Position numbers and translations under genes: made by a program
The notes under the pieces: model-generated
Databases searched by the model: none
What the model saw: only the letters and a program-made list of their open reading frames with translations
Told to the model about the DNA's origin: nothing
Assembly (NCBI GenBank): GCA_029821755.1
Contig: JALGSV010000002.1
Coordinates: forward strand, 18,591 to 82,590
Direction: 5' to 3'
Length of the DNA: 64,000 nt
DNA from: Candidatus Zipacnadum vermilionense
GTDB lineage: Bacteria > Armatimonadota > Zipacnadia > Zipacnadales > Zipacnadaceae
In this document: positions 1-64,000 of the stretch, one piece after another
How positions within the stretch are numbered: position 1 is the stretch's first letter
Layout: each line of letters opens with the position of its first letter

Positions 1-1780
1 GCAGTACATGACTAGCGGTCCGGAGATCGCCGCCTTCACCGTCTCCGCCAGCGGCCGGGACATGGAGTGGCTCGGACCGGACACGGATATCCCCGACACC
101 GCCGACTGGTTCCGCGCCGATGTCAACGGCTTCCGCCTGCGGCTCAAAGTCACCTCCGAGGTAGGCGTGGACCGGGTGCTGCTGTACGACGGCGAGCGCC
201 TGATCCGGCGATGGCTGCCCGGTGGGGAGAAGGTCTTCGAGATCGAGCTAGACCTGACCAACGCGCAGCAGTTCAACTACTGTGTGGAGGCTCACGACCT
301 GCAGGGCGGCATGGCCCTCACACCTGACTTCCACACCCAGCGCAACGATTGGGCCGAGTTCTTCTGCGCCGACCGCAACAACCAGCTCAACGTCGGCTAC
401 GAGAGGGCCGCAGACGGCACCGCCTTCGGCTGGTCCGGCACTATCTATCTGACCTACAACAACGGTAAGTGGGGCGGCTGTACTCCCACCACCGGCCGCT
501 TCTGGTTCCGCGACTCCCTGGCTCCGGTGCCCAACGACCCCGTCTATGACGAGATCGGCCCCTGGGACGGCGGCGTCAACACCCCCGGCGCCGCCTTCAA
601 CTTCAGCCTGGTCATGCCGGACCTCGACCCGCCCGAGTACGTCTTCATGACCACCCCGGGGCGGGAGCTCATCTCCACCGACATCGGCATCGGCCGCATG
701 ATCCTCCAGGACGGCTTCGACCTGTCCTGGCCCAACTTCGCCGGCGAGACTTACGTCGGCTGGAGTATGTTCCCCGTCTGTGAAACCCGCTACGTCCGCG
801 CCGAGCGCCTGGGTATGGTCTTCCGCCCCCGCCCGCGCTCGCTAGCCACGGTCATCTTCCAGTGGGACATCAGCCTCAAGCAGCCGGTCGAGTTCATCGA
901 ACCCCTCCAGGTCGGCTTCCTCGATGCCCTCGCTACCCACGTTCTGCACAAGGCGGACGGCTGCCGCGTGGAGATGGCTGGCGAGGGTGAGGACCCCCTC
1001 GACTTGACCTGGGAGCCCGGCGAGTACCTCATCTCCTGGACCCAGGGCCGCCGCCCGGCGATCTTCTTCAACGACAGCGTCCCCCTGCACCTGCGCCGAG
1101 CCCAGGCGGACTCCAGTGGCCCGCTGACCCTCGGGTGTGAGCCTGGCCAAATTGCCGCCTTCCTGGAGGGCGACTGTCTCCCCGCCCTGGACCATCCGGT
1201 CCGAATCAAGCTCCTCGGCATCGGCGGCGCCCACGATGACCGCGACCCGGAGATCGGCGAGATCGCCCTCCGCCAGATGGGTGTCCTGGGCGACCCCGCC
1301 TATCGCGTCGAGCTGGAATCCGGCGGCCTGCTCAGCACCCGCCTCCTTCTTACACTGGACGCACAAGGAACCGGCGTGGCCTGCCACATTCCGCAGGCCA
1401 ACTTGCTCATGGCAATACCGATCGCCGTGGAGAATCTCAACCCCAACTGGCCCACCGTCCTGGTGGACCGGGCGACCCGCCGCTGGCGCCCGCTGGGGAT
1501 GTTGGGGACCACCGCTTACGCCACCCTCGATACTCTCCCGCAGGACTGGAGCCTCTACCTGGGGCACCCCGTCACCGCTTCCGACCCCCAGGTGGTCCTG
1601 AGCCTGGCGCAGATCTCGCCGGAGGAGTGGGTCCTGGAGGCGCACAACCCGACGGACGAGGCGATGGACCTGAGGGTGCAACAGTCGCCGTACGCCGACC
1701 TGCTCAACTGGGAGGGCGCCGCCTGGAGGTTGGAGCCGGGGATGTCGAGGTTCGAGACGATCAGGGGGAAGGGTGACTGA
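1..1780 (+). CDS. 5'-partial secreted hypothetical protein, paralog of the C-terminal ~600 aa of the 40075..44004 protein
   Basis: ORF 8..1780 is open to the window start. It aligns with the C-terminal part of the 1309-aa protein at 40075..44004 (shared CADRNNQL, LIRRWLPGG/LIRRFLPGG, HNPTD motifs). The true gene probably extends upstream of the window. Confidence 0.6.
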   Translation, partial: QYMTSGPEIAAFTVSASGRDMEWLGPDTDIPDTADWFRADVNGFRLRLKVTSEVGVDRVLLYDGERLIRRWLPGGEKVFEIELDLTNAQQFNYCVEAHDLQGGMALTPDFHTQRNDWAEFFCADRNNQLNVGYERAADGTAFGWSGTIYLTYNNGKWGGCTPTTGRFWFRDSLAPVPNDPVYDEIGPWDGGVNTPGAAFNFSLVMPDLDPPEYVFMTTPGRELISTDIGIGRMILQDGFDLSWPNFAGETYVGWSMFPVCETRYVRAERLGMVFRPRPRSLATVIFQWDISLKQPVEFIEPLQVGFLDALATHVLHKADGCRVEMAGEGEDPLDLTWEPGEYLISWTQGRRPAIFFNDSVPLHLRRAQADSSGPLTLGCEPGQIAAFLEGDCLPALDHPVRIKLLGIGGAHDDRDPEIGEIALRQMGVLGDPAYRVELESGGLLSTRLLLTLDAQGTGVACHIPQANLLMAIPIAVENLNPNWPTVLVDRATRRWRPLGMLGTTAYATLDTLPQDWSLYLGHPVTASDPQVVLSLAQISPEEWVLEAHNPTDEAMDLRVQQSPYADLLNWEGAAWRLEPGMSRFETIRGKGD

Positions 1781-1832
1781 TCCCCACGTGGTCCGCCATG
1801 TACGACGGTCGCTCAGTGAGTGTCCCCTCCGT

Positions 1833-1857
1833 CCCCCTCTCCTGCAAGGAGAGGGGG
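1833..1857. terminator. perfect 10-bp stem hairpin (CCCCCTCTCC-TGCAA-GGAGAGGGGG) between convergent genes
   Basis: Inverted repeat read directly from the sequence. It lies between the stop of the 8..1780 gene and the stop of the minus-strand CHAD gene. No T-tract follows, as expected in a high-GC genome. Confidence 0.5.
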
Positions 1858-1924
1858 CAGGGGGTGAGGCTCCGCGGCTGGCGCGAGCAAGTCGCAGGCA
1901 TCGCGGCACTGGTGCGCGGCGACG

Positions 1925-2833
1925 CTAGTCCAATGCATCCAGTAGCGCGCTTCGCCAGGTCTCCTCGCCCAGGACGCCGATGGATTCGCGCGCGGTGACG
2001 TAGAGGGCCTCGCGGCGCTCCTGCAGGGCGCGGAGCGTCTCGCTGGTGCCCTTGAGCCGCCGGGCTTGCGCGTGGAAAAACTCCCTCAGTGCGGCGTCCA
2101 GCACGTCGCAGTCATGGGCCAGGCCCAGCGTCTCCTGGATCCCCGCCACGCTCTGGTACGGCCCGGCCAGCGCTGGCAGGGCCGAGAGCAAGGGCTCCAG
2201 CGTGTATTTGAGGCGCTTGACGACGATACGCAGGCGGTGCAGGGCAGCGGGATCGGCGGTCGCCTGCGCCTCGGCCAGGCGCTGGCCGGTGCGTTCCAGG
2301 CGGGCGTTGACGGCCAGATAGGCGAAGCGGTCTAGCGGCAGACCGCTCAACCGGCCTTTGTGTTTCCCCGTGTCCCGGGCTAGCCGCCGCAGGCGCGCCA
2401 CCAGCCGGTCCGGCCCGGCCAGCCGCTCCCACAGCTCGACCGTCGCCTCATGCGCCGTCAGCCGCTGCTCCTCCCAGGTCGCCACTGCCACCTCCAGGAC
2501 CGGTGCCGCCCCCGACACGGCCTCTGCCAGCTCCCGCGCATGCCCGATCAGCACGTCCCTGTCGCGCGCCCGCCCCAGACCGTCATTCAGATCCTCTACC
2601 CGCGGTAGTACCCGCCGCCGAGCCTTCACCGGCACCAGCCGCTGGAACAACCGTAGCGTTTCCCGTAGCCGCTTCACCGCTACCCGCAGATCATGCAGCC
2701 CCTCCACCTTCCCCGCGCACGCCGGTTTCACAGACGCCAGCACCTCGTCGGTCTTAGCATCTATCAGCTTACCCGCCGCTTTCCCGGCGCGGGTATTTGG
2801 CGTAAGTCCCTTGGGCAAAATAGGCTTGGGCAT
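1925..2833 (-). CDS. CHAD domain-containing protein
   Basis: Repeated CHAD-type helical motifs (LHDLRVAVKRLRETLRLF, LHRLRIVVKRLKYTLEPL). The ORF-track N-terminal extension (to 3028) is read-through of a palindromic repeat (RGAGFLARP translation). The real start is probably ATG at 2833 (MPKPILPKG). Confidence 0.7.
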   Translation of the reverse strand: MPKPILPKGLTPNTRAGKAAGKLIDAKTDEVLASVKPACAGKVEGLHDLRVAVKRLRETLRLFQRLVPVKARRRVLPRVEDLNDGLGRARDRDVLIGHARELAEAVSGAAPVLEVAVATWEEQRLTAHEATVELWERLAGPDRLVARLRRLARDTGKHKGRLSGLPLDRFAYLAVNARLERTGQRLAEAQATADPAALHRLRIVVKRLKYTLEPLLSALPALAGPYQSVAGIQETLGLAHDCDVLDAALREFFHAQARRLKGTSETLRALQERREALYVTARESIGVLGEETWRSALLDALD

Positions 2834-2856
2834 GGTGGTGTAGGGCAGGATCTCTT

Positions 2857-2934
2857 CCGCGTGGGGCGGGCTTTCTAGCCCGCGTTCCCCGCTGGTGTCC
2901 GTCCCCGGGCGGGCTAGAAAGCCCGCCCCACGCG
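2857..2934. repeat. REP-like palindromic repeat, type A pair (CCGCGTGGGGCGGGCTTTCTAGCCCGC ... GCGGGCTAGAAAGCCCGCCCCACGCG)
   Basis: Two inverted copies of the 26-nt unit separated by 27 nt. The same unit recurs at 31027, 33827 (degenerate), 60941 and 63435/63487. Confidence 0.8.
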
Positions 2935-2940
2935 CACGTG

Positions 2941-4326
2941 TCAGCACGTCACGTGCATAAACAGCGCCTTCGGCCCCTCGGCGGCATTGAAGGCTTCGGC
3001 GGCCTCCGGCGTCGGCAACAACTCCCATCGCACGCCCTGCGCGCGCAGGAAGGCCTCGGCGTCTTCGGTCAGGCGCACCATTTCCTGGAAGCCGGCCCCG
3101 ATGATCAGCAGGCTCGGGCCGCCCTTGATTACCTTCGCCAGTTCCTCCGGTCCCAGCACATGGGAGGTCCCGTAACGCCCGCGCGCCAGCTTCTTCTTCC
3201 GCGCTTTCAGCTTCCCCCCGGCTCGGATGTACAGGTCAGTCGCCAACTCCTTGCCGTTCACCACCGCGGCCCCGAAGCTGACGCTGTCCAGGTGCGGGTA
3301 GGTAGGAGCGGGATCCGCTTCGGCGGGGCAGCCTCCCTCCTCCGTCTGCGTCGGGCGGAATGGCTGCCCGCTGGTCTCGGCGTGGGCCAACGCCGCCGCG
3401 CCCAGGGCCACGGCATCGTCGCCCAGTTCCGAGAGCGCGAGGCGCAGCACATCCCGCGAACGCCGCAGGTGGTCGCCCCGTACCTCGGCCTCGATCAGTG
3501 GCATCAGAAAGTCGCCGCAAGCCTCCATCACACCCCCACCCAGGATGACCATATCCGGGTCCACTATATGCCGCAGGCTCACCACGCCCTGCCCCAGGTA
3601 ATGCCCCACGCGGGTCATAATCTCGGTAGTCAACTCATCGCCCGCGCCCAGGGCCTCCGCCAGCATGCCGCTGCCGACCCGCCCGGTTTCCGCGGCTTCC
3701 CGCAGAGACGACGTACGTCCAGCCGCCAAGCCTTCGCGCAGTTCCCGCTCAATGGCCGTACGACTGGCCAGGGCCTCGAAGCAGCCGGCATTCCCACATC
3801 CGCACCGTGGACCGTCGACGCTCACCACCATGTGCCCGATCTCACCCGCCTGGTCCTCAGACCCCGCCAACAACCGCCCGCCCAACACGACGCCGCCGCC
3901 GACGCCCGTGCCGACGAAGATACCCACCACATTCGCCACGCCCCGCCCAGCCCCCCGCCACACCTCCGCCAGCGTCCCCAGGTTCACATCATTACCCAGG
4001 AAGATCGGCACGGGGAAGCGTTCGGCCAGTTGGTCGCGCAGATGGGCATCGGCGTTAGACAGATTAGGCGCGTGCACCACCAGTCCCGCCCGGCTGTCCA
4101 CCACCGCCGGCACCGCCAGCCCCATGCCCGCCACCTCGCCGACGGTAGTGCCCGCCTTTGCCAGGACCTCACTCACCGCGGCCGCGATCTGGTCGCCCAG
4201 GGAGCCCTCTCGCGCGACCCTGAGCTTCTTGCGCCCCAGTATCTCGCCCTCCGCCGTCGCCACTACGGCCAGAATCTTAGTTCCACCCACGTCAACGCCC
4301 AGGTATAGGGACCGGTCTGCACTCAT
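2941..4326 (-). CDS. ROK-family sugar kinase (glucokinase / possible polyphosphate glucokinase) fused to a C-terminal Mth938-like (DUF498) domain
   Basis: N-terminus has LGVDVGGTKI and the ROK zinc motif CGCGNAGCFE. The C-terminal ~140 aa (SLLIIGAGFQEMVRL...EAAEAFNAAEGPKALFMHVTC) resembles the Mth938-like fold. GAGGTG lies 8 nt upstream of ATG 4326. Confidence 0.75.
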   Translation of the reverse strand: MSADRSLYLGVDVGGTKILAVVATAEGEILGRKKLRVAREGSLGDQIAAAVSEVLAKAGTTVGEVAGMGLAVPAVVDSRAGLVVHAPNLSNADAHLRDQLAERFPVPIFLGNDVNLGTLAEVWRGAGRGVANVVGIFVGTGVGGGVVLGGRLLAGSEDQAGEIGHMVVSVDGPRCGCGNAGCFEALASRTAIERELREGLAAGRTSSLREAAETGRVGSGMLAEALGAGDELTTEIMTRVGHYLGQGVVSLRHIVDPDMVILGGGVMEACGDFLMPLIEAEVRGDHLRRSRDVLRLALSELGDDAVALGAAALAHAETSGQPFRPTQTEEGGCPAEADPAPTYPHLDSVSFGAAVVNGKELATDLYIRAGGKLKARKKKLARGRYGTSHVLGPEELAKVIKGGPSLLIIGAGFQEMVRLTEDAEAFLRAQGVRWELLPTPEAAEAFNAAEGPKALFMHVTC

Positions 4327-4390
4327 CTGCTGCACCTCAAGTGCCGCCGGATCGGAAGGATTGCTGGCCTCTAGCGGCTAATGTAACGAC

Positions 4391-4954
4391 ATGGGAGACG
4401 ACACCGGCTTCGGGGCGATTCTGGGCCTGCTGGACCCCTCGGCGCCCCCCGAGGCTCACCGGGCGCTGCGCGAGGCCTACCTGTGGGCGCGAGAACTGTA
4501 CGGTGACCAACGGCGCCAGGACAGTTACTCCGTTCTCACTCACGCCTGCTCCGTCGCTGCGGACGTATCCCGCTTTGGGCACCGGGACCCGGAGATGCTG
4601 GCGAGTGCCCTCCTCCACGACGTTCTGGAGGTCACCCACGCCTCTCCCACCGAGATCGAGCGCCGTTTCGGCCCCCGCGTGCTGCGCCTGGTCGAAGCCC
4701 TCACCCATGGGCCCGGCGAGCCCACCGCGGTCTCAGCCCAACGCGCACTCGAAGCCGGCGAGGACGCCGTACTACTGCGCCTCTGTGATCGGCTCGACGG
4801 CCTCCGCCGTAGCCGCCTCCGCTCTCCCCTCTCCCGCTCCCGCTTCCTTGCCGCTACCCACGAAACTTACATCCCCCTGGCGGAGCAGCACTTCCCCGCC
4901 CTCGCCACCACGATGCGCCAAGCGCTCCGCGAAGTAGAGCAGACGCTGGAGTAG
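4391..4954 (+). CDS. HD-domain phosphohydrolase, RelA/SpoT hydrolase-like (small alarmone hydrolase-like)
   Basis: Motif ELYGDQRRQDSYSVLTHACSVA...LLHDVLEVT...EIERRFGPRVLRLVEALT resembles the (p)ppGpp hydrolase HD domain. Confidence 0.55.
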   Translation: MGDDTGFGAILGLLDPSAPPEAHRALREAYLWARELYGDQRRQDSYSVLTHACSVAADVSRFGHRDPEMLASALLHDVLEVTHASPTEIERRFGPRVLRLVEALTHGPGEPTAVSAQRALEAGEDAVLLRLCDRLDGLRRSRLRSPLSRSRFLAATHETYIPLAEQHFPALATTMRQALREVEQTLE

Positions 4955-5082
4955 AGCCACGTGCCTCCGATCACATGGCGGCCTACGCTACAGACACTCC
5001 CTTTCCCTATCCGGTTTCCTCTTGACCCCCCTCCCTATCAAGCGCGCGGAAGGTACGCAAGGGGGGCAGGGGAGGAGTCGCC

Positions 5083-5904
5083 TCAGCCATCCTCCAGCAG
5101 CGACGAGAAGAACTCCCGCAGCCTCTCCGTCGCCCCGCGCTTCTCCTCCTTCGGCTCCTCCGGAGTCTCCAGGATCCGCTCGGCGAACTCCGTGGTGATG
5201 ACTTGCCCCGGTATCATCCCCTGCACCACAGACTGGACGTGGCTCTGCAGATCGATGAATACCTCCCGGACGGTCCGGTTGGCGTCGACCACGGTGAAGT
5301 TGTACTCGTCCACCATGGTCTCGAACTCGCGCAACAGGCGTGCCTGGTAGGTCACGAAGCCCTCGTACATGTCGTCCAGACACAGGAAGTCCATCCCGGA
5401 TTCCCAGTAGTCAAATCCCCCACTGGCCAGGACGCGGGGAAGAAGCTTGTCCAGCGAGATCTTCAGGTACAGCACCAAGTCGGGCTTCAGGGCGAAGCCG
5501 TATAGCCGCCGCAGCCACGGCGCCTCCACGCCCCGCACCGCCGCTCGCGCTATCAGTGAGTAGGTGTAGCGGTCGGTCAGCACCACATACCCCGCGCGCA
5601 GGGCCGGGAAGATCTCGTTCTCCAGGCGGTTAGCGAAGTCGGTGGCGTAGAACAGGCACTGGGTGCGCCGCCCCATGGTGTGCCCGAGCTTCGCTTGCTG
5701 GATGTGCCGCCCGGCCAGGTTGCTCCGAGTCAGGCCCGTGTCGTAGACGGCCAGGCCGGAGCTCTCCAGCCAGTTGCGCAGTATCCGTGTCTGCGTGCTG
5801 CGACCCACCCCGTCGGTGCCCTCCAGGACGATCAGCTTGCCGGGTAGTTCCTCCTCGAGACCGGTCATGCCGGGGAGGGGAACCCAGTAGAACTCAGGGA
5901 TCAT
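5083..5904 (-). CDS. thymidylate kinase-like P-loop kinase (paralog 1)
   Basis: Walker A LIVLEGTDGVGRSTQ and a DRY(T)YS motif typical of dTMP kinases. 273 aa, longer than canonical Tmk. GGAGGTGA lies 8 nt upstream of ATG 5904. Confidence 0.6.
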   Translation of the reverse strand: MIPEFYWVPLPGMTGLEEELPGKLIVLEGTDGVGRSTQTRILRNWLESSGLAVYDTGLTRSNLAGRHIQQAKLGHTMGRRTQCLFYATDFANRLENEIFPALRAGYVVLTDRYTYSLIARAAVRGVEAPWLRRLYGFALKPDLVLYLKISLDKLLPRVLASGGFDYWESGMDFLCLDDMYEGFVTYQARLLREFETMVDEYNFTVVDANRTVREVFIDLQSHVQSVVQGMIPGQVITTEFAERILETPEEPKEEKRGATERLREFFSSLLEDG

Positions 5905-6714
5905 CTAACCCTCACCTCCCATCGGGAAGGCCGGTGCCCTGGCATCTGCCGGCTGGCGCAACAACCCTTCCAGGTGCGGCTTGACGATGTCGCGCATCTG
6001 CCGCTGCTGCTCGCCGATGGGCAGTGTGCCGTCGATGATGGTGAGGTCGAACTCCGTCGCCGCCTGGTCATACTGCTCCAGGATCCTCCCTTGAAACAGC
6101 GCGAAGCTCTCCTCCGGATCATCCGACAACCCCAGGTCCATCCCCGCCTCGTACCACTTCAACTCCGGCCGGCCCGAGAGAATGCGGTCTAGGGCCACCT
6201 CCAGCGGGACCCGGAAGTAGAACCCAACCGTAGGGCGCACGGCGAAGGAGTACACCTCCCGCACCCAAGCCGGGTCGCAACCGCGCGCCACGTCCCGTGC
6301 GAAGGCGGTGTAAACGTAGCGGTCCGCCAGCACCGCCGCCCCTGCCCGCAGTGGCGGCACGATGTTGCGCTCGGTCCGGTCCGCGAAGTCGGTGGCGTGG
6401 ATCAGGGAGAAGGTGAGAGGAGTGAGTAGCCGGCGCGATTTGCCACGCCGCGTGGTCCGCTTGACCAGCGGGGAGGAATTCCACTCCGAGAAAAATGTGC
6501 TGTAGCCTTGCGAAAGCAGCCACTTGTACAGCAGACTGATCTGTGTGCTCTTGCCCGACCCGTCAATACCCTCCACCACGAAGAGCCGACCGCGATAGTG
6601 CTCACTGGGTTGTGCCATCCCGACACCGCCGTTCTCGTAGTATAGGCTGTGACCTGTTGTAGGGCGGGGGCCGCCTCCCTCCCCGGTGGGGGCAGCATTA
6701 TAGTAGCCGCCCAT
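5905..6714 (-). CDS. thymidylate kinase-like P-loop kinase (paralog 2); alternative start ATG 6618
   Basis: Walker A LFVVEGIDGSGKSTQ and a DRYVYT motif. Its stop abuts the start of paralog 1 (0-nt gap). The long form carries a Gly-rich N-terminal extension. Confidence 0.6.
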   Translation of the reverse strand: MGGYYNAAPTGEGGGPRPTTGHSLYYENGGVGMAQPSEHYRGRLFVVEGIDGSGKSTQISLLYKWLLSQGYSTFFSEWNSSPLVKRTTRRGKSRRLLTPLTFSLIHATDFADRTERNIVPPLRAGAAVLADRYVYTAFARDVARGCDPAWVREVYSFAVRPTVGFYFRVPLEVALDRILSGRPELKWYEAGMDLGLSDDPEESFALFQGRILEQYDQAATEFDLTIIDGTLPIGEQQRQMRDIVKPHLEGLLRQPADARAPAFPMGGEG

Positions 6715-6758
6715 GACGATAGCAAGGCCTTCCTGCCCCGCCTGGAGAACATGCGCTC

Positions 6759-7706
6759 GTGAGACGCCCTTGTCCTGTCCCAGATCACTCTCCCGGCGCG
6801 CGCTACGTTGCTTTCGACGTGGGCAGCAATACCGTCCGCGCCCTTGCCGCCGCCTGGCAGCCTGGCGGCACCCTCCTGGTCACTCAGCAGGCCGGCCGCA
6901 TGACTGCGCTAGGGCGGGGGCTGTCGGCCACGCGGCGTTTACAGAAGGACACGATAGCCGACACCGCGGAGTTCGTCCGGGACTTTCTGGCCCAGGCCGG
7001 GCCTTTCCAGGAGGTTTTCTGCGCCGGGACGGCGGCGACCAGGGAGGCGCAAACCACCGGCGCGCTGGCGGCGGCCCTGCGCCGGCAGGGGGCGAAGCTG
7101 CAGGTGCTGACCGGCGAGGAGGAGGCGCGCCTGTCCTACCTGGGGGCACTCGCAGTTCTCGAGCTACCGACCGCCGTCCGGCCCCTGGTTGCCGACCTAG
7201 GCGGGCGCAGTATCGAACTGGCCCTGCGCCGGGGCAATCGCCTGCTAGGCCTCAGCTTGCCGCTTGGCGCTCGGGCCCTGACGGAGGCGTGCCTGCTCCA
7301 GGAAATCCCCTCCCGCTCCGAGATCGCCGCCGCACGTCGCGACGCCCATGCCGCCCTGGCCGCAGCCAACCGCCTCCTCGAGCAGGCAGGCCTGGTAGTT
7401 GCTACCGGCGGCACCGCCTTCGCCGCGGCTTTGCTGACCGGCCCGTGCTGGAGGCTTAGCGCCGATGCCCTCCAGCGGCTCCGCCGGCGGTTGTGCCGCC
7501 TCCCGCTCCCGGAGCGGCGTGAGGCAATGTCATTCGATCCGGAGCGCGCCGAGATTATCTGCGGGGGATTGATCGCGCTGGAGGTGCTGGCCGAGCGGGC
7601 GCCGGGCCGCCGCCTGACCCTCAGCCCCGGAGGCCTGCGAGAAGGTCTACTACTCGATCGCACCGGCGCACGGAGGGTGGCGTTCGCGGAGGGGATGCGA
7701 ATCTAA
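6759..7706 (+). CDS. Ppx/GppA family phosphatase (exopolyphosphatase / pppGpp phosphohydrolase)
   Basis: N-terminal YVAFDVGSNTVRAL and the overall Ppx/GppA actin-like fold pattern. GTG start in the ORF track. Confidence 0.7.
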   Translation: MRRPCPVPDHSPGARYVAFDVGSNTVRALAAAWQPGGTLLVTQQAGRMTALGRGLSATRRLQKDTIADTAEFVRDFLAQAGPFQEVFCAGTAATREAQTTGALAAALRRQGAKLQVLTGEEEARLSYLGALAVLELPTAVRPLVADLGGRSIELALRRGNRLLGLSLPLGARALTEACLLQEIPSRSEIAAARRDAHAALAAANRLLEQAGLVVATGGTAFAAALLTGPCWRLSADALQRLRRRLCRLPLPERREAMSFDPERAEIICGGLIALEVLAERAPGRRLTLSPGGLREGLLLDRTGARRVAFAEGMRI

Positions 7707-7719
7707 GCCCGGCGAGTCT

Positions 7720-9726
7720 TCAGAACACCGTCGCCAGCCCCACCAACTCCAGGCTGATCCGCCCGGTCTGTCGCGACCAAGACAGCCCCACCTCCCGGTC
7801 CTGGTAGACCTTCCGCCCTACGAAGAGCGACTGGTCCGAGTAGGACGACTCGTTCTGCCGATACCAGTTGCCCATCAACTCCACGCGCCACAGGGACGAC
7901 AGGTAGTAGTCCCAGGTCACCAGGCTGTACCAGTCTGAACTATCCAAATAGTCCTCCACGGTGCCGTACACCATCCATTTCCGGCCGTGGTAGGCTCGTA
8001 GTTCCGTCGAGATAACCTGCTGCCACCCCCCCCCCGCCATATTTCCGCTCAGGTGACTGGCGCTGTACCGCAGGTTCAGGTCCAGCGCCTCGCCGAACGA
8101 CCGTTTCAGTCGCACTTCCCCGCGCAGGTTGTTCCCGTGGAAGGGTGAGGTGTCCCAGGTGAAAACGTTGCTCAGGGAGGGAGTCAGGCGGGTGTTCCGG
8201 TCGAGCCGGATCGGCCGCCAGTCCATCGACCCGTACAGCTCCTGCACAAACTGCGGGTTGGTATTATTCAGGCCCGCACCTCTCTGCACCCCCGCCGACA
8301 CCCCTATCCGGTAGTACGGGCTCTGCACGGTCTTGCCAAACGGGCGCGGATCACTCAACCACTCCCCCACCGCTCCCCACGAGCTACCCAGGCCAGTCGG
8401 TTTCTGGTAGAAGCTGCGTAGGTTGACGCTGTACCCCGGACGGGAGTCGTACACCGACCCGTCATAGTACAAGCTCCTGTGGTCCGGCGAGGCCACGTTG
8501 AAGAAGGCGTTCGCTCCTCCCCAGATCGTCCGGCTGTCCCGCCACTGCGCCCCCCACTCGGACCTCGGCAGCCCGGACAGCGAAAGCACCCCGCTGGTCT
8601 GGCCTACCCGGTACTCATGTTGCAGCCCCAAACCCCACTCATCCGAGCCCATGATGCTGGTCGCCGGCGCCCCCTTCTGTAGGGCGACGGAGCTAGTCGT
8701 GTTCTCGCCGGCACTCAGGAAGTACGGGTAGTTGACCGCCAGGCCGCCACTGGAGCTAATCCCTAAGACCTGCGTGTTGGAGGCCCCCGTGTAGCCGGGA
8801 AGGGCGAAGATCCAGATCCGCGGCAGCGACATCAGCTTCTTCTCTTCGGTGTACAGCCCTCCCTCGCGGAATACCATCTTCTCGTTGCTGAAGACAGTGA
8901 CACGCTTGGCGATAATCCAGGTGGCGCTGGCGTCATCCTCCCGCTGGAAGGCGTCCTCAGGGATCTCCCAGTCCATGGCTCGCGCCTCGAGGGTGGCCAG
9001 ATCGAAGGTGACGCGTTCCACTCCCTCGCCACCCAAACGCCGCAGCACTCCTCGCTGGCGCTGCAGGTCCAGATAGAAATCCACCCCCTCCAACTCCACC
9101 TTGCCATCGGTCAGCACCCCCGGCCCGCCTCGCAGGATCATCTCTGCCACGTTCAGTTGCAGCAGATCGGCGCCTTCCAGCCGGATGCCGCCCATTCGCG
9201 CCCAGGCCTGGTCCCGCGTCTCTACCACCCCCTGGTCCACCGCGTACCCCGTCCAGCCTCCGCCCAGGTGCACGATATGCGTGTCGGCGAGGGAGGTCTC
9301 TCCGGGCCGGAGGAACACCACCGCGCCCTGTAGCCGAGAGTTCAAGGCGGTAACCGTGATGATGGCGGTGCCCGGCGCGTCGCTGACCAGGAAGGCGTTC
9401 ACTACGCCCCCGCGCGAGACCAGGTTGATAGTGGCCTCCCGATCGGCTCCGGTCGTAGTAAAGTAGCCGAAGTCAGTGTGCAAGACCACCGCCAGACCAT
9501 CGACGACGTAGCTGCCGTCGTCATTGCGCAGGTCCACGCGCAAGCGGGCGCGCGTCTTGCCGTCGGACGGCACGCGGTTCGGGGTAGCGCTCATGGAGAG
9601 GAAGACGCGGCCCATCAGGGCGCTCTGCGCACGGACCGGAAGAGGAACCGCCGCGCCGCCGGCACACAGCAGTAATCCGGCGGCGAGGCGCAGTAGGAGG
9701 ATTCCCGGCTTACGGATAGGGTTCAT
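7720..9726 (-). CDS. outer-membrane beta-barrel protein with N-terminal Ig-like domain, possibly LptD/OstA-like
   Basis: Signal peptide. N-terminal Big-1-like Ig segment. Long Gly/Ser/Tyr-rich beta-strand region ending in a terminal Phe (LELVGLATVF), the outer-membrane-protein signature. Confidence 0.4.
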   Translation of the reverse strand: MNPIRKPGILLLRLAAGLLLCAGGAAVPLPVRAQSALMGRVFLSMSATPNRVPSDGKTRARLRVDLRNDDGSYVVDGLAVVLHTDFGYFTTTGADREATINLVSRGGVVNAFLVSDAPGTAIITVTALNSRLQGAVVFLRPGETSLADTHIVHLGGGWTGYAVDQGVVETRDQAWARMGGIRLEGADLLQLNVAEMILRGGPGVLTDGKVELEGVDFYLDLQRQRGVLRRLGGEGVERVTFDLATLEARAMDWEIPEDAFQREDDASATWIIAKRVTVFSNEKMVFREGGLYTEEKKLMSLPRIWIFALPGYTGASNTQVLGISSSGGLAVNYPYFLSAGENTTSSVALQKGAPATSIMGSDEWGLGLQHEYRVGQTSGVLSLSGLPRSEWGAQWRDSRTIWGGANAFFNVASPDHRSLYYDGSVYDSRPGYSVNLRSFYQKPTGLGSSWGAVGEWLSDPRPFGKTVQSPYYRIGVSAGVQRGAGLNNTNPQFVQELYGSMDWRPIRLDRNTRLTPSLSNVFTWDTSPFHGNNLRGEVRLKRSFGEALDLNLRYSASHLSGNMAGGGWQQVISTELRAYHGRKWMVYGTVEDYLDSSDWYSLVTWDYYLSSLWRVELMGNWYRQNESSYSDQSLFVGRKVYQDREVGLSWSRQTGRISLELVGLATVF

Positions 9727-9735
9727 ACGGCGACT

Positions 9736-9765
9736 GGCCGGCCCGACAACTTCGCCGGGCCGGCC
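9736..9765. terminator. intercistronic hairpin GGCCGGCCCG-N10-CGGGCCGGCC
   Basis: Perfect 10-bp inverted repeat between the FN3 membrane-protein gene and the barrel gene on the minus strand. Confidence 0.4.
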
Positions 9766-9778
9766 GAGGAGTCGGCGG

Positions 9779-10840
9779 TTAGGACGAGGCAGGTGGGAAG
9801 ATGATCTGCGTGAAGTTCGCGTAGGCGCTGACTGCCTGGGTGGTATAGACCGCCGCGATGCGGTAGCGATACCGTTCCCCAGAGGTCACGTTGTTGTCGA
9901 AGAAGCTGGTCGCGCCCGGCCCGACCAGCCCTCCGTCGATGAACTGGTAGGGCTGTCCATTCACGGAGCGTTGGATCTGATAGCGAAGCAAGGTCAGGTC
10001 CCCTACCTGTGGCGCCCGCCAGGTCAACTGAATGCCGCCCGTCTGTACCACCAGGGATACCGGGACCGGAGGCAAGGCCCCCTGCGGAGCCCTGTTATCG
10101 CTCTTGGCGCCGCTGATCACGAGAGCGAGCAGGCCGACGACCAGAACCGCGGCAATCCAAGAGGTATTGCGCTTGCGCGAGGGCGCTTTCGGCGCCGTCG
10201 CCTCTTCTCCGGCGATGGCCCGCGCCACCTGCCCCACGGCCTCCCGGACCGCCTCCTTAATGAGCGGCTGGTCGGAGCCGGCGTACTGCGTCACCAGCCG
10301 CGATTCCCCTACTACCTTGAAGGTCCGCTCCGAGGTCGGCGTAGCCGAGGCCTCGCCAGTCTGCGTGTTGAAGTTGGCCCCCACGGCGTACAGCTCCCCG
10401 GCCAGGCTGATCTTCGCTTGCTTGGGATACTCGGTGATGACCAGGATCTCTACAGTGACTTGCAGGACGGCGTCAGCCCCCAGCGCGTGCCCGATCACCA
10501 CGGCTGCCGAGGGGCTCGGCGGGGCAGTCTCCACCTGCGCGGGCAACACCCGACCCTCCGATATGGCGCGGCGCACTAGCGGGGAAGTAGCACTGAAATC
10601 TAGCCCGGCCAAGCCCTGCTTGCCGGTGATGCCCAGGACCAGGTCGTCCGAGATCCACCTGGACAGCCGCGCGTCGCCCCGGCCGCTGTGATCGGATACC
10701 GGCAGCACCAGTATCTTACGCGGCCCCTCCTCCTGCGCCCGCACCGGCCCGGCTGCAACCGGTACCAGCGTGGCGATGAACGCTGCCATCAGTAGCCAAT
10801 ATAGGGTGCGGCACAGCCTGCTTCTTAGAATTACGGTCAT
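9779..10840 (-). CDS. single-pass membrane protein: periplasmic LpoB/TolB-N/CsgG-like N-domain, TM helix, C-terminal fibronectin type III domain
   Basis: Signal peptide, ILVLPVSDHSG...LGADAVLQVTVE pattern, TM helix WIAAVLVVGLLALVI, FN3-like tail. Paralog of the 18784..20670 gene. Confidence 0.5.
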   Translation of the reverse strand: MTVILRSRLCRTLYWLLMAAFIATLVPVAAGPVRAQEEGPRKILVLPVSDHSGRGDARLSRWISDDLVLGITGKQGLAGLDFSATSPLVRRAISEGRVLPAQVETAPPSPSAAVVIGHALGADAVLQVTVEILVITEYPKQAKISLAGELYAVGANFNTQTGEASATPTSERTFKVVGESRLVTQYAGSDQPLIKEAVREAVGQVARAIAGEEATAPKAPSRKRNTSWIAAVLVVGLLALVISGAKSDNRAPQGALPPVPVSLVVQTGGIQLTWRAPQVGDLTLLRYQIQRSVNGQPYQFIDGGLVGPGATSFFDNNVTSGERYRYRIAAVYTTQAVSAYANFTQIIFPPASS

Positions 10841-11193
10841 TGCTTCCGGCCCCCTTGATTCGATGAGGTCAAGTTGTTGTGACCACCGGAATGCGCCGAT
10901 GGCCGCGCCAGGACTCGCATCTGCTCACCGCGGCAGGGGCCTTACCCCGGTGCCGCTGGTGCTGTCTCGCAGGGCCCGCCCCTGCGTCAGGGGCACGTTA
11001 CTGCGCCCCTCCCTCGACCGGTCCCGGACTCCCCCGGGATCAGCCTTTCCACTTGCCCAGTCGCCCGCAACCTCCCCTCCCCACCGTCCGGGCGATGTGC
11101 CGCGCGACGGCCCCCTCCTCCTCAGCGAGCGGGAACGAGCGCGGCCGCTAGTGCCGACTGCGGCCTGCGCACGGGCCCAGATACGAGCCTCGC

Positions 11194-14064
11194 TTACCGC
11201 GTCACCTCGAAGCTGGTGACCAAGCTGTTGGCCTGGCCGCTCTCCGGAGAGCGCGCAGTGATCTGGCACAGGTAGCGCCCGGACGGCACCCGGGTCCCGC
11301 TATCGCTCCGGGCGTTCCATAGTACGGTGTTGACCCCTGCGGTCCCCACCTGCCCGATGCTCACGCGGCGGATGACCACGCCGGCGATGTTACGGATCAC
11401 GACGTCCACACTCGCCGACGACGCCAGCGCATAAGTGAGAGCGAGTTGCCCCCCCGGCGCGGCCTGCGCTTGGACGCTCGTAAGCAAAGCGGCCGCCGAT
11501 CCCCGCGGCTGCGCCACTATCTTGAACAGCCGGCTTCCCTCTTCCATCATCTGGAAGGAATACGCCGCCGTTGTGCGCATGTAGCACCGCGTGCCACTGG
11601 CCACATCCTCCAGGATCAGCGTGTACTTCTCCGGCACCGCCGACAGGTCCGGCCAGGCCACGGCCAGATTGCGCTGGGCGCCGGCGGAGGTAACCTGCAG
11701 GTACCAGGTCTTCTCATTGCCGTCGTCGGCCTTAAGGTCCACCATGCGCTGCTCTCCGCCGCCTCCGGCGGAGACGAAGGCCGCCTGCAGACCCGTGCCG
11801 AAGGGCGAGGGCGGTGCGAGCAGATCCCGAGCATCCGCCCCATCCTTGGCCTCGCGTGCCACCCCGAAGGCCCGCACCATCGTCGCCGCACCTCCACCGC
11901 TGACGGTGATCCCCGCCCGCCAGCCGTTGGCCGCTGGGCTCACCTGGGCTATCGGAGCCGCGCTTACGCCCACCGCACTGGGCGGCGGCACCAGCAACTC
12001 GGTATCGTCATACGCCAAGATCCAGTAGCCCACGAACGGGTCCAGCCGTACCTTGGCTAACTGCTCCTCCCACCCATACTGCCTCGTCATCGGGTCGTAA
12101 TCAAACACCGTAGGCTGCAGCAGCGCCCGGCCGATCGCCTCCGCCATGGTCAACTGCCCACTGTCGGAGCTGATCACCTGCATGTCCCGCAGGTAAACTG
12201 GCAGGATGAACGGGTTCCCGATCTGATTCCAGCCCTTGGTCAGCGAGATGCTGACCGACGTGAGGCTCGGCACCGGCTGGGCGTCCGCCGGCAGCACGAT
12301 CTGCTGCTGCGCCCGGTTTAGTAGCCAGTACCCCTTCCCCACCGCCACGTTGGTCACAAAGGGGTTGGGGAACCAGCGATAGATGAGCGACAGCGGGTCC
12401 CAGCGAATCAGCGCTCCGAGTTGTCCCGGCTGCAACCCGCCCAGGCTCTGGAAAACGTGTTCCGCGTCGCTGTTGGTGAACTCGTAGGGGATGGAGATCA
12501 TCTCCAGCCCGTCGGGTGAAGGCCGCGGATTGATCACTGGGACCGAGGGTATGGTGATGGTCCGGTCCACCGCGCGCCCCCGGGGTCCGGTCAAACCCAC
12601 CGTCACTACTCCCGGCCGCGCCCCGCTGGCGCTGACATTCCAGACTGCCCCCACGAACCCGTCCCGCGGGATCGCCCCGAAGGCCTGGGTTTGCGGCTGC
12701 GTATCCGGTGACAGGGTCAACCCCTCCGGCAGCCTGATGCTCGCGCTGGTCCCCGCCAGGGCGGATGCGCCGAAGTTGTCCACGAAAATCCCCATCGGGA
12801 AGGGCGAGCGCCCCTGCCCGTCGGCCAGGTAGCAGCTCTCGACGATGTCCGGAGTCGAGGGATCGTCTCCGGCGGCTTCCTGCAGGCGCTGCGGGCCGTA
12901 GCCCATCGTCGCGAAAGTCGGCTCGTAGTTGGCCGTCGAGGCCCCAAAGGCAAGGTATGTCACGTACCGTCGCGAAGCGCCCGCCGGAAGGTTGAGCTCA
13001 TTCCACTTGACTCCCACACCCCAGTCCTGCCCCACGATAGACAGCGCCGGGTTCGGGACGAAGTCGAAGTTCGCACCCGCCAGACGCGCCCACATCCCAA
13101 TCTCCACTGCATCCGGCACCCCCGCCGAGGACCCGGCCGTGTTCCGCTGGCGTACCTCCGGCGCATCGAGTACACCTTTTACCGAGATCAGCGGGTTAGT
13201 GGGATCGTCGTACGCCACCCAACCGGTCGGCATCACCCCGGCGCCCCCCGACAGCACGCGCTCGTTGCGGATAGTCGTCCCGTCCGGCAGTATGACCGAC
13301 GTCCCGTCGCGTACGCCGGCCCCGCCGAAGCCGGTGTCGAACCCCCAGCGCACCCCTACACTATGTGGCTCGGCGGTGGTGTTGGTCACGATAAGCTCGA
13401 GCATCAGCGCGTCGCCCACCAGCTCGTAATTGTGGTAGACAGTCAACGAGTCGTCTATCGGGACTTGAAGCGGCACCACCGGCGGCTCCACCGGCGGCTC
13501 CACCGGCGGCTCCAGCGGGTCGTCTATGTCACCTGTGTCGTCTCCGCCTTGATCGGTAAGCGGCACAAGCGAAGTTCCCCTCGCTGCGCGGGTGGTGGCG
13601 GTCAGCGGCACCGGCCAGTAGCTGGGCAGCGTACCGGGATCGGCGGCCGTCTCTGCCTCGTTCATGGCCGCGTACGTATCGAACAGTAGCGCCTCGCCAT
13701 CTTCTACCGTAGCATCCACGGAGAACTGCAAGAAGGAGGTGAAGCCGGTAAAGTCGTTCGTATCGTTGAACGCCTTGCTGGCGATAGCCACGTCCTCATC
13801 GCCGGTCCGAGTGGGGTCGCCCCCCCGGGGGGCGAGCCGTCCCGTCAGCAATTGGAACCGGCCCGCCGGCCGAACCCAGAAGTCAGTCCCCACGGACACC
13901 ACTTGCGGTGCGCCGATCTGCATCCGCATTAGTCCGCCGGGCTGGGAGATGTCCAGCATCGACTGGGCCGCGGCCGGGCCCGACAGCGCCACTGCCGCGA
14001 AAGTGCAGACCAGGGCCATCACACCTGCGATGAGCATCTTCTTCGATATAAGGCTACAGTGCAC
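11194..14064 (-). CDS. giant secreted protein (956 aa) with shared C-terminal modules and FlgD-Ig/T9SS-like C-terminal domain
   Basis: Signal peptide, Pro-rich linker (PVEPPVEPPV). A C-terminal ~450-aa region is shared with the 14098 and 20934 gene products, including module A (SIPYEF...RW.P..Y..P...GYWL) and the CTD ...RNIAGVVIRRV...WNARSDSGTRVPSGRYLCQITAR. Confidence 0.6.
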   Translation of the reverse strand: MHCSLISKKMLIAGVMALVCTFAAVALSGPAAAQSMLDISQPGGLMRMQIGAPQVVSVGTDFWVRPAGRFQLLTGRLAPRGGDPTRTGDEDVAIASKAFNDTNDFTGFTSFLQFSVDATVEDGEALLFDTYAAMNEAETAADPGTLPSYWPVPLTATTRAARGTSLVPLTDQGGDDTGDIDDPLEPPVEPPVEPPVVPLQVPIDDSLTVYHNYELVGDALMLELIVTNTTAEPHSVGVRWGFDTGFGGAGVRDGTSVILPDGTTIRNERVLSGGAGVMPTGWVAYDDPTNPLISVKGVLDAPEVRQRNTAGSSAGVPDAVEIGMWARLAGANFDFVPNPALSIVGQDWGVGVKWNELNLPAGASRRYVTYLAFGASTANYEPTFATMGYGPQRLQEAAGDDPSTPDIVESCYLADGQGRSPFPMGIFVDNFGASALAGTSASIRLPEGLTLSPDTQPQTQAFGAIPRDGFVGAVWNVSASGARPGVVTVGLTGPRGRAVDRTITIPSVPVINPRPSPDGLEMISIPYEFTNSDAEHVFQSLGGLQPGQLGALIRWDPLSLIYRWFPNPFVTNVAVGKGYWLLNRAQQQIVLPADAQPVPSLTSVSISLTKGWNQIGNPFILPVYLRDMQVISSDSGQLTMAEAIGRALLQPTVFDYDPMTRQYGWEEQLAKVRLDPFVGYWILAYDDTELLVPPPSAVGVSAAPIAQVSPAANGWRAGITVSGGGAATMVRAFGVAREAKDGADARDLLAPPSPFGTGLQAAFVSAGGGGEQRMVDLKADDGNEKTWYLQVTSAGAQRNLAVAWPDLSAVPEKYTLILEDVASGTRCYMRTTAAYSFQMMEEGSRLFKIVAQPRGSAAALLTSVQAQAAPGGQLALTYALASSASVDVVIRNIAGVVIRRVSIGQVGTAGVNTVLWNARSDSGTRVPSGRYLCQITARSPESGQANSLVTSFEVTR

Positions 14065-14097
14065 TGATCGCTCTCTCCTCTCGCCGGCTTCCCTGGA

Positions 14098-17000
14098 TTA
14101 GGGGAATACCTCGAAGGGCCGGATGGCTTGCACCGTCTGGCCCTTGTCCGTCCGGGCCGTCAGGCGCACCACGTAGCGCCCTGCCGGCACCTTGCTGCCG
14201 CGATCGCTGCGGCCGTTCCACACCAGCAACTCCACCGCTCCCCCCGCCGTGAGCTGGGGGCTGAACTGCTTGATGAGCAACCCCGAGATGTTGCGGATCT
14301 CCGCTGTCACCTCGGCAGGCTGCGACAGCGCGTAGGTAAAGGCCACGCCGCCGCCCGTTATCCCTTGCGCGCTGACCCCGCTCAGGCTCAACCCGCCCAC
14401 CGCTTCCGTCGAGGCGATGATCCGTACCCGCCGCGTGCTGCCCTGCGGCCCCGAGTTGAAGCTATAGCCCGCCGAGGTCCGCATGTAGATCTCCTCACCG
14501 GTGTCCAGATCCTCCAGCAGGAGGGTGACCCCGGCGGGGACGGTGGCGTTCAGCTCCGGCCAACGCAAGGACACCTCGGAGTTGGGCTGGGCGCAGGCGA
14601 TCTCCATATCCCATTCCTGCCGCCCCGAAGCGGGTCTAACTATCTGCGCGTAGTACGCCGACTCGTCGCCCCAGTCCCTCTCCACCAGCGCTGCACGCAG
14701 GCTGCTATCCACCGCCGGCGGCTTCCCCACAGCCCAGAAGGGGCTGTACGCGGCCGTCGCCTTGGTGTTCATGCCGATGTAGTTGCATGGTTCGACTACG
14801 CCGTTGGCGGTCGCCACCAGTTGTAGCCGCCATCCCTCGCCACCCTCGGTCGGCCGCGGCGTCGCCGTCTGCGTGGCGATCACCGGCGCGTAGATCACCA
14901 GCGTCGTATCCTTGCGCACCCGCAGCCAGTAGCCCTGGAACGGCTCCAACATCGCCGAGAAAGGATCTGCCGAGAATGTATAGTAGCCGCCCGAGGCGGT
15001 GCTGCGGAACCCGAAGAGAACGCCGTCGGTCACCCCGGAACTGATCGCTTCGGCCAGGGTCTCTCGCTTGCCGGCGGTCACGAACTGCACGCTGCCGAAA
15101 TCGACCGGAGTAAGGAAGGGACAGCCGATCATGTTCCAGCCCCGCGGCTCGCGGCTTCCCATGAGTAAGTTGATGTCGTACTGCGTCAGCCCCGCGACCG
15201 GAGCCCCGGTGATGTTGAGAGTCGTCGCCCGCGGCAGGCGCACAAAATAACCTATTCCCGCCGGCGGTTGGGGCACAACCTGTGCTGGCCCCGATGCGTC
15301 CGGCGGGTCGAAGGTCGCGTAGGGGTCGGGGTACAGGTGATACTGAGTGTCCCCCGGCCACCAGCGCGCCAGCCGGACCTCCTCGCTGGATAGCCCGAAC
15401 ACCTGGCTGGGGTCAGGGAAGCTGCCCGGCGCGTAGGTGTAGGGCAGCGAGAACAAGTGGATGCCCGCGTCCATCCTGGGCAGGGCCACCCGGAAATTGG
15501 ACAGCGCGGTCACCGACCGGTTGCCGTCCTGGTCCGCCACCGAAAGTGTGAGCTGATGGCTGGCCAGGGTTAGCGACGTCGTTACCTGGAAGGTGAGCAC
15601 GCCGCTAGTCGCGTCGAAACTGTAACCGGTGAGCTGCCGGCCATCGATCGCCAGCAGAATGCTGGCGGGGTCGATCCCGGTGCCGGTGTCGATGAGGGAG
15701 GCGCGGATCAGCGGCGTCCGGGTGTTGATGGTCGTGCTGTTCTGCGGGAAGATAATGGTCACCGTCGGCAGATCAGTGTCCCGTCCCGCCTGCAAAGTCA
15801 AGCGACCCTCCCCATAGGTGTTGCTGGGCGGAGAGGTGTCGGTTGGCAGCGGCTTGGCCAGCATCAGTATAATACGCCGCAGGTCCGCCCCAGTCCGACT
15901 AGGGTTCTCTGAGTACAGCAGGGCCGCGGCTCCGGCGACATGCGCCGCACTAGCGGACGTGGACAGGAAGGGGGTATAGGCGGCCAGACTGGTCGTCACC
16001 CGGTCCGGCCCCACCATATTCGGCTTGCGCGAGCCACCCACGGTCGGCCCCTGGCCGCTATAGAGCTCAATGTCGTCTATCCCCGGTGCCGGCGGCACCC
16101 CCGCCGTACCCGCGGTTGCCCCCACCGTCAGGGCCCGGGACGACATGGCGGGGATTGGCAGGCTGGTGGCGGCTACCGCCACGCTGACCGGCAGGTTCGC
16201 CGCCGGCGTATACAACTGGAACTTGTCCGGTTGCATCAGATCCGCCCGCACCGCCTTGATCCGTAACTCATGGACTCCCGCCGTGATGACCTGTGCGATC
16301 AGCGTTTCCCGCGGGGGTGTGGCGCCGTTCTGGGACACGCCCGAATCCGCGATCAGGGTCGTGCCCTGCCACAATTGCAGGTTGTAATCCTGCGAGGTAA
16401 CCGCTCCGGCGGTTTCATACCATGATAGAAAGGCCGTAAACTCGCCCGCCGGCAGGTCGAGGCTGACACCGGTATTGGTCTCGATGTCGCAGAAGGTGTC
16501 GCTGTTCACGTCAACAAAGGTTCCCTGCCAGTGGCGCTGGGCCAGGTCTCCCGAAGCCTGCACCCATAGCACCCCGCTGTCGCTCGCCGTGGCCACTGCC
16601 TGCGAGATCATGTCACTACCGTCGAAGGGCCCGTCGACCGTCCCCACGGTGTTGACGACAGCGGTATACCGGTTCGTAGCTACGTAGTTGATCGCCTGCC
16701 GCAGGGAGAGCGCGGTGTCGACCGCGATGAGGATGAAGTTAGCCTGCGGAGCCATGTCCGCGGCCACCTCCGCGGCGGCCGTCCCCAAGGCATCGGTGCC
16801 CATGGTGCCGTCCGCGCGGAAGGACACTTGGGCGGGCGTAGGGATCTCTGCGTCGACAGCTCCGGCAAACCCCTCCGCGATGATGCCGATATTGGCGCCA
16901 GCCCCCGCGATGCCGAGGGACTGGTATGAGGAGGCGTTCGTTAGCTGTACGCCTTCACTCACGTTGGCCCCGAAGCCAAAGATCGCCTGCTGCGGCCGCA

Positions 17001-17424
17001 CGGAGCTCCCCTGCGAGGCGTGCATCCCGGCGAGAGGCAGCCGAGGCCCCACCACCGGCGTCGGAAGGGTAACGCAGGCCACTCCGGGCAGCGCTGCCAG
17101 TGCCTGTAGCTTGCCGCCGGCGATCTGCCCTTGCACCCGCTGCGCCGTCTCAAATTGTATCTGCAGGCCAGCCAGCGACAGGCTGGCCAGCGAGGCTGGC
17201 TGCCTCTGGTCCAGCCACACCTCCACCACTACCGGACGTCCTGCCCAGACAGCGGACATGGCATACGGCTGCAGCACTCCGCTGAGCGATCCGGCAACGG
17301 CCGGTGCCCCCATCAGCGCCCCCGGCCCCACTGCCAGCAAGAGAGCGGATGACATCATAACGATACTCGGCCTCAGGTGACTCGTCGCTTGCTTATCGGA
17401 CTTCACCTCGCAGACCTCCCTCAT
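14098..17424 (-). CDS. giant secreted protein (1108 aa) with subtilisin-like (S8) domain and shared C-terminal modules plus FlgD-Ig-like CTD; alternative start 17358
   Basis: STSASAAHVAGAAALLYSENP closely matches the S8 Ser-region GTSMAAPHVAGAAAL. The Asp and His motifs were not clearly found, so it is possibly degenerate. The C-terminal region is paralogous to 11194 and 20934. Confidence 0.55.
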   Translation of the reverse strand: MREVCEVKSDKQATSHLRPSIVMMSSALLLAVGPGALMGAPAVAGSLSGVLQPYAMSAVWAGRPVVVEVWLDQRQPASLASLSLAGLQIQFETAQRVQGQIAGGKLQALAALPGVACVTLPTPVVGPRLPLAGMHASQGSSVRPQQAIFGFGANVSEGVQLTNASSYQSLGIAGAGANIGIIAEGFAGAVDAEIPTPAQVSFRADGTMGTDALGTAAAEVAADMAPQANFILIAVDTALSLRQAINYVATNRYTAVVNTVGTVDGPFDGSDMISQAVATASDSGVLWVQASGDLAQRHWQGTFVDVNSDTFCDIETNTGVSLDLPAGEFTAFLSWYETAGAVTSQDYNLQLWQGTTLIADSGVSQNGATPPRETLIAQVITAGVHELRIKAVRADLMQPDKFQLYTPAANLPVSVAVAATSLPIPAMSSRALTVGATAGTAGVPPAPGIDDIELYSGQGPTVGGSRKPNMVGPDRVTTSLAAYTPFLSTSASAAHVAGAAALLYSENPSRTGADLRRIILMLAKPLPTDTSPPSNTYGEGRLTLQAGRDTDLPTVTIIFPQNSTTINTRTPLIRASLIDTGTGIDPASILLAIDGRQLTGYSFDATSGVLTFQVTTSLTLASHQLTLSVADQDGNRSVTALSNFRVALPRMDAGIHLFSLPYTYAPGSFPDPSQVFGLSSEEVRLARWWPGDTQYHLYPDPYATFDPPDASGPAQVVPQPPAGIGYFVRLPRATTLNITGAPVAGLTQYDINLLMGSREPRGWNMIGCPFLTPVDFGSVQFVTAGKRETLAEAISSGVTDGVLFGFRSTASGGYYTFSADPFSAMLEPFQGYWLRVRKDTTLVIYAPVIATQTATPRPTEGGEGWRLQLVATANGVVEPCNYIGMNTKATAAYSPFWAVGKPPAVDSSLRAALVERDWGDESAYYAQIVRPASGRQEWDMEIACAQPNSEVSLRWPELNATVPAGVTLLLEDLDTGEEIYMRTSAGYSFNSGPQGSTRRVRIIASTEAVGGLSLSGVSAQGITGGGVAFTYALSQPAEVTAEIRNISGLLIKQFSPQLTAGGAVELLVWNGRSDRGSKVPAGRYVVRLTARTDKGQTVQAIRPFEVFP

Positions 17425-17508
17425 GGCCGCCTTCGGGCGGTCCCTTGCTTCGTATTCTGCTGCTACACGTACTTGCTCCGCCCCCGATCCGTCCCAACCC
17501 CGAGTTCC

Positions 17509-18699
17509 CTACCTCCCACCCCGCGCCAGGAAAGCCATTCTCTGCAGGTAAGCCCGCAGGAGCAGTGCCCAGTCGGCCGTGAAACCCCCGTCCGGCTCCG
17601 CCCCATACCCCTGCGCCCACGACCGTATATCCAGCGGATAGAATATGCCCAATCCGGACCCAGTTTGCTCGCTGTCGTCCGGTTCCTGCCTCCAAGCCTC
17701 CACGGTCGCGTTCTGCGCCGCCACACTCACCTGCTTGGCCAGGTCCGCCACCTCCGGCACGGTAGTCGTCTCTGCCAGCGCCTGGGCCAGCGAGGTCACG
17801 GCTACCAGCTCCCGCCGCGGCCCCCAACCCGCCGCCTCTCCCCGGGCCAGGGTCAACTCCGGCGCGAGCCCCTCCACCCGCGGCAGGGCCGTCTGCGCCA
17901 AACTCCGCAGGGCCTGCGTCAGCGCCGGCAGGCGCCCCAAGTCCACCGCTACCAGACTCGACGGTACCTCCCGCCGCTCCCCCCAAAACATTCGGGCCTG
18001 CCGCGAGGCCTCCAGGGCTAAGTCGCGGCCGCCTATCTCCGGCCGGCGAAGCAACTGTCCCAGAATGGCTCCCCACGGCAACCCCGGCGAGTACAGCAGT
18101 CCCGGCGCCGCCACCATGTATCGCGCTCGTCCCACCAGCCGATCCGCCACCTCGACGCTGCCCGAGTAACAGCAGTCCAGCGATACCAACTCAATCGGCC
18201 GGGGTTGCCCCACACCCAACGCCGCGGCCACCGTGCGAATCTCCAACCGTCCCGCCGCATTCTGCGTCTCCTGGTCCTCGGGCGCCGGCGAGACCCCATG
18301 CGCCAGGATGAGCAAAGCGTAGCGTTCTGCCGGGGCCTCCTCCCGTACCCAGCCGACAAACTCCGCCAGCGCGGGTGTCCGACCCATGTCCGCTGCCACT
18401 TCCGTAGCCGGTCCGGCCGGACCACCCATGAACACCCAGCGCCGCGCCATCTTGTGCCGGGTCTCGTCCTCCACCTGCGCCGCCACCACCACGCGGCCCG
18501 CCCCTCCGGGCGTCTCCAGAGCACGGCGCATCTGCTCCAAGTACCCCTTCGCAGCCTCCTGCAACCCCCCCCGGGCCCGCAGATAGGCCATCACCGTCCA
18601 AGCGGCCGGCTCCGACGCGCCAGATCCCGGTCCGGCCGCCGCCACCACCAGTCCCACGGCCAGCAGCAACACTCGGATTGTGTGCGCCACACCCCTCAC
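17509..18699 (-). CDS. clostripain-like cysteine peptidase (family C11), secreted
   Basis: Signal peptide. WTVMAYL N-terminal pattern, His motif LLILAHGVS and Cys motif LVSLDCCYSG at the spacing typical of C11 peptidases. Confidence 0.5.
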   Translation of the reverse strand: MRGVAHTIRVLLLAVGLVVAAAGPGSGASEPAAWTVMAYLRARGGLQEAAKGYLEQMRRALETPGGAGRVVVAAQVEDETRHKMARRWVFMGGPAGPATEVAADMGRTPALAEFVGWVREEAPAERYALLILAHGVSPAPEDQETQNAAGRLEIRTVAAALGVGQPRPIELVSLDCCYSGSVEVADRLVGRARYMVAAPGLLYSPGLPWGAILGQLLRRPEIGGRDLALEASRQARMFWGERREVPSSLVAVDLGRLPALTQALRSLAQTALPRVEGLAPELTLARGEAAGWGPRRELVAVTSLAQALAETTTVPEVADLAKQVSVAAQNATVEAWRQEPDDSEQTGSGLGIFYPLDIRSWAQGYGAEPDGGFTADWALLLRAYLQRMAFLARGGR

Positions 18700-18783
18700 T
18701 GCTGCTGCTCGCTTATCAACCGGCCCTCCCGATCTCGACTTACCGGTCGGAACTCTCCCGGCGCCAACCTGTGCCCGCCACCG

Positions 18784-20670
18784 CTACCGCCCCGGCGTAC
18801 GACGCTCGCGCCACCAGCCCCGCACACCCGTCGGCCGTCCGCCCTCTACCGCCGCCGCTGCCGGCCCGGGCGGCAGGGCCACCGTCTTGAAGCTTGTCCG
18901 CTCGCTCAGCACCCACGGCAGAGTGCGTGAGCCGCCTACCTTGCACGAAGGCTTCGTCTCCCCCGAGGTCCGACTGGCAACGACCCACCACATGGTGGTG
19001 TCTCCCGGGAAGATGAAGTCGTTGAAGGTGTACCGTAGCAGCGTCTGCCCCGTCGCCGCCGTGCGCGTGGGGCTCGCCGTTACCAGTTGCGTCAACTCCC
19101 GGTCGAGATAGACCTGCACCTGGTATTGGTCCGCGCCCCGTGACGGCATCCATTCAAAGGTAGCTGCCTGGGGATTAACGGTGGTGCTTCCCAGTGGGCG
19201 CTGCTGCACCGCCGGCAGCGAATAGGTTACTGGCGGCGTAGCCGGGCTGGGGTTGCCCAGCGCGTCCGGCGGATCTACGGCGAAGGTAACGGCGATGAAC
19301 TCCTGCTGGGGATTGGGCAATATCGGTCGCCACGGGTCTACCAGCCGCCGCACCTTGTAGTAGTAGGTGTTGCCCGCTACCAGTTCGGCGTGGTTGTACG
19401 TCGCGGTCAGGGTGCCGGTCTCCTGCTCCCCGGCTCGGCTGAAGAAATCGAAGGATATGTCGGAGGTGATGCCCACCTGTCGGTCCTGCGTGTCCTCGTA
19501 GTAGTTCAGATGCGCGTCCGGAACGATCGCCACCAGCGGCCCGCCGTCCAGCGTGCCGTCGCCCATAGCGGTAGCGTCGGCGACAAAGCCGGCGCTACGC
19601 CCTCGGTAGAACAGGAAGGCGTGCGTGTGTTCGGGGTCTGGGTTGAGGTTGCGGGAAATGTTCACCCGGATAACCGGCGTGGACCCCGGGAACTCCTGCG
19701 ACACCAGGGCACCGACCACGGGCGGGGTGATGTTCTGGTTGCCGGTGGCGGTAGCGACGATCCCGAGGATCAGAGCTCCCGCGGCCAACAAGCGCAGGCT
19801 CGAAGTGGTCTTGTGCCCCTTCTGGATGGACTTGACCTCCGAGGGCGGGCTGTACAGCACGTAGACCCGGTCCCCAATGCGCGGGGTCCTACCGCTGACG
19901 ACCTTCGCCTGCGAGAGACGCACCTGCACTCCCGTCAACTCGATCACGCCCAGCGGGCGCATGACCGTCTGCTCCAGGCTGCGATCCCAGTAACCCCGCA
20001 TGACCAACAGCCGGGTACCTGCCCCCACTCCGTCGTTAATGCCCAGATCCGTCGTAATGACGCCCTGGTCATCGACCAGATAGATGCTGCCATGGCGAAT
20101 CCGCGTTCGCTCCATCTCGGCGACCGCCGCTTCCGCTACCTGGCGCAGCGCCTCGTTTATGACCGGGACCAAGTCTCCATTGAACCCGGGAATCGCCTTG
20201 GTGTTGACCTGCACGGCCGCGCCACTTAGCACCGCTCGGATAGGGATGTTGTAGGCGCGCAAGTCCATGGCCACGCTTACCGCCCCATTGCTCCCGTCGG
20301 GTGCTAGCTTGGTGAGAGTAGCCGTGACCACCACATCTGCCTGCAGGTCCTGGCCCACCCGCAACTGCATGCTCTCATTCAGCGGGGGAGTCATATCCTG
20401 CGCCGTGAGTTCGCGCTGCAAGTCTGCCTTGGAGATGACGCGATAACTCCTGGAGTCTTCGAGGGCGAGGGCCAGCGCGTCGGTAGCCTTGGCGCCGATC
20501 ATCGGATCACGCCCGCCGGTCGCGTCCGTCACCGGAATGACGACGGCAGCCGTGACCTCCCGGGCCTGGGCACAGGCCGGCGTCAGATAAACGCGTACTG
20601 ACGAGGTCATGAGAGCTACAACGAGTAGTGACAGCGACCAGTACAGCGGGCGACAGCGTAGTATGTGCAT
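18784..20670 (-). CDS. single-pass membrane protein, paralog of 9779..10840 (LpoB/TolB-N-like N-domain, TM, FN3-like C-terminal region)
   Basis: Signal peptide; AAVVIPVTDATGG...DVVVTATL pattern matching the paralog; TM helix LRLLAAGALILGIVATA. GGGAGGGAG lies ~10 nt upstream of ATG. Confidence 0.5.
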   Translation of the reverse strand: MHILRCRPLYWSLSLLVVALMTSSVRVYLTPACAQAREVTAAVVIPVTDATGGRDPMIGAKATDALALALEDSRSYRVISKADLQRELTAQDMTPPLNESMQLRVGQDLQADVVVTATLTKLAPDGSNGAVSVAMDLRAYNIPIRAVLSGAAVQVNTKAIPGFNGDLVPVINEALRQVAEAAVAEMERTRIRHGSIYLVDDQGVITTDLGINDGVGAGTRLLVMRGYWDRSLEQTVMRPLGVIELTGVQVRLSQAKVVSGRTPRIGDRVYVLYSPPSEVKSIQKGHKTTSSLRLLAAGALILGIVATATGNQNITPPVVGALVSQEFPGSTPVIRVNISRNLNPDPEHTHAFLFYRGRSAGFVADATAMGDGTLDGGPLVAIVPDAHLNYYEDTQDRQVGITSDISFDFFSRAGEQETGTLTATYNHAELVAGNTYYYKVRRLVDPWRPILPNPQQEFIAVTFAVDPPDALGNPSPATPPVTYSLPAVQQRPLGSTTVNPQAATFEWMPSRGADQYQVQVYLDRELTQLVTASPTRTAATGQTLLRYTFNDFIFPGDTTMWWVVASRTSGETKPSCKVGGSRTLPWVLSERTSFKTVALPPGPAAAAVEGGRPTGVRGWWRERRTPGR

Positions 20671-20933
20671 TGCCTTGGATCTCCCTCCCGGCGGGACCGT
20701 TGCAGAATCTCGGCGCTTTCGCGCCTGCGCTCGGGACCGGGCTTATGCCCGGACCCCGGCGCTTCCCCCGTTGCCGGAGGAAAACGTGAACGTGCGTCCT
20801 CTCCACGGGCCCAGGCGCTTCTCTCCACCCCCGGCTGCCAGCCCTGCCCCGTGGACCCCTCCACACAACGCTCGTCAGTATAACACAGCCCTCGGGGCGG
20901 CTGCAACGACTCCTTCGGCGCGGCGCGCCCTGT

Positions 20934-23900
20934 CTACCTCCCCAGCCACACGCCGGTCACCGCCTGCGCGACTTGGCCCTCCGGCGTCTGCGCCTTCACG
21001 GTTACCAGGTAACGCCCCGCGGGCGCCGCCGACCCCGCGCCGTTCCGCCCGTTCCAGGTCAGCGTTTGCACGCCCGCCCCCTGCGGCAGGGAGCTTACCA
21101 GCCGGCGCACCACCACACCACTTAGATTGCGGATCTCGACCGTCACCGCCGATTCGGCGCCCAGCGTGTAGCACAAGCTTACCCGACCGGCGCCCGGCGT
21201 CGCGCTCAGCGCGGAGACCACCGCCGTCCCCGGCTCGGAGACGACCGCTGTGATCTTGAAGCGCCGCTCGCCCTCCTGGGCGGTGAACCGGTATCCCGCG
21301 CTGGTGCGCATGTACACGCGCTGCCCGGTGGCGAGGTCCTCCAGCACTGGCCGCACCTCGTTAGGCAGCAGGGACAGATCCGGCCAGCCCACCACCACCT
21401 GCGCACCCTTCTGGTTGGTCTGCACCGAGACCACCCAGCTCTGCCGCGCCGCCGCCGCGCGCATGTCCACGGCCAGCGGGCCCGGTGCGCCGTCCTTGAC
21501 CAGCGCTGCGTAGATGTAGGGCTGGAAGTCCACCGCGGGCGGCTTCAACTGGTCCGTGAGGCTGTTGTAGGTCGCCTTGCCCTGGGCCGAGACGCCCAGG
21601 ATCGTCGCCTCATCTGCGCAGCCCGCGCCGCGCACCGTCAGCGGCAGCAGCCAGCCTCCGGCCGGGGCGTCCATCCCCCACCGCGCCCGCACCGCGCTCG
21701 TCGCCGGCCCGCTCTCCACCGACAGCCCGCCGGTCGCCGCGCTCACCCACAGGGTCAGCGGCTCACCTGCCCGCAGCCAGTACCCCACCCACGGGTTCAT
21801 CGTCGAAACCATCCGGTAGCCGCCCAGCACATAGGCGAACAGCGTTCCCTGGAGCTTGGGTGGGCTGGAGGTGATGGCCTGCTGCAGAGACATCATCACG
21901 TGGTTCTCATCCTCAACCTGCACCGTCCCAAAGTCGATCTGCTGGTCGAAGGGATCGCCAATAATGTTGAAGCCGGCCTTGACGTGAATCGGGTACGGAT
22001 CGCCACCTGGGGTCCCCGCCCGTGTCAGGTCAACCCGTGCCGGCAGATTCAGCCAGTATCCACTCCCCAGCCGGAAGTGATCGGCCGGTGCCTGCGGATA
22101 CAACGCATACCGGTTAGCCTGCGGCAGCCACGTCGCTAGCATCAACCCGCCACCGCCCTGCCCGAGCAGCCGAGCCGGGTCGTTGACGTCCACCCCACCC
22201 ACTTCCCGGGTGGGATAGTCGTAGGGCATCGATATCAGCGACAGGCCGGCAGCGAACGTGTGTAGGGAGGACAGCGTGAAGTTGACGCTCGTCGTCTCTC
22301 GCTCGGTGACCACGGTTACCGTCCGACTCGGTGGGGTGATCGTGAAGCCCGGGGCCTCCGGCACCACATCGACGACCCCGGCGGGGGCGGACGGGAACCG
22401 ATAGTTGTACGGATCGCCCACCGCGGGAGTGGTGAACTGCGGGTCTGACTGCACCGCCGGCACCACGTCCACCCCGTTGACGCGCAGATGGACGGTGACC
22501 CCCCCGATGGGGGTCCCGCTCGCAGCGCTAACGATCTTCCCGCTCAGTGAACCGTCCGCCTCGGGCGAGAGCGTAATCGTCACCTGCGTGATGCCGGACG
22601 GCATAACCACTTGCCCGGCTTGGGAGCCCACCCCGAATCCTGGCGCCGAGGCCGTCACGGTATAGGTGCCGGCCGGTACCTCCCGCGTGACCCTACCGTT
22701 GCCGTCGGTCACCCCCGAGGCCACCACCGTCGTGCCTTGCAACACCTGCACGGTCGCGCCGGCCAGCGGCTCTGGGCCGAGCGTTCCGGGGCGCTGCACG
22801 GTGATCTCTAGGTTACCAGGCGCCGCACCGAGCTGGAAGTCCGCCCGGGTGCTAGTGCTGGACGTCACGTCCACCATCTGCTCGGCGGTCCCGTAGCCGA
22901 TGTCGGTGCCGTCCGCCTCCGCGATATACGTCCCCGGCGGCACTCCTATTGCGTACGTCCCGTCGGCTGCGGTGGTGGTGGAGCCTACCTCGTCACCCCG
23001 CACAAACCCGGTTGCCGGCGGAGTAGCGGCCACTGCCTGGTAAATGGTGATCTTGACGTTCCCCAGCACCTGCCCCGTAGCCTGCGCGGTGACCGTGCCG
23101 GAAATCGCCCCCGGCGGCGCCGCGTTGAGGACGAAGTCCACGACATCGGGAGCCTTTGCGGCATGTGCCAGGTGGACCCCGGCGTCCCGCGCCAGTTGGT
23201 ACTGCGGATGGAAGGCCTCTAACAGGTAGTTGCCGGGCGCCACGCCATTCATGACGTAGGTGCCGTCACTCTGGCAGCGCACCGCGTACTTGACCTCCCC
23301 GCCTTGCAGGGCCCGGACGATGGGACTGGGATTCTGAATTGGCTGCCCGTCCATCGCCAGTACGCGTCCCTGGAAGCTGCCGGTCGTCATCCAGATGTAG
23401 GAGTTAGTTAGCAGACGTGACCGGTGGTTGGCGCAGTGCGCCCCGGCCCCTGGCGCGTGGTACCCACGGTGGATCTGCTCAAAGCCAAAGGCCAGGTAGA
23501 CCAGTTGCGCGCCGTTCGTCACGTCCTGGAAATGCAGGCCGCCCGCCGGCCCGTCATAGGCGAAGTCCCCCTCCGCGTTGTACCCGTACAGCTTCACCGC
23601 CGGCGCCAGCACTGTGATCGCGTCCGGGAAGTAGGAGTTGTTGGCCGCATCCTGCTTCCACCCATCGGCCACGTCGTTGGTCACCCGGGGCGTCTCCATG
23701 TTCACCGGCGCGTCTTCCGCGTCGTAGCCGCCGCCCCAGATCGGCCCGGCCACCGGGTCGGTGGCCTGTCCGCCCAGGGTGAAGCCGTAACCCATCGCCC
23801 TGTCGGTGACGAAGTTGGCGTGCAGCGTGTTGGTGAAGAAGGTGTTGGCAGTGGTCCCATTGAGCGTCAAGGCCCAGCCGATGTCCTGACCGCTCACGAA

Positions 23901-25892
23901 CAGCTTCCCGCCCGTGCTCATGTAGTTGGACAAGTCGGCCTGCACCGCCGGGTCCACTAGGGAGCCGGAGTTGCTCGGTACCCAGACATTCCCGGTGTGC
24001 GGAGCAGCCCAGACGATCATATGCTCCGACACCGGCACCCGCCGTGTAGGTTGCGCGTCCGTCGGATCACTGGCCTGGGCCTCTGGGTCGAGCTGGAACT
24101 CGATGGTGGGCTTGTAGATCGAGTAGACGGTAGCGGGGACGCGCCCCCGGCAGATCACCCGCCAGGTGTCATATGACAGGCCGAAGAACCCGGCGATGGA
24201 GTCCGAGCTAATGGTGCCGCGCGCGGTCTGCTCGAAGCCCGGATTAGACCGGTAGTAGCTCTCCACCGGGAACCCGACCGGGATGGTGCTGTTGTCACCC
24301 AGGCGCGAGATGAACTTCTGCCCCTCGCAGTAGTCGTCCACGAACAGGACGCGCCCGGTCGGGGTGAACTCCCGGGTACTGAAACCGAACAGCGAGTCGT
24401 ACCGCAGGCTGTTGCCCACGTTATCCGACGCCTCAATATCGATGATGTAGTCGTGGGGCGCTAGCTCAGTGGTGAAGGTGCCCGCGTACGTCCCGTCCCC
24501 CTCGGGGTCCGTCAACTCCACCGTGCCCACGATGACCGATTCCATTTCCAGCCACCGGTTTCCCTCGGTGAAGCCGCTGTCAAAGACCAAACCGGTGCTC
24601 ACCGCATAGAGCTTGCGGTCGGGGTCGTGCAGAATGGCCGTGACCTGCCGCACGCCACTGCCGGCATCCGAGACCGGGACACTGATCTGCACGTCCGCGC
24701 CGGGAGCCGGAAGCCGGTTGTCCACCCGGGGGATCTCTCCCAGCCGCGGCGGCAGGACGTCGGCCAGCATGTGAGAGTACAGGTCGATATTGTCGCGGGA
24801 GGGGCTGGTCTTGTCGGACTCGTAGACCACCCGCAACTCTTGCCGGTCCAGCGGGACGCTGATCGTGGGGTTAGTGTTGCTGAAGGTGTCGCTGGGGTCG
24901 GCCTGGGCGCTGAGCATGGCCGGGGAGCCCGTCGTCTCGCCCACGTCGGACATGCGCCAGATGTTGAAGTTGTGGATGCTGTCTCCGGCCCCGGTATACC
25001 GGTCGGAGGCAAAGGCGAGGGTGGCTGCGGTGCTCTGCCAGGAGGGCTGCTTGTCGTTCGCGCCAGCGTCCCCGCCCCCGTCGGACAGGGCCGTCGCGAC
25101 CGTCCCCTGGTCGTCTATCTGGTAGACGCGCGTGACGCTGCCCATGCGCGCGGTGTAGGCGATCAGATTGGAGTTCGGCTCCCAGGCCGGGTCACTGGCC
25201 CCGAGGCCCGAGGTGAGCTGCACCGGCGCGCCCGAGCCGTCCGAGCGCCCCTTGTAGACCTGCCGCGTGCCGGAGGCGTCGGAGTCGAAGGCAATCCAGT
25301 TCTCATCCGGAGACCAGGTGGGATGCCGCTTGTTGCCGGCCCCCGTTGTCACCTGTCGCACCGTGCTGGTGGCAATCTCAAAGATGTAGATCTGGTAGGT
25401 GCCGCTCTGGTCGTTCGCGAAAGCGAACATGTTCCGGCTGGGGTCGTAGGACGGCTCGCGGGAGTCCCCGGGGAGATCGGCGATCTGAATCTGCTCGGTC
25501 CCATCCGGCCGCATGATCCAGAGGGTGTAGTGGGCGTTGGCCGGGAGGGTCGGGTCGATGCGGCCGTTGCCATCGGCGTCCACGCCGTTGGAGGCGAAGC
25601 CGATGCGGTTGGTAGTGCCGCTGACCCACGCCGTCGGGTCTACCTGATCACTATCCGGGGTGTTGAAGGTGAGGTTGGCGTCCGGGGCCGCCTGCTGGGC
25701 GCGCACCGCCGCCGGCAGAGGCGGTAAAGCAGTGGTGATGACTGGCCGTCCCCCGCCCGGCCCGCTCCAGCCCGCACTGGTCGCACCAGGCAGCGCGACG
25801 CCTACGGCGGCCACGGCGAGGATGAGAGCGGAAACGATCAGGAAATAAACAAGAACCGCACGTCGACGGTGGCCCTTGCGCAACACTATCAC
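20934..25892 (-). CDS. giant secreted protein (1652 aa): TolB-like beta-propeller (PD40 repeats), carboxypeptidase-regulatory-like domains, shared C-terminal modules, FlgD-Ig-like CTD
   Basis: PD40-like repeats (IAFDSDASGTRQVY, LIAYTARMGSVTRVYQ). CarboxypepD_reg-like segments (GTYTVTASAPGF, GNYLLEAFHPQY). The C-terminal 450 aa are paralogous to 11194 and 14098. GTG start region with AAGGAG. Confidence 0.6.
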   Translation of the reverse strand: MIVLRKGHRRRAVLVYFLIVSALILAVAAVGVALPGATSAGWSGPGGGRPVITTALPPLPAAVRAQQAAPDANLTFNTPDSDQVDPTAWVSGTTNRIGFASNGVDADGNGRIDPTLPANAHYTLWIMRPDGTEQIQIADLPGDSREPSYDPSRNMFAFANDQSGTYQIYIFEIATSTVRQVTTGAGNKRHPTWSPDENWIAFDSDASGTRQVYKGRSDGSGAPVQLTSGLGASDPAWEPNSNLIAYTARMGSVTRVYQIDDQGTVATALSDGGGDAGANDKQPSWQSTAATLAFASDRYTGAGDSIHNFNIWRMSDVGETTGSPAMLSAQADPSDTFSNTNPTISVPLDRQELRVVYESDKTSPSRDNIDLYSHMLADVLPPRLGEIPRVDNRLPAPGADVQISVPVSDAGSGVRQVTAILHDPDRKLYAVSTGLVFDSGFTEGNRWLEMESVIVGTVELTDPEGDGTYAGTFTTELAPHDYIIDIEASDNVGNSLRYDSLFGFSTREFTPTGRVLFVDDYCEGQKFISRLGDNSTIPVGFPVESYYRSNPGFEQTARGTISSDSIAGFFGLSYDTWRVICRGRVPATVYSIYKPTIEFQLDPEAQASDPTDAQPTRRVPVSEHMIVWAAPHTGNVWVPSNSGSLVDPAVQADLSNYMSTGGKLFVSGQDIGWALTLNGTTANTFFTNTLHANFVTDRAMGYGFTLGGQATDPVAGPIWGGGYDAEDAPVNMETPRVTNDVADGWKQDAANNSYFPDAITVLAPAVKLYGYNAEGDFAYDGPAGGLHFQDVTNGAQLVYLAFGFEQIHRGYHAPGAGAHCANHRSRLLTNSYIWMTTGSFQGRVLAMDGQPIQNPSPIVRALQGGEVKYAVRCQSDGTYVMNGVAPGNYLLEAFHPQYQLARDAGVHLAHAAKAPDVVDFVLNAAPPGAISGTVTAQATGQVLGNVKITIYQAVAATPPATGFVRGDEVGSTTTAADGTYAIGVPPGTYIAEADGTDIGYGTAEQMVDVTSSTSTRADFQLGAAPGNLEITVQRPGTLGPEPLAGATVQVLQGTTVVASGVTDGNGRVTREVPAGTYTVTASAPGFGVGSQAGQVVMPSGITQVTITLSPEADGSLSGKIVSAASGTPIGGVTVHLRVNGVDVVPAVQSDPQFTTPAVGDPYNYRFPSAPAGVVDVVPEAPGFTITPPSRTVTVVTERETTSVNFTLSSLHTFAAGLSLISMPYDYPTREVGGVDVNDPARLLGQGGGGLMLATWLPQANRYALYPQAPADHFRLGSGYWLNLPARVDLTRAGTPGGDPYPIHVKAGFNIIGDPFDQQIDFGTVQVEDENHVMMSLQQAITSSPPKLQGTLFAYVLGGYRMVSTMNPWVGYWLRAGEPLTLWVSAATGGLSVESGPATSAVRARWGMDAPAGGWLLPLTVRGAGCADEATILGVSAQGKATYNSLTDQLKPPAVDFQPYIYAALVKDGAPGPLAVDMRAAAARQSWVVSVQTNQKGAQVVVGWPDLSLLPNEVRPVLEDLATGQRVYMRTSAGYRFTAQEGERRFKITAVVSEPGTAVVSALSATPGAGRVSLCYTLGAESAVTVEIRNLSGVVVRRLVSSLPQGAGVQTLTWNGRNGAGSAAPAGRYLVTVKAQTPEGQVAQAVTGVWLGR

Positions 25893-26023
25893 TCCTTGGC
25901 GGTTACGTTAGCTGCTGCGATGTAGAGTAGACCAGACCGGGCGTTCTCCCCCGAATCCGTTTCCGCAGGACACGGCCACATCCAGCCGGCCTGCGAACCC
26001 GCCAGCCCAGTGTCGCGGTCTGG

Positions 26024-26052
26024 AGTATAGCACAGGAAACCTGCAATGGCAA
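26024..26052 (-). promoter_or_regulatory. putative sigma70-type promoter (TTGCCA-N17-TATACT) upstream of the 20934..25892 gene
   Basis: Hexamers read on the minus strand about 130 nt upstream of the start codon. Confidence 0.3.
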
Positions 26053-26236
26053 GTCAAACAGCAAGCCTATCACACTTCAAACTAGAGAGCGCACCGGCAA
26101 GAATCCCGGCCTTTCGTGAGGGCAGATGTTTCGCGGAGTCTATCCCGCGGAAGATCCAGTCGCCCCAGTTCGACCTCCGCCCTCGACCCCACCCTCCCCG
26201 TCCGCAGTCTGAGGTCTGAAACATTGGGGCTAAGCC

Positions 26237-27097
26237 CTACTCCCGACACACAATCAGCGTCCCCGGCACGTCGCGCTGTACGCCGCTGCAAATCCAGATG
26301 TTGATCCCCTGCTTCACGGCGAACTGCACGGCTTCCTTCTGAATGACCTGCGGGAAGGGGTCCCAGGAGAAGAGGTCGGAGGCGCGTACCTCAGACAACT
26401 TGACGGCTTCCTCATGAACCCGCGGGTCCTTGTCGTAGACCCCGTCCACGTCGGAGAACATGGTGGTCTCTTCCTCACCCAGTGCCGCCGCCAGGGCCAC
26501 CGCCGTTAGGTTCGATCCGCCCCGCCCCAGAATGGAGGTCTCATCCCGCCCCGTCTCCTTGTCGTAGTAATAGCCCTGAAATCCCGCCACCACGGGCACG
26601 ATCTCCATCTCGATCAGGTCCAACAGGTGGGCCTTGTTCACGCTATCCATCAGGGCACCGATGGGCGTCGGGGTAGTGACCAGGCCGGCCTCGCGCCCAG
26701 TCATGGACCGCGCCCGGCAGCCGAGGTCCTCCAGAACGATGGCCAGGGAGGAATTGGCCCGCAACTCCCCGCTCATCAGCAGGCGGGCGTACTCGCGGGG
26801 GGCGGGACTGGAGGACAGCGCGGCAGCCAGTTGCTCCAGCTTGTCGGTCGCCCAGTCAAAGGCTGAGACTACAACTACCGGCACCATGCCCTGGTCACGC
26901 AGGGGGAGGATGAACTTGCGCGCTACCTCGTGGAGTCGCTGGGCGCGGGCGATGTTCCGCCGCTGCGCCAACAGGCGGTAGATATCGTTGGCGGAATTCT
27001 GACGCTTGCACTCCTCCAGTAACCGCTCCTCATCCGGGCCGTAGCGCTGGTGACCTTGCAGGGTCAATCCGCCGAATTTCAACACAGGGGTCCGCAA
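26237..27097 (-). CDS. amino-acid kinase family protein, aspartokinase-like catalytic domain without ACT domains
   Basis: VLKFGGLTL N-terminus and VVVVSAFDWATDKLEQLA resembling the aspartate kinase pattern VVVVSAM-G-T--L. Only ~290 aa, with no regulatory ACT region. Probable TTG start with GAGGGAGG upstream. Confidence 0.5.
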   Translation of the reverse strand: MRTPVLKFGGLTLQGHQRYGPDEERLLEECKRQNSANDIYRLLAQRRNIARAQRLHEVARKFILPLRDQGMVPVVVVSAFDWATDKLEQLAAALSSSPAPREYARLLMSGELRANSSLAIVLEDLGCRARSMTGREAGLVTTPTPIGALMDSVNKAHLLDLIEMEIVPVVAGFQGYYYDKETGRDETSILGRGGSNLTAVALAAALGEEETTMFSDVDGVYDKDPRVHEEAVKLSEVRASDLFSWDPFPQVIQKEAVQFAVKQGINIWICSGVQRDVPGTLIVCRE

Positions 27098-27252
27098 GGC
27101 AGCCGCACCTCCCTCTCGACCAACCCGCAACTATCGCCGATGGTATGATTGCTCCGAACAGAGACCATGAAGGAACCCAGTTCCTCTCCCGACCTTAGTT
27201 CTCCTCTCTCCTCCCCTCCACCTTTCTTACTACCTGCTGTCCCGACTGCCTT

Positions 27253-28416
27253 CTAACCCCACTTCTCCTGCACATACTTCGCCATCAGCACTGCCATCTC
27301 ATCCTGCACCCTCCTCGCCGTCCCCGCCGGGCAGGAATAGTCGTTCATCAGGATGCTGAAGGCCAACCGCGGAAGCCCTCCTCCGGCCACGTACCCGGAC
27401 AGGCAGCTCACTCGGGGCAGCGTTCCGGTCTTGGCCCTGATTCGACCTTCGGCAGCGGTCCCGCGCATCCGATCGGAAAGCGTTCCGTCTTCCCCGGCCA
27501 CCGGGAAGCTGCCACTGAGCGCCTGGTACTCCTCCGTCGTTTCCGCGCAGCGCCGCAGCACCGCCACCAGCAGTCCCGCGCTCAGGCGATTATCCCGCGA
27601 GTATCCGCTCCCATCCACCAGTCGCAGGCCCTCGACCGCCTGCCCCTGCTGGGCCCAGTAGCTCAGAACAAACTGCGGGTCGGGCGCCGTCGGGCTCTGG
27701 AAGCACGCCAGCAACGATCCCAGCAGCCGCTCCGCCTCGGCGTTGCGCGAATTCTTGTTGATCTTTCGCAGGTACTCCTTCAGCGACAGCGTCGTGTGCC
27801 GGGCCAGCAGCACCGGGGCTGGCCCGCTGGAGGCGCCGCGAACCTTCCCGGCCACGTGGATGCCGGCCACCCTCAGCGACTCGTTCAGTCGCCGCGCCGC
27901 CTGCAGTCCCGCGTCGTGGTCCCCTACCAGCACCGGTGCTGTCCCCACCACGTCCCCCTCGATACTCCGCACCCCCTTGGCCTTCATCTGGCTGACGAGT
28001 TGCGCGTACACGCCCTCCCCCGCGATGGGATCGGCGTAGCCGAAGAGGTAGACATTGCCCCGCAGCGCGCCCCCGTCAGGATCGGCCTCACTCCAGACGG
28101 TAGTGGCATAGGAGAACGACGGGCCAAACAGCTCCACCGCGGTCGCGGAGACCAGCAGCTTGACGTTGGAGGCGGGAATGCGGGACTTGTCCGCGCGCAG
28201 GGAATAGATGGTATGCCCGTCGCTCAGGTCTTGCACCAGACACGAGGTGGAAGCCCCCCGCAGCGCGGCGTGGGCCATGAGCCCCCCGAGCGCATTGCGC
28301 AGGCCCCCCTCGGTCAGGGCGAGACTCGGCCCACTCAGACCGGTAGCCAGGAGAACGCAGAGGAAGGTAAGCCAGACATACGGACGGCGAGGTGTGGAGC
28401 GACGAATGCTGCTCAT
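27253..28416 (-). CDS. dacB: D-alanyl-D-alanine carboxypeptidase/endopeptidase (PBP4, peptidase S13 family)
   Basis: SNVKLL (SxxK) and KTGTL motifs; signal peptide after MSSIRR... Confidence 0.7.
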   Translation of the reverse strand: MSSIRRSTPRRPYVWLTFLCVLLATGLSGPSLALTEGGLRNALGGLMAHAALRGASTSCLVQDLSDGHTIYSLRADKSRIPASNVKLLVSATAVELFGPSFSYATTVWSEADPDGGALRGNVYLFGYADPIAGEGVYAQLVSQMKAKGVRSIEGDVVGTAPVLVGDHDAGLQAARRLNESLRVAGIHVAGKVRGASSGPAPVLLARHTTLSLKEYLRKINKNSRNAEAERLLGSLLACFQSPTAPDPQFVLSYWAQQGQAVEGLRLVDGSGYSRDNRLSAGLLVAVLRRCAETTEEYQALSGSFPVAGEDGTLSDRMRGTAAEGRIRAKTGTLPRVSCLSGYVAGGGLPRLAFSILMNDYSCPAGTARRVQDEMAVLMAKYVQEKWG

Positions 28417-28509
28417 AGTGCGACGATCCCGTAGCGGCAGGGAGCAGTGGACTGTGACGCGGACATTATACTGAGGATCACGTATTGATGGCAAGAGTCA
28501 ATCCGGAGG

Positions 28510-28578
28510 TGGAACGTGGAAAACGGCCTGATCGAGGGGTTTGTCCCGTCGTTTTCCACGTTCCATCTTCCACGTTCC
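28510..28578. promoter_or_regulatory. candidate operator: 16-nt perfect inverted repeat TGGAACGTGGAAAACG-N23-CGTTTTCCACGTTCCA plus a third half-site TTCCACGTTCCA
   Basis: Read directly from the sequence. Lies 85-150 nt upstream of the GH2 start (28662), in the divergent region shared with the PBP4 gene. Confidence 0.4.
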
Positions 28579-28661
28579 ACTGCTCCCCTTGCCTTCCTTT
28601 CCCCTCTCGGCTATCATCCCGCTTCGTATCCTCACCCGAATTATCCGCTCCCGGAGGACCC

Positions 28662-31019
28662 ATGAAAACCATCCATAAGTCCCAAGTCGTCGAGTACCAG
28701 CTTGGCGCAACTGCTCCGGAGGAGGTCGCCTTCGAGGAAGGCGGCTCCACCCTCCTCACCCCGGCTCGCTGGGTACCGGAACTCGCCAACGGCTGGCCGA
28801 TCATGCTCGACGGATGCTGGGAAGTCACTTACTGGCCCTTCCCCGTCCCGGAGGAATCGCTGCTCGCCGATGCCGGCGCCGAGGTGAAGTGGGACGACAT
28901 CGAGCAGCCTGGCAAGGTCTTCTACTATGAGCCCGACGAGTCGCCCGACCAGATTGAGGGCTGGAATCGCGTCACGCTCGAGCATCTTGACCCGGAGGAC
29001 GGCGCCATGCTCCGCCGCGAGGTCTGCATCCCCGCGGAGTGGACCGGCAAGCGCATCCTGCTCCGCTTCGAGGGGATCTTCCCCGCCGGGCGTATCTACT
29101 TCGACGGCCGGCTCGTGGCCGAGCAGTTCAGCGGCCTGACCCCGATCGAGGTCGACGTCACCGACCTTGCCGTCCCCGGCCAGGTCCACACTGTCGCCGT
29201 CCGTCTCTACCGCCGGCACAACGACGTCCAGCTCGACATGCCCCGCCACGCCTTGGAGTTCTGCGGCCTCTCCCGACACTGCTTCCTCCACGCCGTGGAG
29301 CCGGTGCACCTCACCGAAACCAACGTCCGCCCCACCCTGGCCGACGACTACGAGACCGGGCAGCTCGCGGGCGAGGCGCTCATTAAGAACGCTACCGACC
29401 GAGAAGTCCAGATCGTCATGCAGGCCACCCTCACCGAGGGGAACGGCACCGTGGTGGCCTCCGAGTTCTACAGCGCCACCCTCATGCCCGGCGCCGAGGA
29501 CCCCGTCGGCTTCGACCTTAACGCCGGCCTGGTCCAGGTCTGGAACGCCGAGACCCCCTACCTCTACGACCTGACCCTCCGCCTTACCTGCCCCGGCCAG
29601 GCCAACCAGGAGGTGACCTCACCCGTCGGCTTCCGCCGCTTCGAGATCAAGGACCAGCGCTGCCTACTCAACGGCCAGCCGGTGAAGTTCCGGGGCGTCA
29701 ACCACCTGACCTTCCATCCCGAGCTCGGCATGTGCACCCCCGAGGAGTGGCTACGCGACTGCCTCCTGCTGATGAAGAAGGCCAACGTCAACGCCATCCG
29801 CACCCACTTCTATGGCCCGCCCGAGCTGACCGCTCTGTGCGACGAGTTGGGGCTCTACTTCCTCCAGGAGCTGCCCATCGACTGGGGCCACAGCTTCCTC
29901 GCCGAGCCCGAGAAAGTCGGCCCGGTCCTGCACCGGCTGCACGCCGGGGTACGCCGCGACCGCAACCACCCCTCCATCATGGTCTGGTCCATCGGTAACG
30001 AGAACATGCCCCCGGACGAGGCGCGCTACGAGGTCTTCATGGACCACCTGCGCCTGTTCAACCAGATGGTCAAGCGCACCGACCCTACTCGCCCCACCAT
30101 GTTCCCGCCGCCCGGTCCCGCCGGCCGCATCAAGGGCATCTTCGAGGCGCGCATGAGCGAGATCGCGGACATCCACTACTCCTTCAACCTGGTCCGCGAC
30201 TTCAACGAGACCGACGTAGTATCCGGCAACCCCCGCACCTGGGAGCCGACCTTCGAGCCTGACGCCACCCGTGAGGAGCTACTTCAGGGCCCCTGGCAGG
30301 GCGTCTGGTTCTCCTCCGAGTACGGCATCATCAACCAGCAAGCCGATCTGCTCAACGCGCCGTACGTCTCCATCATCTCCGACGTCATGGAGGACCCGCT
30401 GTCGGGCAAGAACACGCAGCAGGTCTTCCTCGACCGGCTCTCGCGCGAGTGGGGCTACATGCGCGACGACCCCACCTGCTTGGGCGGCGCCTACTTCCCC
30501 TGGATGGCCAGTGGCGCCGGCGACCCTTGGGGCTGGGTCCGCTGGGGCGAGGATGCCGACTGGGGCGTAGTCCTGGGCGACCTGACCCCCAAGTCCAACT
30601 TCTGGGCCATGCGGGTCCTCTTCAGCCCGGTGCGCTTCCCCGAGCGCATCACCTGGAAGCCGGGCGAGACCGAGTTGTGCTTCACCGTCCACAACGACTA
30701 CAACTCGATCAACCTATCCCAGTGCACCTTCCGCACGCAGATGGGCGGCGGCCCCCCGTACATGGCTATGCTGCGCGAGTTCAAGGATGTGACGGTAGAG
30801 TGCCCGCCTGCGAACAGCAGGGAGGTGGTAGTCCCGATCTGGAGTGAGAACACGAAGAACACGCTAGAGAAGGGCAGCCCGGCGGTGGTGCGAGTAACCG
30901 TGATCGACCCGGAGGGCTTCCGCCCCATCATGGCCGACATCCTGATCATTCCCGAGGCCGACCAACCCGGCGAGGAGGCCGTAATCCCGATGGGCCCCGA
31001 CGCCCCGGATGCGATGTAG
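28662..31019 (+). CDS. glycoside hydrolase family 2 (beta-galactosidase/beta-mannosidase-like)
   Basis: GQPVKFRGVNHLTFHP and NHPSIMVWSIGNE (catalytic acid/base NE). GGAGG lies 7 nt upstream of ATG 28662. The ORF-track start 28485 is a read-through extension. Confidence 0.8.
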   Translation: MKTIHKSQVVEYQLGATAPEEVAFEEGGSTLLTPARWVPELANGWPIMLDGCWEVTYWPFPVPEESLLADAGAEVKWDDIEQPGKVFYYEPDESPDQIEGWNRVTLEHLDPEDGAMLRREVCIPAEWTGKRILLRFEGIFPAGRIYFDGRLVAEQFSGLTPIEVDVTDLAVPGQVHTVAVRLYRRHNDVQLDMPRHALEFCGLSRHCFLHAVEPVHLTETNVRPTLADDYETGQLAGEALIKNATDREVQIVMQATLTEGNGTVVASEFYSATLMPGAEDPVGFDLNAGLVQVWNAETPYLYDLTLRLTCPGQANQEVTSPVGFRRFEIKDQRCLLNGQPVKFRGVNHLTFHPELGMCTPEEWLRDCLLLMKKANVNAIRTHFYGPPELTALCDELGLYFLQELPIDWGHSFLAEPEKVGPVLHRLHAGVRRDRNHPSIMVWSIGNENMPPDEARYEVFMDHLRLFNQMVKRTDPTRPTMFPPPGPAGRIKGIFEARMSEIADIHYSFNLVRDFNETDVVSGNPRTWEPTFEPDATREELLQGPWQGVWFSSEYGIINQQADLLNAPYVSIISDVMEDPLSGKNTQQVFLDRLSREWGYMRDDPTCLGGAYFPWMASGAGDPWGWVRWGEDADWGVVLGDLTPKSNFWAMRVLFSPVRFPERITWKPGETELCFTVHNDYNSINLSQCTFRTQMGGGPPYMAMLREFKDVTVECPPANSREVVVPIWSENTKNTLEKGSPAVVRVTVIDPEGFRPIMADILIIPEADQPGEEAVIPMGPDAPDAM

Positions 31020-31026
31020 CTCTGCT

Positions 31027-31055
31027 CCGCGTGGGGCGGGCTTTCTAGCCCGCCC
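31027..31055. repeat. REP-like palindromic repeat type A (single unit), followed at 31064..31085 by type C palindrome GGCACCGGCGTCCCGCCGGTG
   Basis: The same unit occurs at 2857, 60941 and 63435. Confidence 0.7.
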
Positions 31056-31105
31056 TCCCAGTGGCACCGGCGTCCCGCCGGTGTTCCCCTGGCCCCAAAC
31101 AAGAG

Positions 31106-31133
31106 AGAGGGCGGCCCACCCGGGCCGCCCTCT
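31106..31133. terminator. perfect 12-bp stem hairpin AGAGGGCGGCCC-ACCC-GGGCCGCCCTCT, bidirectional terminator between convergent GH2 and GH38-like genes
   Basis: Inverted repeat read from the sequence. A U-rich tail (CTCTTGTTT) follows on the minus-strand reading. Confidence 0.6.
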
Positions 31134-31158
31134 TAGTTCCTGTCTGCAATACGTCCCC

Positions 31159-33786
31159 TTACCCAGGCTTCACCACCACCGTCGCAATCTCCCACGGCCT
31201 TAGCTTCAGCTTCACCCTCTCGCCTTCGACCTCGACCTCCCCTCCCACACCTTCCAGGTTGAAGTCCACCTTCCTGGCCTCCCCAACCGCGAACGGTAGC
31301 CTCACCTCCGCCTCGGTCGCCTCCCCTGCCGACTCGTATAGCCGCACCACGTACTCCTCCCCCGCCTGGTAGAACGCCGACAGGCGCACACTCGCCGGGC
31401 TTACCTCCAGGCCCCTCTGACTCCCCCTCTCCTGCCAAGCGCGTCCGCGCGCAGAGAGGGGGCCGGGGGGTGAGGCGGCTCCCAGCGGCTTGACCGCCTG
31501 CATCGCCGTCCTCACCTTATCCGACTCCCCGCACACCCCCGCCGTCTTCCAGTCCCCCTCATGCAGCAGCAGCCGGTGCCGGAACTCGTGCCAGCCTAAG
31601 GCCATGCGGTCCTTAGTGATCCACGCCTCCCATTCTCCGCCCGGCGCGGTCTCGTCGCGCACCGGGGTGTAGAGGATATGCCGCAACTCCCGCCGCTCGG
31701 CGTCCCAGGTCCAGTACCGGTCCCCATCCACGCTGATCAGACTGACCCCCTTCTCCCCATCGCTCACCGAGGCAAAGCTCCGCGCCCAGAACTGATTGCG
31801 CCGATAGCGCTCGATGTTCATCCACGACCACGACTCCGGCAGGTCGGGCGACCACGGCTCGGCGTTCAGGTCGCGCGGCTCCACGCCGAAGGGGATGTCC
31901 GCGTGTAGTGCCCCGCCCACCGGCAGGTCCAGACACATCGCGAAGAAACCGGTCGTCTCCACGCTGCATACGCGGCTGAGGAAGTCGACGTACCTCTTCC
32001 CCGCATCCACAATGATATCTTGTCGCACCCTATGCCCATGGAACTCCGTCTCCCATCGGTACACCCACCGCGCCGGACCGGCCAGCGCCCAGCCCCCTTT
32101 CCCCTCCGCCCCCGCCAGCTCCGCCGTGATCGGCCCCACGTGCAGCACCTGCGGCTGCCCCATCTCGTACAGCCGCACATCCCCGAGGCACGACCCCTCC
32201 GGTGCGCGCCAGTCAATCCCCGTCTCAGCGTCGCTGATTTCCTGCAGCCCTCTCCTCGAGAACCGCAGCCGCACCCCCTCCACTTCCAGCGTATCCTTCT
32301 CCGGCGCGGCCGGTGCCTGCCGGCGCGGCCGGTCGCCTACCGCGTAGGTCACCACGCCCATGGCCGGCACCCGCGCCCGGAAGATCGCCGAAGCTTCCGC
32401 CAGGCCCTCACCGAAGTTCTGCGCAACCCTCTCCCCCACTTGCGTCTCCACCTCCGCCCCCGTCTCGTCGTACAACACCGGCTCCCCCTTCTCCAGTCGC
32501 GGCTGGCTCCAGGGCACCTCGAGCCACTCCTCCCGCGCATACGGCAGCGGGTTGAACAGCACCAGCGGCCGCCGCCCTCCGTACCTGCGCCCTACTCCCG
32601 CCAGTCCCGCCACCGCCCGCTGCGTAGCCTCCTCAATCCGCCGCAGGTTCCACTTCGCCCCCGTAGTTAGCCACTCCCAGTCCCGCTCGAATACCCACTG
32701 CTGTGCATGGGAGGCCACCCGGATCGTCTCCCACCACATTTCCCGCAGCTCTTCTTCCCCTGCGGCTTCCACCCCGCACGCTGCCGCCAGCGCACAGGCC
32801 CTCTCGGCCACCACCATCGCCGTGTCCAGCCGCTGCCGCTGCCGCCACAGCCCCTTCCCGCCCAACCACCCACTGTTGTACGCCACATCCACCGGGTCAA
32901 TCACCCCCTCCACCACCGGCAGCTCCTCCTCCGCCAGCCGCGCGGCATACTCCTGCGGCGTAGCGAACACCAGCCGGCTCGGCTCCCGCTCGTCCCACTC
33001 GCGGGCGACCTCCACCAGCGGCATCAGCTCATCGCCCCAGATGGACCTTAGCGGCCGGGAGTCATCCATCCCCTGCGACACCCACCACGTCTTCGCCCCC
33101 GTCATGGACAGTGCATAGTGGAACTGATCCCGGTACATCCCCTCGGCGAAGCTCTCCCAGTCCTCCGGTGGCCAGGGCGTGAATCCCCCGATATGCGTCA
33201 TTCCCCCATACGGCCCCCGCGAGACCATGATCTCCGTGCCGTCCAGCCCCCGCCAGATGAACTCCCGCGGTACTCCCTTCTCGCTTAGCGCCGCCTCCGA
33301 CCGCCATCCCCGGTACAGCCGCGCCCCGACCAGCCCCAGCACCTGCGGGAGTTGCGAGTGTCCAATCCCCACATCCGGGCAGGACATGCAGGTCAACTCC
33401 ACCTCCGGCGCGAACGCCAGATACTGCTCCCTGCCTCGCACCATATTCCGAATAAAGGTCTCCTCTCCCGCGCTGACCGGCCGGGGGCTGGTCAGCGTGA
33501 AGGCCACCACTCCCATCTGCCCCGAGTTGAGCCGCGCCTGGAGTTGGTCTGCCAACTCCGGGCAGCGCTCCAAGAAGGGAATGATCTCATCAATCCAAGG
33601 CTCCACGCAGAAGCGGAACTCCGGGTGCTGCGCCATAAGGTCCAGCGCCTCGGAAACGGTCACCGCATACCTCTCCTCATGCCACTCCCGGTGATGGGTC
33701 CAGGCAAAGTCCGGGTGGCAGTAGGAGAGAATGCAGAAGGTCCCGTTCGCGGTCTTCTCTCGGAATCCGTCCAGTTGGTCACTCAT
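31159..33786 (-). CDS. large glycoside hydrolase, GH38-like (alpha-mannosidase-like) N-terminal region
   Basis: 875 aa, cytoplasmic, N-terminal CILSYCHPDFAWTHHREW metal-site-like pattern. Family assignment is tentative. Confidence 0.4.
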   Translation of the reverse strand: MSDQLDGFREKTANGTFCILSYCHPDFAWTHHREWHEERYAVTVSEALDLMAQHPEFRFCVEPWIDEIIPFLERCPELADQLQARLNSGQMGVVAFTLTSPRPVSAGEETFIRNMVRGREQYLAFAPEVELTCMSCPDVGIGHSQLPQVLGLVGARLYRGWRSEAALSEKGVPREFIWRGLDGTEIMVSRGPYGGMTHIGGFTPWPPEDWESFAEGMYRDQFHYALSMTGAKTWWVSQGMDDSRPLRSIWGDELMPLVEVAREWDEREPSRLVFATPQEYAARLAEEELPVVEGVIDPVDVAYNSGWLGGKGLWRQRQRLDTAMVVAERACALAAACGVEAAGEEELREMWWETIRVASHAQQWVFERDWEWLTTGAKWNLRRIEEATQRAVAGLAGVGRRYGGRRPLVLFNPLPYAREEWLEVPWSQPRLEKGEPVLYDETGAEVETQVGERVAQNFGEGLAEASAIFRARVPAMGVVTYAVGDRPRRQAPAAPEKDTLEVEGVRLRFSRRGLQEISDAETGIDWRAPEGSCLGDVRLYEMGQPQVLHVGPITAELAGAEGKGGWALAGPARWVYRWETEFHGHRVRQDIIVDAGKRYVDFLSRVCSVETTGFFAMCLDLPVGGALHADIPFGVEPRDLNAEPWSPDLPESWSWMNIERYRRNQFWARSFASVSDGEKGVSLISVDGDRYWTWDAERRELRHILYTPVRDETAPGGEWEAWITKDRMALGWHEFRHRLLLHEGDWKTAGVCGESDKVRTAMQAVKPLGAASPPGPLSARGRAWQERGSQRGLEVSPASVRLSAFYQAGEEYVVRLYESAGEATEAEVRLPFAVGEARKVDFNLEGVGGEVEVEGERVKLKLRPWEIATVVVKPG

Positions 33787-33938
33787 TAATAGGCAACTCC
33801 ACTCCGGTTCTGGATACCGAATGCCCCTCCGCGTGGGGCGGACTTCCAGCGCGCCCTCTTTACTGCACCTATCCGCTCTTAGTGGCGCCGCCCCCCACAG
33901 CGGTGTCCCGCCGTCGTCCAGCGGTCCTTCAGTTTCCC

Positions 33939-35063
33939 CTACAGCCTCTTCCGGAACGCCAGCGCCCCTATCGCGAAGGTCACCACCCCGAACCCCACCA
34001 GCATCGCCATCTGCGGCCAGAGCACCTCCACTCCCACCCCCCGCAGGAATATCCCTCGCACAATCTGCAGGAAGTAACGCAGCGGGATGAGGTAGGTCAC
34101 GTACTGGATCACCACCGGCATGTTCTCAACCGGGTACATGAACCCCGAGAGCAGTATGTTGGGCATGACGACCATGAAAGCGGTAAGCTGCGCTTCCTGC
34201 TGGGTGCGGGCCAACGCCGAGATGACCAGCCCCAGCCCCAGCGAGTGCAGCAGAAAGACCAGCGCCATGCCAAACAGCAGCGCCATGCTCCCCCGGAAGG
34301 GCACGTGGAACCACCCCCGCGCCAGCAGGAAGATGATCCCCGCGTCGAACATCGCCATCAGCGCAAAGGGCACGGTCTTACCTATCAGCAGCTCCCGCGC
34401 CCGCAGCGGCGTCACCAGTAGTTGCTCCAGCGTCCCCGTCTCCCGCTCCCGCACGATCGCTAGCGAGGCCAGGTTCACGGTCAGTACCAGCAGAATCATG
34501 GCAAAGACTCCGGGCACCATGAAGTTGACGCTCTTGAGGTCCTGGTTGTACCACACCCGCGGTTCCGACCGAATCCCCGGCATGGTCACCCCGCGCCGCC
34601 CGGCCGCCCGCGCGCTCCGCTCCGCCAGGCTCACCCCCCGCGCCCGCAGCAGCCCGGTCAGGTACGCCGCCGCCACCGTGGCGTTGTTGGAGTCGGTCCC
34701 ATCCACATACATCCCCACCTGCGCCGTCTGCCCCCGCTCGAGCGTCCGATGGAAGTCGCGGGGGACGTGCAGCCCGATCTGGACCGTCCCCCGCAGTAGC
34801 AGCCCTTCCAACGCCCGCGGGTCGCCCGCCATCGGCGTCAGGTGGAAGTACCGGCTCTGGCTGATTTCCTCGGCCAACTGCCGGCTGTCTGCCGAATTGT
34901 CCTGGTCGCAGATAGCCACCGGGACATTCCGCACGTCGTTGCTGGCGGCATATCCGAACAGCACCAACTGCATAATCGGCGCAATCAGAATCAGCCGCAG
35001 CACCGCAGGATCGCGCCGCACCTGGGTGAATTCCTTCTTGATGAGATGGGCGAGTCTGCTCAC
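33939..35063 (-). CDS. ABC-2 type transporter permease
   Basis: Large N-terminal periplasmic loop then 6 TM helices, typical of the YhhJ/ABC-2 family. GTGA overlap with the upstream permease gene. Confidence 0.8.
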   Translation of the reverse strand: MSRLAHLIKKEFTQVRRDPAVLRLILIAPIMQLVLFGYAASNDVRNVPVAICDQDNSADSRQLAEEISQSRYFHLTPMAGDPRALEGLLLRGTVQIGLHVPRDFHRTLERGQTAQVGMYVDGTDSNNATVAAAYLTGLLRARGVSLAERSARAAGRRGVTMPGIRSEPRVWYNQDLKSVNFMVPGVFAMILLVLTVNLASLAIVRERETGTLEQLLVTPLRARELLIGKTVPFALMAMFDAGIIFLLARGWFHVPFRGSMALLFGMALVFLLHSLGLGLVISALARTQQEAQLTAFMVVMPNILLSGFMYPVENMPVVIQYVTYLIPLRYFLQIVRGIFLRGVGVEVLWPQMAMLVGFGVVTFAIGALAFRKRL

Positions 35064-36187
35064 AGTCTTTTCCTAAACCTCCCCGCCGCCACCACCACAA
35101 TCACCACCGCGAACCCCGCCAGCACCAGCAACTGCGGCCACAGGATTTCCAGGCCCGCCCCCTTCAGATACAGCGACCGGATGATGACCAGAAAGTGCGT
35201 CGCCGGGATGATCTGCGCGATGGCCGCAATGATCGTCGGCATACTTCGCAGCGGGAAGACAAACCCGCTCAGCAGAATCGTCGGCAGGAAGGTCAACAAC
35301 ACAGCAAAGAGGATGGCCATTTGCTGGCTCCGGGATACCGCCGAGAAGAACAGTCCGATCCCCAGCGACGCGGCCATGTACACCATGCTCGCCGTTAGCA
35401 GCAGCGCCATGCTCCCCAGCGGCACCACCCCGAAGACCACCCAGCCCACCACGATCGACAGCACCACATTGGCGAAGGCAATAACGATGTAGGGGATCAG
35501 CTTGCCGAGCACTATCTCTCCCGCCGCCGCCGGGGAGGCGATCAGCGTCTCAAAGCTCCCCCACTCCCGCTCGCGCACGATGCACGTCGAGGTCAGCAAC
35601 CCCGCCAGCAGCGTCAGTAACACCGCAATCAACCCCGGCACGATAAAGGGCCGCGAGCGCAGGTCGGGGTTGTACAGGATCGTCGGATACACCGTAAACG
35701 GGGCCGCGACCTGCGTCCCCTGCCGGTTGGCCCACTGCGCCTGCAGCTGCCCTGAGAAGTCGTTCAGCACCCCCTCGATATACCCTAGCGCCACACTCGC
35801 CCGCGTGGTATCCGACCCATCCAGGACAAACTGTACCTCCGCCGGACGCCCCGCCCCTACGGTCCCACCCAGGTCCGGCGGCACCACCAGGACAAATACT
35901 ACCTTCCGCTCATCCAGCAACTCCTCGATCCGCCGCTGCTCCAGTACGCTCTCCCGCAAGTCGAAGTAACGATTCTGCCGGAACTCATCAATCAGGTCCC
36001 GCGACACCTGGGTCCCATCGAGATTCCATACGGCGAAGGGGATGCGGTCCAGGTCGTAGTTGATCCCATACCCGTACAGCAGCAGCATGAAGACGGGCAG
36101 GATGAGGATGACCACCAGGCTCCGGGGATCCCGACGTATATGGATCCACTCGGCCCGTGCCACGGCCATCATGCGCCGGCGGTTCAT
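35060..36187 (-). CDS. ABC-2 type transporter permease (second copy)
   Basis: Real start at MNRRRMMAVARAEW (ATGA overlap with the upstream ATPase stop). The ORF-track N-terminal 177 aa are read-through of the upstream gene in another frame. Confidence 0.8.
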   Translation of the reverse strand: MNRRRMMAVARAEWIHIRRDPRSLVVILILPVFMLLLYGYGINYDLDRIPFAVWNLDGTQVSRDLIDEFRQNRYFDLRESVLEQRRIEELLDERKVVFVLVVPPDLGGTVGAGRPAEVQFVLDGSDTTRASVALGYIEGVLNDFSGQLQAQWANRQGTQVAAPFTVYPTILYNPDLRSRPFIVPGLIAVLLTLLAGLLTSTCIVREREWGSFETLIASPAAAGEIVLGKLIPYIVIAFANVVLSIVVGWVVFGVVPLGSMALLLTASMVYMAASLGIGLFFSAVSRSQQMAILFAVLLTFLPTILLSGFVFPLRSMPTIIAAIAQIIPATHFLVIIRSLYLKGAGLEILWPQLLVLAGFAVVIVVVAAGRFRKRL

Positions 36188-37134
36188 GGGGAGGCCTCCC
36201 TGACCGCCTCTTCCCCTCCCCGGGCCAGCGCTACGAACACATCCTCCATGGTCGGCGGAATGCACTCGGCGGCTTCCACCGCCACCCCCGCCTCCCCCAG
36301 CGCCTGCCGCACCGCCTCCGCCGGGTCGACCACCTCCTCGCGCAGTTGCACGTGCAGGGCGTCCCCGAACAGCGCTGCCTCCCGCACCAGCGGCGAGGCC
36401 TGCAGCGCCTCCAGCGCCTCCCACAGCGGGGCCGCCTGCACCTCCACCATGTTCTGCACGTACCGCGTCCGCATCTCCTCCGGCGTCCCCTCGGCGATGA
36501 TCGCACCGTCGTGCATTATCACCAGCCGGGTGCAATGCTCCGCCTCGTCCATCACGTGCGTCGTAACAAAGACCGTGGTCCCCTCCCGCGCCAGGTCGTC
36601 GATGAATTCCCAGAACTGCCGCCGAGTCACCGGGTCCACCCCACTGGTCGGCTCGTCCAGGAAGGCCAGCGGCGGCTGGTGTACCAGCGCCGTCGCCAGC
36701 GCCGCTCGCTGCCGCCACCCGGTGGAGAGCGTCCGGGTCATCCGATCCAGCAACCCCTCCAGTCCCAGCCGCCCCGACAATTCCTCGACCCGCTCACGCG
36801 CTCGCGCCCGGGGAACCTCGTACATCCCCGCGTAGAACTCGATATTCTCGCGCACGGTCAGGTCCGGGTACAGGGAAAAGAACTGGGGCATGTAGCCGAT
36901 GGAGCGCCGAATAAGCTCGGTCTCGCGGTAGATGTCATGCTCTGCAATCCGCGCCTCCCCGCTGGTCGGCAGCAAGAGCCCGCATAGCATGCGGATAGTG
37001 GTGGACTTCCCGGCCCCGTTAGGCCCCAGGAAGCCAAAGACTTCCCCCTTACTGACCGAGAACGAAATCCCGTCTACGGCGGTGAAATCGCCAAAGCGCT
37101 TCACCAGGTTGGAGACTTCCACGGCGAGTGCCAC
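36184..37134 (-). CDS. ABC transporter ATP-binding protein
   Basis: Walker A GPNGAGKST, signature LSTGWRQR, Walker B LAFLDEPTSGVD. Confidence 0.9.
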   Translation of the reverse strand: MALAVEVSNLVKRFGDFTAVDGISFSVSKGEVFGFLGPNGAGKSTTIRMLCGLLLPTSGEARIAEHDIYRETELIRRSIGYMPQFFSLYPDLTVRENIEFYAGMYEVPRARARERVEELSGRLGLEGLLDRMTRTLSTGWRQRAALATALVHQPPLAFLDEPTSGVDPVTRRQFWEFIDDLAREGTTVFVTTHVMDEAEHCTRLVIMHDGAIIAEGTPEEMRTRYVQNMVEVQAAPLWEALEALQASPLVREAALFGDALHVQLREEVVDPAEAVRQALGEAGVAVEAAECIPPTMEDVFVALARGGEEAVREASP

Positions 37135-37137
37135 CGA

Positions 37138-38196
37138 TCACTTGCCTCCCGGTGGCACCGGCGTCTCGCCGGTGCGAGGTGGAGGGGGCTCTCCCGAGGG
37201 GAGAATCGGCGAGACGCCGGTACCACCCGACTCGCCGTCCTCCCCATTTCCGACTTCCGACTTCCGATTCTCGACTTCCCCTCCCATCGCCACAAACACA
37301 TCCTCCAGCGACGGCTCCACCTCTCGCGGCGCCAGTTCTCCCACGCCCGCCTCCCGCAGCGCACGCCACGCCTCCGCCGGCGCCGCCTCCGGTCGCAGGG
37401 TCACATGCAGTCGGTCACCGAAGACCTCCACTCCCTCCACCAGCGGCAAACGCTTGAGCATCTCCCGCGCCAGGTGCTGAGGGCGGCAGCGGACCTCGAA
37501 GATGCGGCTGTGGATCGACTCCCGCAGCGCCGCCGGAGTATCCTGGCGCAGAATTTGCCCCTGGTGCAGGAAGGCGACGCGGTTGCAGCGGGCGGCCTCG
37601 TCCATGTAGGGCGTACACAAAAGCATGGTCACGCCCTGGCGAGGCAGGTCGTAGAGGATTTGCCAGAAGTCGCGCCGAGAGAGGGGGTCCACGCCGGTGG
37701 TGGGCTCGTCCAGCAACAGTACCTGGGGGCGGTGAATCAGCGCGCAGATAAGCGACAACTTCTGCCGCATCCCGCCGGACAGCGCCGCGGCCAGCCGATC
37801 CCGGAAGGGCGCCATCTGCGTGATCTCCAACAGCTCCTCCCGCCGCGCCGTCCACGTCCCCGGCGGGACGGTGTACAGGTCGGCTAAGTAGGCGATGTTC
37901 TCATTGACGGTCAGGTCGCGATGCAGACTGAACCGCTGGGGCACATACCCGATGCGCGCCTTGACTTCCTCGGGATCGCGTACCGCGTCATGCCCGGCCA
38001 CCCGTACCTCCCCGGCATCGGGAAGCAGAATCCCGCACAGCATCCGCAGCGTGGTCGTCTTTCCCGCCCCATCCGGTCCCACCAGCCCCATGATCTCCCC
38101 AGTGCCCACCTCCAGGTCCAACCCGTCCACCGCAACCACGTCCTCGAAGGCCTTGCGCAAGCCTCGGACCTGTACGGCCAGATCGCCGCTCACCAC
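37138..38196 (-). CDS. ABC transporter ATP-binding protein with low-complexity C-terminal tail
   Basis: Walker A GPDGAGKTT, signature LSGGMRQK, Walker B LLLDEPTTGVD. The last ~45 aa (ENRKSEVGNGEDGESGGTGVSPILPSGEPPPPRTGETPVPPGGK) are encoded by palindromic/direct repeats. Confidence 0.85.
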   Translation of the reverse strand: MVSGDLAVQVRGLRKAFEDVVAVDGLDLEVGTGEIMGLVGPDGAGKTTTLRMLCGILLPDAGEVRVAGHDAVRDPEEVKARIGYVPQRFSLHRDLTVNENIAYLADLYTVPPGTWTARREELLEITQMAPFRDRLAAALSGGMRQKLSLICALIHRPQVLLLDEPTTGVDPLSRRDFWQILYDLPRQGVTMLLCTPYMDEAARCNRVAFLHQGQILRQDTPAALRESIHSRIFEVRCRPQHLAREMLKRLPLVEGVEVFGDRLHVTLRPEAAPAEAWRALREAGVGELAPREVEPSLEDVFVAMGGEVENRKSEVGNGEDGESGGTGVSPILPSGEPPPPRTGETPVPPGGK

Positions 38197-39866
38197 TCGC
38201 CTCCGGTAGCCCCCTTCGGGCTCCCCCTCCCCTGCACGGGGAGGGCCTTCGGGGGTGGGGCCTCTCCCACCTCGATCTTCGCATCCACCGGCATCCCCGG
38301 CTTGAGAATCCCCTCCCGGTTCTCCAGCGCTATCTCCACCGCGAACACCGTCCGCGTGCGCTCCTCCACGGTCTGGACGTACTTGGGGGTAAACTCCGCC
38401 TGGGAGGCGATCCGCCGCACCCGGCCTACGAAGGGTTGGCCGGGCCGCCCGTCGATGAACACCTGCGCTGTCTGCCCCAGCTTGACCCGAGGCAATTCCG
38501 GCTCGGGGACGTAGACCGTGACGTAGGTGTCGGTGAAGTCCACCATAGTCACCACCGACGACCCTGGCCGGACCACCTCGCCGACGCGGACGTGGGTATC
38601 GTCCACCAGCCCGTCCACGGGGGCCTCTACGCGGTACTTGTCCAGCGCAGCTTTGGCGGCTTCCACGGTCGCCTGGGCCTGGGCCAGCGACGCCCGCGCG
38701 GCAGCCACCTCCGCTTGCCGCACCGCCACCTGCCCCGTGCCGGCCTGGGCTTGCTGCAGGACCGCTTCCGCCTCGCCCACCTGCTTAGCGGCCACTTGCA
38801 CCTGTCCCGAACGCGCCCCCGCTCTCACCAGCGCCGCCTGGGCACTCGCCGCCTCCGCCGCCGCTTCCGTCTGTTTGACCGCCGCCGCCGCGCGCGCTAT
38901 CTCCTCTTCCCGGGGGCCCTTGCGGGCCAAGGTCAAGGCCTCCTGCGCCCGCCGCTGGTCGGCCACCGTGGCCTGCAGGGCGGCGTCCGCGGCGGCAATC
39001 TGCTCCGGCCGCGATCCGGCCTGCAGCAGTTTCAGCCGCTCCTGGGTTGCGTCCAGGTCGGCCTGCGCCGCGTCCCGCGCCGCCGCTGCCGCATCCCGCG
39101 TCTGCGGCGAGATGGCGCCATCCGCGATCAGCTTCTCCGCCCGCTCGTAATCGCGGGAGGCTTTCACCAGCGCCGTCCGGGCTTTATCTACCGCCGCCTG
39201 CGCCTGCTGAATCTCCTGGGGCCGCGCCCCCGCTTGCAGGTCGGCCAGTTGCGCTTGGGCCGAGGCCACCCGGGCTTCCGCCGCCCGGTACGACTCCTCG
39301 GCCCCGCGGATCTCCTCCGGCCGCAGCCCCGCCTGCAATTGCCGCAGGTTCTCCCGAGCCCCAGACACCGCCGCTTGCGCCTGCCGGAAGGCCGCTTGCG
39401 CCGCCGCAATCTCCTCGGGACGCGAACCGGTTTCCACGTCCCGGTAGCGCGCCCGCGCCGTACCCGTCGCCGCTTGTGCCCGCTGCACGTCCGCCGAGGA
39501 CACCCCTTGCTGCAGCCGCAGGGCCTCGTCCGTTTGCTGCACCCGCTTACTCGCCGCCTCCGCTGCCGCTTGGGCCTGGAGGAACTGGGCCGCCGCGACC
39601 TGGTCCGCCACCTCCGCGATCAGTTGCCCCTTCTGCACGGTCTGCCCCTTCTCCACCGGGCGGCTGACCACCACGCCCTGCACGTCCGTGCCCACCTCGA
39701 TCACTCGCGCCTCGATAATGCCGCTGGCCGCGATGATGTTGGAGGGGGTCGGCCGCCAGACGCCCGCGGCCCACAGGACCAGGACCACAATTCCGGCCAG
39801 CAGCACCAGAACCAGGAGGATTCTCAGAGGAACGGGCACTCGATGCAGCTTCGCGGACCCAACCAT
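38190..39866 (-). CDS. HlyD-family membrane fusion protein (periplasmic adaptor) with extended repetitive coiled coil
   Basis: N-terminal TM helix; lipoyl/beta-barrel segments (GIIEARVIEVGTDVQGVVV...GQLIAEV); 4 or more coiled-coil repeats LQAG(A/S)RPEEI. GGGAGG lies 9 nt upstream of ATG 39866. Confidence 0.75.
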   Translation of the reverse strand: MVGSAKLHRVPVPLRILLVLVLLAGIVVLVLWAAGVWRPTPSNIIAASGIIEARVIEVGTDVQGVVVSRPVEKGQTVQKGQLIAEVADQVAAAQFLQAQAAAEAASKRVQQTDEALRLQQGVSSADVQRAQAATGTARARYRDVETGSRPEEIAAAQAAFRQAQAAVSGARENLRQLQAGLRPEEIRGAEESYRAAEARVASAQAQLADLQAGARPQEIQQAQAAVDKARTALVKASRDYERAEKLIADGAISPQTRDAAAAARDAAQADLDATQERLKLLQAGSRPEQIAAADAALQATVADQRRAQEALTLARKGPREEEIARAAAAVKQTEAAAEAASAQAALVRAGARSGQVQVAAKQVGEAEAVLQQAQAGTGQVAVRQAEVAAARASLAQAQATVEAAKAALDKYRVEAPVDGLVDDTHVRVGEVVRPGSSVVTMVDFTDTYVTVYVPEPELPRVKLGQTAQVFIDGRPGQPFVGRVRRIASQAEFTPKYVQTVEERTRTVFAVEIALENREGILKPGMPVDAKIEVGEAPPPKALPVQGRGSPKGATGGEW

Positions 39867-40074
39867 CGACACCGGCCTCCCTTACAGTATGCAAGCAGGC
39901 AGATTGCTCCCGGGGACGCCTAAGCAGATACCACAGCCCGCCGGGGATGTCAACGGACGAGGCCTAGAGAATGGCTCCTCCCGCGTGGAGGGGAGGTATG
40001 CCCCAGCCGGAGGCGGAACAAATGTCTTGACCTCTCCTATAGCTAGACTGACCTCTCTCTCTCGGAGGCCCACC

Positions 40075-43000
40075 ATGCGAAGAAGGTTCGCTTTGCTCAC
40101 CGCTCTGCTCCTCGGAGCAGGACTTGCCCTTCCCCTGTCCGCCCAGATTAACGAGGGCAACCTGCTCCGGAACCCCAGTTTCGAGGAACCCCTCCGCACC
40201 GACGGCAATACCTATGCCGGATGGGCCTTCGTCAACCACGATCAGGACTTCATCCGCGGCCAGACCGGGGCCCAGGACTTCCACACCGGCCTGCAGGCCG
40301 CCGAGGTCTCAGTCGCCGGCGTGCCTAAGGTGTACGCCTGCTTCGGCCAACATGTCCGGCTTACGGACGACAACCAGCTCCCTGATCAGGTCTCCGTCTG
40401 GTACCGCGCCCCCCAGAACGACGCCGCTATCGTGCTTGGTTACACCGCCTCCGAGGGCGGGAAGCCGGTGGCCAAAGGCGGCGAAGTCGTCCCCCTCCCC
40501 CAGAGCACCGACTGGACCCAGATCAAAGCCACCGTCCAAGTCCCCCTGGGTACCCGCAACATCCTCTTTGAGCTGCGCGTCGATAAGCAAGGAGAATACC
40601 GCTTCGACGATGTCTCCCTGGTCCGCACCGAGCTGGCCGCAGTCGGGGGCAAGCCCGACCGCCTCCTCTTCGTCGGCGCGAGCAAGATCACCTACCTCTG
40701 GCAGGACGCCCTCCAGGCCGCTGGCTGGCAGCGCGTGAGCTATGGGTCTTGGGACAATCTTACCCCCGAGCTGCTCCGGCAGTGCCGTCTGGTGGTGATG
40801 GTCTCCCTCCCTTCACGCCCCGACCTGACCGACGCGGACCAGGCCACCCTCGAACTGCTCGATGACTACGTCAAGTCCGGAGGCGGGCTGCTGCTCAGTC
40901 AGCAAGCGGGGCAGGTCATCACCTCCATGACCCTCCCCTTCGCCTTGGCGCGACAGTTTGGGACGCAGATTCTCTACGAGAAGACCATCTCCGACCCCGA
41001 GTTGACCAAGCAAGTCGGGGCCTGGGGGCCGGACATCTACACCTACACGGAAAGCGTCGCGGGCCCGGTCGCCGCGGGCGTCAAGGGGGTCCTCTACCAG
41101 TCCGTCGTGCATATGCAAAGCCTGGGCGGCGTCATGCCCTTCCTGCCGCAAGACCCCTGGCAGGTAGTCCTCTCCGCCGGTCCGAACTCGAAGACCGAGA
41201 TCTTCGAACTGGGCCTCGACGAGATCGACCGCAACGCCCGCGCTCAAGGCTTCGCTTCCGAGGTGCCCATCGCCGGGATCCGCGCATACGGTCAGGGACG
41301 GGTCGGCTACTTCGGCGTTCTGCCCGATATCGTCTTCACCCGCCCCATCGCCACCGACGTGGACAAGACCGTCCACGAGGCCTACCTCACCAAGGGCGCC
41401 AACGGTTTCGGCAGCGACCTACAGAAACTCTACCTGAACATCTTCCAGTGGCTAAGCGCCAACGCGGATAAGCTGATCGGGACGGAGCTGAACCGCCCCG
41501 CGGTCGAGGGGGTCAAGTACGCGACCGGTTTCAAGTTCTTCCGGGGGATCATCGGCCCGCGCACTACTCACTCTTCCGGGCAGTCCACGCCCGAGCAATA
41601 CGTCACCCGCGCCCGGGCCGCGGGATATGACTTCCTTGTCTTCCTAGAGGACTTCGGTGCGCTCCAGCCCGGCGGCTTCGACGCGCTCAAGGCTGACTGC
41701 AAGCGCCTCTCCGACGGTACCTTTCTCGCCATCCCCGGCATCACCTACGAAAACACCGACGGTAACCATGAGTTCGCCTGGAGCAAGTACCTTAAGCTCC
41801 CCTCGGCCAAACTGCTCAGTCCGGACGGCAAGCGCTTCCTGACTCGGGATCCGAACTCCCCGACGCCCAACTCCATGTTCGGCATCATCTGGCTCTACAC
41901 CCTCTGTGGCTTCGAGAACATGTCCGGCTGGTATAGGTTCGGTGAGAACCCCTACCCGCACTTTGACGCCCGCAACGTCAACTCCATGGGTGTCATCACC
42001 CAGGAAGACGGGAAGACCGTCGAGTCGGTGGTGGACTCCTACGCCGCCGAGGCGCGCAACGGCCAGTTCATGTGGCCGCTGGCCCTCACCCTGATGAAGA
42101 GCGCCGACGAGATCGACCTGGTCGAAAAGGGTACCTACTACCACAACGAAGTCGGCCTCGAGGGCGTGGAGAAGCTCGACACCTGGCTCAACACCCTGGG
42201 CGGTCGCAGCGGCCGCAATCTGTTCCCCGGAGCCCCATGCTTCGGGCAGGTCTTCCTTTCCAACGGGCCGAGCATTGACCTGAAGATGCCCCGCGGCGAC
42301 ACCGACGCGGAGAGCAATATCTGGAACCCGCGCCTGCAGGAGTGGGCCTTCGACCTGAAGGTCACCTCGCCGGTGGGCTTGCAGGAAGTGCGGGTGATGG
42401 ATGGGACGACCCTCATCCGCCGGTTCCTGCCAGGCGGAGCCCAGGAGTTCACTCACGTCACCAGTCTCCCCCGCGAGCGGCAGAAGGCGATCTGGGTGCG
42501 CGCCTTTGACACCCAGGGCCGCGAGGCCGTCAGCCGCGACATCACCTCCGACTCCTGGCTGCTGCGCGACACCCAGTGCGCCGACCGCAACAACCAACTA
42601 CTCTATTCCATGCAGACCCGCCCGGACGGGACCCCCTTCTTCATCACCTACGGTGGCGACACTCCCATGCCCGATAAGGGCCCCTGGAACGGCCGCACCC
42701 GCCCCGTGGGCATCTTCGTTTTCGACAAGCTGCTCGGCGCCGGCTCTATGGCCTACGACGGTTCCCCGGAGAACCACCCGCAGTGCGCCTTCAGCCCCTC
42801 GCTGTGGTACGGCGAGACCGCGCCGAAGCCACTGGGTTGGGTGAGTCAACTGGTGGGAGGCAAGGAGGGCGGGCCGCACGTCCAGCCCTACCGCGTCTCG
42901 CACTCCTCCGATGTGCTCATCGGGGAACGCATCCTCGACGGCGTTTTCGGCGTGGACACGCAGCCGATCATCCACGTCTGGCACACGCTCTACCCGGTCA

Positions 43001-44004
43001 GCCCCAGCGAGTACCTCAAGACCACCGCCCGCCAGTATCTCTACCTCGTAAAGGTGGACGGCATCAGCGTCTATCTCTGGGACCAGGAGTTCGAGTTCCT
43101 CCAGGACGTCCCCGTCAAGCCCCAGCATGCCTACGCCCTGGGCCTCGGCAGCATCCTCGGTTCCACTGCCACCCAGCGGGTTGTCTCCAGTAGCGGCAAG
43201 GTGGTCGACACCGGCCCCCTTGAGGCCAAGCCCCTGGAGAGCTTCCCCTTCAACCGGGGCGACTACGTCGGCCTGCTGCAGAGCCCCTTCGGTTCGCTGG
43301 CCGTCTACAGCCTGACCGATGGCCTGGTCCTCCAGGGCGACGGGGTCAACTACGGCGTGGGCTTCCAGCCGGAGGGGGACGTGTACAGGAAGGGGACCAA
43401 GCTGCGGGCACGGGTGCTGATGGTCGGGATGCACCGGCTGGTAGCCGACCCGGCGGCCCTGGCGGCGCAGATCGCCACAGACTACGGCCTTCGCGGCGAA
43501 CCGACCTGGAAGTTCGAACCACAGGAGGGCACCGTCGGCGCACCGGACTACCCGGTGGCCCTGGAGGCGGGTCCCGGCCACTGCTTCCTCGGCCGGGTGA
43601 CCGGCGTGGCGCAACTCGCGGGGAATCTGGGCACTGCCACCTCCGGCCTGCACGACAACTGGACCGCCTTCTACCAGGCGCGCCCGGACGCAACCCAGGG
43701 CGCCGAGGCCAAGACCCGGATCATCTCGGTGGAGAAGGGCACCGGCTATGCGGTGGTGCGCGAGGAGGACGAGGGCAAGACCCTCTTCATCGGCCACCCA
43801 CTGGTCGCGGACAACCCGGCCCTCAGTTTGACCGTAGCGAGGAGCGGGGACTGGAAGAAGTGGGTGGCGGAGATCCACAACCCGACGGACCAGCCCATAA
43901 CGGCGACGGTCCGCAGCACCCCGGCCTACCAGGGCTTCGTGTTCAGCGAGAAGCTGACGCTACAACCGGGGACCTCGGTACAGCGGAAGCTGGGACCAAC
44001 GTAG
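40075..44004 (+). CDS. large secreted protein (1309 aa) with N-terminal CBM4/9-like carbohydrate-binding module; paralog of the gene at the window start
   Basis: GGAGG lies 6 nt upstream of ATG 40075; signal peptide MRRRFALLTALLLGAGLALPLSA; NLLRNPSFEE...W CBM-like N-terminus. The ORF-track start 39688 overlaps the divergent HlyD gene. Confidence 0.6.
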   Translation: MRRRFALLTALLLGAGLALPLSAQINEGNLLRNPSFEEPLRTDGNTYAGWAFVNHDQDFIRGQTGAQDFHTGLQAAEVSVAGVPKVYACFGQHVRLTDDNQLPDQVSVWYRAPQNDAAIVLGYTASEGGKPVAKGGEVVPLPQSTDWTQIKATVQVPLGTRNILFELRVDKQGEYRFDDVSLVRTELAAVGGKPDRLLFVGASKITYLWQDALQAAGWQRVSYGSWDNLTPELLRQCRLVVMVSLPSRPDLTDADQATLELLDDYVKSGGGLLLSQQAGQVITSMTLPFALARQFGTQILYEKTISDPELTKQVGAWGPDIYTYTESVAGPVAAGVKGVLYQSVVHMQSLGGVMPFLPQDPWQVVLSAGPNSKTEIFELGLDEIDRNARAQGFASEVPIAGIRAYGQGRVGYFGVLPDIVFTRPIATDVDKTVHEAYLTKGANGFGSDLQKLYLNIFQWLSANADKLIGTELNRPAVEGVKYATGFKFFRGIIGPRTTHSSGQSTPEQYVTRARAAGYDFLVFLEDFGALQPGGFDALKADCKRLSDGTFLAIPGITYENTDGNHEFAWSKYLKLPSAKLLSPDGKRFLTRDPNSPTPNSMFGIIWLYTLCGFENMSGWYRFGENPYPHFDARNVNSMGVITQEDGKTVESVVDSYAAEARNGQFMWPLALTLMKSADEIDLVEKGTYYHNEVGLEGVEKLDTWLNTLGGRSGRNLFPGAPCFGQVFLSNGPSIDLKMPRGDTDAESNIWNPRLQEWAFDLKVTSPVGLQEVRVMDGTTLIRRFLPGGAQEFTHVTSLPRERQKAIWVRAFDTQGREAVSRDITSDSWLLRDTQCADRNNQLLYSMQTRPDGTPFFITYGGDTPMPDKGPWNGRTRPVGIFVFDKLLGAGSMAYDGSPENHPQCAFSPSLWYGETAPKPLGWVSQLVGGKEGGPHVQPYRVSHSSDVLIGERILDGVFGVDTQPIIHVWHTLYPVSPSEYLKTTARQYLYLVKVDGISVYLWDQEFEFLQDVPVKPQHAYALGLGSILGSTATQRVVSSSGKVVDTGPLEAKPLESFPFNRGDYVGLLQSPFGSLAVYSLTDGLVLQGDGVNYGVGFQPEGDVYRKGTKLRARVLMVGMHRLVADPAALAAQIATDYGLRGEPTWKFEPQEGTVGAPDYPVALEAGPGHCFLGRVTGVAQLAGNLGTATSGLHDNWTAFYQARPDATQGAEAKTRIISVEKGTGYAVVREEDEGKTLFIGHPLVADNPALSLTVARSGDWKKWVAEIHNPTDQPITATVRSTPAYQGFVFSEKLTLQPGTSVQRKLGPT

Positions 44005-44060
44005 CCGTCTCCCCACACCCCTCGGGAGAGCAGTGCTCCCCCGGAGGGGCCGCGTCGAGT

Positions 44061-44083
44061 GGGCGCGCGCTGTTTGCGCGCCC
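44061..44083. repeat. GC palindrome GGGCGCGCGCTGTTTGCGCGCCC (type B-like) between convergent genes
   Basis: Read from the sequence; placed where a terminator would be expected. Confidence 0.5.
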
Positions 44084-44110
44084 AGGAGGCCGGCCCCCGC
44101 CTGAGAACTC

Positions 44111-47100
44111 CTACCCCGGATACTTCACCTCCACCGGCACGGGCTGGCGGGCCTGACCCGACTCGTCTACGCCGATGAACTGCAGGCTGGTCCCGTTGAC
44201 GATGATGCGGTCGGTGATGTTGCCCTGGCCGTCGCGGGTGATGATCCCCAACAGACCGTTTGTCGACAGGGCCCCCTCGCTCGGCTGCCCGGTAGTATTG
44301 AGCACCACCCAGGTCTCCTTGCGGGCCCGCCCGGAGGGGCTGTTCTCGCTGATGACCTTCACGCCGGTGACGCCATTGTCGTCGCTGAGCACGTCAATTC
44401 GCGGCTGGTCGCCCGAGTCCGGCGGGGGTACTAGCAGGTCCGCGGGCTGCAGCACTGGCGCATGCGGGAGCAGCACCGAGGTGAAGCTGATCTCCTCGCC
44501 GGCCCGAGCCATCCCCGACCAAACCTGGCGCACCTGCACCGGCGAGTTGCGGTAGGGGTTGTCCTCGAAACGGTCCAGAACCGTCTGCTTGCGGCCCTCG
44601 CGGGAGACGAAGTAGATCAGCAAGTCCCAGGCCGGGTTGCGGATGGCCTGCACGCCCCGCCCCAGGCCCAAGCCGGTGTAGTAGATCTGGTCGTAGTACG
44701 CGTTGAACCAGTTGTCGCCGTTCTGCGGCCCCAGGTTGCGCGCGTAGTAGCACGGCCCCAGACGCACCTTCATCGTCCGGTCGAACTTGACCCGGTCCTT
44801 CACCATCAGGAAGCCGTTCTTGTAGAAGAGCAAGTCCCGCGTGTAGGTCAGCGGGAGGTGCTGGTAGTTGGTGGTCACAATGCGGGCGAAGGTGAAGACA
44901 GGGTCCTCCACAAAAATCGGCACGCTGGTTTCGGGTAGCGCCGCCGGGCTGGGGACACCCTCCAGGTCCTCCACCCACATCAAGTTCTGGAAGTCGGGGG
45001 TGTTCTCGTAGTACCCCTGCCCCGCGAAGAGCGCCGAGTCCATCTGCATCAGCGCGATGATGTTCCCGGGCAGTTCCCCGCCGTGCCCTGCGGTAGGCAG
45101 CAGCTCCACCAGCCCCCAAGTATCCAGCGGGCCATTGCCGCTGCTCAGGACGATCTTGTCCGGAATCCACTGGTCGGGGACCATGCGCAGGTGCCAGGTC
45201 GGGTGCGCTTTCATCTCCGCCTCGGGCGTGGGCAGCCAGGGATGGCGCCAGGTGATGCGGCTCTGCGTCGGGGGCGGCGTCGGCTGCACCTCATCATCCG
45301 CCAACAGATACGCCAGGCAGAAGTTGTTCAGCGCGTTATCGTAAGGGCCATGGTACTGGTTGGCCCGATGGTCCAGGTGGTTGTAGTAGTACTCGGCAAT
45401 GCGCTGGGAGGTCCAGCGGTAGCGGCCGCTCTTGGTGAGGTTGGACATCCACTCGTAGGCCCACATGGACATCCCCACCTCCGGCCACCCACTGCAGGAG
45501 GCGAAGGGCGGCACCGCCCCCGAGGGGCTGACCATCTCCACGTACCGCGCCATTGTCTTCTGGAACCCCTGGTGCTCCACGAACGCCTCCCAGTCGCCCG
45601 TGTGGAAGTAGATGCCGACGGCGGCGTCAAAAAAGACCCAGTGGTACCCGGCCGAGGCGTCGTCGGTATCGCCCACCTCGCCGATGATCTTGTCGTGGTA
45701 GTCGGTGTACGCGATCACTCGCGGGTCAATGGGCTGGCCGTCCTGCTCGGCGACCATGCGGGCAATCTTCAGCACGGCGTAGCGTGACCAGGTGCGGTTG
45801 TGCGTCCCCCACTCGGTGAACAGCGACTTGTTGGGATTGGCGGCCACCGGGTACAGAGCGGCCCGGTAGCGCTTCTCTGCGTCCTGCGGCGCCCAGGGAC
45901 TGTCCGGGTCCTGCAGCCACGTCAGGTAGCGGTACATGGCGACCATCGTCAGCTTGGACCCGCCCCAGCCGTCGCCCACGGTGTCAATGGTGTAGTCCAT
46001 GATGTCCCGCGCCAGGGCCATGTAGGCCTCATCCCCGGTGATCTCGTAGAAGGCCATGCAGCGCATCATTTCCTGGTAGCCATACGGCGACTCGCTCGTG
46101 ATGTCCTGCCCCGCTTGGCTCTTGAGGTACGGCTCTAGGTGGGTGCGGAGGTAGGGGATGTAGTCCTGGCGGGACTTGATCCAGTTGTGCCGGTAGAAGC
46201 CTTGCTCCCCCAGGGCGTTGCGGGCGACGCGGCCCGGCGGGGCGTGGTGGATCGCGCCCTCGGCCGCGGTCGCCGGGGCGGTTCCGGCCAAGGGGTCGGT
46301 GACGGTGACCGCGTAGCGGGCGATCACTGCGCTCTTGCCGCCTATCGAGGCCGTCTCCTCGACCGTGTAGCGGCCCGGTTGGCCCAGCGCGCCGGGCTTG
46401 ACCTCACGCAACTCTGTCCCGGTCCGCCCCACGGGGACGTTCAGGCCCAGCTTCTGCTCCCAGACCGTCTTGCCGGCCGCATCGGCGAGGCGAACCTTCT
46501 CCAGCTTGGCCGCGCCGGTCAGAGCGTCGAGGTCCACGCGGATGGAAAGCCCTTGGGCGGGGGTGATCTCATCGTTGGAGACCGTCACCAGGCCGAGCAT
46601 GTCCTTGCGATCGGTCAGGCGGAAGACGGGGCGCAGGTTCATCTGCAGGGCGCTCCCATACTGCTCCGTGTGCGAGGCCCAGCCGACTTGGTTCAGGTCC
46701 TCGTCAGGGTCCATGTCTCCCGCGAGGAAGGCAATGAACAGCGGCTCTCCCGGCGCCGGGAGATACTGCAGGCCCTTCCACGGCACCGCGGCCTCCACCC
46801 AGTACCCGTCGGGCGTCTCACTGACCGCAAACTGGGAGCCGTCGGGGAGGTACCAGTACAGATCGCGCTTGTCCAACACTCCTGGCGCCACCGGCACCAA
46901 CTCCCCTCGCGGGTCGGGCCCCACCGGGGCATAGCGCAGGGCCAGGAAGGGGGTGGGGCTGAAGGGGGAGTTGGACTTCATGTGCTGGCGGAACGAGCTG
47001 ATCGACATCATCAGGCTATCGCAGGCCCAGCCGGCCACTCCTTGGTTTAGCTTGCTGTCGGGCTTCACGCCCAGTAGGTGGTCGTCCACCATCTGCGCGG

Positions 47101-47392
47101 CGATGTATAGCCAGGTATCGTCCCAGGCCAGCGCCGCCTTGCCCGACAGGTCCGCGTTGCTCTTAACCGGGTTGTCGGGGTCATTGGACCAGACCCTGTT
47201 CATGGGGTTATCGCCCGAACCGCTGATGGTGTAAGGCGTGTTGCCGAGGTCCCATTCGCCCAGTTGCCCGTCTACGACGATAGGCTTGGCGGGGCGGGTG
47301 ACGAGGTACTGGGTCGGGGTCTTGACGGTCTCCGCCGAGGCCAGGCCGCCGGCGAGGAGTGTAGTGATCAACAAGGCGAGAGTGCGTTTCAA
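44111..47392 (-). CDS. secreted protein (1093 aa) with CBM9-like N-terminal domain and polysaccharide-lyase-like (alginate lyase / heparinase II/III-like) body
   Basis: TTG start with GGAGG 8 nt upstream; signal peptide; IVVDGQLGEWDL...WDDTWLYIAAQMVDD CBM9/DOMON-like; later TAGHGGELPGNIIAL heparinase-like segment. Confidence 0.45.
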   Translation of the reverse strand: MKRTLALLITTLLAGGLASAETVKTPTQYLVTRPAKPIVVDGQLGEWDLGNTPYTISGSGDNPMNRVWSNDPDNPVKSNADLSGKAALAWDDTWLYIAAQMVDDHLLGVKPDSKLNQGVAGWACDSLMMSISSFRQHMKSNSPFSPTPFLALRYAPVGPDPRGELVPVAPGVLDKRDLYWYLPDGSQFAVSETPDGYWVEAAVPWKGLQYLPAPGEPLFIAFLAGDMDPDEDLNQVGWASHTEQYGSALQMNLRPVFRLTDRKDMLGLVTVSNDEITPAQGLSIRVDLDALTGAAKLEKVRLADAAGKTVWEQKLGLNVPVGRTGTELREVKPGALGQPGRYTVEETASIGGKSAVIARYAVTVTDPLAGTAPATAAEGAIHHAPPGRVARNALGEQGFYRHNWIKSRQDYIPYLRTHLEPYLKSQAGQDITSESPYGYQEMMRCMAFYEITGDEAYMALARDIMDYTIDTVGDGWGGSKLTMVAMYRYLTWLQDPDSPWAPQDAEKRYRAALYPVAANPNKSLFTEWGTHNRTWSRYAVLKIARMVAEQDGQPIDPRVIAYTDYHDKIIGEVGDTDDASAGYHWVFFDAAVGIYFHTGDWEAFVEHQGFQKTMARYVEMVSPSGAVPPFASCSGWPEVGMSMWAYEWMSNLTKSGRYRWTSQRIAEYYYNHLDHRANQYHGPYDNALNNFCLAYLLADDEVQPTPPPTQSRITWRHPWLPTPEAEMKAHPTWHLRMVPDQWIPDKIVLSSGNGPLDTWGLVELLPTAGHGGELPGNIIALMQMDSALFAGQGYYENTPDFQNLMWVEDLEGVPSPAALPETSVPIFVEDPVFTFARIVTTNYQHLPLTYTRDLLFYKNGFLMVKDRVKFDRTMKVRLGPCYYARNLGPQNGDNWFNAYYDQIYYTGLGLGRGVQAIRNPAWDLLIYFVSREGRKQTVLDRFEDNPYRNSPVQVRQVWSGMARAGEEISFTSVLLPHAPVLQPADLLVPPPDSGDQPRIDVLSDDNGVTGVKVISENSPSGRARKETWVVLNTTGQPSEGALSTNGLLGIITRDGQGNITDRIIVNGTSLQFIGVDESGQARQPVPVEVKYPG

Positions 47393-47474
47393 GGTGGGAC
47401 CTCCTAAAGGGTACGACAGGCGAGGGAGCTAATTCCACGTGGGAGGGGAATTATCCTGCGTGGAGGGGCCGTCT

Positions 47475-48365
47475 CTACCCCTCCGGCCGCTTGCCGAACC
47501 TCGCGAGGTTGATCAGCCAGTGCACCAGCTCGTTATAGCCCTTCTCGCCCAGGTGCGGCAGGCCCACCTTCCCCTTCTCCTGCAGCTCCACCGCGTCTAT
47601 ATTGGTGACCATCCCGGGACCTGCGTACAGGAACCAGCGCGCCAGGGTCTGTATGTTGGCGTCGCCACCCATGGCCAACTGGTCGCCGAGAAGGCTGTAG
47701 TCGAACTGCCCCGAGTCAATCCGGTACCGCCGCAGGGGCTTGAGGAAGACCAGATCCAGCCACACCCGCTGCTCGGTCCGGTGCACCGTCTCCGCACTCA
47801 TGGCCGACCTCATGGCCGAACCGGAAACCGACAGCGCTACCCCGGCCATCCCGCCCATGGCGAAGGCTCCGGCGGTCCCGATAGGCTGGGAGAGGACGCT
47901 GCCTTCCCCTTTGGTCCTGCGCTCCTCTTTCTGCGCCGCCACCCCGCCGAGCGCCAGCACGATGGCGGCCTCCCAGGGGGCTTTCTCCTGCCGGCCCACC
48001 GTATCTAGCGGCCCCAGGTCCGTCTTGGTCAGGTTCACCGCATGCACCGGCACCGCCCGCGGCAAGGGGACGATCTGTTCAGCGGGAACCGCAAAGCTAG
48101 CCTCGCCGGTCTCGTGAAGGGCAGCCACCAGAGCTTCGGCTCCCGCTGGGTCGATGTTGTCCACCAGAACCCCCCCGCCCTGGACGCAGGCGGTCTTGGC
48201 CTCGAGCTGGAGCATCCCCGCGTGCTCCATCAGCAGGGGGGGGCAGGTCTCGATGTTCAGCTTGCCCAGGCGCAGACGGATGACGGTGGCGCCGCTGCGG
48301 GGTCGCTCGGCGGGGAGCAGGTCCTCATCCGGTTGGTCCGAGTTGGTGAGATCGTCCTCGTACAT
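47475..48365 (-). CDS. hypothetical protein
   Basis: Coherent 297-aa ORF from MYEDDLTNSD with GGAGG ~10 nt upstream; no recognisable motifs. Confidence 0.4.
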   Translation of the reverse strand: MYEDDLTNSDQPDEDLLPAERPRSGATVIRLRLGKLNIETCPPLLMEHAGMLQLEAKTACVQGGGVLVDNIDPAGAEALVAALHETGEASFAVPAEQIVPLPRAVPVHAVNLTKTDLGPLDTVGRQEKAPWEAAIVLALGGVAAQKEERRTKGEGSVLSQPIGTAGAFAMGGMAGVALSVSGSAMRSAMSAETVHRTEQRVWLDLVFLKPLRRYRIDSGQFDYSLLGDQLAMGGDANIQTLARWFLYAGPGMVTNIDAVELQEKGKVGLPHLGEKGYNELVHWLINLARFGKRPEG

Positions 48366-48517
48366 GAGAGGTGGTCCTCCGGTAGGGAAGTCCCCGTGTC
48401 GCATGTTGATTATGCTACATGAGGGCTGGATAGTTCAAGGGCGCGGGTTGCACAGCGAGGGATTTTCTCTGCCGGCGGCGAAATGCTCTGCAATTCGTCT
48501 CGAACAGGAGCCTATCC

Positions 48518-51500
48518 ATGACTCGCACCTCCCTGCTTCTGCTGCTTGGTTTGAGCGTCACTGCCGTCTCCGCGGCCCCTACGCAGACCTTTCGCCTCCA
48601 GGAATACCTCGGCCACACCTGGAGCGACGAGCTTATTAGTTACCCTCTGGCGCCGGAGTTGGCCAGGGCCACCTCCCTGTCCGTCACCGACGCGGCGGGG
48701 CAGGCGGTGCCCTACCAGCTAGACGCCGGGCGGGTCTACCTGGTTGTCACCCTACCCGCCGACGGGGAGCTGTCGTTCACTGTAACCGACGGCGAGACCA
48801 CCGCACTGCCCGACCCGGCCGTGACGACGAAGGAAGAGGGCGGGTTGCTGACCCTTGACAGCGGCGTGCTGGCCGTGCGGCTGCCGGCGGGGCAGGAAAC
48901 CTTCCCCCAGCCGGTGTCCGCCGATACCGTTCCCGGTCCCTTGCAGGGCGTCCGAGGCATGACTGGCGGCTGGATCGGCAAGTCCTGGCTCTCCGCCCCG
49001 CTCAAGGTCACCGGTTACACCACCACCCTGAGCGCCTCCGGCCCGCTGTTCGCCGAGGCGACGGTGGACTACACCTTCGAGGGCGACAAGCACTACCGCT
49101 TCACGCTGCGCGCCATCGCCGGGCAGCCCACCGTGATCATTGACGAGTCCATGGACCTCAACCCCGGTGGCGCCTACTCGATCGCCTCCTACGATAACGA
49201 CGCGGATGCCTCCACTTGGGAATGGTGGTGGATAGACGCGGCGGAGGCCATTCACCCGGCGACCGCTTACTTCTCCTTCTATTCGGGCCTGGAGCCCAAC
49301 CAGTGCCGCTGGACCGGCCACCATGCCACCCAACCCCGCAAGGGCATGAACGCCGAGGGCGCCATCATGACCAACAGCGCCGAGACGAACGCCGTGGCCT
49401 ACGCCCCTCTCCCCTACGACCAGGACGAGATGTGGAACCGCGTCTCCGGCTGGTGGGTTAATTCCTTTGGCGACCGCTCCAACGAGTTCCTCTTCTACAA
49501 CGACCGCGACCCCAACACTCCGGTCATCTCGATCAGCCGCGGCCGCCCCAGCCGCAACCTCAACCCCCAGATCTCGCCGGTGGCTGAGCCCTGGGTCAAG
49601 ATCACCACAGCGCTCAACGACCTGCGCGTCTGGACCAAGCCGACCCCCGACCTGCAGGTCCTCGCCCCCATCTGCCTGGGCACCCGTGAGTGGTTGCTTT
49701 CCGTGGAGCCCCAGACCACCCTCGTCCCCAAAGGCACCGCCCAGGCGTCCAGCGCCTACCGCACGATGATCAAGTACGCCTACTTCCCTCTCGACAAGAT
49801 CAAGGACTGGAGCTTCGACTGGCCCGAGCCGGCCAACGCCTGGCCCCGGATGTTCTGCAAGACGGGAGATCTGCAGGCCATGCGCGACCGCGTCGCCGCC
49901 GCCGGGGGCGCGCAGGCCACCGCCCCCAACATCCCCTACCTCTATCGCGCCAAGTGGACCCCCGACGACGTTGTCAAGCAGTGCCTGGCGCCGATGAAAG
50001 CGGTCGTTGACGCCGCCTTGTCGGGGATGGCCGGCAGCGGCAGCATCAACTGGTTCCACGCCTCCCTGCACATGATGTCCTTCATGCCGCTGTGGGAGGG
50101 GGCCATGGCCACCCCGGACCTGGACCCCGCGGTGCGCGCCAAGCTCAAGGCCTACGGGGCCTTCATTGCCCAGCGCGCCTGGGACGACGACTACTGGCCC
50201 CCCAAGGAGACCGGCAACGGCTGGGGCTCGGCGAATATGGGCATCCTCGCCGCCGGGGCCCGGGTCCTGACGGCCGCCGCCATGGCCGGACACCCCCGCG
50301 ACGCCGCCTGGCTCCAGCGCTGCCAGGGCTACCTCCACGGCAACCTCCAGGGGCTTCTCGCCCCCGACGGCTCCGGCCTCTCCTGCCCGCACTACCTGGG
50401 CGCGAGCGTTGACCCGGTCCTGTACATGGCCCTGGCGCTCAAGTACGGCGGAGACTACGACGTCTTCGAGACCGACCCCCGCATGGCCAAGTTCGGCCAA
50501 TTCATGATCGACGTATTGACCCCGCCCGACCTGCGCTCACCGATTGGCGGGCCTGGCCATGGCCTGTCCCTGGGCGCCACGCTGGACCCCCAGGCCGTCA
50601 ATCGCCGCAACCTGTGGCCTCTCGGCCATACCTCCCGCACCGAGACCACCGGCATCCTGGACATGCTGGCGCTGGGATATGCGGGCGTCAACGAGCCGCT
50701 GGCGGGGGCGCTACGCTCCATGGCCGCCGAGATGGGCGGCAACTCCAGCCAGGGCTTCGTGGCCTACGCGCTGATGTCCAACACCTCCTCCCCGCTGGTC
50801 AAGCCCGACCTGCACACCCGTTGGTACCCCGCCTACGGCGCCTTCCTGCGCGACCAGCAGCCTATGGAAACTTGGCTGGCCGTACGCTACTCCAAGTTCG
50901 CCTTCGACCACTTCCAGGCCGACACCGGCGCCTTCACGCTATTCGCCCAGGGCGTGCCGCTGATGATGGACTTTGGGTCGATGTACTCTCCCGAGAACGG
51001 TCAGGCGGTGTACCACAACCGCATCGCCTGGAATGTGCAGGAGGGACCGCAGAAGCCCTGCCCCGGCAACGGCGGCCCCGGCTGCTTCTACCAGGGCTTG
51101 ACCTATTTCGAGCACGAGTTCGAGCCGTGGACCGACCAAATCGAGGCCCCGGGCACCGGCATGGGGATCATTGACCACTACGGCGAGATCAAGGCCTTCT
51201 CCAGCCTGCCGGAGGCCGACTACCTGCTCGGCCAGGTGGACGTCAAGGCCCTGGAGTCGGAGCCCTACTTCCCCGACACCCCCGTCGGCCGCGCCGGCGA
51301 CCCCACCCAGGCGCGCAAAATCAAGGACGTCCCGCCCTTCTCCTGGCTGCGGCGGATAATGACGGTGAAGGCCACCCAACCGGAGCAACCGTCGTACCTG
51401 CTGGTGCGCGACGACTTCACCGCCCCCTGCCCGCCGCCGATGGCCAGCTACTGGGTGATGGCCAACAGCCTCGAGTTCGCCGGCAACCAGGCCCACGCCA

Positions 51501-52102
51501 CCGGCCAGTTCGGCGTAGACCTCGACCTGTACTGCGCCCAGCCCGCCGCGCCCCAGTTCAGCCAGTGGGCCTGGGAGCACAATAACTGGGGCGGCGAGAA
51601 GCAGCTCTGCGTCCGCATCACCCAGGCCGAGGGCAAGCCCTTCCTGGTAGTGCTGTACCCGAGGAAGGCCGGGGAGCCGGCACCCCAGTTCGAGACGATC
51701 GCGGACGGGAATGGCGTGAAGGTGACCTACGCCGACGGAGCCGTGGATTATGCGTTCCTCGGCCCGGGAACCGTAGACTTCGCCGAGGGGGACCTCGCCT
51801 TCCACGGAGTCGCGGGATTTCTGCGCGTGTCCGGCGAGGCTGTCTCGGTCGCGCTGCCCCAGGGCGGCAGAGCCACGCTGGCCGGCCTGACGCTCGAGGC
51901 GGCGGAGGCGGCAAGCCTGCGCTGGCGAGCCGGGCGGGGCGAGTTGAGAACTGGGGCGCAGGCCCAGACGCTGCGCCTCTCCGGCAAGCTTCCGGCCGCG
52001 CCCAAGGTGACTCTCGATGGGAAACCGCTCTCGGCCACCATGCAGAACGGTGTCCTAACGGTGCCCGTCCCCGTCGGCGAGCACGAGATTGTCATCAGGT
52101 AG
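48518..52102 (+). CDS. secreted heparinase II/III-like polysaccharide lyase family protein (1194 aa)
   Basis: AGGAG lies 7 nt upstream of ATG; signal peptide. DTGAFTLFAQGVPLMMDFGSMYS matches the heparinase II/III pattern (D.GsF.l...G.pL..D.G...Y). Confidence 0.45.
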   Translation: MTRTSLLLLLGLSVTAVSAAPTQTFRLQEYLGHTWSDELISYPLAPELARATSLSVTDAAGQAVPYQLDAGRVYLVVTLPADGELSFTVTDGETTALPDPAVTTKEEGGLLTLDSGVLAVRLPAGQETFPQPVSADTVPGPLQGVRGMTGGWIGKSWLSAPLKVTGYTTTLSASGPLFAEATVDYTFEGDKHYRFTLRAIAGQPTVIIDESMDLNPGGAYSIASYDNDADASTWEWWWIDAAEAIHPATAYFSFYSGLEPNQCRWTGHHATQPRKGMNAEGAIMTNSAETNAVAYAPLPYDQDEMWNRVSGWWVNSFGDRSNEFLFYNDRDPNTPVISISRGRPSRNLNPQISPVAEPWVKITTALNDLRVWTKPTPDLQVLAPICLGTREWLLSVEPQTTLVPKGTAQASSAYRTMIKYAYFPLDKIKDWSFDWPEPANAWPRMFCKTGDLQAMRDRVAAAGGAQATAPNIPYLYRAKWTPDDVVKQCLAPMKAVVDAALSGMAGSGSINWFHASLHMMSFMPLWEGAMATPDLDPAVRAKLKAYGAFIAQRAWDDDYWPPKETGNGWGSANMGILAAGARVLTAAAMAGHPRDAAWLQRCQGYLHGNLQGLLAPDGSGLSCPHYLGASVDPVLYMALALKYGGDYDVFETDPRMAKFGQFMIDVLTPPDLRSPIGGPGHGLSLGATLDPQAVNRRNLWPLGHTSRTETTGILDMLALGYAGVNEPLAGALRSMAAEMGGNSSQGFVAYALMSNTSSPLVKPDLHTRWYPAYGAFLRDQQPMETWLAVRYSKFAFDHFQADTGAFTLFAQGVPLMMDFGSMYSPENGQAVYHNRIAWNVQEGPQKPCPGNGGPGCFYQGLTYFEHEFEPWTDQIEAPGTGMGIIDHYGEIKAFSSLPEADYLLGQVDVKALESEPYFPDTPVGRAGDPTQARKIKDVPPFSWLRRIMTVKATQPEQPSYLLVRDDFTAPCPPPMASYWVMANSLEFAGNQAHATGQFGVDLDLYCAQPAAPQFSQWAWEHNNWGGEKQLCVRITQAEGKPFLVVLYPRKAGEPAPQFETIADGNGVKVTYADGAVDYAFLGPGTVDFAEGDLAFHGVAGFLRVSGEAVSVALPQGGRATLAGLTLEAAEAASLRWRAGRGELRTGAQAQTLRLSGKLPAAPKVTLDGKPLSATMQNGVLTVPVPVGEHEIVIR

Positions 52103-52351
52103 GCGGTCGCGGACCCCAGGAACCTCCTCTCCCAAGCGTGCCCACGTCCGCGTGGTCCGCGCGGGAGAGGGGGCAGGTGGTGAGGCGCCGCCCCCGGACA
52201 CCGCTTTGCAGAACGGCGCCACTAGGCCACGGGGAACCGGTCTCCAGACCGGTGTCGGCTGGCACCTCCCGATGAACCCTCTCTCGCCCTCCTTCGTCCC
52301 CATACCAGTACACCATCCCGCGCCTCTCATCGCTGACGGGAGGGTCTCACT

Positions 52352-53557
52352 ATGAGCGTCTTGAGCTACCGCTATGTCGTTGTCGGAGCCGGGCTGGCCG
52401 GAGCCTCGGCCGTGGAGGGGATCCGCGAGGTCGACCCGGAGGGGTCCCTTCTGCTGCTCGGCCACGAGAAGCACCTACCCTACGATCGCCCCCCGCTGTC
52501 CAAGAAGTTGTGGTTCGGCAAGATGAAGCTCGAGAAGGTCTATGTCCATCCCGAGGAGTGGTACATGGAGGCCGGCGTCGAGGTGCTCCCCCATGTGGAC
52601 GTCGCCGGTCTGGACCCGGCGGCCCAGCGCCTCACCACCGCTGGCGGGCGGCAGTATACTTACGAGAAGCTGCTGCTGGCCACCGGCGCCACGCCCCGCC
52701 CCCTCCCCCTCCCCGGCGGCGACCTGGAGGGGCTTTACTATTACCGCTACCTCGATGATTACCTCCGCCTGCGCGAGCAGGTGACGGCGGGCGCCCGCGT
52801 GACGGTCATCGGCGGCGGCTTCATCGGCTCGGAGATCGCCGCAGCGCTCAATATGAACCACGCCGCAGTGACCCTCCTCTACCCTGACCCCTACCTGGTG
52901 GACCGCGTCTTCCCCGACTACCTGGGCCGAGCGCTGGAGGAGCACTGCCGCGGCAAGGGCGTCCGCCTCCTGCAGGGCCAGCAGCCCGTGGCGCTGGAGC
53001 GGGAGGGCGAGCAGTACGTCACGGTCACCGACACCGATGAGCGAATCGTTTCTGACGCGGTGGTCATCGGCATCGGCGTCACCCCCAACCTCAGCCTCGC
53101 TGAATCGGCGGGGCTGCAGGTGGGCAACGGCGTCGTGGTGGACGAGTACTGCCGGACCTCCCACCCCAACATCCATGCGGCGGGCGACGTCGCCCTCTTC
53201 CCCTACACCGCCCTGGGCCAGACCCGCCGCATCGAGCACTGGGACCATGCGATCAACCACGGCAGGCAAGCTGGCCGCAACCTGGCCGACGCCGGGGCGC
53301 CGTATGACTACATGCCCTACTTCTACTCCGACCTGTTCGAGTTCGGCTACGAGGCGGTAGGCGACGTCAGCTCCCGCCTGACGACCTTCGCCGACTGGCA
53401 GAAAGAGAACGACACCGGCGTCATCTACTACCTGCAAGAGGGCCGGGTGCGCGGAGCTATGATGTGCAATGTCTGGGACCAGGTCCCCGCCGCCCGAGAG
53501 CTAATCCAGTCCGGGAAACAGATGACCGAGGCGGAGCTGAAGGGAGCGATCTCGTAG
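52352..53557 (+). CDS. FAD-dependent pyridine nucleotide-disulfide oxidoreductase (ferredoxin/rubredoxin reductase or AIF-like)
   Basis: YVVVGAGLAGASA dinucleotide-binding motif, a second Rossmann motif VTVIGGGFIGSEIAA, and AAGDVA. Confidence 0.7.
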   Translation: MSVLSYRYVVVGAGLAGASAVEGIREVDPEGSLLLLGHEKHLPYDRPPLSKKLWFGKMKLEKVYVHPEEWYMEAGVEVLPHVDVAGLDPAAQRLTTAGGRQYTYEKLLLATGATPRPLPLPGGDLEGLYYYRYLDDYLRLREQVTAGARVTVIGGGFIGSEIAAALNMNHAAVTLLYPDPYLVDRVFPDYLGRALEEHCRGKGVRLLQGQQPVALEREGEQYVTVTDTDERIVSDAVVIGIGVTPNLSLAESAGLQVGNGVVVDEYCRTSHPNIHAAGDVALFPYTALGQTRRIEHWDHAINHGRQAGRNLADAGAPYDYMPYFYSDLFEFGYEAVGDVSSRLTTFADWQKENDTGVIYYLQEGRVRGAMMCNVWDQVPAARELIQSGKQMTEAELKGAIS

Positions 53558-53676
53558 GGACGGCTTTCCGGGCTTCGGAGCCGGGACAGCCGCCCGTTCG
53601 GTGCGCGATCAGTTAGCGAACGGGCGTGTGTTGCGGTGAGCACACCGCAAAACGCGCCCCTACAGGAGGGAACATC

Positions 53677-53997
53677 ATGTCCCTGGCCGAGGAAGACTGC
53701 GCGCCCCCGGAGGGCCTTCCGGCCCTGACCGCCGCCGAGGCCTCGGCACTGCTCGCCGAGGTCTCCGACTGGACCCTCGCCGACCAGGCTCTGACCCGCG
53801 AGCTGCTCTTCCCCGATTTTCCAGAGGCCATCGCCTTCGTTGACCGCCTCGCGGAGGTCGTTCAGGCCCAGGACCACCATCCCGACATCTGCATCTCATA
53901 CCGCAAGGTCCGCCTGACCTACACCACCCACAAAGCCGGCGGCCTCACCCGCAACGACTTCATCATGGCGACCAAGACGGACAGGTTGCAGAAGTGA
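53677..53997 (+). CDS. phhB: pterin-4a-carbinolamine dehydratase (PCD/DCoH)
   Basis: QDHHPDICISYRKVRLTYTTH and GLTRNDFIMATKTD match the PCD signature. GGAGGG lies 6 nt upstream of ATG 53677. Confidence 0.85.
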   Translation: MSLAEEDCAPPEGLPALTAAEASALLAEVSDWTLADQALTRELLFPDFPEAIAFVDRLAEVVQAQDHHPDICISYRKVRLTYTTHKAGGLTRNDFIMATKTDRLQK

Positions 53998-54094
53998 CAG
54001 GTGATAGGTGATGGCTGGTAAATGGGGCCCTGAGCCCGCGCCCTAGTCCCTTTCCTTGCCCGCCATTTACCATCAATCACTCCTCCCAAAACCC

Positions 54095-54835
54095 ATGACG
54101 AACCTCACCAACCACACGGCTCTCGTCACCGGCGCGGCCAAGCGCCTCGGCCGGGCCATCTCCCTGGCCCTGGGCCGGGAGGGCGCCAATGTGGTGCTGC
54201 ACTACCGCTCCTCCCACGAGGAGGCCGAGGCCTTGGCCGGCGAACTGGAGGCCATGGGCGTCCACGCCTGGACGGTGCAGGCGGATTTCGCCGACCCCGC
54301 ACAGACCGAGTCGCTGGTCGCTCGCGCCGGGGAACTAGCCGGGCCGCTGGACCTGCTGGTCAACAGCGCCTCCGACTTCCCGCCCAGCACGATGGCGGAG
54401 GTAAGGTGGGAGGACCTGCAGCAGCAGCTAGCGGTCACCGCCTGGGCGCCTTTCGAGCTCTGCCGCAGCTTCGCCCGCCAAGCAGCGGCTGGCAGCATCG
54501 TCAACCTGCTCGACTCGCGCGTGACCGCCTCGGACTTCAGCCATGTCGCCTACCTCTGGGCCAAGCAGCTTCTCGCCCATATGACCAGCCATCTGGCCCT
54601 CACTTACGCGCCGGGGATAACCGTCAACGGCGTAGCTCCCGGCCTGATTCTACCGCCGCCCGGCCAAGACGATTCCTACCTGGAGGCCCTGGTACACACC
54701 GTCCCCCTCCGCCGCCACGGCGCCCCGGAGGACATAGCCGCCGCCGCCGTCTTCCTCCTTAAGAGCCCCTTCATCACGGGGGAGGTCATCTTCGTAGATG
54801 GAGGCCGGCATCTGGAGGAGAGGGAGAGGGCGTGA
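54095..54835 (+). CDS. SDR-family pteridine reductase-like oxidoreductase (PTR1/FolM-like)
   Basis: TALVTGAAKRLGRAISLAL...VVLHY closely resembles the PTR1 N-terminus (ALVTGAAKRLGRSIAEGL...CLHY). SDR catalytic region is present. Confidence 0.7.
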   Translation: MTNLTNHTALVTGAAKRLGRAISLALGREGANVVLHYRSSHEEAEALAGELEAMGVHAWTVQADFADPAQTESLVARAGELAGPLDLLVNSASDFPPSTMAEVRWEDLQQQLAVTAWAPFELCRSFARQAAAGSIVNLLDSRVTASDFSHVAYLWAKQLLAHMTSHLALTYAPGITVNGVAPGLILPPPGQDDSYLEALVHTVPLRRHGAPEDIAAAAVFLLKSPFITGEVIFVDGGRHLEERERA

Positions 54836-54987
54836 CGGGCGACGGTGTCAGCAGGGAAACGGGAACTACACCCCTCGAAGGTCGGCTCTCTGAACCTTTC
54901 CCTCCCGCCTGCGTCCTCCAGTTGACCTTGGCGTGGCGATGTCCCTGACCGCCAGGCTAGTATGACACGTCGAAAGGAGATCGCAAG
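54836..54987 (+). promoter_or_regulatory. structured 5' leader of the DUF2769-like gene carrying motif GTGTCAGCAGGGAAACGGGAACT; candidate cis-regulatory RNA
   Basis: 5' CGACGGTGTCA pairs with TGACACGTCG located just before the AAGGAG SD. The motif is shared with the folB leader (55326..55389). Confidence 0.3.
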
Positions 54988-55266
54988 ATGAGCCAAGTCG
55001 CCAGATCGAAAGAGAACCTGGGGAAATGTATGTGCATGAAATGTCCGACCTACACCTTCATGTGCAAGATGAGGAACATGCCGGGGAACATGATGGCCAT
55101 GATGGGTGATCTGGAGAAGAAGGAGCATGTCGAGGCGATGTACTGTGCGTTTGAGCAAAGCAGATGCATGGACGAAGAAAAGGGCTGCATCTGCGAGGAA
55201 TGCCTCGTACACAAGGAGAACGGTCTCGACAAAGCCTACTACTGTATGGCTACCGGCGGCAGATAG
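54988..55266 (+). CDS. small Cys/Met-rich protein, DUF2769-like (putative metal-binding)
   Basis: 92 aa with 10 Cys and 11 Met (CMCMKCP, MMAMMG, CICEECL, YYC). AAGGAG lies 7 nt upstream of ATG. GC content is clearly lower than the flanks. Confidence 0.6.
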   Translation: MSQVARSKENLGKCMCMKCPTYTFMCKMRNMPGNMMAMMGDLEKKEHVEAMYCAFEQSRCMDEEKGCICEECLVHKENGLDKAYYCMATGGR

Positions 55267-55325
55267 AGTCTGCCACGGTTCGCTGATGCGACCCTAGTTG
55301 ACTAGCACAGAAAGTTGCGGCCGCC

Positions 55326-55389
55326 GACCGTCAGTGTCAGCAGGGAACGGCAACTGCTGTCGTCTGACGTTGCCGACTGACACTGACGA
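55326..55389 (+). promoter_or_regulatory. compact structured leader immediately upstream of folB: perfect 12-bp closing stem CGTCAGTGTCAG/CTGACACTGACG enclosing motif GTGTCAGCAGGGAACGGCAACT
   Basis: Inverted repeats read from the sequence. The element ends 3 nt before the folB ATG, so it could occlude translation initiation. Confidence 0.35.
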
Positions 55390-55391
55390 CT

Positions 55392-55751
55392 ATGCCCGCC
55401 TACCGCATCTACATCACCGACCTGACGGCCCGCTGTGTGCTCGGCGTCTCCGCGGAGGAGCGGCGCGAGAAGCAGGAGGTCGTCATCAACGTGGCGCTCT
55501 CCGCCGACCTGAGCGCCGCCGCCGCCAGCGACCGCTTTGAGGACACCCTCGACTACCGGACGCTGAAGAAGGTGATGCTGGCGATGGTCGAAAGCTCGGA
55601 CTACTACCTCCTGGAGGCGCTGACCGAGCGGGTCGCGGACCTGTGCCTGCAGGATGCGCGCGTGCAGCGGGTGACAGTAAGGATCGAGAAGCCCTCGGCC
55701 CTGCGCTTTGCAAGGAGCGTGGGGGTGGAGGTGGAGAAGGGGCGATTGTAG
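55392..55751 (+). CDS. folB: dihydroneopterin aldolase
   Basis: YRIYITDL...VLGVSAEERREKQEVVINVAL...DTLDYRTLKKVM...LLEALTERVADLCL...KPSALRFARSVGVEVE matches the FolB family pattern. Confidence 0.8.
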   Translation: MPAYRIYITDLTARCVLGVSAEERREKQEVVINVALSADLSAAAASDRFEDTLDYRTLKKVMLAMVESSDYYLLEALTERVADLCLQDARVQRVTVRIEKPSALRFARSVGVEVEKGRL

Positions 55752-55776
55752 GGCGCGGGCTCGTACCGCGCCCTAC
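55748..55776. repeat. REP-like palindrome type B GTAGGGCGCGGGCTCGTACCGCGCCCTAC between folB and folK
   Basis: 10-bp stem. A related unit occurs at 60993 and a variant at 63398. Confidence 0.7.
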
Positions 55777-55795
55777 AGCGGAGGGAGACGCCCCT

Positions 55796-56362
55796 GTGCC
55801 TCGCGCCTTCATCGTTCTCGGCTCCAATCTCGATCCGGAGCGCCATATCCCGGCGGCCCTGCGCCGCCTGGCGGAAACCGTCCACCTGGTGGCTGTCTCA
55901 ACCTTCTACGTCTCCCCGGCCTTGGACCGTCCGAAGCAGCCGGACTTCTACAATGGCGCGGTCGCGATCGAGACCGACCTGCCGCCCCGCGAGCTGAAGT
56001 TCGTCGTCCTGCGCAAGATCGAGGCGGAGCTGGGCCGACAGCGAAGCGCCGACAAGTTCGCCGCGCGCGAGATCGACCTGGACCTGGTCTGGCACGACGG
56101 CCTGACCCTCAACGAACCAGACCTAGTGCTGCCCGACCCGGAGATCCCTGCTCGTCCCTTCTTGGCCGTGCCGCTGGCTGAGTTGGCCCCGGAGTTTTTC
56201 CCGGCGGAGGCCCGGCCGGCCGACCCGCACTTGCGCCCCCTGCCCGATTTCACCGCCCGCCTCCGAAAGGAACTGCTCAATGAACCACGAGAAGGTACAG
56301 AAGCTCATTCGCGAATTGCTGGTGGAGATGGGCGAGGACCCCGATCGCGAGGGTCTGGTTGA
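55796..56362 (+). CDS. folK: 2-amino-4-hydroxy-6-hydroxymethyldihydropteridine pyrophosphokinase (HPPK)
   Basis: [11 protein letters not shown]...[32 protein letters not shown]...REIDLDLV...[19 protein letters not shown]. Probable GTG start at 55796. Overlaps folE by ~80 nt in another frame. Confidence 0.75.
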
Positions 56363-56852
56363 CACCCCGGCGCGCGTCGCCAGGTCCTACGAGTTCCTCA
56401 CTAGCGGCTACCACCAGTCACAGGCGGAGATCATCGGCAGCGCGGTCTTCACTCAGCAGGTTGACCACATGGTGATCGTACGCGACATTGAGCTGTACAG
56501 CCTGTGCGAGCACCACCTGCTGCCCTTCTTCGGCCGCTGCCACCTCGGCTACATCGCCGACGGCACCGTCCTGGGGGTGAGCAAGCTGGCGCGGCTGGTG
56601 GACATGTACGCCCGGCGCCTGCAGATTCAGGAGCGCCTTACCGAACAGGTGGCACAGGCCATCATGGACCAGGGCGCCGCCGGCGCCGGCGTAGTTATCG
56701 AGGCCCAGCACCTCTGCATGATGATGCGCGGGGTAGAGAAGCAGAACTCCTTGATGACCACCAGCGCGGTCCTGGGCACCTTCCGCCACTCCCCGACCAC
56801 ACGGAACGAGTTCCAGACGCTAATCGCGAGGTCGCGCCCGCGTACGGACTGA
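56280..56852 (+). CDS. folE: GTP cyclohydrolase I
   Basis: [59 protein letters not shown], and [25 protein letters not shown] match the FolE signatures. Confidence 0.9.
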
Positions 56853-56918
56853 CCGGCGGTGCGCACCCGCACCTGCGGCTTGCAGGTATCGGCGGGAGAG
56901 CCGGAGCAATACTCTTCT

Positions 56919-58724
56919 ATGACGACCCCGCACCTTACGACAGGTGATGAGCCCATGGATACTGAAACCCTACCTTCTGGCGCCCGGTTTGCTTTCTGGG
57001 AGGATGAGACGGTCTACCGCGCCGTTTTCCACGTAGATCAGCAACATCCCGCTGCCTCCGACGACAATCCGGGTAGGGAAGAAGCGCCTTTCCGCACTAT
57101 CAACGCCGCGGCGCAGCGGTTGCAGCCGGGAGAGAAGGTGGTGATCCACGCCGGCCTCTATCGTGAATGCGTGCGGCCGGCGCGAGGAGGCACGGGACCG
57201 GAGGCGATGATCGCCTACGAAGCCGCACCCGGCGAGCGCGTGGTGGTGCGCGGGTCCGAGGTCTGGACGCCGTCGGCCCGCCCCAGTGCTGGCTATGCGC
57301 TACGGCCGACCCCGGAGGGCGCCCCCTGGATGGCGGAGTTGCCCGAGATCTTCAGCGAAGACTACAACCCCTTCCTCCTGCGCAACGCCTATGACTACCT
57401 GGAGCAGTACGGTAACCTGAGCGACAAGCGGTTCCTCCGGCGAGCTTTGCAGCGCCGCGGCATGGTCTTCGTCGACGGCGTGCCGCTGGAGCAGGTCTAC
57501 CGCTTCCGCGACCTGGCGGGGCACGCCGGGGCTTTTTGGGTGGAGGAACCGGGCCGACGCCTGCACGTTCGCCTGCCCGGGGATGCCGACCCCGCGCAGC
57601 ACAAGATCGAGGTGACGGCGCGCGAGCAGATCTTCGCGCCGCGCGAGTTCGGCCTGGGCTACCTGCGCGTGAGCGGCCTCCTCTTTGAGCACGCGGCGGA
57701 CGGCTTGCCGGTCCCCCAGCGCGCCGCGGTCAGCACCATGCGCGGACACCATTGGATCATCGAGAACTGCGAGGTTGCCTGGGCCAACGCCTGCGGGATG
57801 GATATCGGCGCTCAGACCTGGGATGCCACCGTCCCCGATCCCACCGGAGGCCATATCATCCGGGGCAACACCATCCGGCAGTGCGGCGTGTGCGGCTTGG
57901 CCGGCGCCCTGGGTGTGCACCACACGCTGGTCGAGGGCAACACCTTTGAGCATATCGGGACCCTGAACCTCGAGCGGATGTGGGAATGCGCCGGCCTCAA
58001 GTTCCATCTGGCGGAGCACTGCCTGATCCGGGGCAACGTGTTCCGCCACCTTCACAACGCCCTTGGTCTCTGGCTCGATTGCAGCAACGTGGACAACCGA
58101 GTCACGGGTAACGTGTTCACTGATATCGAGACTCTCGCCGCCGCCGTCTACATGGAGATGAATTTCGAGCGGAACCTGGTTGACCACAACGTCTTCTGGG
58201 ACATACGCTCGGCGGACCCCGCCGGGGACAGTTCCGGACATTCCGGGTCCGCGATTCGCTCCGACTGCAACGAAGCGCTCCTCGTGGCGCACAACTTCAT
58301 CGGCCGTACGCAGGGGTACGGCATAGACTTCTCCCTGAACCAGAGTGATCGGCGTCACGAGGGGCGTACCGGCTTGTGCCGCGCCAACGAGGCCTACAAC
58401 AACGTCCTCTACCGCTGCCCCCATCGCGTGCACCTGGGCCGGCGGGAGGAAAACTGCAGCGACGGCAATCTGTTCGACTTGACCGATGACCAGTATTCCT
58501 TTGAGATCGCCTTCCCCGCGCCGGGGTGCTATCAGAATCTGGCCGGCTGGCAGCGCTACTTCGACCTCGATCTGCACTCCGCTCAGGCCCACCTGTCCGC
58601 GGAGGTCGATCCGGAGACCGGCGATCTCAATTGGAGCACCGACGGCTCGCTACCGACAACGCAGCCGGTCGACGCCCTGCCGGAGAGCGCCCACCGCCGC
58701 AGGCCGGGTCCCTCCCGGGACTGA
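56919..58724 (+). CDS. right-handed parallel beta-helix (pectate-lyase fold) protein
   Basis: Repeated PbH1-type turns (NCEVAWANACGMDIG, GNTIRQCGVCGLAG, GNTFEHIG, GNVFRHLHNALGLWLDCSNVDNRVTGNVF). Start uncertain: ATG 56919 or 56955. Confidence 0.55.
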   Translation: MTTPHLTTGDEPMDTETLPSGARFAFWEDETVYRAVFHVDQQHPAASDDNPGREEAPFRTINAAAQRLQPGEKVVIHAGLYRECVRPARGGTGPEAMIAYEAAPGERVVVRGSEVWTPSARPSAGYALRPTPEGAPWMAELPEIFSEDYNPFLLRNAYDYLEQYGNLSDKRFLRRALQRRGMVFVDGVPLEQVYRFRDLAGHAGAFWVEEPGRRLHVRLPGDADPAQHKIEVTAREQIFAPREFGLGYLRVSGLLFEHAADGLPVPQRAAVSTMRGHHWIIENCEVAWANACGMDIGAQTWDATVPDPTGGHIIRGNTIRQCGVCGLAGALGVHHTLVEGNTFEHIGTLNLERMWECAGLKFHLAEHCLIRGNVFRHLHNALGLWLDCSNVDNRVTGNVFTDIETLAAAVYMEMNFERNLVDHNVFWDIRSADPAGDSSGHSGSAIRSDCNEALLVAHNFIGRTQGYGIDFSLNQSDRRHEGRTGLCRANEAYNNVLYRCPHRVHLGRREENCSDGNLFDLTDDQYSFEIAFPAPGCYQNLAGWQRYFDLDLHSAQAHLSAEVDPETGDLNWSTDGSLPTTQPVDALPESAHRRRPGPSRD

Positions 58725-58807
58725 CGGCCTGGTTGGAGACTGCGACCCGGACCGGCCTTCACGGCGCGTGCTCGCCCTGTCGATCTTCGACTCCCCCCGG
58801 AGCCCTC

Positions 58808-59412
58808 ATGCCCGACCTAACCTCTCGCCTGCCTCTACCCAAGATCGGCCTCCTGCCCCTGGGCCACTCCTACTACTGGGACCAGTTCCCGCGCCTGCAG
58901 GAGATGGGCCGGCGCATGGGGGCGAAGCTGCGCGCACGACTGGAGGCCCTCGGCGAGGTCATCGCCCTCGACCTCGTAGACACGCCGGAAAAGTCCGCCG
59001 CTGCGGGTGACCTCTTCCGCCGCGAGCGGATTGACTTGCTGCTGGTCTTCCCCTTCGGCTACACGCCAGGGATGAACCTCGTCCCCGCTGTCCGCGGTCT
59101 AGATGTCCCCCTGCGCCTGCTCAACGCCCACGAGGACTCCTCCTACGACTACGCCGCCGCCGACACCACCGACTACCTCCGCCACGAGGGCGTCTGCTGC
59201 ATCCCGGAGTTCGCCGGAGCGCTGGTGGCGCTGGGCCGGAGATTCCGGGTGATCACCGGCCCTTCGGCGAGGAGCGACTCTGGGAGGAGATCCGCATGGA
59301 CGCTTGGTGCCAACAGGGCGCCGCCCATCACCTCGCGCTGGGGCTAGGTGACCGCCGGCGGGAGCTAGCCGCGTTCGCGGAGGCGATGGGGTGGGAGTAC
59401 GTGGAGGTCTAG
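58808..59412 (+). pseudogene. hypothetical ~200-aa protein with apparent -1 frameshift near 59255-59263 (or sequencing error)
   Basis: Frame A (MPDLTSRLPLPKIGLLPLGHSYYWDQF...) turns to Arg/Ser-rich junk after RVITGP. The -1 frame continues protein-like (FGEERLWEEIRMDAWCQQGAAHHLALGLGDRRRELAAFAEAMGWEYVEV) to TAG at 59410. Confidence 0.4.
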
Positions 59413-59541
59413 CGGAGGATGCCTCGATTCTGTGGGGAGCGGGCCTGGACCCTTCCTCAGGGAGGAGAATCCCCTCCCCGCGGCGCATCTTATTCTCGCC
59501 GGGCCTTGTCGCCCCTCACCCCCTATTGCGGATGTGAACCA

Positions 59542-60936
59542 ATGGATCGCTCTTCCCCTCCCCATATCCTCCTGCTCATGACCGACCAGCAGCGCTGGGA
59601 TACGCTCGGCGCCCTCGGGTTTCCGCACGTCCTGACCCCGCATCTCGACAGCCTGGTGCGCCGCGGCGTGGCCTTCACCAACGCCTATGTGCAGGGCGCC
59701 ATCTGCGGGCCCTCGCGCGCCAGTCTGGTCACCGGCCAGTACGTCCACGCCCACGGCGCCGAGGGGAACGAGACCTGGCCCGACGCCTCTCATCCCAACT
59801 GGATCGAGGCCCTGCGCACCGCCGGCTACCACACCGCCAATATCGGCAAGATGCACACCGCGCCGATCTACCTGCCCTGCGGCTTTGACTACCGCTGGGT
59901 GGTGGAGAACAAGAACTACATGCAGGGCGTGATGGGCCCGCCGGACGACTTCGACAAGCTCCTGGCCGAGCGCGGCCTGCTCCGCCCGGCCCAGCGCTAC
60001 GCCGAGACCGTCCCCGACTGGTACGACTACCTCCAGGCCGCGATCTGGCCCTACGACGACGACCTGTACCCGGACAACGTCATCGGCCGGCGCACGCTGG
60101 AGTACCTGGAGCGCCACGACTGGTCACAGCCGCTCTTCTTCTGGGCGGGCTTCGTCGGCCCGCATGACCCTTACGACGTCCCGGCGAGCGCCCTGGAGCG
60201 CTATGCGGACGTGGCCATCCCCGATCCGGTCGGCTTCCCCGGCGAGGCGGAAACCAAGCCTGCCTCCCACCGGCGGGCCATGGAGCAGATGGATGGCTGG
60301 ACCCACCCAGCCGCCATCTGGTGGTCCCGCGCCACCCCCGAGCGCGTCCGGCGCATGCGGCGCCACTACTACGCGAACATTTCGCTGATTGACGACTGGG
60401 TGGGGAGGATCGTGGCGCTACTGGAGCGTCGGGGGGTGCTGGATAACACCTTGATCGTCTTCACCAGCGACCACGGCGACTGCCTAGGGGACCACGGCAA
60501 CGTCTACAAGTTCAGTACGCATTACGACGCCGTGGCCAAGACCCCGCTGGTGCTGGCCGGTCCGGGGATTCCGGCGCGGGGTCCGATGGCGCCGCTGGTG
60601 GAGCAGATCGACCTGGGACCGACGCTGCTCGAGCTAGCGGGCGCCGACCGGCCGGAGGGGATGCAGAGCGTTTCACTGGCGCCACTGCCGAACGGGGACA
60701 CGACCGCGCTGCACGAGGCAGTCTTCTCCGAGCACCTTCCCCCGCGGCTGATGGTGCGTGCCGAGGAGTGGAAGCTGGTGCACTACCCGCAAGAGCCGGA
60801 CGGAGAGCTATATAACCTGGCCGAGGACCCCGACGAGCTACACAACCTCTACGCCGACCCCGCCCATCGCTCCCAGCGCCAGGAGCTGGAGGAGCGCCTG
60901 CTCAATTGGCTGGTGGAGACGAGACGGAGGACCTGA
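59542..60936 (+). CDS. sulfatase (formylglycine-dependent arylsulfatase family)
   Basis: ILLLMTDQQRWDTLG and the CGPSRASLVTG (C-x-P-x-R) signature; conserved C-terminal sulfatase region (VFTSDHGD). Confidence 0.85.
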   Translation: MDRSSPPHILLLMTDQQRWDTLGALGFPHVLTPHLDSLVRRGVAFTNAYVQGAICGPSRASLVTGQYVHAHGAEGNETWPDASHPNWIEALRTAGYHTANIGKMHTAPIYLPCGFDYRWVVENKNYMQGVMGPPDDFDKLLAERGLLRPAQRYAETVPDWYDYLQAAIWPYDDDLYPDNVIGRRTLEYLERHDWSQPLFFWAGFVGPHDPYDVPASALERYADVAIPDPVGFPGEAETKPASHRRAMEQMDGWTHPAAIWWSRATPERVRRMRRHYYANISLIDDWVGRIVALLERRGVLDNTLIVFTSDHGDCLGDHGNVYKFSTHYDAVAKTPLVLAGPGIPARGPMAPLVEQIDLGPTLLELAGADRPEGMQSVSLAPLPNGDTTALHEAVFSEHLPPRLMVRAEEWKLVHYPQEPDGELYNLAEDPDELHNLYADPAHRSQRQELEERLLNWLVETRRRT

Positions 60937-60940
60937 GATT

Positions 60941-61011
60941 CCGCGTGGGGCGGGCTTTCTAGCCCGCCCTGCGATCCGCATGTTCATCAGACGCGGGCTC
61001 GTACCGCGCCC
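60941..61011. repeat. composite REP-like element: type A unit, conserved spacer CCGCATGTTCAT, type B unit GCGGGCTCGTACCGCGCCC
   Basis: Immediately after the sulfatase stop; the same spacer occurs at 63468. Confidence 0.7.
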
Positions 61012-61096
61012 CGCCAGGAGACCGGTTCACACGCCTAGGCGGTGGCCACCCGGCCGCCGGGCAGCCTCCACTATCTATCTTCCTCGCCACGTCTGC

Positions 61097-63322
61097 CTAC
61101 CCCTCCAGTGCCCTTCCCGCCGCCAGGGCCGCCAGTTCCGCTTCGCTCAGCGTCGTCTTTCCTTCCGCGCCGATCTCCACTACCTGGTTGTTGAGGATTA
61201 CCAGGACGCTGTCCCCTACGCTCATCTGCTGGTTGAGCGCCGGGAAGTTGCGGCTGAGCTGGAAGTAGGCCTCCGAGTACACCTGCACCCGCAGCGCTAT
61301 CTTCATCTCCGGCGTGTAGCGGGTGTCCTCCCAGCGAGTGCCCCGCTGGATGTACCCCCGCTGCCCCACGTTCTGGATGTTGGCGATGCGCTCGGTATCG
61401 CCCTTAGCGTTCAGGTAGGTGTTGGTCGCTCCCAGGCCTGTCTGGTACTGCAGGGCCTGCGCGTTCTGGGAACCCGCCATCGCGCTCCCGCCCGCCGTCG
61501 GCGCCGCGCCTGGGCCACGCATGGCCGGGCTCTCGGCGAGTACCCGAGCTCCGATATCTGCCGGCAGCAGCGCCTCCTTCTCCCGCGCCAGGAAGGCCGT
61601 GTACTCGGTTAGGATGCCGTACTCCAGGCTCAGCCTGACTACCTCGTCTATCAGTTCCTTGCTGGAGCCCTCGAGCCTGATTTCGTCCAGTAGGAACCCA
61701 ATCTTGCGCGAGGCCCACAGCGAGGCGATGTAGTCGGTGCCGGCCCGCGCCTCGGGGAAGTCCGCGGCTAACTCAAAAGTCTGAGAGCCACCGCCCATCG
61801 TCCCGGTCAGCAGGATGGTCGCCCGCCCCGCGCTGTCTGCCTTGTAACGCCCGAGGACCTGCACCTGCGAACCGTAGAACAGGTCCGGCAACTCCCGCGG
61901 GAAGGCGTCATACGTCTGCACCTGGCCCAGGTCTAACTGCAGGTCCGCCAGCACCGGCTGCGCGATCTTGGCGTAGAAGCTAGAGACTTTCTGCTCGATG
62001 TTCTCGTTGGGGCGGACGTAGGTGCTCAGGCCGTTGTTGTTGTAGGCCAACTTGTCCAGGAACGGAATCTTCACGTCGTAGCCTACCCCGAAGTCGAACA
62101 GCCGGGTGGGGGCCTTGATACTCTCCACCTGCTCGCGCACGTGCTTGAGAATCTTCTCGGGGTCCTGTTCGCCGACCGTGGGGTCCCCGTCGGTGAGGAA
62201 CACGAGGTACGAAGGCTGCCCCGCCTGGCGGTACTTCAGGGCCGCCGTCAGGGCGGTGTCAATATCCGTACCGCCCCGGGCCTCGAAGCCGGCGATGAAC
62301 TTGCGCGCCTCCCTAACCTTGTCCTCCGTGGCGGTCACCAGGCCGTTCGCGAAGTCCTCCACATGGTCGCTGAAGGCGATGATGTTGAACTTGTCCTGCG
62401 GGTTGAGGCTATTGACGCAGTAGGTGAGGGCGGCCTGGACCTGCTTGATCTTCTCCCCGGACATGCTGCCCGAGGTGTCCATGACGAAGACCACCTGCTT
62501 GGCCAAGATCTCCCCGCGCCCCTTGTCGGTAGTCGGCGCCGCCAGCAGCAGGAAGAAGCCGTCCTTGCCCGGCTCCTTGAAGGTGATCAAGCTCAGGCCC
62601 ACCGGGTCCTTCGCGGTATTGTAGTACAGCAGCAGATCGCGGTCCGGCTTGCTGTTGGTCTCCTCGTACGAGACCTTCACATGGTTGTCGGTCAGGCGGT
62701 TGCAGGAGATGTCGTGCGTCGGCGAGTAGACGGTGCCGATCGGCAGCTTGGAGTTGATGTCCGCGACGAAGGTCACGCTCTTGAGCGGCTTCGGCGAGAA
62801 CTTCTCGGTGGACAGCGGGTACAGGTAGGTGACGAGCCCCGCGTCGTAAGGGAGCAGTTCGGAGTATGAGAGTTGGATCCTCTGCTCGCCCCCGGCGGGA
62901 ATGGGGAAGATGCGTGCCTGGTAGGCGTTGTTGCCCGCGTAGGTGAGTAGGGCGGGGTCCTTGCGCCGGCGGACGATGTCCTCGTAGATGCGCTGGGCCT
63001 CTTCCTTGGTCAGCAGCTTGGCCGCCATCTCTTCGCCGTCGGCAATCAGGGTGAACTTCTGCACCACCGCCCCGGCGGGCAGGGGGAACATGTAGGTAGC
63101 CTCCTGCTCCCGGCCTGTCTCGTTCACGAAGACCTGGTCCACCGAGGTAGTGCAGACCTGGTCGGTGACTTCCATAGTCACGTGGTGGTACTTGATGGTG
63201 AAGTAGGGAACGTCGGGGTGGATGGCGGTCGGCGGGCCGGGGAGGAGAATCCCATCGGCAAGCGCCGCCGTACCGAGCAGAGAGAGAATGACAGCCAACC
63301 ACAGCGCTGATAGGTGTCGCAT
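61097..63322 (-). CDS. secreted VIT domain plus von Willebrand factor type A domain protein
   Basis: Signal peptide; VIT-like N-terminus; vWA MIDAS VVFVMDTSGSMSGEK...NIIAFSD...FLTDGDPT. AAGGGGG lies 9 nt upstream of ATG. GC content is somewhat lower (~62%) than the neighbours. Confidence 0.75.
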   Translation of the reverse strand: MRHLSALWLAVILSLLGTAALADGILLPGPPTAIHPDVPYFTIKYHHVTMEVTDQVCTTSVDQVFVNETGREQEATYMFPLPAGAVVQKFTLIADGEEMAAKLLTKEEAQRIYEDIVRRRKDPALLTYAGNNAYQARIFPIPAGGEQRIQLSYSELLPYDAGLVTYLYPLSTEKFSPKPLKSVTFVADINSKLPIGTVYSPTHDISCNRLTDNHVKVSYEETNSKPDRDLLLYYNTAKDPVGLSLITFKEPGKDGFFLLLAAPTTDKGRGEILAKQVVFVMDTSGSMSGEKIKQVQAALTYCVNSLNPQDKFNIIAFSDHVEDFANGLVTATEDKVREARKFIAGFEARGGTDIDTALTAALKYRQAGQPSYLVFLTDGDPTVGEQDPEKILKHVREQVESIKAPTRLFDFGVGYDVKIPFLDKLAYNNNGLSTYVRPNENIEQKVSSFYAKIAQPVLADLQLDLGQVQTYDAFPRELPDLFYGSQVQVLGRYKADSAGRATILLTGTMGGGSQTFELAADFPEARAGTDYIASLWASRKIGFLLDEIRLEGSSKELIDEVVRLSLEYGILTEYTAFLAREKEALLPADIGARVLAESPAMRGPGAAPTAGGSAMAGSQNAQALQYQTGLGATNTYLNAKGDTERIANIQNVGQRGYIQRGTRWEDTRYTPEMKIALRVQVYSEAYFQLSRNFPALNQQMSVGDSVLVILNNQVVEIGAEGKTTLSEAELAALAAGRALEG

Positions 63323-63397
63323 AGGTCGCGCCCCCTTGCGGGTCTGTGTGTCCTTGTTTCAGCCGATAGGACACCCCAGGGGGCAAAAGTGTTCCGC

Positions 63398-63514
63398 GTA
63401 GGGCGCGAGCGCGTGCCGCGCCCTCCCCGCCTTTTCCGCGTGGGGCGGGCTTCCAGCCCGCCACGGGAGCCGCATGTTCATGGGAGGGCGGGCTGGAAGC
63501 CCGCCCCACGCGGA
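63398..63514. repeat. REP-like cluster: type B variant (GTAGGGCGCGAGCGCGTGCCGCGCCCTCC) plus inverted type A pair with CTTCCAG variant and conserved CCGCATGTTCAT spacer
   Basis: Read from the sequence; its translation produces the GRAGWKPAP peptides seen in spurious ORFs. Confidence 0.75.
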
Positions 63515-63818
63515 GGAGAAGAACGACTTTCTGAACACAACCCGAGCCCGCGCTCTACAGAAGCGGAGCTACTCCCTACCCTCCAACAGCCCCGTGAACT
63601 GCGGCAGATACGGCGACCCGCCATGCCCCGCCTCCGGGTCCAGAAGGAAATACTTGTCCGGCCAGGTGATGGCGTTCGCCGCGGCGGTCATGCCGGCGGA
63701 CCTCCCCTCCCCCGGGCTTGCCGTGGTGCGGCGGCCCCGCCACCGTCGTGGCCGACAACTGCAACACCGCAGTTTCCTTTTACATAATCAGAGCTACATT
63801 ACCGCCAAACGTGGGCAC

Positions 63819-63847
63819 TTGACGAGGAGAGGGCCTACTGGTATAAT
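63819..63847 (+). promoter_or_regulatory. near-consensus sigma70 promoter TTGACG-N17-TATAAT in an AT-rich island
   Basis: Hexamers and 17-nt spacer read directly from the sequence, ~35 nt upstream of ATG 63881. The surrounding ~100 nt are AT-rich, unlike the rest of the window. Confidence 0.55.
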
Positions 63848-63880
63848 AAATTAGTACTTTGGTTTTTTGGGTAAAGAGAA

Positions 63881-64000
63881 ATGCATCTAACGGCGCGACA
63901 AAGAGAGTTCCTCGGCACACTGGTCGACATTTACCGCGAGCAGACCGAGGCTGTCCACTATGCTGACCTCGCCACAAGACTCGGGGTGAGCAAGTGGACG
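63881..64000 (+). CDS. 3'-truncated gene encoding an N-terminal HTH-containing putative transcriptional regulator
   Basis: MHLTARQREFLGTLVDIYREQTEAVHYADLATRLGVSKWT; helix-turn-helix-like LATRLGVS; runs off the window end. Confidence 0.4.
   Translation, partial: MHLTARQREFLGTLVDIYREQTEAVHYADLATRLGVSKWT

Follow-up and report, generated by a model that had tools for sequence, protein, structure and literature searches.

A tandem pair of thymidylate kinase paralogues from an Armatimonadota-like bacterium is very probably a heteromeric polyphosphate kinase of the PPK3 family

Two adjacent thymidylate kinase (Tmk)-like genes, referred to here as A and B, are very probably the genes of a bacterial (Armatimonadota-like) PPK3, in which two paralogues of thymidylate kinase make up a heteromeric polyphosphate (polyP) kinase. 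They lie in a window of 64 kb, the whole stretch of DNA that was analysed. The PPK3 family was described in 2024-2026 (PMC12995831; bioRxiv 10.1101/2024.08.28.610084) and the pair is most likely a new bacterial member of it. In Sulfolobus acidocaldarius, the catalytic subunit Saci_2019 (cPPK3) and its regulatory partner Saci_2020 (rPPK3) have been shown experimentally to constitute a reversible polyP kinase, SaPPK3, that is devoid of dTMP kinase activity (PMC12995831). Assignment of A and B to this family is founded on a neighbourhood containing Ppx/GppA, CHAD, ROK and HD_4 genes, together with the 52% identity (207 bits) between A and Saci_2019. The direct observations concern sequence, membership of a clade, signature residues, conserved gene order, gene fusions and purifying selection; the enzyme activity and stoichiometry of A and B would follow by homology to SaPPK3.

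The gene pair and its junction comprise the following features.

6714..5905, minus strand: gene A as the raw open reading frame (ORF), Tmk-like, 269 aa
5904..5083, minus strand: gene B, Tmk-like, immediately 3' of A and in the same direction; rPPK3-like partner of 273 aa with the P-loop G29-T-D-G-V-G-R35-S-T
5902..5907, minus strand: stop/start junction TAGATG, in which the TAG of A (5907..5905) abuts the ATG of B (5904..5902)
5920..5912, minus strand: Shine-Dalgarno-like GGGAGGTGA for B, within the 3' end of A

As an earlier sequence-only reading had proposed, these two minus-strand ORFs encode Tmk-like paralogues: the proteins match Pfam Thymidylate_kin with 66.5 and 72.4 bits and are 34% identical to each other over 221 aa (E 2e-46). 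The Walker A and DRY motifs ascribed to both are present as the P-loops GIDGSGKST (A) and GTDGVGRST (B) and as ADRYVYT (A) and TDRYTYS (B), and both proteins carry a lid insertion of ~11 residues when aligned with E. coli Tmk. The abutting stop and start codons and the embedded ribosome-binding site were likewise borne out. A GGAGG/GGGGG-type sequence is kept at the position of GGGAGGTGA in the relatives L086 and L082, where the A/B junction reads TGATG, and across 77 loci the distance from the stop of the catalytic (c) gene to the start of the regulatory (r) gene is -4 in 23 and -1 to +4 in 22 more. This arrangement suggests translational coupling, through which the abutting codons and the internal ribosome-binding site should yield A and B in a ratio of ~1:1. 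An r-like gene lies directly downstream of c in 77/80 loci from many bacterial and archaeal phyla, and natural c-r fusions also occur (P0006, P0017, P0038, P0151, P0153 and P0240), with the fusions P0254 and P0262 additionally carrying a Ppx-GppA domain III/HD. A fused gene is also carried by Alicyclobacillus sp. SP_1, a tractable organism. Given this coupling, the tandem arrangement and the fusions, A and B are likely to work together. PPK3-like domains are also found joined to SPX or MFS modules, in one case in a protist.

The N-terminal extensions that had been noted in both proteins fared differently. That of B stands, as homologues keep the whole length of 273 aa, the extra length consisting of ~20 aa at the N-terminus and ~45 aa at the C-terminus. 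The Gly-rich extension of A is most likely an artefact of ORF calling, with the real gene occupying 6618..5905 and encoding 237 aa.

5905..6618, minus strand: gene A, cPPK3-like catalytic subunit, 237 aa from M33 of the raw ORF
6697..6725, minus strand: promoter-like TTGCTA-17 nt-TATAAT, matched by consensus only, 78 nt upstream of the start codon at 6618
6624..6630, minus strand: Shine-Dalgarno-like GGCGGTG, separated by 5 nt from the same start codon; identical GGCGGTG in L086

This choice of start follows from the lengths and N-termini of homologues, the gene calls in relatives, the lack of upstream conservation and the overlapping TATAAT site. Among the 120 best homologues of A, 111 are 232-241 aa long and none reaches 269 aa save fusions or other-length outliers; the N-termini seen most often are of the MAQPSEHY type, which matches a start at M33 of the raw ORF, and the genes of relatives are called at 237-238 aa. 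The in-frame sequence upstream of M33 is not conserved and contains stop codons in L082, whilst the promoter-like site (6725..6697) overlaps the spurious upstream ATG at 6714. This site is the sole sigma70-like match in 1700..8000, where 0.4 would be expected by chance, and a TATAAT with a TTGC/TTGT -35-like element is kept in both L086 and L082, at 65-73 nt upstream of the start of c.

Could A and B simply phosphorylate dTMP (or another dNMP/NMP), as a housekeeping tmk that has been duplicated or as a pair of specialised nucleotide kinases? Both proteins match Pfam Thymidylate_kin, public records label the homologues of each as dTMP kinase, and the PDB titles their best match by sequence, st1543 (STK_15430) of Sulfurisphaera tokodaii, in the same way. 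In common with canonical Tmks (E. coli b1098, T. thermophilus 5x7j, A. aeolicus 2pbr), A and B possess a P-loop fold, a Walker A motif, DR[YH] and a lid. However, their matches to these enzymes are far weaker, with E values of about 1e-12 to 1e-14, and, in keeping with the earlier view of them as non-canonical, both fall below the TIGR00041 dTMP kinase equivalog cut-off of 83.25 bits (A 69.5, B 81.9 bits). In addition to the 11-residue lid insertion, they differ from the canonical enzymes in the REPGG loop and in the thymine and deoxyribose contacts, all of which are replaced. The dTMP-binding residues of E. coli Tmk are the REPGG loop, F74, R78, T105, Y108 and Q109, and its dTMP site includes a stacking Phe and an Arg contacting thymine O4. 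In the alignment, REPGGT becomes EWNSS in A and TGLTRS in B, F74 becomes His (A) or Tyr (B), R78 becomes Phe, and T105, Y108 and Q109 are also replaced in both. The dTMP-binding residues are similarly not conserved in PPK3, and dTMP kinase activity, found in Saci_0893, is absent from Saci_2019, the protein with 52% identity to A (PMC12995831). The conserved Ppx/CHAD context described below also suits polyP metabolism. A dTMP or related kinase function for the pair is thus very improbable and, judged from sequence, neither A nor B is a canonical dTMP kinase. Nor does the pair consist of a housekeeping tmk with a decayed copy, the case that would have undone the sequence-only reading, since both genes are below the TIGR00041 cut-off and under purifying selection, with dN/dS of 0.04-0.09 for c (A) and 0.13-0.23 for r (B). 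These ratios rule out pseudogenes. A third Tmk-like ORF was not found within the 64 kb window; a genome with PPK3 is expected to encode a canonical dTMPK elsewhere and usually to be without PPK1 or PPK2.

The preferred reading is that A and B form a PPK3. A is ~48% identical to STK_15430/PDB 2plr (E 3.6e-56, with canonical Tmks at ~1e-12). The family sample comprised 82 c sequences (with A, 2plr and the Metallosphaera c counted), 78 r subunits and 80 loci. In a neighbour-joining (NJ) tree, all 82 c sequences, A among them, separate from the r sequences and from E. coli Tmk, the sole canonical outgroup, with 90.5% bootstrap, so that the phylogenetic comparison with bona fide Tmk sets A's clade apart. 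Invariant in all 82 c sequences are the P-loop Lys, E-W-N, a His and the Lys of a basic patch; Lys or Arg predominates at the two positions after this Lys, and the lid has its Arg in 80/82 and its Lys in 76/82. Every c-invariant residue is present in A. In 237-aa numbering, it possesses the P-loop K23 (codon 6552..6550), E45-W46-N47-S48-S49, the patch R57 R58 G59 K60 S61 R62 R63, H74, D99-R100-Y101 and the lid residues R150 and K154. By homology, A would therefore act as the cPPK3, binding ATP or ADP at its intact P-loop GSGKST, with the DRY arginine clamping the phosphate. In place of a dTMP pocket it would have a basic cleft, to which the EWNSS loop, the RRGKSRR patch and both basic lid residues contribute and which may accept the end of a polyP chain. 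The predicted reaction is ATP + polyP(n) <-> ADP + polyP(n+1); for the Sulfolobus PPK3 the equilibrium favours ATP formation from polyP at a low ATP/ADP ratio (PMC12995831). At the level of sequence, the basic residues of this cleft are conserved in c and lost in r, including B.

B aligns with Saci_2020 at 28% identity (E 7e-25, 86 bits), but its raw score to Saci_2019 is higher (134 bits), and its assignment as the r subunit rests on gene position and signature residues. In the NJ tree, r monophyly receives 12% bootstrap with one outgroup, and the assignment leans instead on signature residues and synteny. The r columns are a P-loop Arg (72/78), Gly in place of the c Glu (72/78), Leu or another hydrophobic residue at the c Trp, Tyr in place of His (78/78) and a lid Asp (63/78). 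B conforms to this pattern, with Gly-Leu for Glu-Trp, Tyr for His and Asp for the lid Lys, and it has neither the basic patch nor the basic lid residues of c; B has r-type signature columns in common with Saci_2020 and the Metallosphaera r. The P-loop Arg noticed earlier in B (R35, codon 5802..5800) proves to be a fixed trait of the family: it is found in 106/119 close homologues and in 72/78 of the partners encoded downstream of c, spanning bacteria, Nitrososphaerales and Thermoplasmata.

The inactivity of rPPK3 has been explained by loss of the catalytic arginine of the DRX motif (PMC12995831). This published criterion does not describe B, which retains D111-R112-Y113, nor most of the other r subunits sampled, as the r DRY motif is conserved at Asp in 78/78, Arg in 77/78 and Tyr in 77/78. 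Only the r sequences of Sulfolobales, which form a long branch, have lost the DRX Arg: D[GS]Y is found in 39/39 of them, and Saci_2020 itself has a P-loop Lys. DRX Arg loss is therefore read, from these sequences, as a feature of the Sulfolobales r and not of the family as a whole, the r hallmark in most lineages apparently being the P-loop Lys-to-Arg exchange with DRY intact. SaPPK3, the sole enzyme characterised, shows the DRX loss. As B keeps the DRY arginine and has the P-loop exchange instead, we infer its catalytic inactivity by analogy. B would then be a non-catalytic or regulatory rPPK3, lacking the basic cleft and with Arg in place of the P-loop Lys, which by analogy oligomerises with A into an alpha2-beta2 complex and raises the activity of A. 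The analogy is with SaPPK3, an alpha2-beta2 assembly whose r subunit stimulates c (PMC12995831).

A possible, though less probable, variant of the PPK3 assignment is that B is not a dead scaffold but still binds a ligand through its Arg-substituted P-loop, intact DRY and conserved lid, acting as a sensor with allosteric effect or as a second site of weak activity. Its candidate ligands would be ATP/ADP or the polyP end and, with similarly limited probability, the regulation of bacterial PPK3 would be unlike that of the Sulfolobus enzyme. Walker-A Lys-to-Arg mutants of P-loop NTPases often bind nucleotide yet lose turnover. Such a role is consistent with the fixation of the P-loop Arg and the DRY residues, with two further Arg columns conserved in 77/78 and 78/78 r sequences, with the dN/dS of B and with the restriction of DRX Arg loss to the long Sulfolobales branch; a second copy in Gastranaerophilales even keeps the P-loop Lys (6 loci). 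Nevertheless, the residues that form the basic cleft for polyP in c are missing from B, conservation of its residues could equally reflect constraints of fold or interface, and Saci_2020 is inactive by itself (PMC12995831).

The pairing of an inactive P-loop kinase module with an active one recalls the two-domain class II PPK2 enzymes, such as P. aeruginosa PA3455, although these belong to another family. Neither A nor B matches Pfam PPK2 (PF03976), Thymidylate_kin being the only family reported at E <= 0.01, and the PPK2 modules are fused whereas A and B are separate genes, natural c-r fusions notwithstanding. In class II PPK2, the inactive module serves oligomerisation/activation and the reaction favours polyP-dependent nucleotide phosphorylation, and, relative to PPK3, the nucleotide and polyP sites have exchanged places (PMC12995831).

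Structural comparison also points to the archaeal homologue. An AF2 model of B (pLDDT 86, pTM 0.81) has st1543 as its closest fold (TM 0.93); taken together, the models of B and of the fusion P0017, from a related organism, match the st1543 structures best (TM 0.88-0.93, rmsd 1.6-2.1 A). STK_15430 is also the best PDB sequence match of both proteins (A, E 3.6e-56; B, E 3.4e-38). It was crystallised as one subunit alone, with no partner in the structures, and differs from the present proteins in lacking the terminal tails. Deposited as a dTMP kinase (PDB 2plr, 4nzy, 4rzx, 5h70), it has been re-read as a cPPK3 homologue. The P0017 model contains two good domains but has a pTM of 0.52, with only its r half deeply aligned, and it gives no confident prediction of the relative orientation of c and r. 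Canonical Tmk is a homodimer, whereas A and B are predicted to be a heteromeric pair.

The genes around the pair make up a polyP neighbourhood and encode a CHAD protein, a sugar kinase of the ROK family, an HD_4 hydrolase and, divergently, an exopolyphosphatase.

6759..7706, plus strand: short Ppx/GppA-family exopolyphosphatase, divergent from A, 315 aa; Pfam Ppx-GppA E 1.7e-32
4391..4954, plus strand: HD_4 domain protein, convergent with B, a RelA/SpoT-type hydrolase domain only; Pfam E 6.8e-17
2941..4335, minus strand: ROK-family sugar kinase fused to DUF498; Pfam ROK E 4e-64
1925..2833, minus strand: CHAD-domain protein of ~302 aa, from an ORF reaching 3028 with its likely start at M66; Pfam E 2.7e-32

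CHAD is a family associated with polyP granules. The CHAD protein is called at 303 aa in relatives, and CHAD is found near the pair in 26/80 loci. A Ppx homologue lies within 7 kb in 54/80 related loci, as well as in L082 and L086, and a ROK gene directly follows r in 7/80, plus these same two relatives, which share the gene order of the window. The ROK/DUF498 protein falls below the NCBIfam ROK glucokinase cut-off and is a candidate polyP-using glucokinase. The Saci_2019 locus was recovered (L088) with the order SixA-Ppx-c-r-CHAD; the present locus likewise has Ppx/GppA and CHAD near the pair, without SixA. PPK1 or PPK2 was not found among 30 ORFs of the window scanned with Pfam, a set from which 20934..25892, 39688..44004, 44111..47392 and 48518..52102 were left out. 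A pattern scan found no terminator between B and HD_4, the 136-nt spacer separating them folds no better than shuffled sequence (z -0.63), and neither the Rfam nor the tRNA scan of the window yielded a match.

The same neighbours could be taken to indicate a kinase of guanosine (penta)tetraphosphate or other alarmone metabolism, as the Ppx/GppA family includes pppGpp phosphohydrolases and HD_4 is a (p)ppGpp hydrolase domain, and both flank the pair. SaPPK3 is, moreover, active with GDP at a reduced level (PMC12995831). This is nonetheless improbable: the HD_4 protein, whose TIGR00691 match is partial, adjoins the pair only here and in the closest relative (the same place in L086/L087) and is absent from the other 80 loci; the Ppx protein scores best to the 'exopolyphosphatase only' model TIGR03706, albeit below its cut-off (151.8 versus 307 bits); and CHAD is specific to polyP metabolism. 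A module of anti-phage defence or of a mobile element is more improbable still, to the point of being negligible. B has a weak PADLOC match (40 bits) to the candidate family PDC-M51B, but this match is generic to the Tmk fold, and across phyla the pair shows vertical conservation and stays in synteny with polyP genes; the GC content is uniform and no mobile-element genes were found near the pair. A c-like domain does occur in one polyvalent protein, P0296. With the generic PADLOC match as its sole support from the scan, the defence reading was ruled out.

As a PPK3, the pair resembles SaPPK3 in being adjacent Tmk-fold paralogues, c then r, near ppx and CHAD. A shares all c-invariant residues with Saci_2019, and B shares with Saci_2020 the Gly and hydrophobic residue for Glu-Trp, the Tyr for His and the loss of the lid and basic-patch residues. 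The two systems differ in several respects. B keeps the DRY Arg and has the P-loop Lys-to-Arg exchange, whereas Saci_2020 is without the DRY Arg and keeps the Lys; B has 273 aa, with the conserved ~20 aa N-segment and ~45 aa C-tail, compared with 210 aa in Saci_2020. At the present locus SixA is lacking, ppx is divergent and not co-directional, and the ROK/DUF498 and HD_4 genes are added. Finally, SaPPK3 belongs to a thermoacidophilic archaeon and the present pair to a bacterium of moderate-temperature metagenomes.

The founding paper placed PPK3 in "few bacteria" (PMC12995831). At least 572 PPK3 loci in species-representative genomes, together with 344 clusters (50% identity) matching at E <= 1e-30, suggest that the family is much more widespread in bacteria. 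Recognition of these proteins as PPK3 corrects their annotation as dTMP kinases and gives Armatimonadota-like bacteria a candidate polyP kinase. The hallmark of r outlined above bears on regulation in the family and on the choice of member for biochemistry or ATP-regeneration biocatalysis. The P-loop Arg, the intact DRY and the conserved lid are fixed across bacterial and archaeal phyla, and it is possible, though less probable than not, that outside Sulfolobales the 'regulatory' subunit is a ligand-binding pseudokinase, and PPK3 a widespread bacterial polyP kinase as opposed to a crenarchaeal curiosity. If this is true, a ligand-binding r subunit would let PPK3 sense adenylate charge or the end of the polyP chain.

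Two adjacent minus-strand genes, A and, downstream of it, B, encode tandem paralogues of the Thymidylate_kin family (Pfam, 66.5 and 72.4 bits; 34% identity over 221 residues), as the sequence-only reading had proposed from their P-loop and DRY motifs (GIDGSGKST and ADRYVYT in A, GTDGVGRST and TDRYTYS in B). Judged from sequence, neither is a canonical dTMP kinase. Their scores against TIGR00041 (69.5 bits for A, 81.9 for B) both fall below the curated cut-off of 83.25, and the top PDB match of each is by far st1543/STK_15430 of Sulfurisphaera tokodaii (E 3.6e-56 for A, 3.4e-38 for B), whereas true Tmks in the PDB match at E ~1e-12 to 1e-14. On alignment with Escherichia coli Tmk (L081), A has EWNSS and B has TGLTRS where Tmk has the REPGGT loop, the F74 position is His in A but Tyr in B, Phe takes the place of R78, and T105, Y108 and Q109 are all replaced, residues whose roles we take to be those seen in Tmk structures.

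PPK3 of Sulfolobus acidocaldarius is a heteromeric, reversible polyphosphate kinase encoded by a pair of genes that carry thymidylate kinase annotations and lie in one operon with ppx, SixA and CHAD (PMC12995831, JBC 2026; preprint 10.1101/2024.08.28.610084). Saci_2019 is the catalytic subunit (cPPK3, here c), which lacks dTMP kinase activity, while Saci_2020 is the regulatory subunit (rPPK3, here r), inactive alone and raising activity ~10-fold when present; the complex is alpha2-beta2, and STK_15430 is the cPPK3 homologue of S. tokodaii (PMC12995831). The operon as retrieved (L088) comprises, in this order, His_Phos_1, Ppx-GppA, two Tmk-like genes (213 and 210 aa) and a 206-aa gene. A is 52% identical to Saci_2019 (207 bits) and B 28% identical to Saci_2020 (86 bits). 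A and B very probably form a bacterial PPK3 operon, consisting of cPPK3 (6618..5905) and an rPPK3-like partner (5904..5083); this family assignment is more secure than the regulatory mechanism of B. The name itself is ambiguous, the label 'PPK3' having also been given in biocatalysis papers to a different enzyme, presumably of the PPK2 family.

In a neighbour-joining tree of 82 c and 78 r sequences with E. coli Tmk, one split holds all c sequences (90.5% bootstrap), with A, 2plr and the Metallosphaera c inside it. A carries the c signature set out below and B that of r, which is also present in Saci_2020 and the Metallosphaera r.

Signature columns of c (82 sequences) and r (78 sequences)
P-loop Lys: c, K 82/82; r, R 72/78, K 6/78
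Glu of EWNSS: c, E 82/82; r, G 72/78
Trp of EWNSS: c, W 82/82; r, L 55/78 (also W, M, I)
His in LIHATDF: c, H 82/82; r, Y 78/78
Basic-patch Lys: c, K 82/82; r, K 57/78
Lid Arg: c, R 80/82; r, mostly not basic
Lid Lys: c, K 76/82; r, D 63/78

The inactivity of rPPK3 has been ascribed to loss of the DRX arginine (PMC12995831). This residue is lost in Sulfolobales r (D[GS]Y in 39/39), whereas B keeps DRY, as do 77 of the 78 r subunits of the wider survey, B included; in this sample, the loss is confined to the Sulfolobales. The widespread hallmark of r is instead the P-loop Lys-to-Arg change, found in 72 of the 78 (the other six, from Gastranaerophilales-type loci, have Lys) and in ~24/39 Sulfolobales r. 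Saci_2020 still has Lys (EGIMSSGKTT), whereas B has Arg. Since B keeps DRY and Saci_2020 the P-loop Lys, we infer the inactivity of B not by transfer from Saci_2020 but from the usual effect of a Lys-to-Arg change in Walker A, together with its missing basic cleft. B may still bind a ligand, with which the strict conservation of its P-loop, DRY and lid would be compatible. That one copy might be a decayed pseudogene, an alternative named in the sequence-only reading, is ruled out by dN/dS, which indicates purifying selection on both genes (c 0.04 and r 0.13 in comparison with the related locus L086; 0.09 and 0.23 with a second relative, L082); the higher values of r fit a non-catalytic partner that evolves faster.

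The gene pair is laid out as follows.
6714..5905, minus strand: A, counted as ORF (269 aa)
6618..5905, minus strand: A with revised start (237 aa), GGCGGTG before the start
5907..5905, minus strand: TAG stop of A, ATG of B directly next
5920..5912, minus strand: GGGAGGTGA, read upstream of the B start
5904..5083, minus strand: B (273 aa)
6725..6697, minus strand: sigma70-like match TTGCTA-17-TATAAT, overlying the upstream ATG of the A ORF; sole match in 1700..8000

The abutting stop and start, with GGGAGGTGA preceding the latter, are as originally described, and this junction is the family norm: of 77 loci with the pair, 23 have the r start at -4 relative to the c stop and 22 others have it at -1 to +4. 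Both proteins had also been credited with N-terminal extensions, which holds for B alone. Its 273-aa length is kept in homologues, and its ~20 additional N-terminal residues relative to a 210-aa Tmk are confidently predicted to pack on the core in an AF2 model, in which a C-terminal tail of ~45 residues has low confidence. Both proteins share a lid insertion of ~11 residues on alignment with E. coli Tmk. The supposed Gly-rich extension of A is not real, and the start of A is best placed at 6618. Among the best 120 homologues of A, 111 are 232-241 aa long (of the remaining nine, four are fusions or duplications, at 306-440 aa, and five are outliers, at 212-278 aa) and the commonest N-termini are MAQPSEHY-like, equivalent to M33 of the ORF; gene callers give c 237-238 aa in relatives; the in-frame upstream sequence is unconserved among relatives, with stops in L082; and the sigma70-like match overlies the upstream ATG. 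In L086 and L082, its TATAAT box is seen again 65-78 nt upstream of the start of c, together with a -35-like element (TTGC/TTGT).

The AF2 model of B (pLDDT 86, pTM 0.81) is closest to st1543 (TM 0.93, rmsd 1.6-1.7 A), followed by canonical Tmks (TM ~0.8). That c and r proteins work together is supported by natural c-r fusions (P0006, P0017, P0038, P0151, P0153, P0240); two others (P0254, P0262) add a C-terminal Ppx-GppA domain III/HD to the c-r fusion. A model of P0017 gives two good Tmk domains (pLDDT 86.7), with a pTM of 0.52 that is too low to place the interface. P0240 derives from the cultured Alicyclobacillus sp. SP_1 (WP_258112839.1), which could be a tractable model.

The surroundings of the pair point to polyphosphate.
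6759..7706, divergent from A: short Ppx/GppA-family protein; best NCBIfam match exopolyphosphatase TIGR03706, below cut-off
4391..4954, plus strand: stand-alone HD_4 (RelA/SpoT-type hydrolase) gene, between r and the ROK gene in opposite orientation
Downstream of the pair: ROK sugar kinase fused to DUF498 (domain matches)
1925..3028, minus strand: CHAD protein ORF, downstream of the pair

The order Ppx, c-r, (HD_4), ROK-DUF498, CHAD is common to the window, L082 and L086/L087. HD_4 is shared only with the closest relative, L086/L087, and might connect alarmone with polyphosphate metabolism. The CHAD ORF and the 3' end of the ROK gene share 88 nt; the true start of CHAD is probably M66 (~2833), since gene calls in relatives give 303 aa. 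A Pfam scan of 30 window ORFs, a set outside which four large ORFs lie, detected neither PPK1 nor PPK2, and no third Tmk-like gene was found by that scan or by phmmer over all window ORFs. Beyond the Ppx gene, 7720..25892 (minus strand), syntenic in L086, is a run of large genes, several of whose products lack a Pfam match (668, 353, 628 and 1652 aa); others combine FlgD_ig with subtilase S8 domains, and one is a C11 clostripain-like peptidase. Further on, 39688..52102 contains three ORFs of very large size (1438, 1093 and 1194 aa).

Scanning a single genome for each species yielded at least 572 loci with a c-like protein, of which 80 were kept: 23 archaeal (Metallosphaera, Nitrososphaerales/Nitrosopumilales, Thermoplasmata) and 57 bacterial or unassigned, including Acidobacteriota, Verrucomicrobiota, Sumerlaeota, Gemmatimonadota, Melainabacteria, Chloroflexota, Planctomycetota, Thermodesulfobacteriota and Dormibacterota. 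Close homologues of A and B are labelled Armatimonadota or WS1. A second Tmk-like gene directly follows c on the same strand in 77/80 loci; by single-sequence phmmer, 54/80 have a Ppx homologue within 7 kb and 26/80 have CHAD, and a ROK kinase directly follows r in seven. L011 and L014, which belong to a single Thermoproteota MAG as separate contigs and have Ppx before the c-like gene, are an exception to the rule of c and r in every PPK3 operon: no r-like gene follows c in either, the next gene in L014 being on the opposite strand. In six Gastranaerophilales-type loci (L018, L030, L047, L064, L071, L074), the downstream copy has a P-loop Lys (GTDGSGKST) and a partial c signature (EWK), and its score against A exceeds that against B; both subunits may be active there, or the pairs may reflect independent duplication.

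Domains resembling cPPK3, with a WN[ST]S loop, Lys-rich patch, DRY/DRW and YYEAGLD lid with acidic insert, also occur within larger proteins (P0294 from Ancoracysta twista in EukProt; P0334, P0347 and P0356, metagenomic; P0320). One protist protein combines SPX, c-like and DUF2252/APH-like domains; others join an MFS transporter, c-like and DUF2252/APH-like domains, or c-like and DUF2252. Such proteins might couple a polyphosphate kinase to phosphate sensing or transport.

PPK3 has been said to occur in few bacteria (PMC12995831). The c-like loci of the scan, together with 344 representatives (50% identity clusters) recovered by exhaustive phmmer at E <= 1e-30, suggest that it is far wider among bacteria than published.

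Follow-up and report, generated by a model that had tools for sequence, protein, structure and literature searches.

Seven open reading frames, here called A to G and all on the minus strand, fill positions 7720-25892 of the 64-kb window, that is, of the whole stretch of DNA that was analysed. The gaps between them, in order from A to G, are 52, 353, 33, 84, 84 and 263 nt, and the block is flanked by housekeeping genes, with Ppx/GppA on the opposite strand on one side and AA_kinase and Peptidase_S13 on the other. The first-pass annotation of this DNA had described seven packed minus-strand genes, with gaps that now measure 33-353 nt, and its parts list proved correct, nearly all of its domain calls having been reproduced. 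By hydropathy, all seven proteins begin with a signal-like hydrophobic segment, and B and F each contain one additional internal transmembrane helix. The genes and features are the following.

7720..9726, minus strand: gene A, predicted outer-membrane protein of 668 aa (signal peptide, Ig domain, jellyroll-like domain and barrel)
9307-9609, minus strand: invasin/Big_1-like Ig domain of A, by fold (residues ~40-140)
8752-9279, minus strand: beta-jellyroll-like domain of A, LptD-like by fold (residues ~150-325)
7723-8742, minus strand: barrel of A with ~22 strands, LptD-like by fold (residues ~329-668)
9779..10840, minus strand: gene B, predicted bitopic membrane protein of 353 aa (signal peptide, alpha/beta domain, TM helix 228-246, C-terminal FN3 domain)
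11194..14064, minus strand: gene C, giant protein of 956 aa, predicted to be exported (passenger, residues 1-515; C-terminal module, nt 11194-12519, with FlgD_ig at nt 11248-11454)
14098..17424, minus strand: gene D, giant protein of 1108 aa, predicted to be exported (S8-like passenger and Big_7-like Ig domain; module, nt 14098-15504, with FlgD_ig at nt 14146-14352)
17509..18699, minus strand: gene E, clostripain-family (C11, clan CD) cysteine peptidase of 396 aa, predicted to be exported (PF03415, signal peptide)
18298-18300 and 18169-18171, minus strand: predicted catalytic residues of E, His134 and Cys177, the latter within an Asp175-x-Cys177 motif
18784..20670, minus strand: gene F, predicted bitopic membrane protein of 628 aa (signal peptide, CsgG-like alpha/beta domain 56-160; then, by hydropathy and orthologue alignment, a beta domain, TM helix 292-310, a conserved C-terminal region and a basic tail)
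20934..25892, minus strand: gene G, giant protein of 1652 aa, predicted to be exported (TolB/PD40 propeller, a middle region without a domain call, and four CarboxypepD_reg domains; module, nt 20934-22277, with FlgD_ig at nt 20985-21194)
26024..26052, minus strand: promoter-like site, TTGCCA, 17 nt, TG-TATACT, ~130 nt upstream of the G start (consensus match only)

The gene order G-F-E-D-C-B-A was found again in more than 20 Armatimonadota loci, among them L001, L002, L007-L009, L011, L014-L016, L021, L023, L025, L033, L036 and L040 (from F to A where the contig ends), with the identity of the barrel protein A ranging from 75% down to 33%; such an identical order in more than 20 independent loci indicates that the block is not a product of chance. 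The cluster opens with G in L001, L002, L007, L033 and L040, and the flanks vary by lineage, with at least four sets (Ppx; PTPS/QueC; uvrB-uvrC; RecQ). The cluster occurs as a single copy amid housekeeping genes, and no further paralogues of A-G turned up in the rest of the 64-kb window. Conservation of A, B and F equals that of the giants C, D and G, which we will call the cargo, and they are never parted from them in the loci of the Armatimonadia. Our literature searches on the outer membrane and secretion of Armatimonadota, on LptD and LptD-like proteins and on FlgD Ig-like domains returned no description of this cluster. Co-directional ORFs of ~650-700 aa downstream of A in distant loci were considered as extra cluster genes and rejected, since their translations read as typical uvrB and uvrC (no family search is behind this naming), and they neither have a homologue in the window nor resemble any of A-G.

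The three giants do have the differing passengers and paralogous tails proposed for them at first. The passenger of C (residues 1-515) has no Pfam or PDB sequence match, and more than 15 loci have a C orthologue in this position. In D, the passenger matches Peptidase_S8 with 37.9 bits against a cut-off of 21.8, over the C-terminal half of the profile only. The S8 triad is lost in the window and in L001-L003 and L008, where the Asp position holds A, E, Q or T and the His position L or T, and the orthologues of L011-L025 keep all of D, H and S; judged by these residues, D has lost catalysis by its S8 domain in the window clade and may play a structural part there. In other lineages, the D passenger is exchanged for C39-like, M6 or FG-GAP domains, or is lost. 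G combines its TolB/PD40 propeller with the CarboxypepD_reg domains, as described before. No lipobox was found in C, D or G, and a conserved lipobox is likewise absent from A and, in the orthologue alignment, its Cys from F, so that a lipoprotein identity of the cargo, A and F could be ruled out.

Over the last 440-490 aa, C, D and G align as paralogues with 29-32% identity (E 1e-44 to 1e-50), and this common end is a module of ~450 aa made of two novel beta domains and a terminal FlgD_ig/T9SS-CTD-like domain. Neither Pfam nor NCBIfam has a model for the module, so that it could yield at least two new families of domains, in addition to the A, B and F families. The terminal domain answers well to what had been claimed for it: FlgD_ig (PF13860) is found at the C-terminal end of all three proteins with 38-49 bits (cut-off 27), though this family is not particular to the T9SS, Por_Secre_tail (TIGR04183) stays just under its cut-off of 23 with the 21 bits of G, the best score among the cargo, and T9SS CTD models match six of ten module sequences, only at E>=0.0034. 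The cargo proteins end in a folded beta domain (...FEVTR, ...FEVFP, ...WLGR), and the linker before it shows no conserved Arg/Lys or other obvious cleavage motif. Fold searches with the module gave generic Ig/FN3 matches only, with domain 2 being poorly modelled (pLDDT <50 over much of the domain).

A profile of module domains 1 and 2 found 1,282 cluster representatives at E<=1e-30, and in 142 of the 152 best matches these domains are followed by ~99 aa, corresponding to the CTD, which places the module at the extreme C-terminus. Its passengers elsewhere include an active-looking S8 peptidase with a fervidolysin-type propeptide, M6, FG-GAP/ASPIC, Big_1 and CarboxypepD_reg domains, and some of the module proteins are not linked to the cluster (L028, L031), as would be expected of further cargo. 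A fixed module on unrelated passengers in more than 1,200 protein clusters is how a portable sorting or anchoring tag behaves, and we suggest reading it in that way from its sequence distribution; it can also serve as a bioinformatic marker for the surface proteome of the Armatimonadota. At locus L006, E, C and D are missing and the G-like protein stops right after module domain 1, with neither domain 2 nor CTD.

The clostripain-like peptidase reported among the cargo genes is amply recovered, as E scores 54.5 bits against Peptidase_C11 (PF03415; cut-off 25.8), carries a signal peptide and has H134-G135 and D175-x-C177 invariant in 15 orthologues, so that both the score and the His/Cys dyad place it in family C11. 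It is the only peptidase of the cluster with an intact active site. A word-indexed search of 5.8 billion proteins returned 14 homologues of E, and all those with a readable context lie within this cluster. Conservation of the neighbourhood between the C11 peptidase and the CTD-bearing proteins had been set beforehand as the test of their association, and it came out in its favour: every relative of E, from three independent collections, sits between F and D. A distant Armatimonadota lineage, represented by L030, keeps G, F, two proteins with FlgD_ig modules and a B-like protein; in the stretch read there, from G' on, the space from F' to the gene that follows it contains no C11 gene, and no barrel comes after B' before the cluster ends downstream. 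The link between the C11 peptidase and the CTD may thus not be obligatory, given that L030 retains the modules and no C11 was seen in that stretch.

B and F had been presented as paralogous single-pass proteins, each with an LpoB/TolB-N/CsgG-like domain and an FN3 domain, and this claim stands in most of its parts. The two are indeed paralogous over ~130 N-terminal aa (E 3e-7), each has its single helix, B ends in an FN3 domain (E 1.5e-14 in a profile comparison with titin), and F matches CsgG (PF03783), marginally, with 21.8 bits against a cut-off of 20.8, as do six of seven orthologues. What did not stand is the FN3 domain of F, for which there is no significant Pfam or PDB sequence match, and the direct LpoB/TolB-N assignment of B, which has no direct match to CsgG and is linked to it solely via its paralogy to F. 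The CsgG match of F covers profile positions 34-135 of 210 only and ends before the transmembrane hairpins. F and B may resemble the CsgG curli channel in the first half of the profile, seen in the N-terminal alpha/beta domain of F, and in their envelope/secretion context, and differ from it by the lack of a conserved lipobox Cys, by a membrane segment that hydropathy predicts to be alpha-helical and by C-terminal regions that are of FN3 type in B and putatively so in F. With a signal peptide and one helix, the FN3 domain would sit in the cytoplasm; by hydropathy, the positive charges flank the TM helix at its N-terminal end in both proteins.

The LptD-like barrel with an Ig-like N-domain announced for A is borne out by its fold, the Ig domain being invasin-like. 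In its predicted model (pLDDT 76 overall and ~90 over residues 150-300), an OstA-type beta-jellyroll is followed by a very large C-terminal beta-barrel, as in LptD, and full-length LptD takes each of the first 15 places in a Foldseek search of the PDB (E 3e-12 to 3e-9). The jellyroll contributes to this match, since barrel-only LptD entries score only ~1e-4. The second-best fold class is that of the chaperone-usher proteins FimD/PapC (E ~1e-5, seven orders of magnitude weaker than LptD). Ushers are likewise large barrels, through which folded Ig-like subunits pass, and the cluster differs from such systems in having no chaperone or pilin genes and no usher Pfam match. Unlike LptD, A has no sequence-level LptD signature, bears the extra N-terminal invasin-like Ig domain, has a shorter barrel (~340 aa) and contains no cysteines outside its signal peptide. 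Pfam LptD (PF04453) and LptD_N/OstA (PF03968) match none of 21 A-family members at E<=1, a weak LptC/OstA match appears in one of the 21 (E 0.0033), and the A profile against PDB sequences retrieved invasin and intimin only, with LptD absent. A 655-aa gene beside LptC/LptA in L031 was tried as an A-type barrel and discarded (hhalign probability 0.1%, no Pfam match).

Taking these elements together, we regard the block as a lineage-specific envelope operon of the Armatimonadota, mainly of the class Armatimonadia, whose most likely task is to build a protein assembly and anchor it at the cell surface, a reading to which we give a probability of about 0.45. The proposed display system would, by analogy, work like the attachment stage of the type IX secretion system (T9SS) with unrelated parts, without being a T9SS, and this we hold with the same tentative degree of confidence. 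In its favour are the constant gene order amid differing flanks, the confinement of this C11 peptidase to the cluster, the tag-like module with its varied passengers, the LptD-like barrel and the joint loss seen in L006. Points that weigh against it are the state of L030, the linker in which no cleavage motif was seen, the side of the membrane expected for the FN3 domain of B, the poor model of module domain 2, the generic fold matches of the module, and the possibility that A is the LptD of this lineage. C, D and G would be exported by Sec, as their signal peptides suggest, and their common C-terminal module, whose modularity is observed, would function as an address or anchoring tag. A, B and F may together form a membrane part that receives the tag at the outer membrane and either hands the cargo to the surface or couples it to outer-membrane lipid. 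The exported E may, by analogy with PorU, process the cargo, plausibly at or near its terminal domain; its dyad is intact and its co-location strict. A more detailed version, which we consider somewhat unlikely, would be an undescribed system of the Armatimonadota (Terrabacteria) in which the 450-aa three-domain tag directs many kinds of cargo to an LptD-derived translocon, A, aided by B and F, and a sortase-like C11 peptidase removes the terminal Ig domain, possibly with coupling to LPS. If this version were true, the system would have arisen independently of the T9SS attachment complex as its convergent counterpart, and the LptD fold would have been taken into service for exporting proteins a second time. 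There is a precedent for protein delivery in the LptD homologues implicated in handling surface lipoproteins, Borrelia BB0838 and E. coli LptDE (bioRxiv 10.1101/2022.12.21.521298; PMC12065857), although the cargo of this cluster has no lipobox.

The main rival to the display-system reading is that A is a divergent orthologous LptD, the LPS insertase, of the Armatimonadia with an extra Ig domain, within a neighbourhood of general outer-membrane biogenesis or envelope maintenance, in which C, D and the TolB-like G would be structural proteins of the periplasm or outer membrane, B and F tethers and E a housekeeping or maturation peptidase, with no dedicated secretion at all. We judge it unlikely, while acknowledging that the LptD-only top fold matches, the jellyroll and barrel architecture, the one weak LptC/OstA match, the TolB-type propeller in G and the single-copy state of the cluster amid housekeeping genes all agree with it. 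Moreover, Armatimonadota possess LPS core genes (PMC5007114) and LptC/LptA-like genes (L031), and a divergent LptD that evades sequence searches is already suspected in diderm Firmicutes (PMC5007114). What speaks against an orthologous LptD is the failure of every Pfam and PDB sequence comparison to recognise one, the absence of any LptE-like lipoprotein, lpt or lpx gene adjoining A in more than 20 loci, and the constant place of A in the operon, straight after B in every barrel-holding locus; it also leaves unexplained the portable module on secreted-type enzymes and a C11 subfamily found only in this cluster. Were A a true LptD, it would itself fill a gap, as divergent LptD counts as "missing" in several diderm lineages of deep branching.

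A further reading, which we find clearly unlikely, is that of a self-contained protein coat, extracellular or S-layer-like, or of a complex for degradation: C, D and G would co-assemble through their modules, serving for oligomerisation or wall binding and not for sorting, with E as a pro-protein activator, A, B and F as anchors or porin, and outer-membrane export left to a general pathway whose genes lie elsewhere. Secreted proteins are known to be activated by C11 enzymes, such as fragipain in Bacteroides fragilis, and a coat would suit the dead S8 domain of D, the presence of only three module proteins in the cluster with no further copy in the 64-kb window, and the state of L030, where the modules are kept and neither E nor A was seen in the stretch read. 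The module, however, is borne by many unrelated passengers, some of them unlinked to the cluster, which fits a tag better than a private assembly interface, and conservation is equal for A, B and F and for the cargo, from which they are inseparable in the Armatimonadia. A bona fide, highly divergent T9SS is very improbable. The attachment parts of that system are the CTD signal and PorU, a C25 sortase also of clan CD, together with PorV, PorZ and PorQ, and it is known from the FCB group, outside of which lie the Armatimonadota as Terrabacteria. As in the T9SS of Bacteroidota, the cluster has varied cargo with a folded Ig-like C-terminal domain of ~80-100 aa, a dedicated clan-CD cysteine peptidase, an outer-membrane barrel and a possible LPS link, and its CTD weakly matches Por_Secre_tail and the C-terminal domains of PorU and PorZ. 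In contrast, its CTD scores fall below the curated cut-off, its tag is ~450 aa long with two extra novel beta domains, its peptidase is C11 instead of the C25 of PorU, its barrel is LptD-like and not PorV/FadL-like or SprA, and its machinery and three cargo genes share one Armatimonadota operon. The matches to NF033707 cover the PorU C-terminal Ig domain only, with no PorU-type C25 sortase in the cluster, and none of the T9SS core (PorK/L/M/N, SprA/Sov, PorV, PorP/T) occurs among the large window ORFs scanned. The early statement that the parts differ from T9SS, with C11 in place of C25 and no PorK/L/M/N, was right, given that no NCBIfam model, those of T9SS components among them, matches A, B or F at E<=0.1.

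Sortase and exosortase systems (LPXTG, PEP-CTERM) offer no closer parallel, as the cargo has no terminal hydrophobic helix and the cluster no such domain. Compared with PmC11 and fragipain, E shares the Pfam score above cut-off, the His-Gly and Asp-x-Cys motifs and the signal peptide, and differs in belonging to a narrow subfamily, limited to the 14 matches of the word-indexed search and found only inside the operon. The Armatimonadota have few cultured members, and very little work exists on how diderm Terrabacteria secrete proteins and anchor them at the surface. If the display-system model is true, it would mean a new outer-membrane route of protein display, a convergent evolution of the logic of a folded C-terminal domain plus a clan-CD peptidase, and an extension of the emerging idea that LptD-type barrels handle proteins besides LPS.

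As for control elements, Rfam and tRNA scans of the 64-kb window gave no matches, and the intergenic gaps of the block contain no terminator-like sites. One promoter-like site, that upstream of G, was found on the block's minus strand, where 2.3 would be expected from chance alone.

The best-supported reading of our sequence comparisons is that seven genes would form a lineage-specific system for displaying or anchoring proteins on the cell surface, in which the giant proteins C, D and G would leave the cytoplasm as cargo via Sec, their shared C-terminal module would address them to an outer-membrane machinery comprising the LptD-like barrel A plus membrane proteins B and F, and the exported C11 peptidase E would process them. 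This proposal is built on the linkage of the genes, the intact active site of E, the signal peptides, the tag-like modularity of the module and the barrel fold of A; physical contact between the parts, outer-membrane passage and cleavage are its predicted elements. As the first-pass annotation had claimed, all seven open reading frames lie on the minus strand at 7720-25892:

7720-9726, minus strand: A, outer-membrane barrel, 668 aa
9779-10840, minus strand: B, membrane protein, 353 aa
11194-14064, minus strand: C, giant exported protein, 956 aa
14098-17424, minus strand: D, giant exported protein, 1108 aa
17509-18699, minus strand: E, C11 peptidase, 396 aa
18784-20670, minus strand: F, membrane protein, 628 aa
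20934-25892, minus strand: G, giant exported protein, 1652 aa

The intergenic gaps from A to G measure, in order, 52, 353, 33, 84, 84 and 263 nt, and the block has housekeeping neighbours, a plus-strand Ppx/GppA at one end and, at the opposite end, an amino-acid kinase and an S13 D-Ala-D-Ala carboxypeptidase. The sole sigma-70-like site on its minus strand, a weak, consensus-only match, lies immediately upstream of G (26052-26024), and no terminator-like hairpins were found inside the gaps by a consensus scan, which is weak evidence. The non-coding C-B gap (10841-11193, 353 nt) is unusually long, its counterpart spanning 62-214 nt in four related loci (L001, L002, L004 and L007); it has no Rfam match and could be the site of an internal promoter or regulatory element. 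All seven products begin with a signal-like hydrophobic segment, and B and F each have one additional internal hydrophobic helix. In the public gene calls, E (P0001) has 360 aa and A (P0015) 631 aa, with starts 36-37 codons further downstream than those used here, which would delete the signal peptides of both; the longer versions are the likelier ones because orthologues retain the longer hydrophobic N-termini. Just past the cluster, at 5083-6714 on the minus strand, there are two tandem thymidylate-kinase-like genes of 273 and 269 aa.

In an AlphaFold2 model of A (input alignment of 21 sequences, pLDDT 76), an Ig domain is followed by a beta domain, well predicted over residues 150-300, and by a barrel with some 22 strands, and in a Foldseek search of the PDB with this model full-length LptD filled ranks 1-15 (E 3e-12 to 3e-9), followed by ushers at 1e-5 and barrel-only LptD entries at 1e-4. 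Since full-length LptD stands far above the barrel-only entries, A appears to match via the combination of jellyroll and barrel, and the LptD-like barrel with an Ig-like N-domain proposed earlier holds at the fold level. At the sequence level, family and PDB-sequence searches found no LptD signal in A. The suspected paralogy of B and F was recovered in an N-terminal domain common to both (E 3e-7), which in F matches CsgG marginally (21.8 bits, cut-off 20.8) but repeatedly, in six of seven F-family members; the FN3 domain expected in B is present at its C-terminus.

The giants C, D and G are, as anticipated, paralogous across their final 440-490 aa (E 1e-44 to 1e-50), and alignment divides this module into domains 1 and 2 (about 190 and 150 aa, respectively), neither of which matches any Pfam or NCBIfam model, and a terminal FlgD_ig domain (about 95 aa) scoring 38-49 bits against a cut-off of 27, in agreement with the FlgD-Ig/T9SS-CTD-like ends first described. 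G falls just short of the T9SS type A CTD model (21 bits, cut-off 23), and the giants' CTD weakly matches the Ig domains at the C-termini of PorU and PorZ. Ahead of the module, G has the predicted TolB/PD40 propeller with four CarboxypepD_reg domains, and the passenger of C matched nothing in family-model (Pfam/NCBIfam) or PDB-sequence searches. The S8-like passenger claimed for D stands as a partial S8 match (15500-17000), but its catalytic Asp and His are gone in the window, L001-L003 and L008, and the catalytic Ser also in most window-clade relatives, whereas distant Armatimonadia orthologues (L011-L025) keep the full D-H-S triad, so that the conserved operon contains a conserved pseudo-protease. 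Passengers change between loci while the tails stay constant, the D counterpart being C39-like in L005, M6 in L030 and devoid of S8 in L007 and L004, and G being short in L007.

When cluster representatives were searched exhaustively with a profile of just domains 1 and 2, 13,080 matched at E<=1e-3, of which 1,282 reached E<=1e-30. About 99 residues follow domain 2 in 142 of the best 152 matches, which places the three-domain module at the very C-terminus, behind a stretch of 1 to 2750 aa. The top matches are mostly C, D or G orthologues, about 27 having unrelated passengers (intact S8 with a fervidolysin-type propeptide, FG-GAP/ASPIC, Big_1, CarboxypepD_reg); the named proteins are from Armatimonadota, except one from Candidatus Wallbacteria that is about 4,700 aa long, and in L028 and L031 module proteins have none of the genes A, B, E and F nearby. 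This fixed C-terminal position, the many cargo types and the unlinked copies are the hallmarks of a signal for sorting or anchoring, and the shared sorting region proposed earlier is matched by tag-like modularity. Domain 1, with its GWN-x-IG-x-PF ... GYW motifs, is similar to a short repeat found in tandem in other uncharacterised proteins (P0045; 13,080 weak matches) and may be a widespread beta-sandwich family without a Pfam model. On L031, a contig from another Armatimonadota member, the genes near the module protein encode a CsaB-like polysaccharide pyruvyl transferase, a pair of CarboxypepD_reg proteins, and LptC and LptA/OstA-like products (L031:5741-6829, 15096-16836), surroundings that hint at a link with envelope glycolipid/polysaccharide pathways.

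E is indeed a clostripain-like peptidase (Peptidase_C11 54.5 bits, cut-off 25.8; Pfam/NCBIfam), with His134-Gly and Asp175-x-Cys177 motifs unchanged across 15 orthologues, and its Asp-x-Cys spacing, which equals the distance between S1 Asp and catalytic Cys in PmC11, suggests Arg/Lys specificity. Homologues of A and E are scarce (21 and 14 matches, respectively, among 5.8 billion proteins in a word-indexed search), and the named ones are from Armatimonadota. Screening species-representative genomes recovered 18 loci, belonging to Armatimonadota, Armatimonadia and 'Candidatus Zipacnadia' MAGs, and an independent metagenome scan seeded by C11 alone added nine (27-57% identity), C11 lying between F and D at each of the nine having flanks to read; the C11 of L021, too divergent for tblastn, retains an H-G and an E-x-C motif. 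The order F-E-D-C-B-A is constant on every long-enough contig, down to 33% identity in A, with G upstream where that side is visible. What flanks the block depends on the lineage (Ppx in the window clade, PTPS/QueC in L007, uvrB-uvrC in distant Armatimonadia, RecQ in L006), which means that the seven act together as a unit terminating at A.

Two loci depart from this arrangement. L006 has only G'-F'-B'-A', with A at 23% identity and E, C and D absent, and its G' ends directly after domain 1, which looks like loss of the peptidase together with domain 2 and the CTD. L030, from another Armatimonadota lineage, reads G'-F'-[M6+module]-[module protein]-[3083-aa B-like FN3 giant]-HisRS, the giant (L030:12750-22001) having a B-like N-terminal domain and then at least eight FN3 plus Big_1/invasin-type Ig domains; C11 is absent between F' and the next gene and the barrel after B', and the FlgD_ig ends are intact nonetheless. 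The expected neighbourhood of C11 and CTD proteins is thus strong in Armatimonadia, where C11 lies between F and D, and not universal, unless the missing genes are located elsewhere.

Clan-CD enzymes that transpeptidate include PorU (C25), legumain and GPI transamidase. Work on Borrelia and E. coli has implicated LptD homologues in the export of surface lipoproteins (bioRxiv 10.1101/2022.12.21.521298; PMC12065857), and given both precedents the surface-display model is reasonable. Its main rival is that A may be nothing more than these organisms' own divergent LptD, as Armatimonadetes possess LPS genes (PMC5007114) and LptC/LptA-like genes are present in the phylum; the cluster borrows the LptD fold in A, but by sequence A does not place among LptD proteins. 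Another possibility is a private complex, S-layer-like or degradative, that E would mature, and the dead S8 domain of D and the L030 locus favour it. The cluster would work like the attachment stage of a T9SS, but a true T9SS is very unlikely, since the cluster shows no qualifying CTD score, no C25 sortase and none of the core components, and its taxon is outside the group where T9SS is known. No description of this cluster was found in the literature searched, and we regard the cluster as most plausibly a variant form of C-terminal-domain sorting with a clan-CD peptidase; the chance that it represents a separate and novel route of protein display at the outer membrane we put at roughly one in four.

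Elsewhere in the window, a minus-strand transporter block at 33939-39872 (two ABC-2 permeases, an ABC ATPase and an HlyD-type membrane-fusion protein) has no sequence kinship with the cluster. Three very long open reading frames, at 39688-44004 (plus, 1438 aa, overlapping two minus-strand frames), 44111-47392 (minus, 1093 aa) and 48518-52102 (plus, 1194 aa), have no Pfam match or a weak CBM9 match only, and some may be spurious at 67% GC. At 61097-63322, on the minus strand, a 741-aa protein combines VIT and von Willebrand factor A domains.

Follow-up and report, generated by a model that had tools for sequence, protein, structure and literature searches.

A true cysteine peptidase of family C11 (clostripain family, clan CD), its active site intact, is encoded at 17509..18699 on the minus strand. 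Its gene belongs to a seven-gene cell-envelope set that is conserved across Armatimonadota. The window, as we call the whole stretch of DNA analyzed here, comprises 64,000 nucleotides of Candidatus Zipacnadum vermilionense. With moderate confidence, we propose that the C11 protein is a dedicated maturation protease, acting by limited proteolysis on one or more of the envelope proteins encoded beside it. Taken alone, the protein is ordinary, though divergent, in a peptidase family that is very large. The novelty lies in the setting: a C11 subfamily has a fixed place in an envelope cluster that is deeply conserved and unannotated, within a diderm phylum that has been little studied. Its slot lies beside three paralogues of surface type and a barrel resembling LptD.

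Reading frame, translation start, and export signal

The C11 open reading frame has a GTG start and encodes 396 aa. The N-terminus, MRGVAHTIRVLLLAVGLVVAAAGPGSGA/SEP (the slash marks the cleavage site), has a positive start, a hydrophobic core, and a GSGA/S site, and it has the appearance of a signal peptide for Sec export (aa 1-28; 18616..18699, minus strand, read from the sequence). A signal peptide was part of the preliminary description, and an equivalent N-terminus is indeed present in the full-length homologues P0003, P0004, and P0012-14. Because this segment contains no Cys, the C11 protein is not a lipoprotein.

The database copy of the protein (P0001, 360 aa) starts at Met37 and lacks the signal peptide as well as some of the first β-strand (WTVMAYL). 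The longer start is therefore preferred, and P0001 was probably mis-started.

Three plus-strand ORFs overlap this region (17377..18021, 17645..18169, and 18205..18930). They were rejected as high-GC artefacts; family, homologue, and structure support all belong to the minus frame.

Family membership and active site

The protein had been described as a clostripain-like C11 peptidase, and family models, solved structures, and a predicted fold all agree with this. Pfam Peptidase_C11 (PF03415) matched aa 100-272 with 54.5 bits, where the curated cutoff is 25.8; at E = 1.8e-14, chance is no explanation for the match. The search of PDB sequences, with phmmer and with a profile, returned C11 chains only: 6mzo (a P. 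distasonis zymogen), 6n9j, 6nag, and 5l20 (B. thetaiotaomicron enzymes), 9cip (clostripain), 3uws and 4yec (PmC11), and 5dyn (a B. fragilis enzyme). When the NCBIfam models were run against the protein, no C11 model matched, and a caspase match lay below threshold.

An AlphaFold2 model built with 11 homologues (mean pLDDT 83.4, pTM 0.84) predicts a clan CD α/β/α sandwich followed, from about aa 250, by the helical C-terminal domain of C11 enzymes. The top 11 Foldseek matches of this model in the PDB were all C11 chains. Seven full-length C11 chains were matched with E values of about 1e-15 to 1e-17 and TM scores of 0.60-0.73, including the C11-specific C-terminal domain.

In the HMMER alignment to the solved C11 chains, the catalytic His-Gly was matched by HG of the query, and D-A-C-Y by D-C-C-Y. 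This makes Cys177 (18169..18171, minus strand), the second Cys of the motif, the nucleophile, and Asp175 (18175..18177, minus strand) the S1 Asp, the counterpart of PmC11 Asp177. The preliminary description had read a C11 dyad from the motifs LLILAHG (aa 129-135) and SLDCCYSG (aa 173-180), and this was borne out: His134 (18298..18300, minus strand) and Cys177 align with PmC11 His133 and Cys179, at a spacing of 43 residues here versus 46 in PmC11. For PmC11, the H133/C179 dyad and the role of Asp177 as primary S1 residue have been reported, with Asp229 as the equivalent in clostripain (PMC4850288).

Exhaustive profile searching of the C11 family gave 14,271 representative clusters at the level of E ≤ 1e-3, and 117 reached E ≤ 1e-30. 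We measured conservation in an alignment of 47 stand-alone members of the closest C11 subfamily. His134, Gly135, and Cys177 were each present in 47/47, and Asp175 in 45/47, the other two having Glu. An invariant His and Cys together with a near-invariant Asp175 is the signature of retained catalysis.

The C11 protein probably cleaves after Arg or Lys, because its S1 pocket appears to be acidic and built on Asp175. The N-terminal (A/G)GDN(N/S)L, or GDxxL, motif is replaced by RARGGL in the C11 protein and by RxxGGL in its close clade, and a GDxxL-like form is retained in more distant members of the subfamily. In PmC11 the motif follows strand 1 and holds Asn50, part of the S1 site (PMC4850288). 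The specificity of enzymes with RxxGGL in its place may therefore differ. The loss of the motif leaves membership of the C11 family intact, since GDxxL is not a formal defining feature.

The loop of aa 138-153 had low pLDDT in the AlphaFold2 model, and it contains Arg151 (18247..18249, minus strand) at the position of the PmC11 autoprocessing site. Among 11 close homologues, only about 7 had a basic residue at this position, and the loop of P0011 lacks one altogether. Since neither GDxxL nor this basic residue is kept, the specificity of the enzyme and its self-activation are properties that we infer.

A conserved seven-gene cluster

The cluster consists of seven same-strand genes, running from 25892 down to 7720, of which C11 is the third. 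They encode, in order, module protein A, a CsgG-like protein of 628 aa, the C11 protein, module proteins B and C, a second CsgG-like protein of 353 aa, and an outer-membrane protein with Ig, jellyroll, and β-barrel domains.

Loci were gathered by two independent routes, through homologues of C11 and through homologues of a 450-aa module shared by A, B, and C. The scan of genome contigs yielded two loci and the scan of metagenomes four, one of them duplicating L003. Both routes gave the same gene order, and searches with the module proteins returned a C11 gene directly upstream wherever the contig reached far enough. The complete seven-gene order was found in seven loci (the window, L002, L003, L004, L007, L009, and L013), and partial versions in seven further loci. 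L002 belongs to a Candidatus Zipacnadia MAG of the Armatimonadota. The gene downstream of C11 encoded a module protein in 14/14 independent loci where it could be read, and the gene upstream encoded a CsgG-like protein in every readable locus.

The orthologs in L002, L012, and L013 were 29-44% identical to the cluster proteins of the window, which shows that the divergence is deep. C11 was consistently the least conserved of the seven, its identity across the cluster loci falling to 29-34% (about 30%). The cluster is flanked by AA_kinase/S13 and Ppx-GppA genes in the window, by S1/CoaE and UvrB genes in L013, and by unassigned genes in L002. As the flanks differ in this way between loci, the cluster has been kept as a unit. 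From its fixed slot in this conserved set, the C11 protein probably works with the neighbouring gene products, and a functional link between them is well supported by gene order. Synteny in itself speaks of linkage, not mechanism.

Literature searches on the seven-gene cluster, on FlgD-type C-terminal domains (CTDs) in Armatimonadetes, and on LptD in Armatimonadota returned nothing relevant. The promoter scan of 7500..26300 found one sigma-70-like site versus 1.9 expected by chance, at 26024..26052 (minus strand) upstream of the first cluster gene, that of protein A. No terminator-like match lay inside an intergenic gap. With counts at chance level, this is weak evidence for co-transcription.

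Module proteins A, B, and C

The preliminary description placed C11 between giant proteins bearing CTDs. This holds for the downstream neighbour, protein B (14098..17424), and not for the upstream one (18784..20670), which is CsgG-like. The CTD-bearing genes near C11 are those of proteins A, B, and C, all on the minus strand.

Protein A (20934..25892, 1652 aa), assigned through Pfam and NCBIfam, paralogy, and a module HMM, has a head made of a signal peptide, a TolB/tricorn-like β-propeller, and CarboxypepD_reg repeats. Its copy of the module covers aa about 1195-1652 (20937..22310, minus strand) and ends in an Ig domain of the FlgD_ig type. Protein B (1108 aa) has a degenerate subtilase (S8) head and a Big_7 Ig domain, followed by the module at aa 636-1108 (14101..15519, minus strand), with the FlgD_ig CTD at about 14101..14403. 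Protein C (11194..14064, 956 aa) consists of a signal peptide, an unassigned head, and the module at aa 497-956 (11197..12576, minus strand), which again ends in a FlgD_ig CTD.

The three proteins are paralogous over about 450 C-terminal residues, with 30-32% identity, well beyond the last 100-residue Ig domain, and the module HMM matched this shared region in each of them. Pfam assigned FlgD_ig only to the final domain of the module, and a Pfam search with its two non-CTD sub-domains gave no match. The T9SS tail model TIGR04183 scored 21 bits on protein A, below its cutoff of 23. The CTD of protein B matched the last 70 residues of the PorU model NF033707 with 24 bits against a cutoff of 420. 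The C-terminus of all three proteins is a soluble Ig domain, and none of them carries a TM tail.

From locus to locus, the heads of the three proteins vary freely. The ortholog of protein A in L007 has only 754 aa, so its head is variable. In protein B, the Pfam S8 match spans the Ser region only, and comparison with subtilisin DY showed Asp32 replaced by Ala and His64 by Leu, with the Ser kept; by these replacements, the subtilase head is predicted to be catalytically dead in the window. The same Ala and Leu occur in L001, L003, and L004, where the Ser is lost too, and Asp, His, and Ser are all retained in L002 and L012. Elsewhere, the head is C39_2 (L005), is missing (L006), or comes from a split S8 gene (L010). 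Since S8 lacks Asp and His in this clade and is swapped or absent in others, and since the C11 dyad is invariant, C11 is the only protease of the cluster whose catalytic residues are conserved.

A CTD-only HMM was run over about 230 kb, that is, the window and the loci, and it found the Ig CTD solely in genes that occupy the slots of A, B, and C. This restriction to three cluster proteins is unlike a general sorting tag. The giants look more like three paralogous components with a common 450-aa module than like short-tagged cargo. We also searched the inter-domain linkers of the module, including the linker between D2 and the CTD, for a conserved Arg or Lys and found none. The invariant Arg residues of the module (R929, R982, and R998) fall in predicted β-strands.

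CsgG-like proteins and the outer-membrane protein

The gene upstream of C11 (18784..20670, minus strand) encodes a CsgG/TolB_N-like protein of 628 aa. It has a signal peptide, a CsgG-like domain at aa 56-160 (Pfam CsgG, 21.8 bits; cutoff 20.8), a hydrophobic helix at aa 288-310, and a β-rich, Fn3-like C-terminus. Pfam CsgG was matched in 6/7 of its orthologs.

The second protein of this type (9779..10840, minus strand; 353 aa) is made up of a signal peptide, an N-domain with homology to the one in the 628-aa protein, a single hydrophobic helix at aa 224-248, and a C-terminal Fn3 domain. Homology between the two was seen by blastp (E = 3e-7) and, for the N-domains, by hhalign (probability 97.6%). 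The Fn3 domain had matches in the PDB (E = 3e-7), and PDB sequence searches with the CsgG-like domains of the two proteins gave none.

The last gene (7720..9726, minus strand) encodes an outer-membrane protein of 668 aa with LptD-like architecture: a signal peptide, an invasin-like Ig domain (aa 42-139), a β-jellyroll (aa 151-308), and a β-barrel of about 22 strands ending ...GLATVF. PDB sequence searches with the barrel returned no match. An outer-membrane barrel in the cluster agrees with the view of Armatimonadetes as diderms that carry LPS genes (PMC4072686).

Role of the C11 protein

As a maturation protease, the C11 enzyme would be exported by Sec and would be soluble in the periplasm or released from the cell. 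Judged from its residues, it would be a catalytically competent endopeptidase, with the His134/Cys177 dyad and the Asp175 S1 pocket, and it may activate itself by a cut in the flexible loop. Limited proteolysis of its putative substrates, the co-encoded envelope proteins, would then take place in the periplasm or at the cell surface. The activation of the B. fragilis toxin by the C11 enzyme fragipain is a precedent for a C11 peptidase that matures other secreted proteins (PMC6964027). Points against a maturation role are the lack of a conserved Arg or Lys in the module linkers, the low conservation of C11 relative to the rest of the cluster, and the variable basic residue at the autoprocessing position.

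If the C11 protein matures or attaches its neighbours, C11 peptidases would gain a defined physiological role beyond gut Bacteroidales and clostridia, and a new way of constructing the bacterial cell surface would be indicated. The seven genes and one catalytic Cys would then also offer a testable set for envelope biogenesis in Armatimonadota.

The protein could instead be a generic exported protease for nutrition, turnover, or envelope quality control, its place in the cluster reflecting co-regulation and not specific maturation. Most members of the very large C11 family are secreted proteases that stand alone, the C11 protein is always the least conserved member of its cluster, and the module linkers of the neighbours show no conserved cleavage site, all of which would suit such an enzyme. 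We nevertheless consider this reading unlikely. The gene keeps the same slot between the same two genes in 14 loci, despite a C11 identity of about 30% and changed flanks, and its catalytic residues are invariant; a slot fixed over such deep divergence would hardly be expected unless the proteins interact specifically.

The preliminary description had gone further than maturation and suggested a cognate processing or sorting protease. The tie to the CTD-bearing neighbours stands, given the fixed order in 14 loci, but sorting found no support. As a PorU-like sorting transpeptidase, the C11 protein would remove the Ig-type CTD of the module proteins and attach the C-terminus exposed in this way to LPS or a surface glycolipid, and the LptD-like protein would deliver the lipid or the protein; we regard this as improbable. 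Clan CD includes the gingipain family C25, of which PorU is a member, as well as family C13 with the GPI transamidase. There is a precedent at clan level, PorU being the cysteine-peptidase sortase of the T9SS (PMC4560394, PMC8545088). The CTDs are FlgD_ig-type Ig sandwiches just under the TIGR04183 threshold and match the CTD region of PorU, and the cluster contains an LptD-like outer-membrane protein; LptD homologues are able to bring proteins to the cell surface (bioRxiv 10.1101/2022.12.21.521298; PMC12065857).

However, the conserved unit is the 450-aa module and not a short tag, the CTD is confined to three proteins in the 230 kb sampled, and the D2-CTD linker has no conserved Arg or Lys, the cut residues expected for a C11 enzyme with an S1 Asp. 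The S1 pocket is also ill-suited to the small-residue site of PorU, and transpeptidase activity is not known for any C11 enzyme. A wider form of the idea, to which we likewise give little credence, is that the cluster is an undescribed surface assembly or secretion system of Armatimonadota. The three Ig-ended paralogues would be exported or anchored through the LptD-like protein and two CsgG-like partners, with C11 in a PorU-like role, cleaving and possibly transferring them. In such a system, C11 would for the first time have a function in sorting or attachment, and the Ig-type C-terminal domain would be used independently of the T9SS.

That the C11 protein is a non-catalytic structural subunit of an envelope complex is highly improbable. 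In favour of it, the neighbouring S8 domain is a pseudo-protease in this clade and the canonical GDxxL motif is lost, but His134 and Cys177 are retained throughout the 47 subfamily members, with Asp175 or Glu beside them.

Comparison with known systems

The C11 protein falls outside the PorU, sortase, and exosortase families, and the analogy with PorU, sortase, and archaeosortase arrangements drawn in the preliminary description found no direct support. Sortases, exosortases, and archaeosortases are membrane-embedded or membrane-anchored transpeptidases whose cargo carries a motif and a TM tail, whereas the C11 protein has only an N-terminal signal peptide, without a membrane anchor, and a caspase-like fold.

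PorU resembles the C11 protein in that it is a cysteine peptidase; it acts on proteins with Ig-like CTDs at the outer membrane (PMC4560394, PMC8545088). It nevertheless belongs to a different family, and the PorU/C25 model of NCBIfam (NF033707) showed no similarity to the C11 protein. PorU itself bears a CTD and is retained by PorV, whereas the C11 protein had no FlgD_ig or CTD match. The T9SS serves many scattered cargo proteins with PorKLMN/SprA machinery, and scans of the seven cluster proteins in Pfam and NCBIfam matched no T9SS core component. PorU cuts at small residues; in the C11 protein, the S1 pocket has retained the Asp that usually goes with Arg/Lys specificity.

The maturation role that we propose has parallels in other peptidase families. 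Cwp84, of family C1A, cleaves the S-layer precursor SlpA of C. difficile, and gingipains, of family C25, mature type V pilins. In each case a dedicated cysteine protease processes subunits of the cell's own S-layer or pili, as the C11 protein may do for its neighbours; families and substrates differ from those of the C11 protein, and the analogy is one of logic. Fragipain is a C11 enzyme and performs limited proteolysis on another secreted protein of the same cell (PMC6964027). No such seven-gene cluster has been reported for it, and the candidate substrates in the window are not toxins by any evidence.

The closest likeness is to the PmC11-type enzymes. PmC11 of Parabacteroides merdae, thetapain/iotapain of Bacteroides, the 6mzo zymogen, and clostripain (9cip) belong to the same Pfam family as the C11 protein (MEROPS C11, clan CD), and the solved structures share only 14-18% identity with it. 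The arrangement His-Gly ... Asp-x-Cys-Tyr is the same, with H134/D175/C177 in place of H133/D177/C179 of PmC11. The length of about 370-400 aa, the clan CD sandwich with the C11 C-terminal domain (TM 0.6-0.73), and the export signal are also alike. PmC11 (at Lys147) and clostripain (at Arg181/Arg190) cleave themselves in the loop between His and Cys, where the C11 protein has a flexible loop. It differs from them in having RxxGGL for GDxxL and in the basic autoprocessing residue, which is not conserved. The characterised C11 enzymes come from gut Bacteroidales and clostridia, whereas the C11 protein described here is fixed in a putative seven-gene envelope operon of Armatimonadota.

The C11 peptidase and the CsgG-like proteins

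The clostripain-family (C11) cysteine peptidase is encoded at 17509..18699 (-), within the seven-gene envelope cluster 7720..25892. The public gene call (P0001) begins at Met37 and yields a protein of 360 aa that lacks the signal peptide and has an incomplete first beta-strand. Comparison with homologues supports the 396-aa form over this call as the probable product. When the cluster was compared with the related loci L001-L013, the C11 protein was at every locus less conserved than each of the other six: 34% versus 37-44% for the others in L002, a Candidatus Zipacnadia MAG, and 57% versus 63-74% in L003. Despite this, its catalytic residues were invariant.

Two CsgG/TolB_N-like paralogues, 18784..20670 (-) and 9779..10840 (-), have a common layout in which a signal peptide is followed by a CsgG/TolB_N-like domain, a single hydrophobic helix, and an Fn3-type C-terminal domain. 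Basic residues lie N-terminal to the helix, which is at odds with a simple topology of an exported N-domain and an inner-membrane helix. Elsewhere in the window, the adjoining genes 5083..5904 (-) and 5905..6714 (-) both matched the thymidylate kinase family and form a tandem pair.

The shared module and its variable heads

The 450-aa module shared by the three module proteins lies at 14101..15519 (-) in module protein B and has counterparts in 11194..14064 (-, module protein C) and 20934..25892 (-, module protein A). Ahead of its FlgD_ig domain are two sub-domains that found no match in a Pfam search; in one of them the motifs GWNMIGxPF and GYWL are conserved, and the other contains the motif WPxL...LxLEDLxTGxxVYMRT. 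Two more very large ORFs occur outside the cluster, 39688..44004 (+; 1438 aa) and 48518..52102 (+; 1194 aa); they had no Pfam match at E<=0.01 and are without the C-terminal FlgD_ig-type domain (CTD) of the module proteins.

The three module proteins differ between lineages in their N-terminal heads, which may be exchanged or missing, and the 450-aa module is invariably retained. One module protein has a Peptidase_C39_2 head in L005 (1549..4311), module protein A has 754 aa in L007 (3096..5360), and L006 encodes a headless module protein of 499 aa (1906..3405) and a 156-aa gene product consisting of the CTD only (3439..3909).

Module protein B (14098..17424, -; 1108 aa) has a subtilase (S8) head (aa ~150-540) that is a pseudo-protease: Ala (IIAEG) occupies the catalytic Asp32 position and Leu (LGTAAAE) that of His64; the Ser is retained (STSASAAHVAG). 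Ortholog comparison showed that this Ser is additionally missing in the close orthologs from L001, L003, and L004. A strong S8 match was found in L010, and Asp, His, and Ser are all intact in the distant orthologs from L002 and L012.

Follow-up and report, generated by a model that had tools for sequence, protein, structure and literature searches.

A DUF2769 gene probably inserted into the pterin/folate operon of Candidatus Zipacnadum vermilionense, between two copies of a native intergenic repeat

In the pterin/folate operon carried by the window (the whole 64,000-nt stretch of DNA analyzed here), a segment of about 0.45 kb encoding a DUF2769 protein has probably been inserted, in a lineage-specific event, between the SDR gene and folB, with a native repeat duplicated on both sides and no ligand sensing involved. 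The motif preceding both the DUF2769 gene and folB, which an earlier note had interpreted as a shared structured leader, is, as judged from sequence comparison, a duplicated native repeat of the SDR-folB junction, itself dispersed and clade-specific. The feature is real yet ordinary: a gene insertion and a short dispersed repeat, both of known kinds.

The small gene had been placed in a pterin cluster, and the gene row bears this out (Table 1): it is surrounded by genes encoding a pterin-4a-carbinolamine dehydratase (Pterin_4a), a pteridine-reductase-like SDR, FolB, HPPK and GTP cyclohydrolase I. For the SDR, the best NCBIfam matches are PRK09134 and the pteridine reductase PRK09135, both under their respective cut-offs. 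The assignment of the small gene as DUF2769-like and Cys/Met-rich has likewise been confirmed, the ORF matching Pfam PF10967 with 52.4 bits (cut-off 22.8) over the full model (1-57). Compared with its closest homologs, the ORF is intact and contains all 10 of the 10 family cysteines, and the encoded protein is Met-rich. In front of folB there is no SD, and the position of its start is kept in relatives, as shown by alignments and by the upstream sequence. Since neither a sigma-70-like promoter nor an intrinsic terminator was detected within 53400-57000, the DUF2769 gene probably shares the transcript of the operon.

Table 1. Genes and sequence features of the pterin/folate operon around the SDR-folB junction (positions in the window).
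Feature	Position	Strand	Evidence or remark
Pyr_redox_2 oxidoreductase	52352-53557	+	
Pterin-4a-carbinolamine dehydratase (Pterin_4a)	53626-53997	+	Pfam
SDR, pteridine-reductase-like	54056-54835	+	Pfam adh_short_C2 1.8e-38
Copy 1 of the probable native junction repeat, CGACGGTGTCAGCAGGGAAACGGGAACTAC	54840-54869	+	Aligns to the L022/L024 junction copy; nhmmer E 2e-4
Apparent continuation of the ancestral junction, ACCCCTCGAAGGTCGGCT	54870-54887	+	Resemblance to the L022 junction, GAACCCCCTCGCCGGCTACCGAC
Probable inserted 5' flank of DUF2769, with putative 3' arm TGACACGTCG (54963-54972) and SD AAGGAG (54974-54979)	54888-54987	+	
DUF2769 gene, 92 aa	54988-55266	+	Pfam PF10967 E 8e-14
Probable inserted 3' flank	55267-55328	+	No recognizable terminator
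Copy 2 of the probable native junction repeat, CGTCAGTGTCAGCAGGGAACGGCAACTGC	55329-55357	+	nhmmer E 9e-6; aligns to the L024 junction
Inverted partial copy of the repeat, forming the hairpin 3' arm	55365-55388	-	nhmmer minus-strand match (55365-55387) E 0.05
folB (dihydroneopterin aldolase)	55392-55751	+	Pfam FolB 1.5e-31
HPPK (folK)	55796-56362	+	Pfam
GTP cyclohydrolase I (folE)	56280-56852	+	Pfam

Using a FolB protein search, six syntenic relatives were identified (L017, L018, L022, L023, L024 and L025), with FolB proteins 81-86% identical to that of the window. Two of them, L017 and L018, keep the order 1200-aa ORF, Pyr_redox, (PCD), SDR, folB, folK and folE, with 72-85% amino-acid identity, and the other four (L022, L023, L024 and L025) keep SDR-folB-folK; the SDR orthologs of L017, L018, L022 and L024 are 70-75% identical. 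The SDR gene and folB overlap by 4 nt in L023 and are spaced by 12 nt in L017, 19 nt in L018, about 37 nt in L022 and 57 nt in L024 and L025, against 556 nt in the window. In more distant Armatimonadota MAGs (FolB 61-66% identical), the SDR gene also abuts folB, and the best named FolB relatives of the window are Armatimonadota MAGs (66%). As the junction is short in all relatives, the 556-nt spacing is specific to the lineage of the window. The DUF2769 gene is present in 0 of the 6 syntenic relatives, none of which gave a tblastn match.

The phyletic pattern argues for acquisition of the DUF2769 gene, which is absent from all the syntenic relatives and has its nearest homologs in other phyla. 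The nearest homolog, 74% identical, is located on a contig of 54% GC, and the closest set (58-74% identical) is found on lower-GC contigs, its named members being Chloroflexi MAGs. Alternatively, the gene may have moved in from another place in the same genome. Two further signs of insertion had been put forward, namely a GC content far below that of the flanks and the use of an AAGGAG SD. While the GC dip is real (0.51-0.55, compared to about 0.67 around it, with 0.516 for the gene), the argument drawn from it is weak. The low GC content stems mostly from the amino-acid composition of this Met/Lys/Cys/Glu-rich protein, as reflected by GC1 (0.42) and GC2 (0.38), while GC3 (0.753) is only mildly lower than in the neighboring genes (0.76-0.93; folK, 0.757), so that nothing points clearly to a recent acquisition. 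DUF2769 genes found elsewhere are likewise GC-poor, by 6-11 GC points relative to their host locus. The AAGGAG SD is indeed present, but it is no mark of foreign origin because several host genes are also preceded by GGAG-type SDs.

Seven other DUF2769 loci (L001-L007) were compared with the window. Their gene contexts include hydantoinase/CoA ligase, Crp/cytochrome P460, GatCAB/Rce1 and HSP20/glyoxalase/SOD, and the idea that DUF2769 is functionally linked to pterin genes was rejected, fol genes being present in 0 of the 7 contexts. An SDR gene adjoins DUF2769 in L003 and L004. The motif found in the window upstream of the DUF2769 gene is absent in all seven loci, and nucleotide homology between them and the window ends at the ends of the coding sequence. 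In the literature, DUF2769 is described solely as uncharacterized and otherwise appears in fold surveys; a single DUF2769 small protein has been detected in Methanosarcina mazei, under heat stress only (PMC12704099). No sequence match was found in the PDB, and the AlphaFold2 model obtained with a 10-sequence alignment (pLDDT 48.6) was too poor for a fold search.

The presence of a motif common to the leaders of the small gene and of folB has been upheld. The best local alignment of both leaders is the 23-nt sequence GTGTCAGCAGGGA(A)ACGG(G/C)AACT, whose score of 34 exceeds that of shuffled sequences (16.4 +/- 2.3, maximum 27), and the exact 14-mer GTGTCAGCAGGGAA occurs only twice in the 64-kb window, at 54845 and 55334. 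Over its full length of about 28-30 nt, the motif reads CG(A/T)C(G/A)GTGTCAG...AACT(A/G)C, and it forms an imperfect direct repeat of about 28 nt, with 3 mismatches and 1 indel between the copies. A stretch following folE (56880-56900) that resembled a third, degenerate copy does not stand out from shuffles (p = 0.46) and was discarded.

A single copy of the motif, in the form ...GTGTCAGTGTCAGT-TGA-CAGTGTCAGTAGGGAAGGCAACTCCC..., occurs in the SDR-folB junctions of L024, L025 and L022, which represent two independent lineages, and it aligns to both copies of the window. As the repeat pre-exists at this site in relatives devoid of DUF2769, it did not arrive with the gene. Native junction sequence appears to be retained on both sides of the insert: 1) the stretch following copy 1 (54870-54887) may be homologous to the L022 junction (CCCCTCG..GG.CGGCT), a short match which is suggestive only, and 2) copy 2 runs on into the conserved ...GACT-ATG start of folB. 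On this basis, the inserted segment would extend roughly from 54888 to 55328. Past 54887, no similarity to relatives was found, and the 5' flank of the DUF2769 gene (54888-54987) has no nucleotide similarity either to relatives or to the other DUF2769 loci. The earlier note had offered, as a fallback, that the two direct repeats mark the insertion of the small gene as a cassette. Of this proposal, the insertion is retained, on account of the six relatives lacking DUF2769, but repeats borne by a cassette are not, since they are native to the junction.

In the proposed event, a segment with an intact DUF2769 gene, SD included, would have entered the short spacer between SDR and folB in a conserved pterin/folate operon. 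The native repeat was probably duplicated because such a spacer, laden with repeats, is prone to slippage, to template switching or to illegitimate recombination. Neither a recombinase nor inverted terminal repeats nor a canonical target-site duplication was found at the insert. Such an insertion would break the translational coupling of SDR and folB which prevails in relatives.

The arrangement of direct repeats around a single foreign gene could also suggest that the repeats are the ends or the attachment sites of a small non-autonomous element (MITE-like, att core or integron-like cassette) which delivered DUF2769, a reading that we hold to be improbable. In line with it, copy 2, an imperfect palindrome interrupted by an extrahelical segment, bears a superficial likeness to an attC hairpin, and in L017 folBKE is flanked by copies on either side. 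However, the repeat already occupies the site in relatives without the gene, and folBKE is a conserved housekeeping block and not a cassette. By reading the sequence, the outer boxes do not fit the attC R''/R' consensus (RYYYAAC...GTTRRRY): the outer arms are CGTCAGTGTCAG and CTGACACTGACG, AAC and GTT occurring in the inner helix only, and none of 19 mid-size ORFs scanned in the window encodes an integrase or transposase. The features of a transposon or MITE were not found either, the ends of the insert showing no TIRs and no exact short TSD, and the 64 kb of the window together with about 170 kb of related loci yielding no more copies. Plasmid searches with both DNA and protein gave no match. 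Nor are the repeats target-site duplications left by any known mobile element, being about 28 nt long, imperfect and pre-existing in relatives.

The copies found in the window represent the 3' half, about 28-30 nt, of a larger element with the layout GTGTCA hexamers, TTGACA, GTGTCAG and YRGGGAR. In L017, this element is located directly after the folE stop codon (6546-6590; GCGGTGTCAGTGTCAGTTGACAGTGTCAGCGGGGAGGAG; nhmmer E 1.6e-10), where it is identical to that of L024 over a 27-nt run when the sequences are read side by side, and the SDR-folB junction of L017 contains a truncated version of it. With an nhmmer profile of the element, the copies of L024, L025, L022 and the post-folE copy of L017 were retrieved at E 1e-10 to 4e-12. 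Altogether, the 64 kb of the window and about 170 kb of related loci contain about 7 copies, and no further copy was found there. The element thus occupies non-orthologous intergenic positions in related genomes (after folE in L017, at the junction in L024 and L022, and in the window). Its location after folE in L017 identifies it as a dispersed repeat and not as a fol leader. The search of related genomes for the motif ahead of fol genes, which the earlier note had suggested, recovered the junction copies of L022, L024 and L025 and showed that the motif is not general to orthologous folB leaders: it is absent or truncated at the folB junctions of L017, L018, L019 and L023, with L018 and L023 devoid of any. 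Junction turnover is in fact fast among equally close relatives, L018 having (CCCTGAC)n-like units, L024 (CTACCGA)n and L023 none. A metagenome scan with the 20-nt core, GTGTCAGCAGGGAAN{0,1}CGGNAAC, returned 2 matches in 241 million records, one of them inside a long ORF, and both are apparently due to chance.

Two functional interpretations of this element have been considered. According to the first one, which stands a small chance of being correct, the GTGTCA-hexamer element would be a functional module-boundary site of this uncultured, Armatimonadota-related clade, either a recombination hotspot where foreign genes are captured between the genes of an operon or a transcribed element bound by an RNA-binding protein or RNase and setting differential expression in the pterin operon; either way, the hairpin ahead of folB would have evolved as a translational gate. 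If a hotspot, the arrangement (with E for the element) would read E-DUF2769-E-folBKE in the window and E-folBKE-E in L017. The second one, decidedly improbable, is that the motif is a site for a transcription factor or an RNA-binding protein co-regulating DUF2769 and folBKE. The core is conserved between both copies, L022 and L024, and relatives hold a palindrome, TGTCA-GT-TGACA, at the SDR stop codon, but this palindrome is present in neither copy of the window. In addition, some equally close relatives have only a truncated element or none (the L017 junction, L018 and L023), no promoter-like sites are found nearby, and its hexamer-repeat nature and rapid turnover argue for neutral repeat dynamics.

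Regarding RNA structure, each copy of the motif had been described as part of a long-range closing stem ending at the ribosome-binding region, which proved right for folB and doubtful for the DUF2769 gene. At folB, the outer arms (55329-55340 and 55377-55388) form a perfect 12-bp stem, with p <= 2e-4 for this complementarity in 5000 shuffles, ending 3 nt ahead of the ATG; an inner 7-bp helix, CGGCAAC/GTTGCCG, is separated from it by an asymmetric 7-nt loop, CAGGGAA. This hairpin (-32.7 kcal/mol, z -2.5) is predicted with pair probabilities >0.98, and its 12 + 7 bp arms are perfect, with zero G-U pairs. The first closing stem (54840-54850/54963-54972) is made of 10 bp plus a bulge, spans 112 nt and is marginal (p about 0.04 compared to shuffles); its pairing is predicted with a probability of 0.0000, a fold that includes it is about 8 kcal/mol less favorable than the MFE, and the DUF2769 leader as a whole folds as shuffled sequences do (z 0.05).

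It has been argued from these stems that the motif is the aptamer core of a new translational riboswitch or cis-regulatory RNA, with a pterin- or folate-related ligand, the stems sequestering the ribosome-binding regions of DUF2769 and folB. The stable folB hairpin, the location of the motif 5' of two genes and its retention in the SDR-folB junction of some relatives are consistent with this idea, as is one apparently compensatory A-U to U-A difference between both stems (CGAC/GTCG versus CGTC/GACG), read from the sequence. Against it, 1) Rfam cmscan at the gathering score gave 0 matches in the whole window, and at E <= 10 the region 54700-55500 returned miRNA and frameshift noise only, so that the proposed check for THF (RF01831), THF-II, Moco (RF01055) and ZTP (RF01750) found no match; 2) of the two stems, only that of folB is robust, and nothing in copy 1 corresponds to the inner helix of copy 2; 3) the junctions of motif-bearing relatives lack a closing stem and are not more stably folded than shuffled sequences (z +0.42 and +0.64), and RNAalifold over 4 copies yields -2.94 kcal/mol, i.e., essentially no common structure and none conserved across homologous leaders; and 4) the motif has no consistent 5' UTR association with a coherent set of genes, considering the 7 DUF2769 loci, the folB junctions of L017, L018, L019 and L023, and the 3' side of folE in L017, and the 20-nt core gave only the two metagenome matches apparently due to chance. 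The riboswitch reading is thus highly improbable and already largely refuted.

Returning to the insertion with a duplicated native repeat, the folB hairpin can be accounted for without an aptamer. Copy 2 supplies its 5' arm and the CAGGGAA loop, and the hairpin as a whole consists of copy 2 joined to part of the same repeat in inverted orientation. That the arms are perfect and free of G-U pairs suggests that an inverted duplication took place recently, more than that an aptamer was selected. The A-U to U-A difference may have arisen by selection for pairing or, equally well, by quasi-palindrome correction, which would yield both the perfect arms and this difference without selection. As to its consequences, the SD-less start of folB would be occluded by the -33 kcal/mol stem, which probably reduces or uncouples FolB translation or else serves as an intercistronic mRNA stabilizer or processing site. 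Because hairpins built from 6-7-nt tandem repeats are common in the clade, a start-codon hairpin alone is no evidence of regulation.

Several such repeats were noted in passing. In L019, which has a repeat-built hairpin region at 4885-5000, (CCTCAGA)3...(TCTGAGG)3 closes right at the folB ATG (-72.5 kcal/mol, z -6.7). L018 has (GGAAGTC)n...(GACTTCC)n after folE (region 6450-6590), and L008 has (CCCTAGA)n ahead of folB. The window itself contains (GTGGAAC)/(GTTCCAC) arms at 28507-28575 and (TTCCGAC)4.6 at 37248-37279. A second dispersed repeat, GGCACCGGCGTCYCGCCGGTG, is found in the window at 31063, 37154 and 37204(-), and also in L017 and L018.

These results provide a caution, as two look-alike "leaders" that have closing stems and adjoin folate genes can mimic a riboswitch, where a duplicated native repeat around an acquired gene is the probable explanation here. 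They also illustrate how repeat-rich spacers can admit a foreign gene even where an operon is tightly packed and translationally coupled, and they flag an uncultured clade with intergenic regions rich in hexamer- and heptamer-repeat hairpins. Nothing new is learned from them on folate regulation or on the function of DUF2769.

Several known systems share part of these features. Like integron cassettes, the window has a single small, apparently promoterless ORF between repeated, partly palindromic sites in an operon-like array; unlike them, the repeat is native in cassette-free relatives, R''/R' boxes are lacking, no IntI was found among the scanned ORFs of the window and the neighbor is the housekeeping folBKE block. 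Similarly, the folB hairpin resembles THF-I (RF01831), THF-II (the folE motif) and ZTP riboswitches by its location upstream of a folate gene, its asymmetric internal loop and its closure at the translation start, but it differs from them in that no covariance model matches at E <= 10, no covariation is found and the motif also occurs outside fol leaders. Quasi-palindrome correction by template switching is well established as a source of mutations. With its products, the folB hairpin shares arms that are perfect and free of G-U pairs, a partial copy inverted beside a direct one and "compensatory" differences, and it is the sequence pattern that points to this mechanism in the window. Finally, the element can be compared to REP/BIME and STRR repeats. 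It is unrelated in sequence to the described families, no RAYT-type transposase was identified, and only about 7 copies are known here. In common with them, it is short (about 30-60 nt), is located in intergenic regions or at gene ends, is built on or adjoins 6-7-nt tandem units, occupies several slots in several genomes of one clade, and often forms hairpins when inverted. STRR heptamer repeats have reportedly been described in cyanobacteria, and intercistronic REP hairpins stabilize the upstream mRNA.

The 556-nt region inserted between the SDR and folB genes, which holds the DUF2769 gene, carries two copies of the heptamer AGTTGAC, against about 0.15 expected from the window's own density (17 per 64 kb). 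L024 and L017, two syntenic relatives in which SDR is directly followed by folB, have this heptamer as part of the repeat consensus where their SDR gene stops, and the two copies in the window may be the trace of further partial duplications. Directly upstream of the DUF2769 Shine-Dalgarno sequence lies TGACACGTCGAA, which is similar to TGACAGCGTCGAACC, the entire SDR-folB junction of L017, with 12 of 13 positions matching and one indel; the significance of this likeness, about 0.03, is a rough estimate only. This resemblance hints that the ancestral junction may cover a larger part of the left leader.

Further downstream, folK and folE as called overlap by about 80 nt, while the overlap is shorter in relatives (about 10-47 nt in L017, L018, L019, L022, L023 and L024). 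The actual folE start or folK end may deviate from the longest-ORF call.

Beyond this clade, one lineage possesses two tandem DUF2769 paralogues which adjoin HSP20, glyoxalase and Fe-SOD genes. Such a neighborhood would suit an uncharacterized Cys-rich family that acts in stress or redox processes; a small DUF2769 protein from M. mazei has been reported under heat stress only (PMC12704099). Upstream of another DUF2769 gene, in L003, two direct repeats (ATGGTGACAGGGATAG and ATGGTGATGGGGATATC) follow a good TTGACC...TATAAT promoter and may represent an operator; they are unrelated to the window motif.

Features and their positions in the window and in other loci
Feature	Window	Other loci
AGTTGAC heptamers	54920-54926; 55296-55302	
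Left-leader segment and similar junction	54963-54975	L017 4986-4999
folK	55796-56362	
folE	56280-56852	
Tandem DUF2769 paralogues		L006 4686-5285; L007 783-1382
Direct repeats		L003 3925-3980
Second GC-rich repeat	31063-31083; 37154-37174; 37204-37224(-)	L017 6679-6697; L018 8163-8181(-)
Tandem 6-7-nt repeats	28507-28575; 37248-37279	L019 4885-5000; L018 6450-6590; L008 1400-1485

A second dispersed repeat, GC-rich and self-palindromic, GGCACCGGCGTC(T/C)CGCCGGTG, occurs three times in the window, where none is expected by chance, and also in two relatives; the window copies at 37154 and 37204 form an inverted pair. Tandem 6-7-nt repeats, with units such as CCTCAGA, GGAAGTC/TTCCGAC, CCCTAGA and GTGGAAC, are common in the intergenic regions of the clade. 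They are often arranged as inverted arrays leading to very long hairpins adjoining start or stop codons; the one in L019, a folB locus of a related genome, attains -72.5 kcal/mol (z -6.7). These tandem repeats are reminiscent of the cyanobacterial STRR heptamers.
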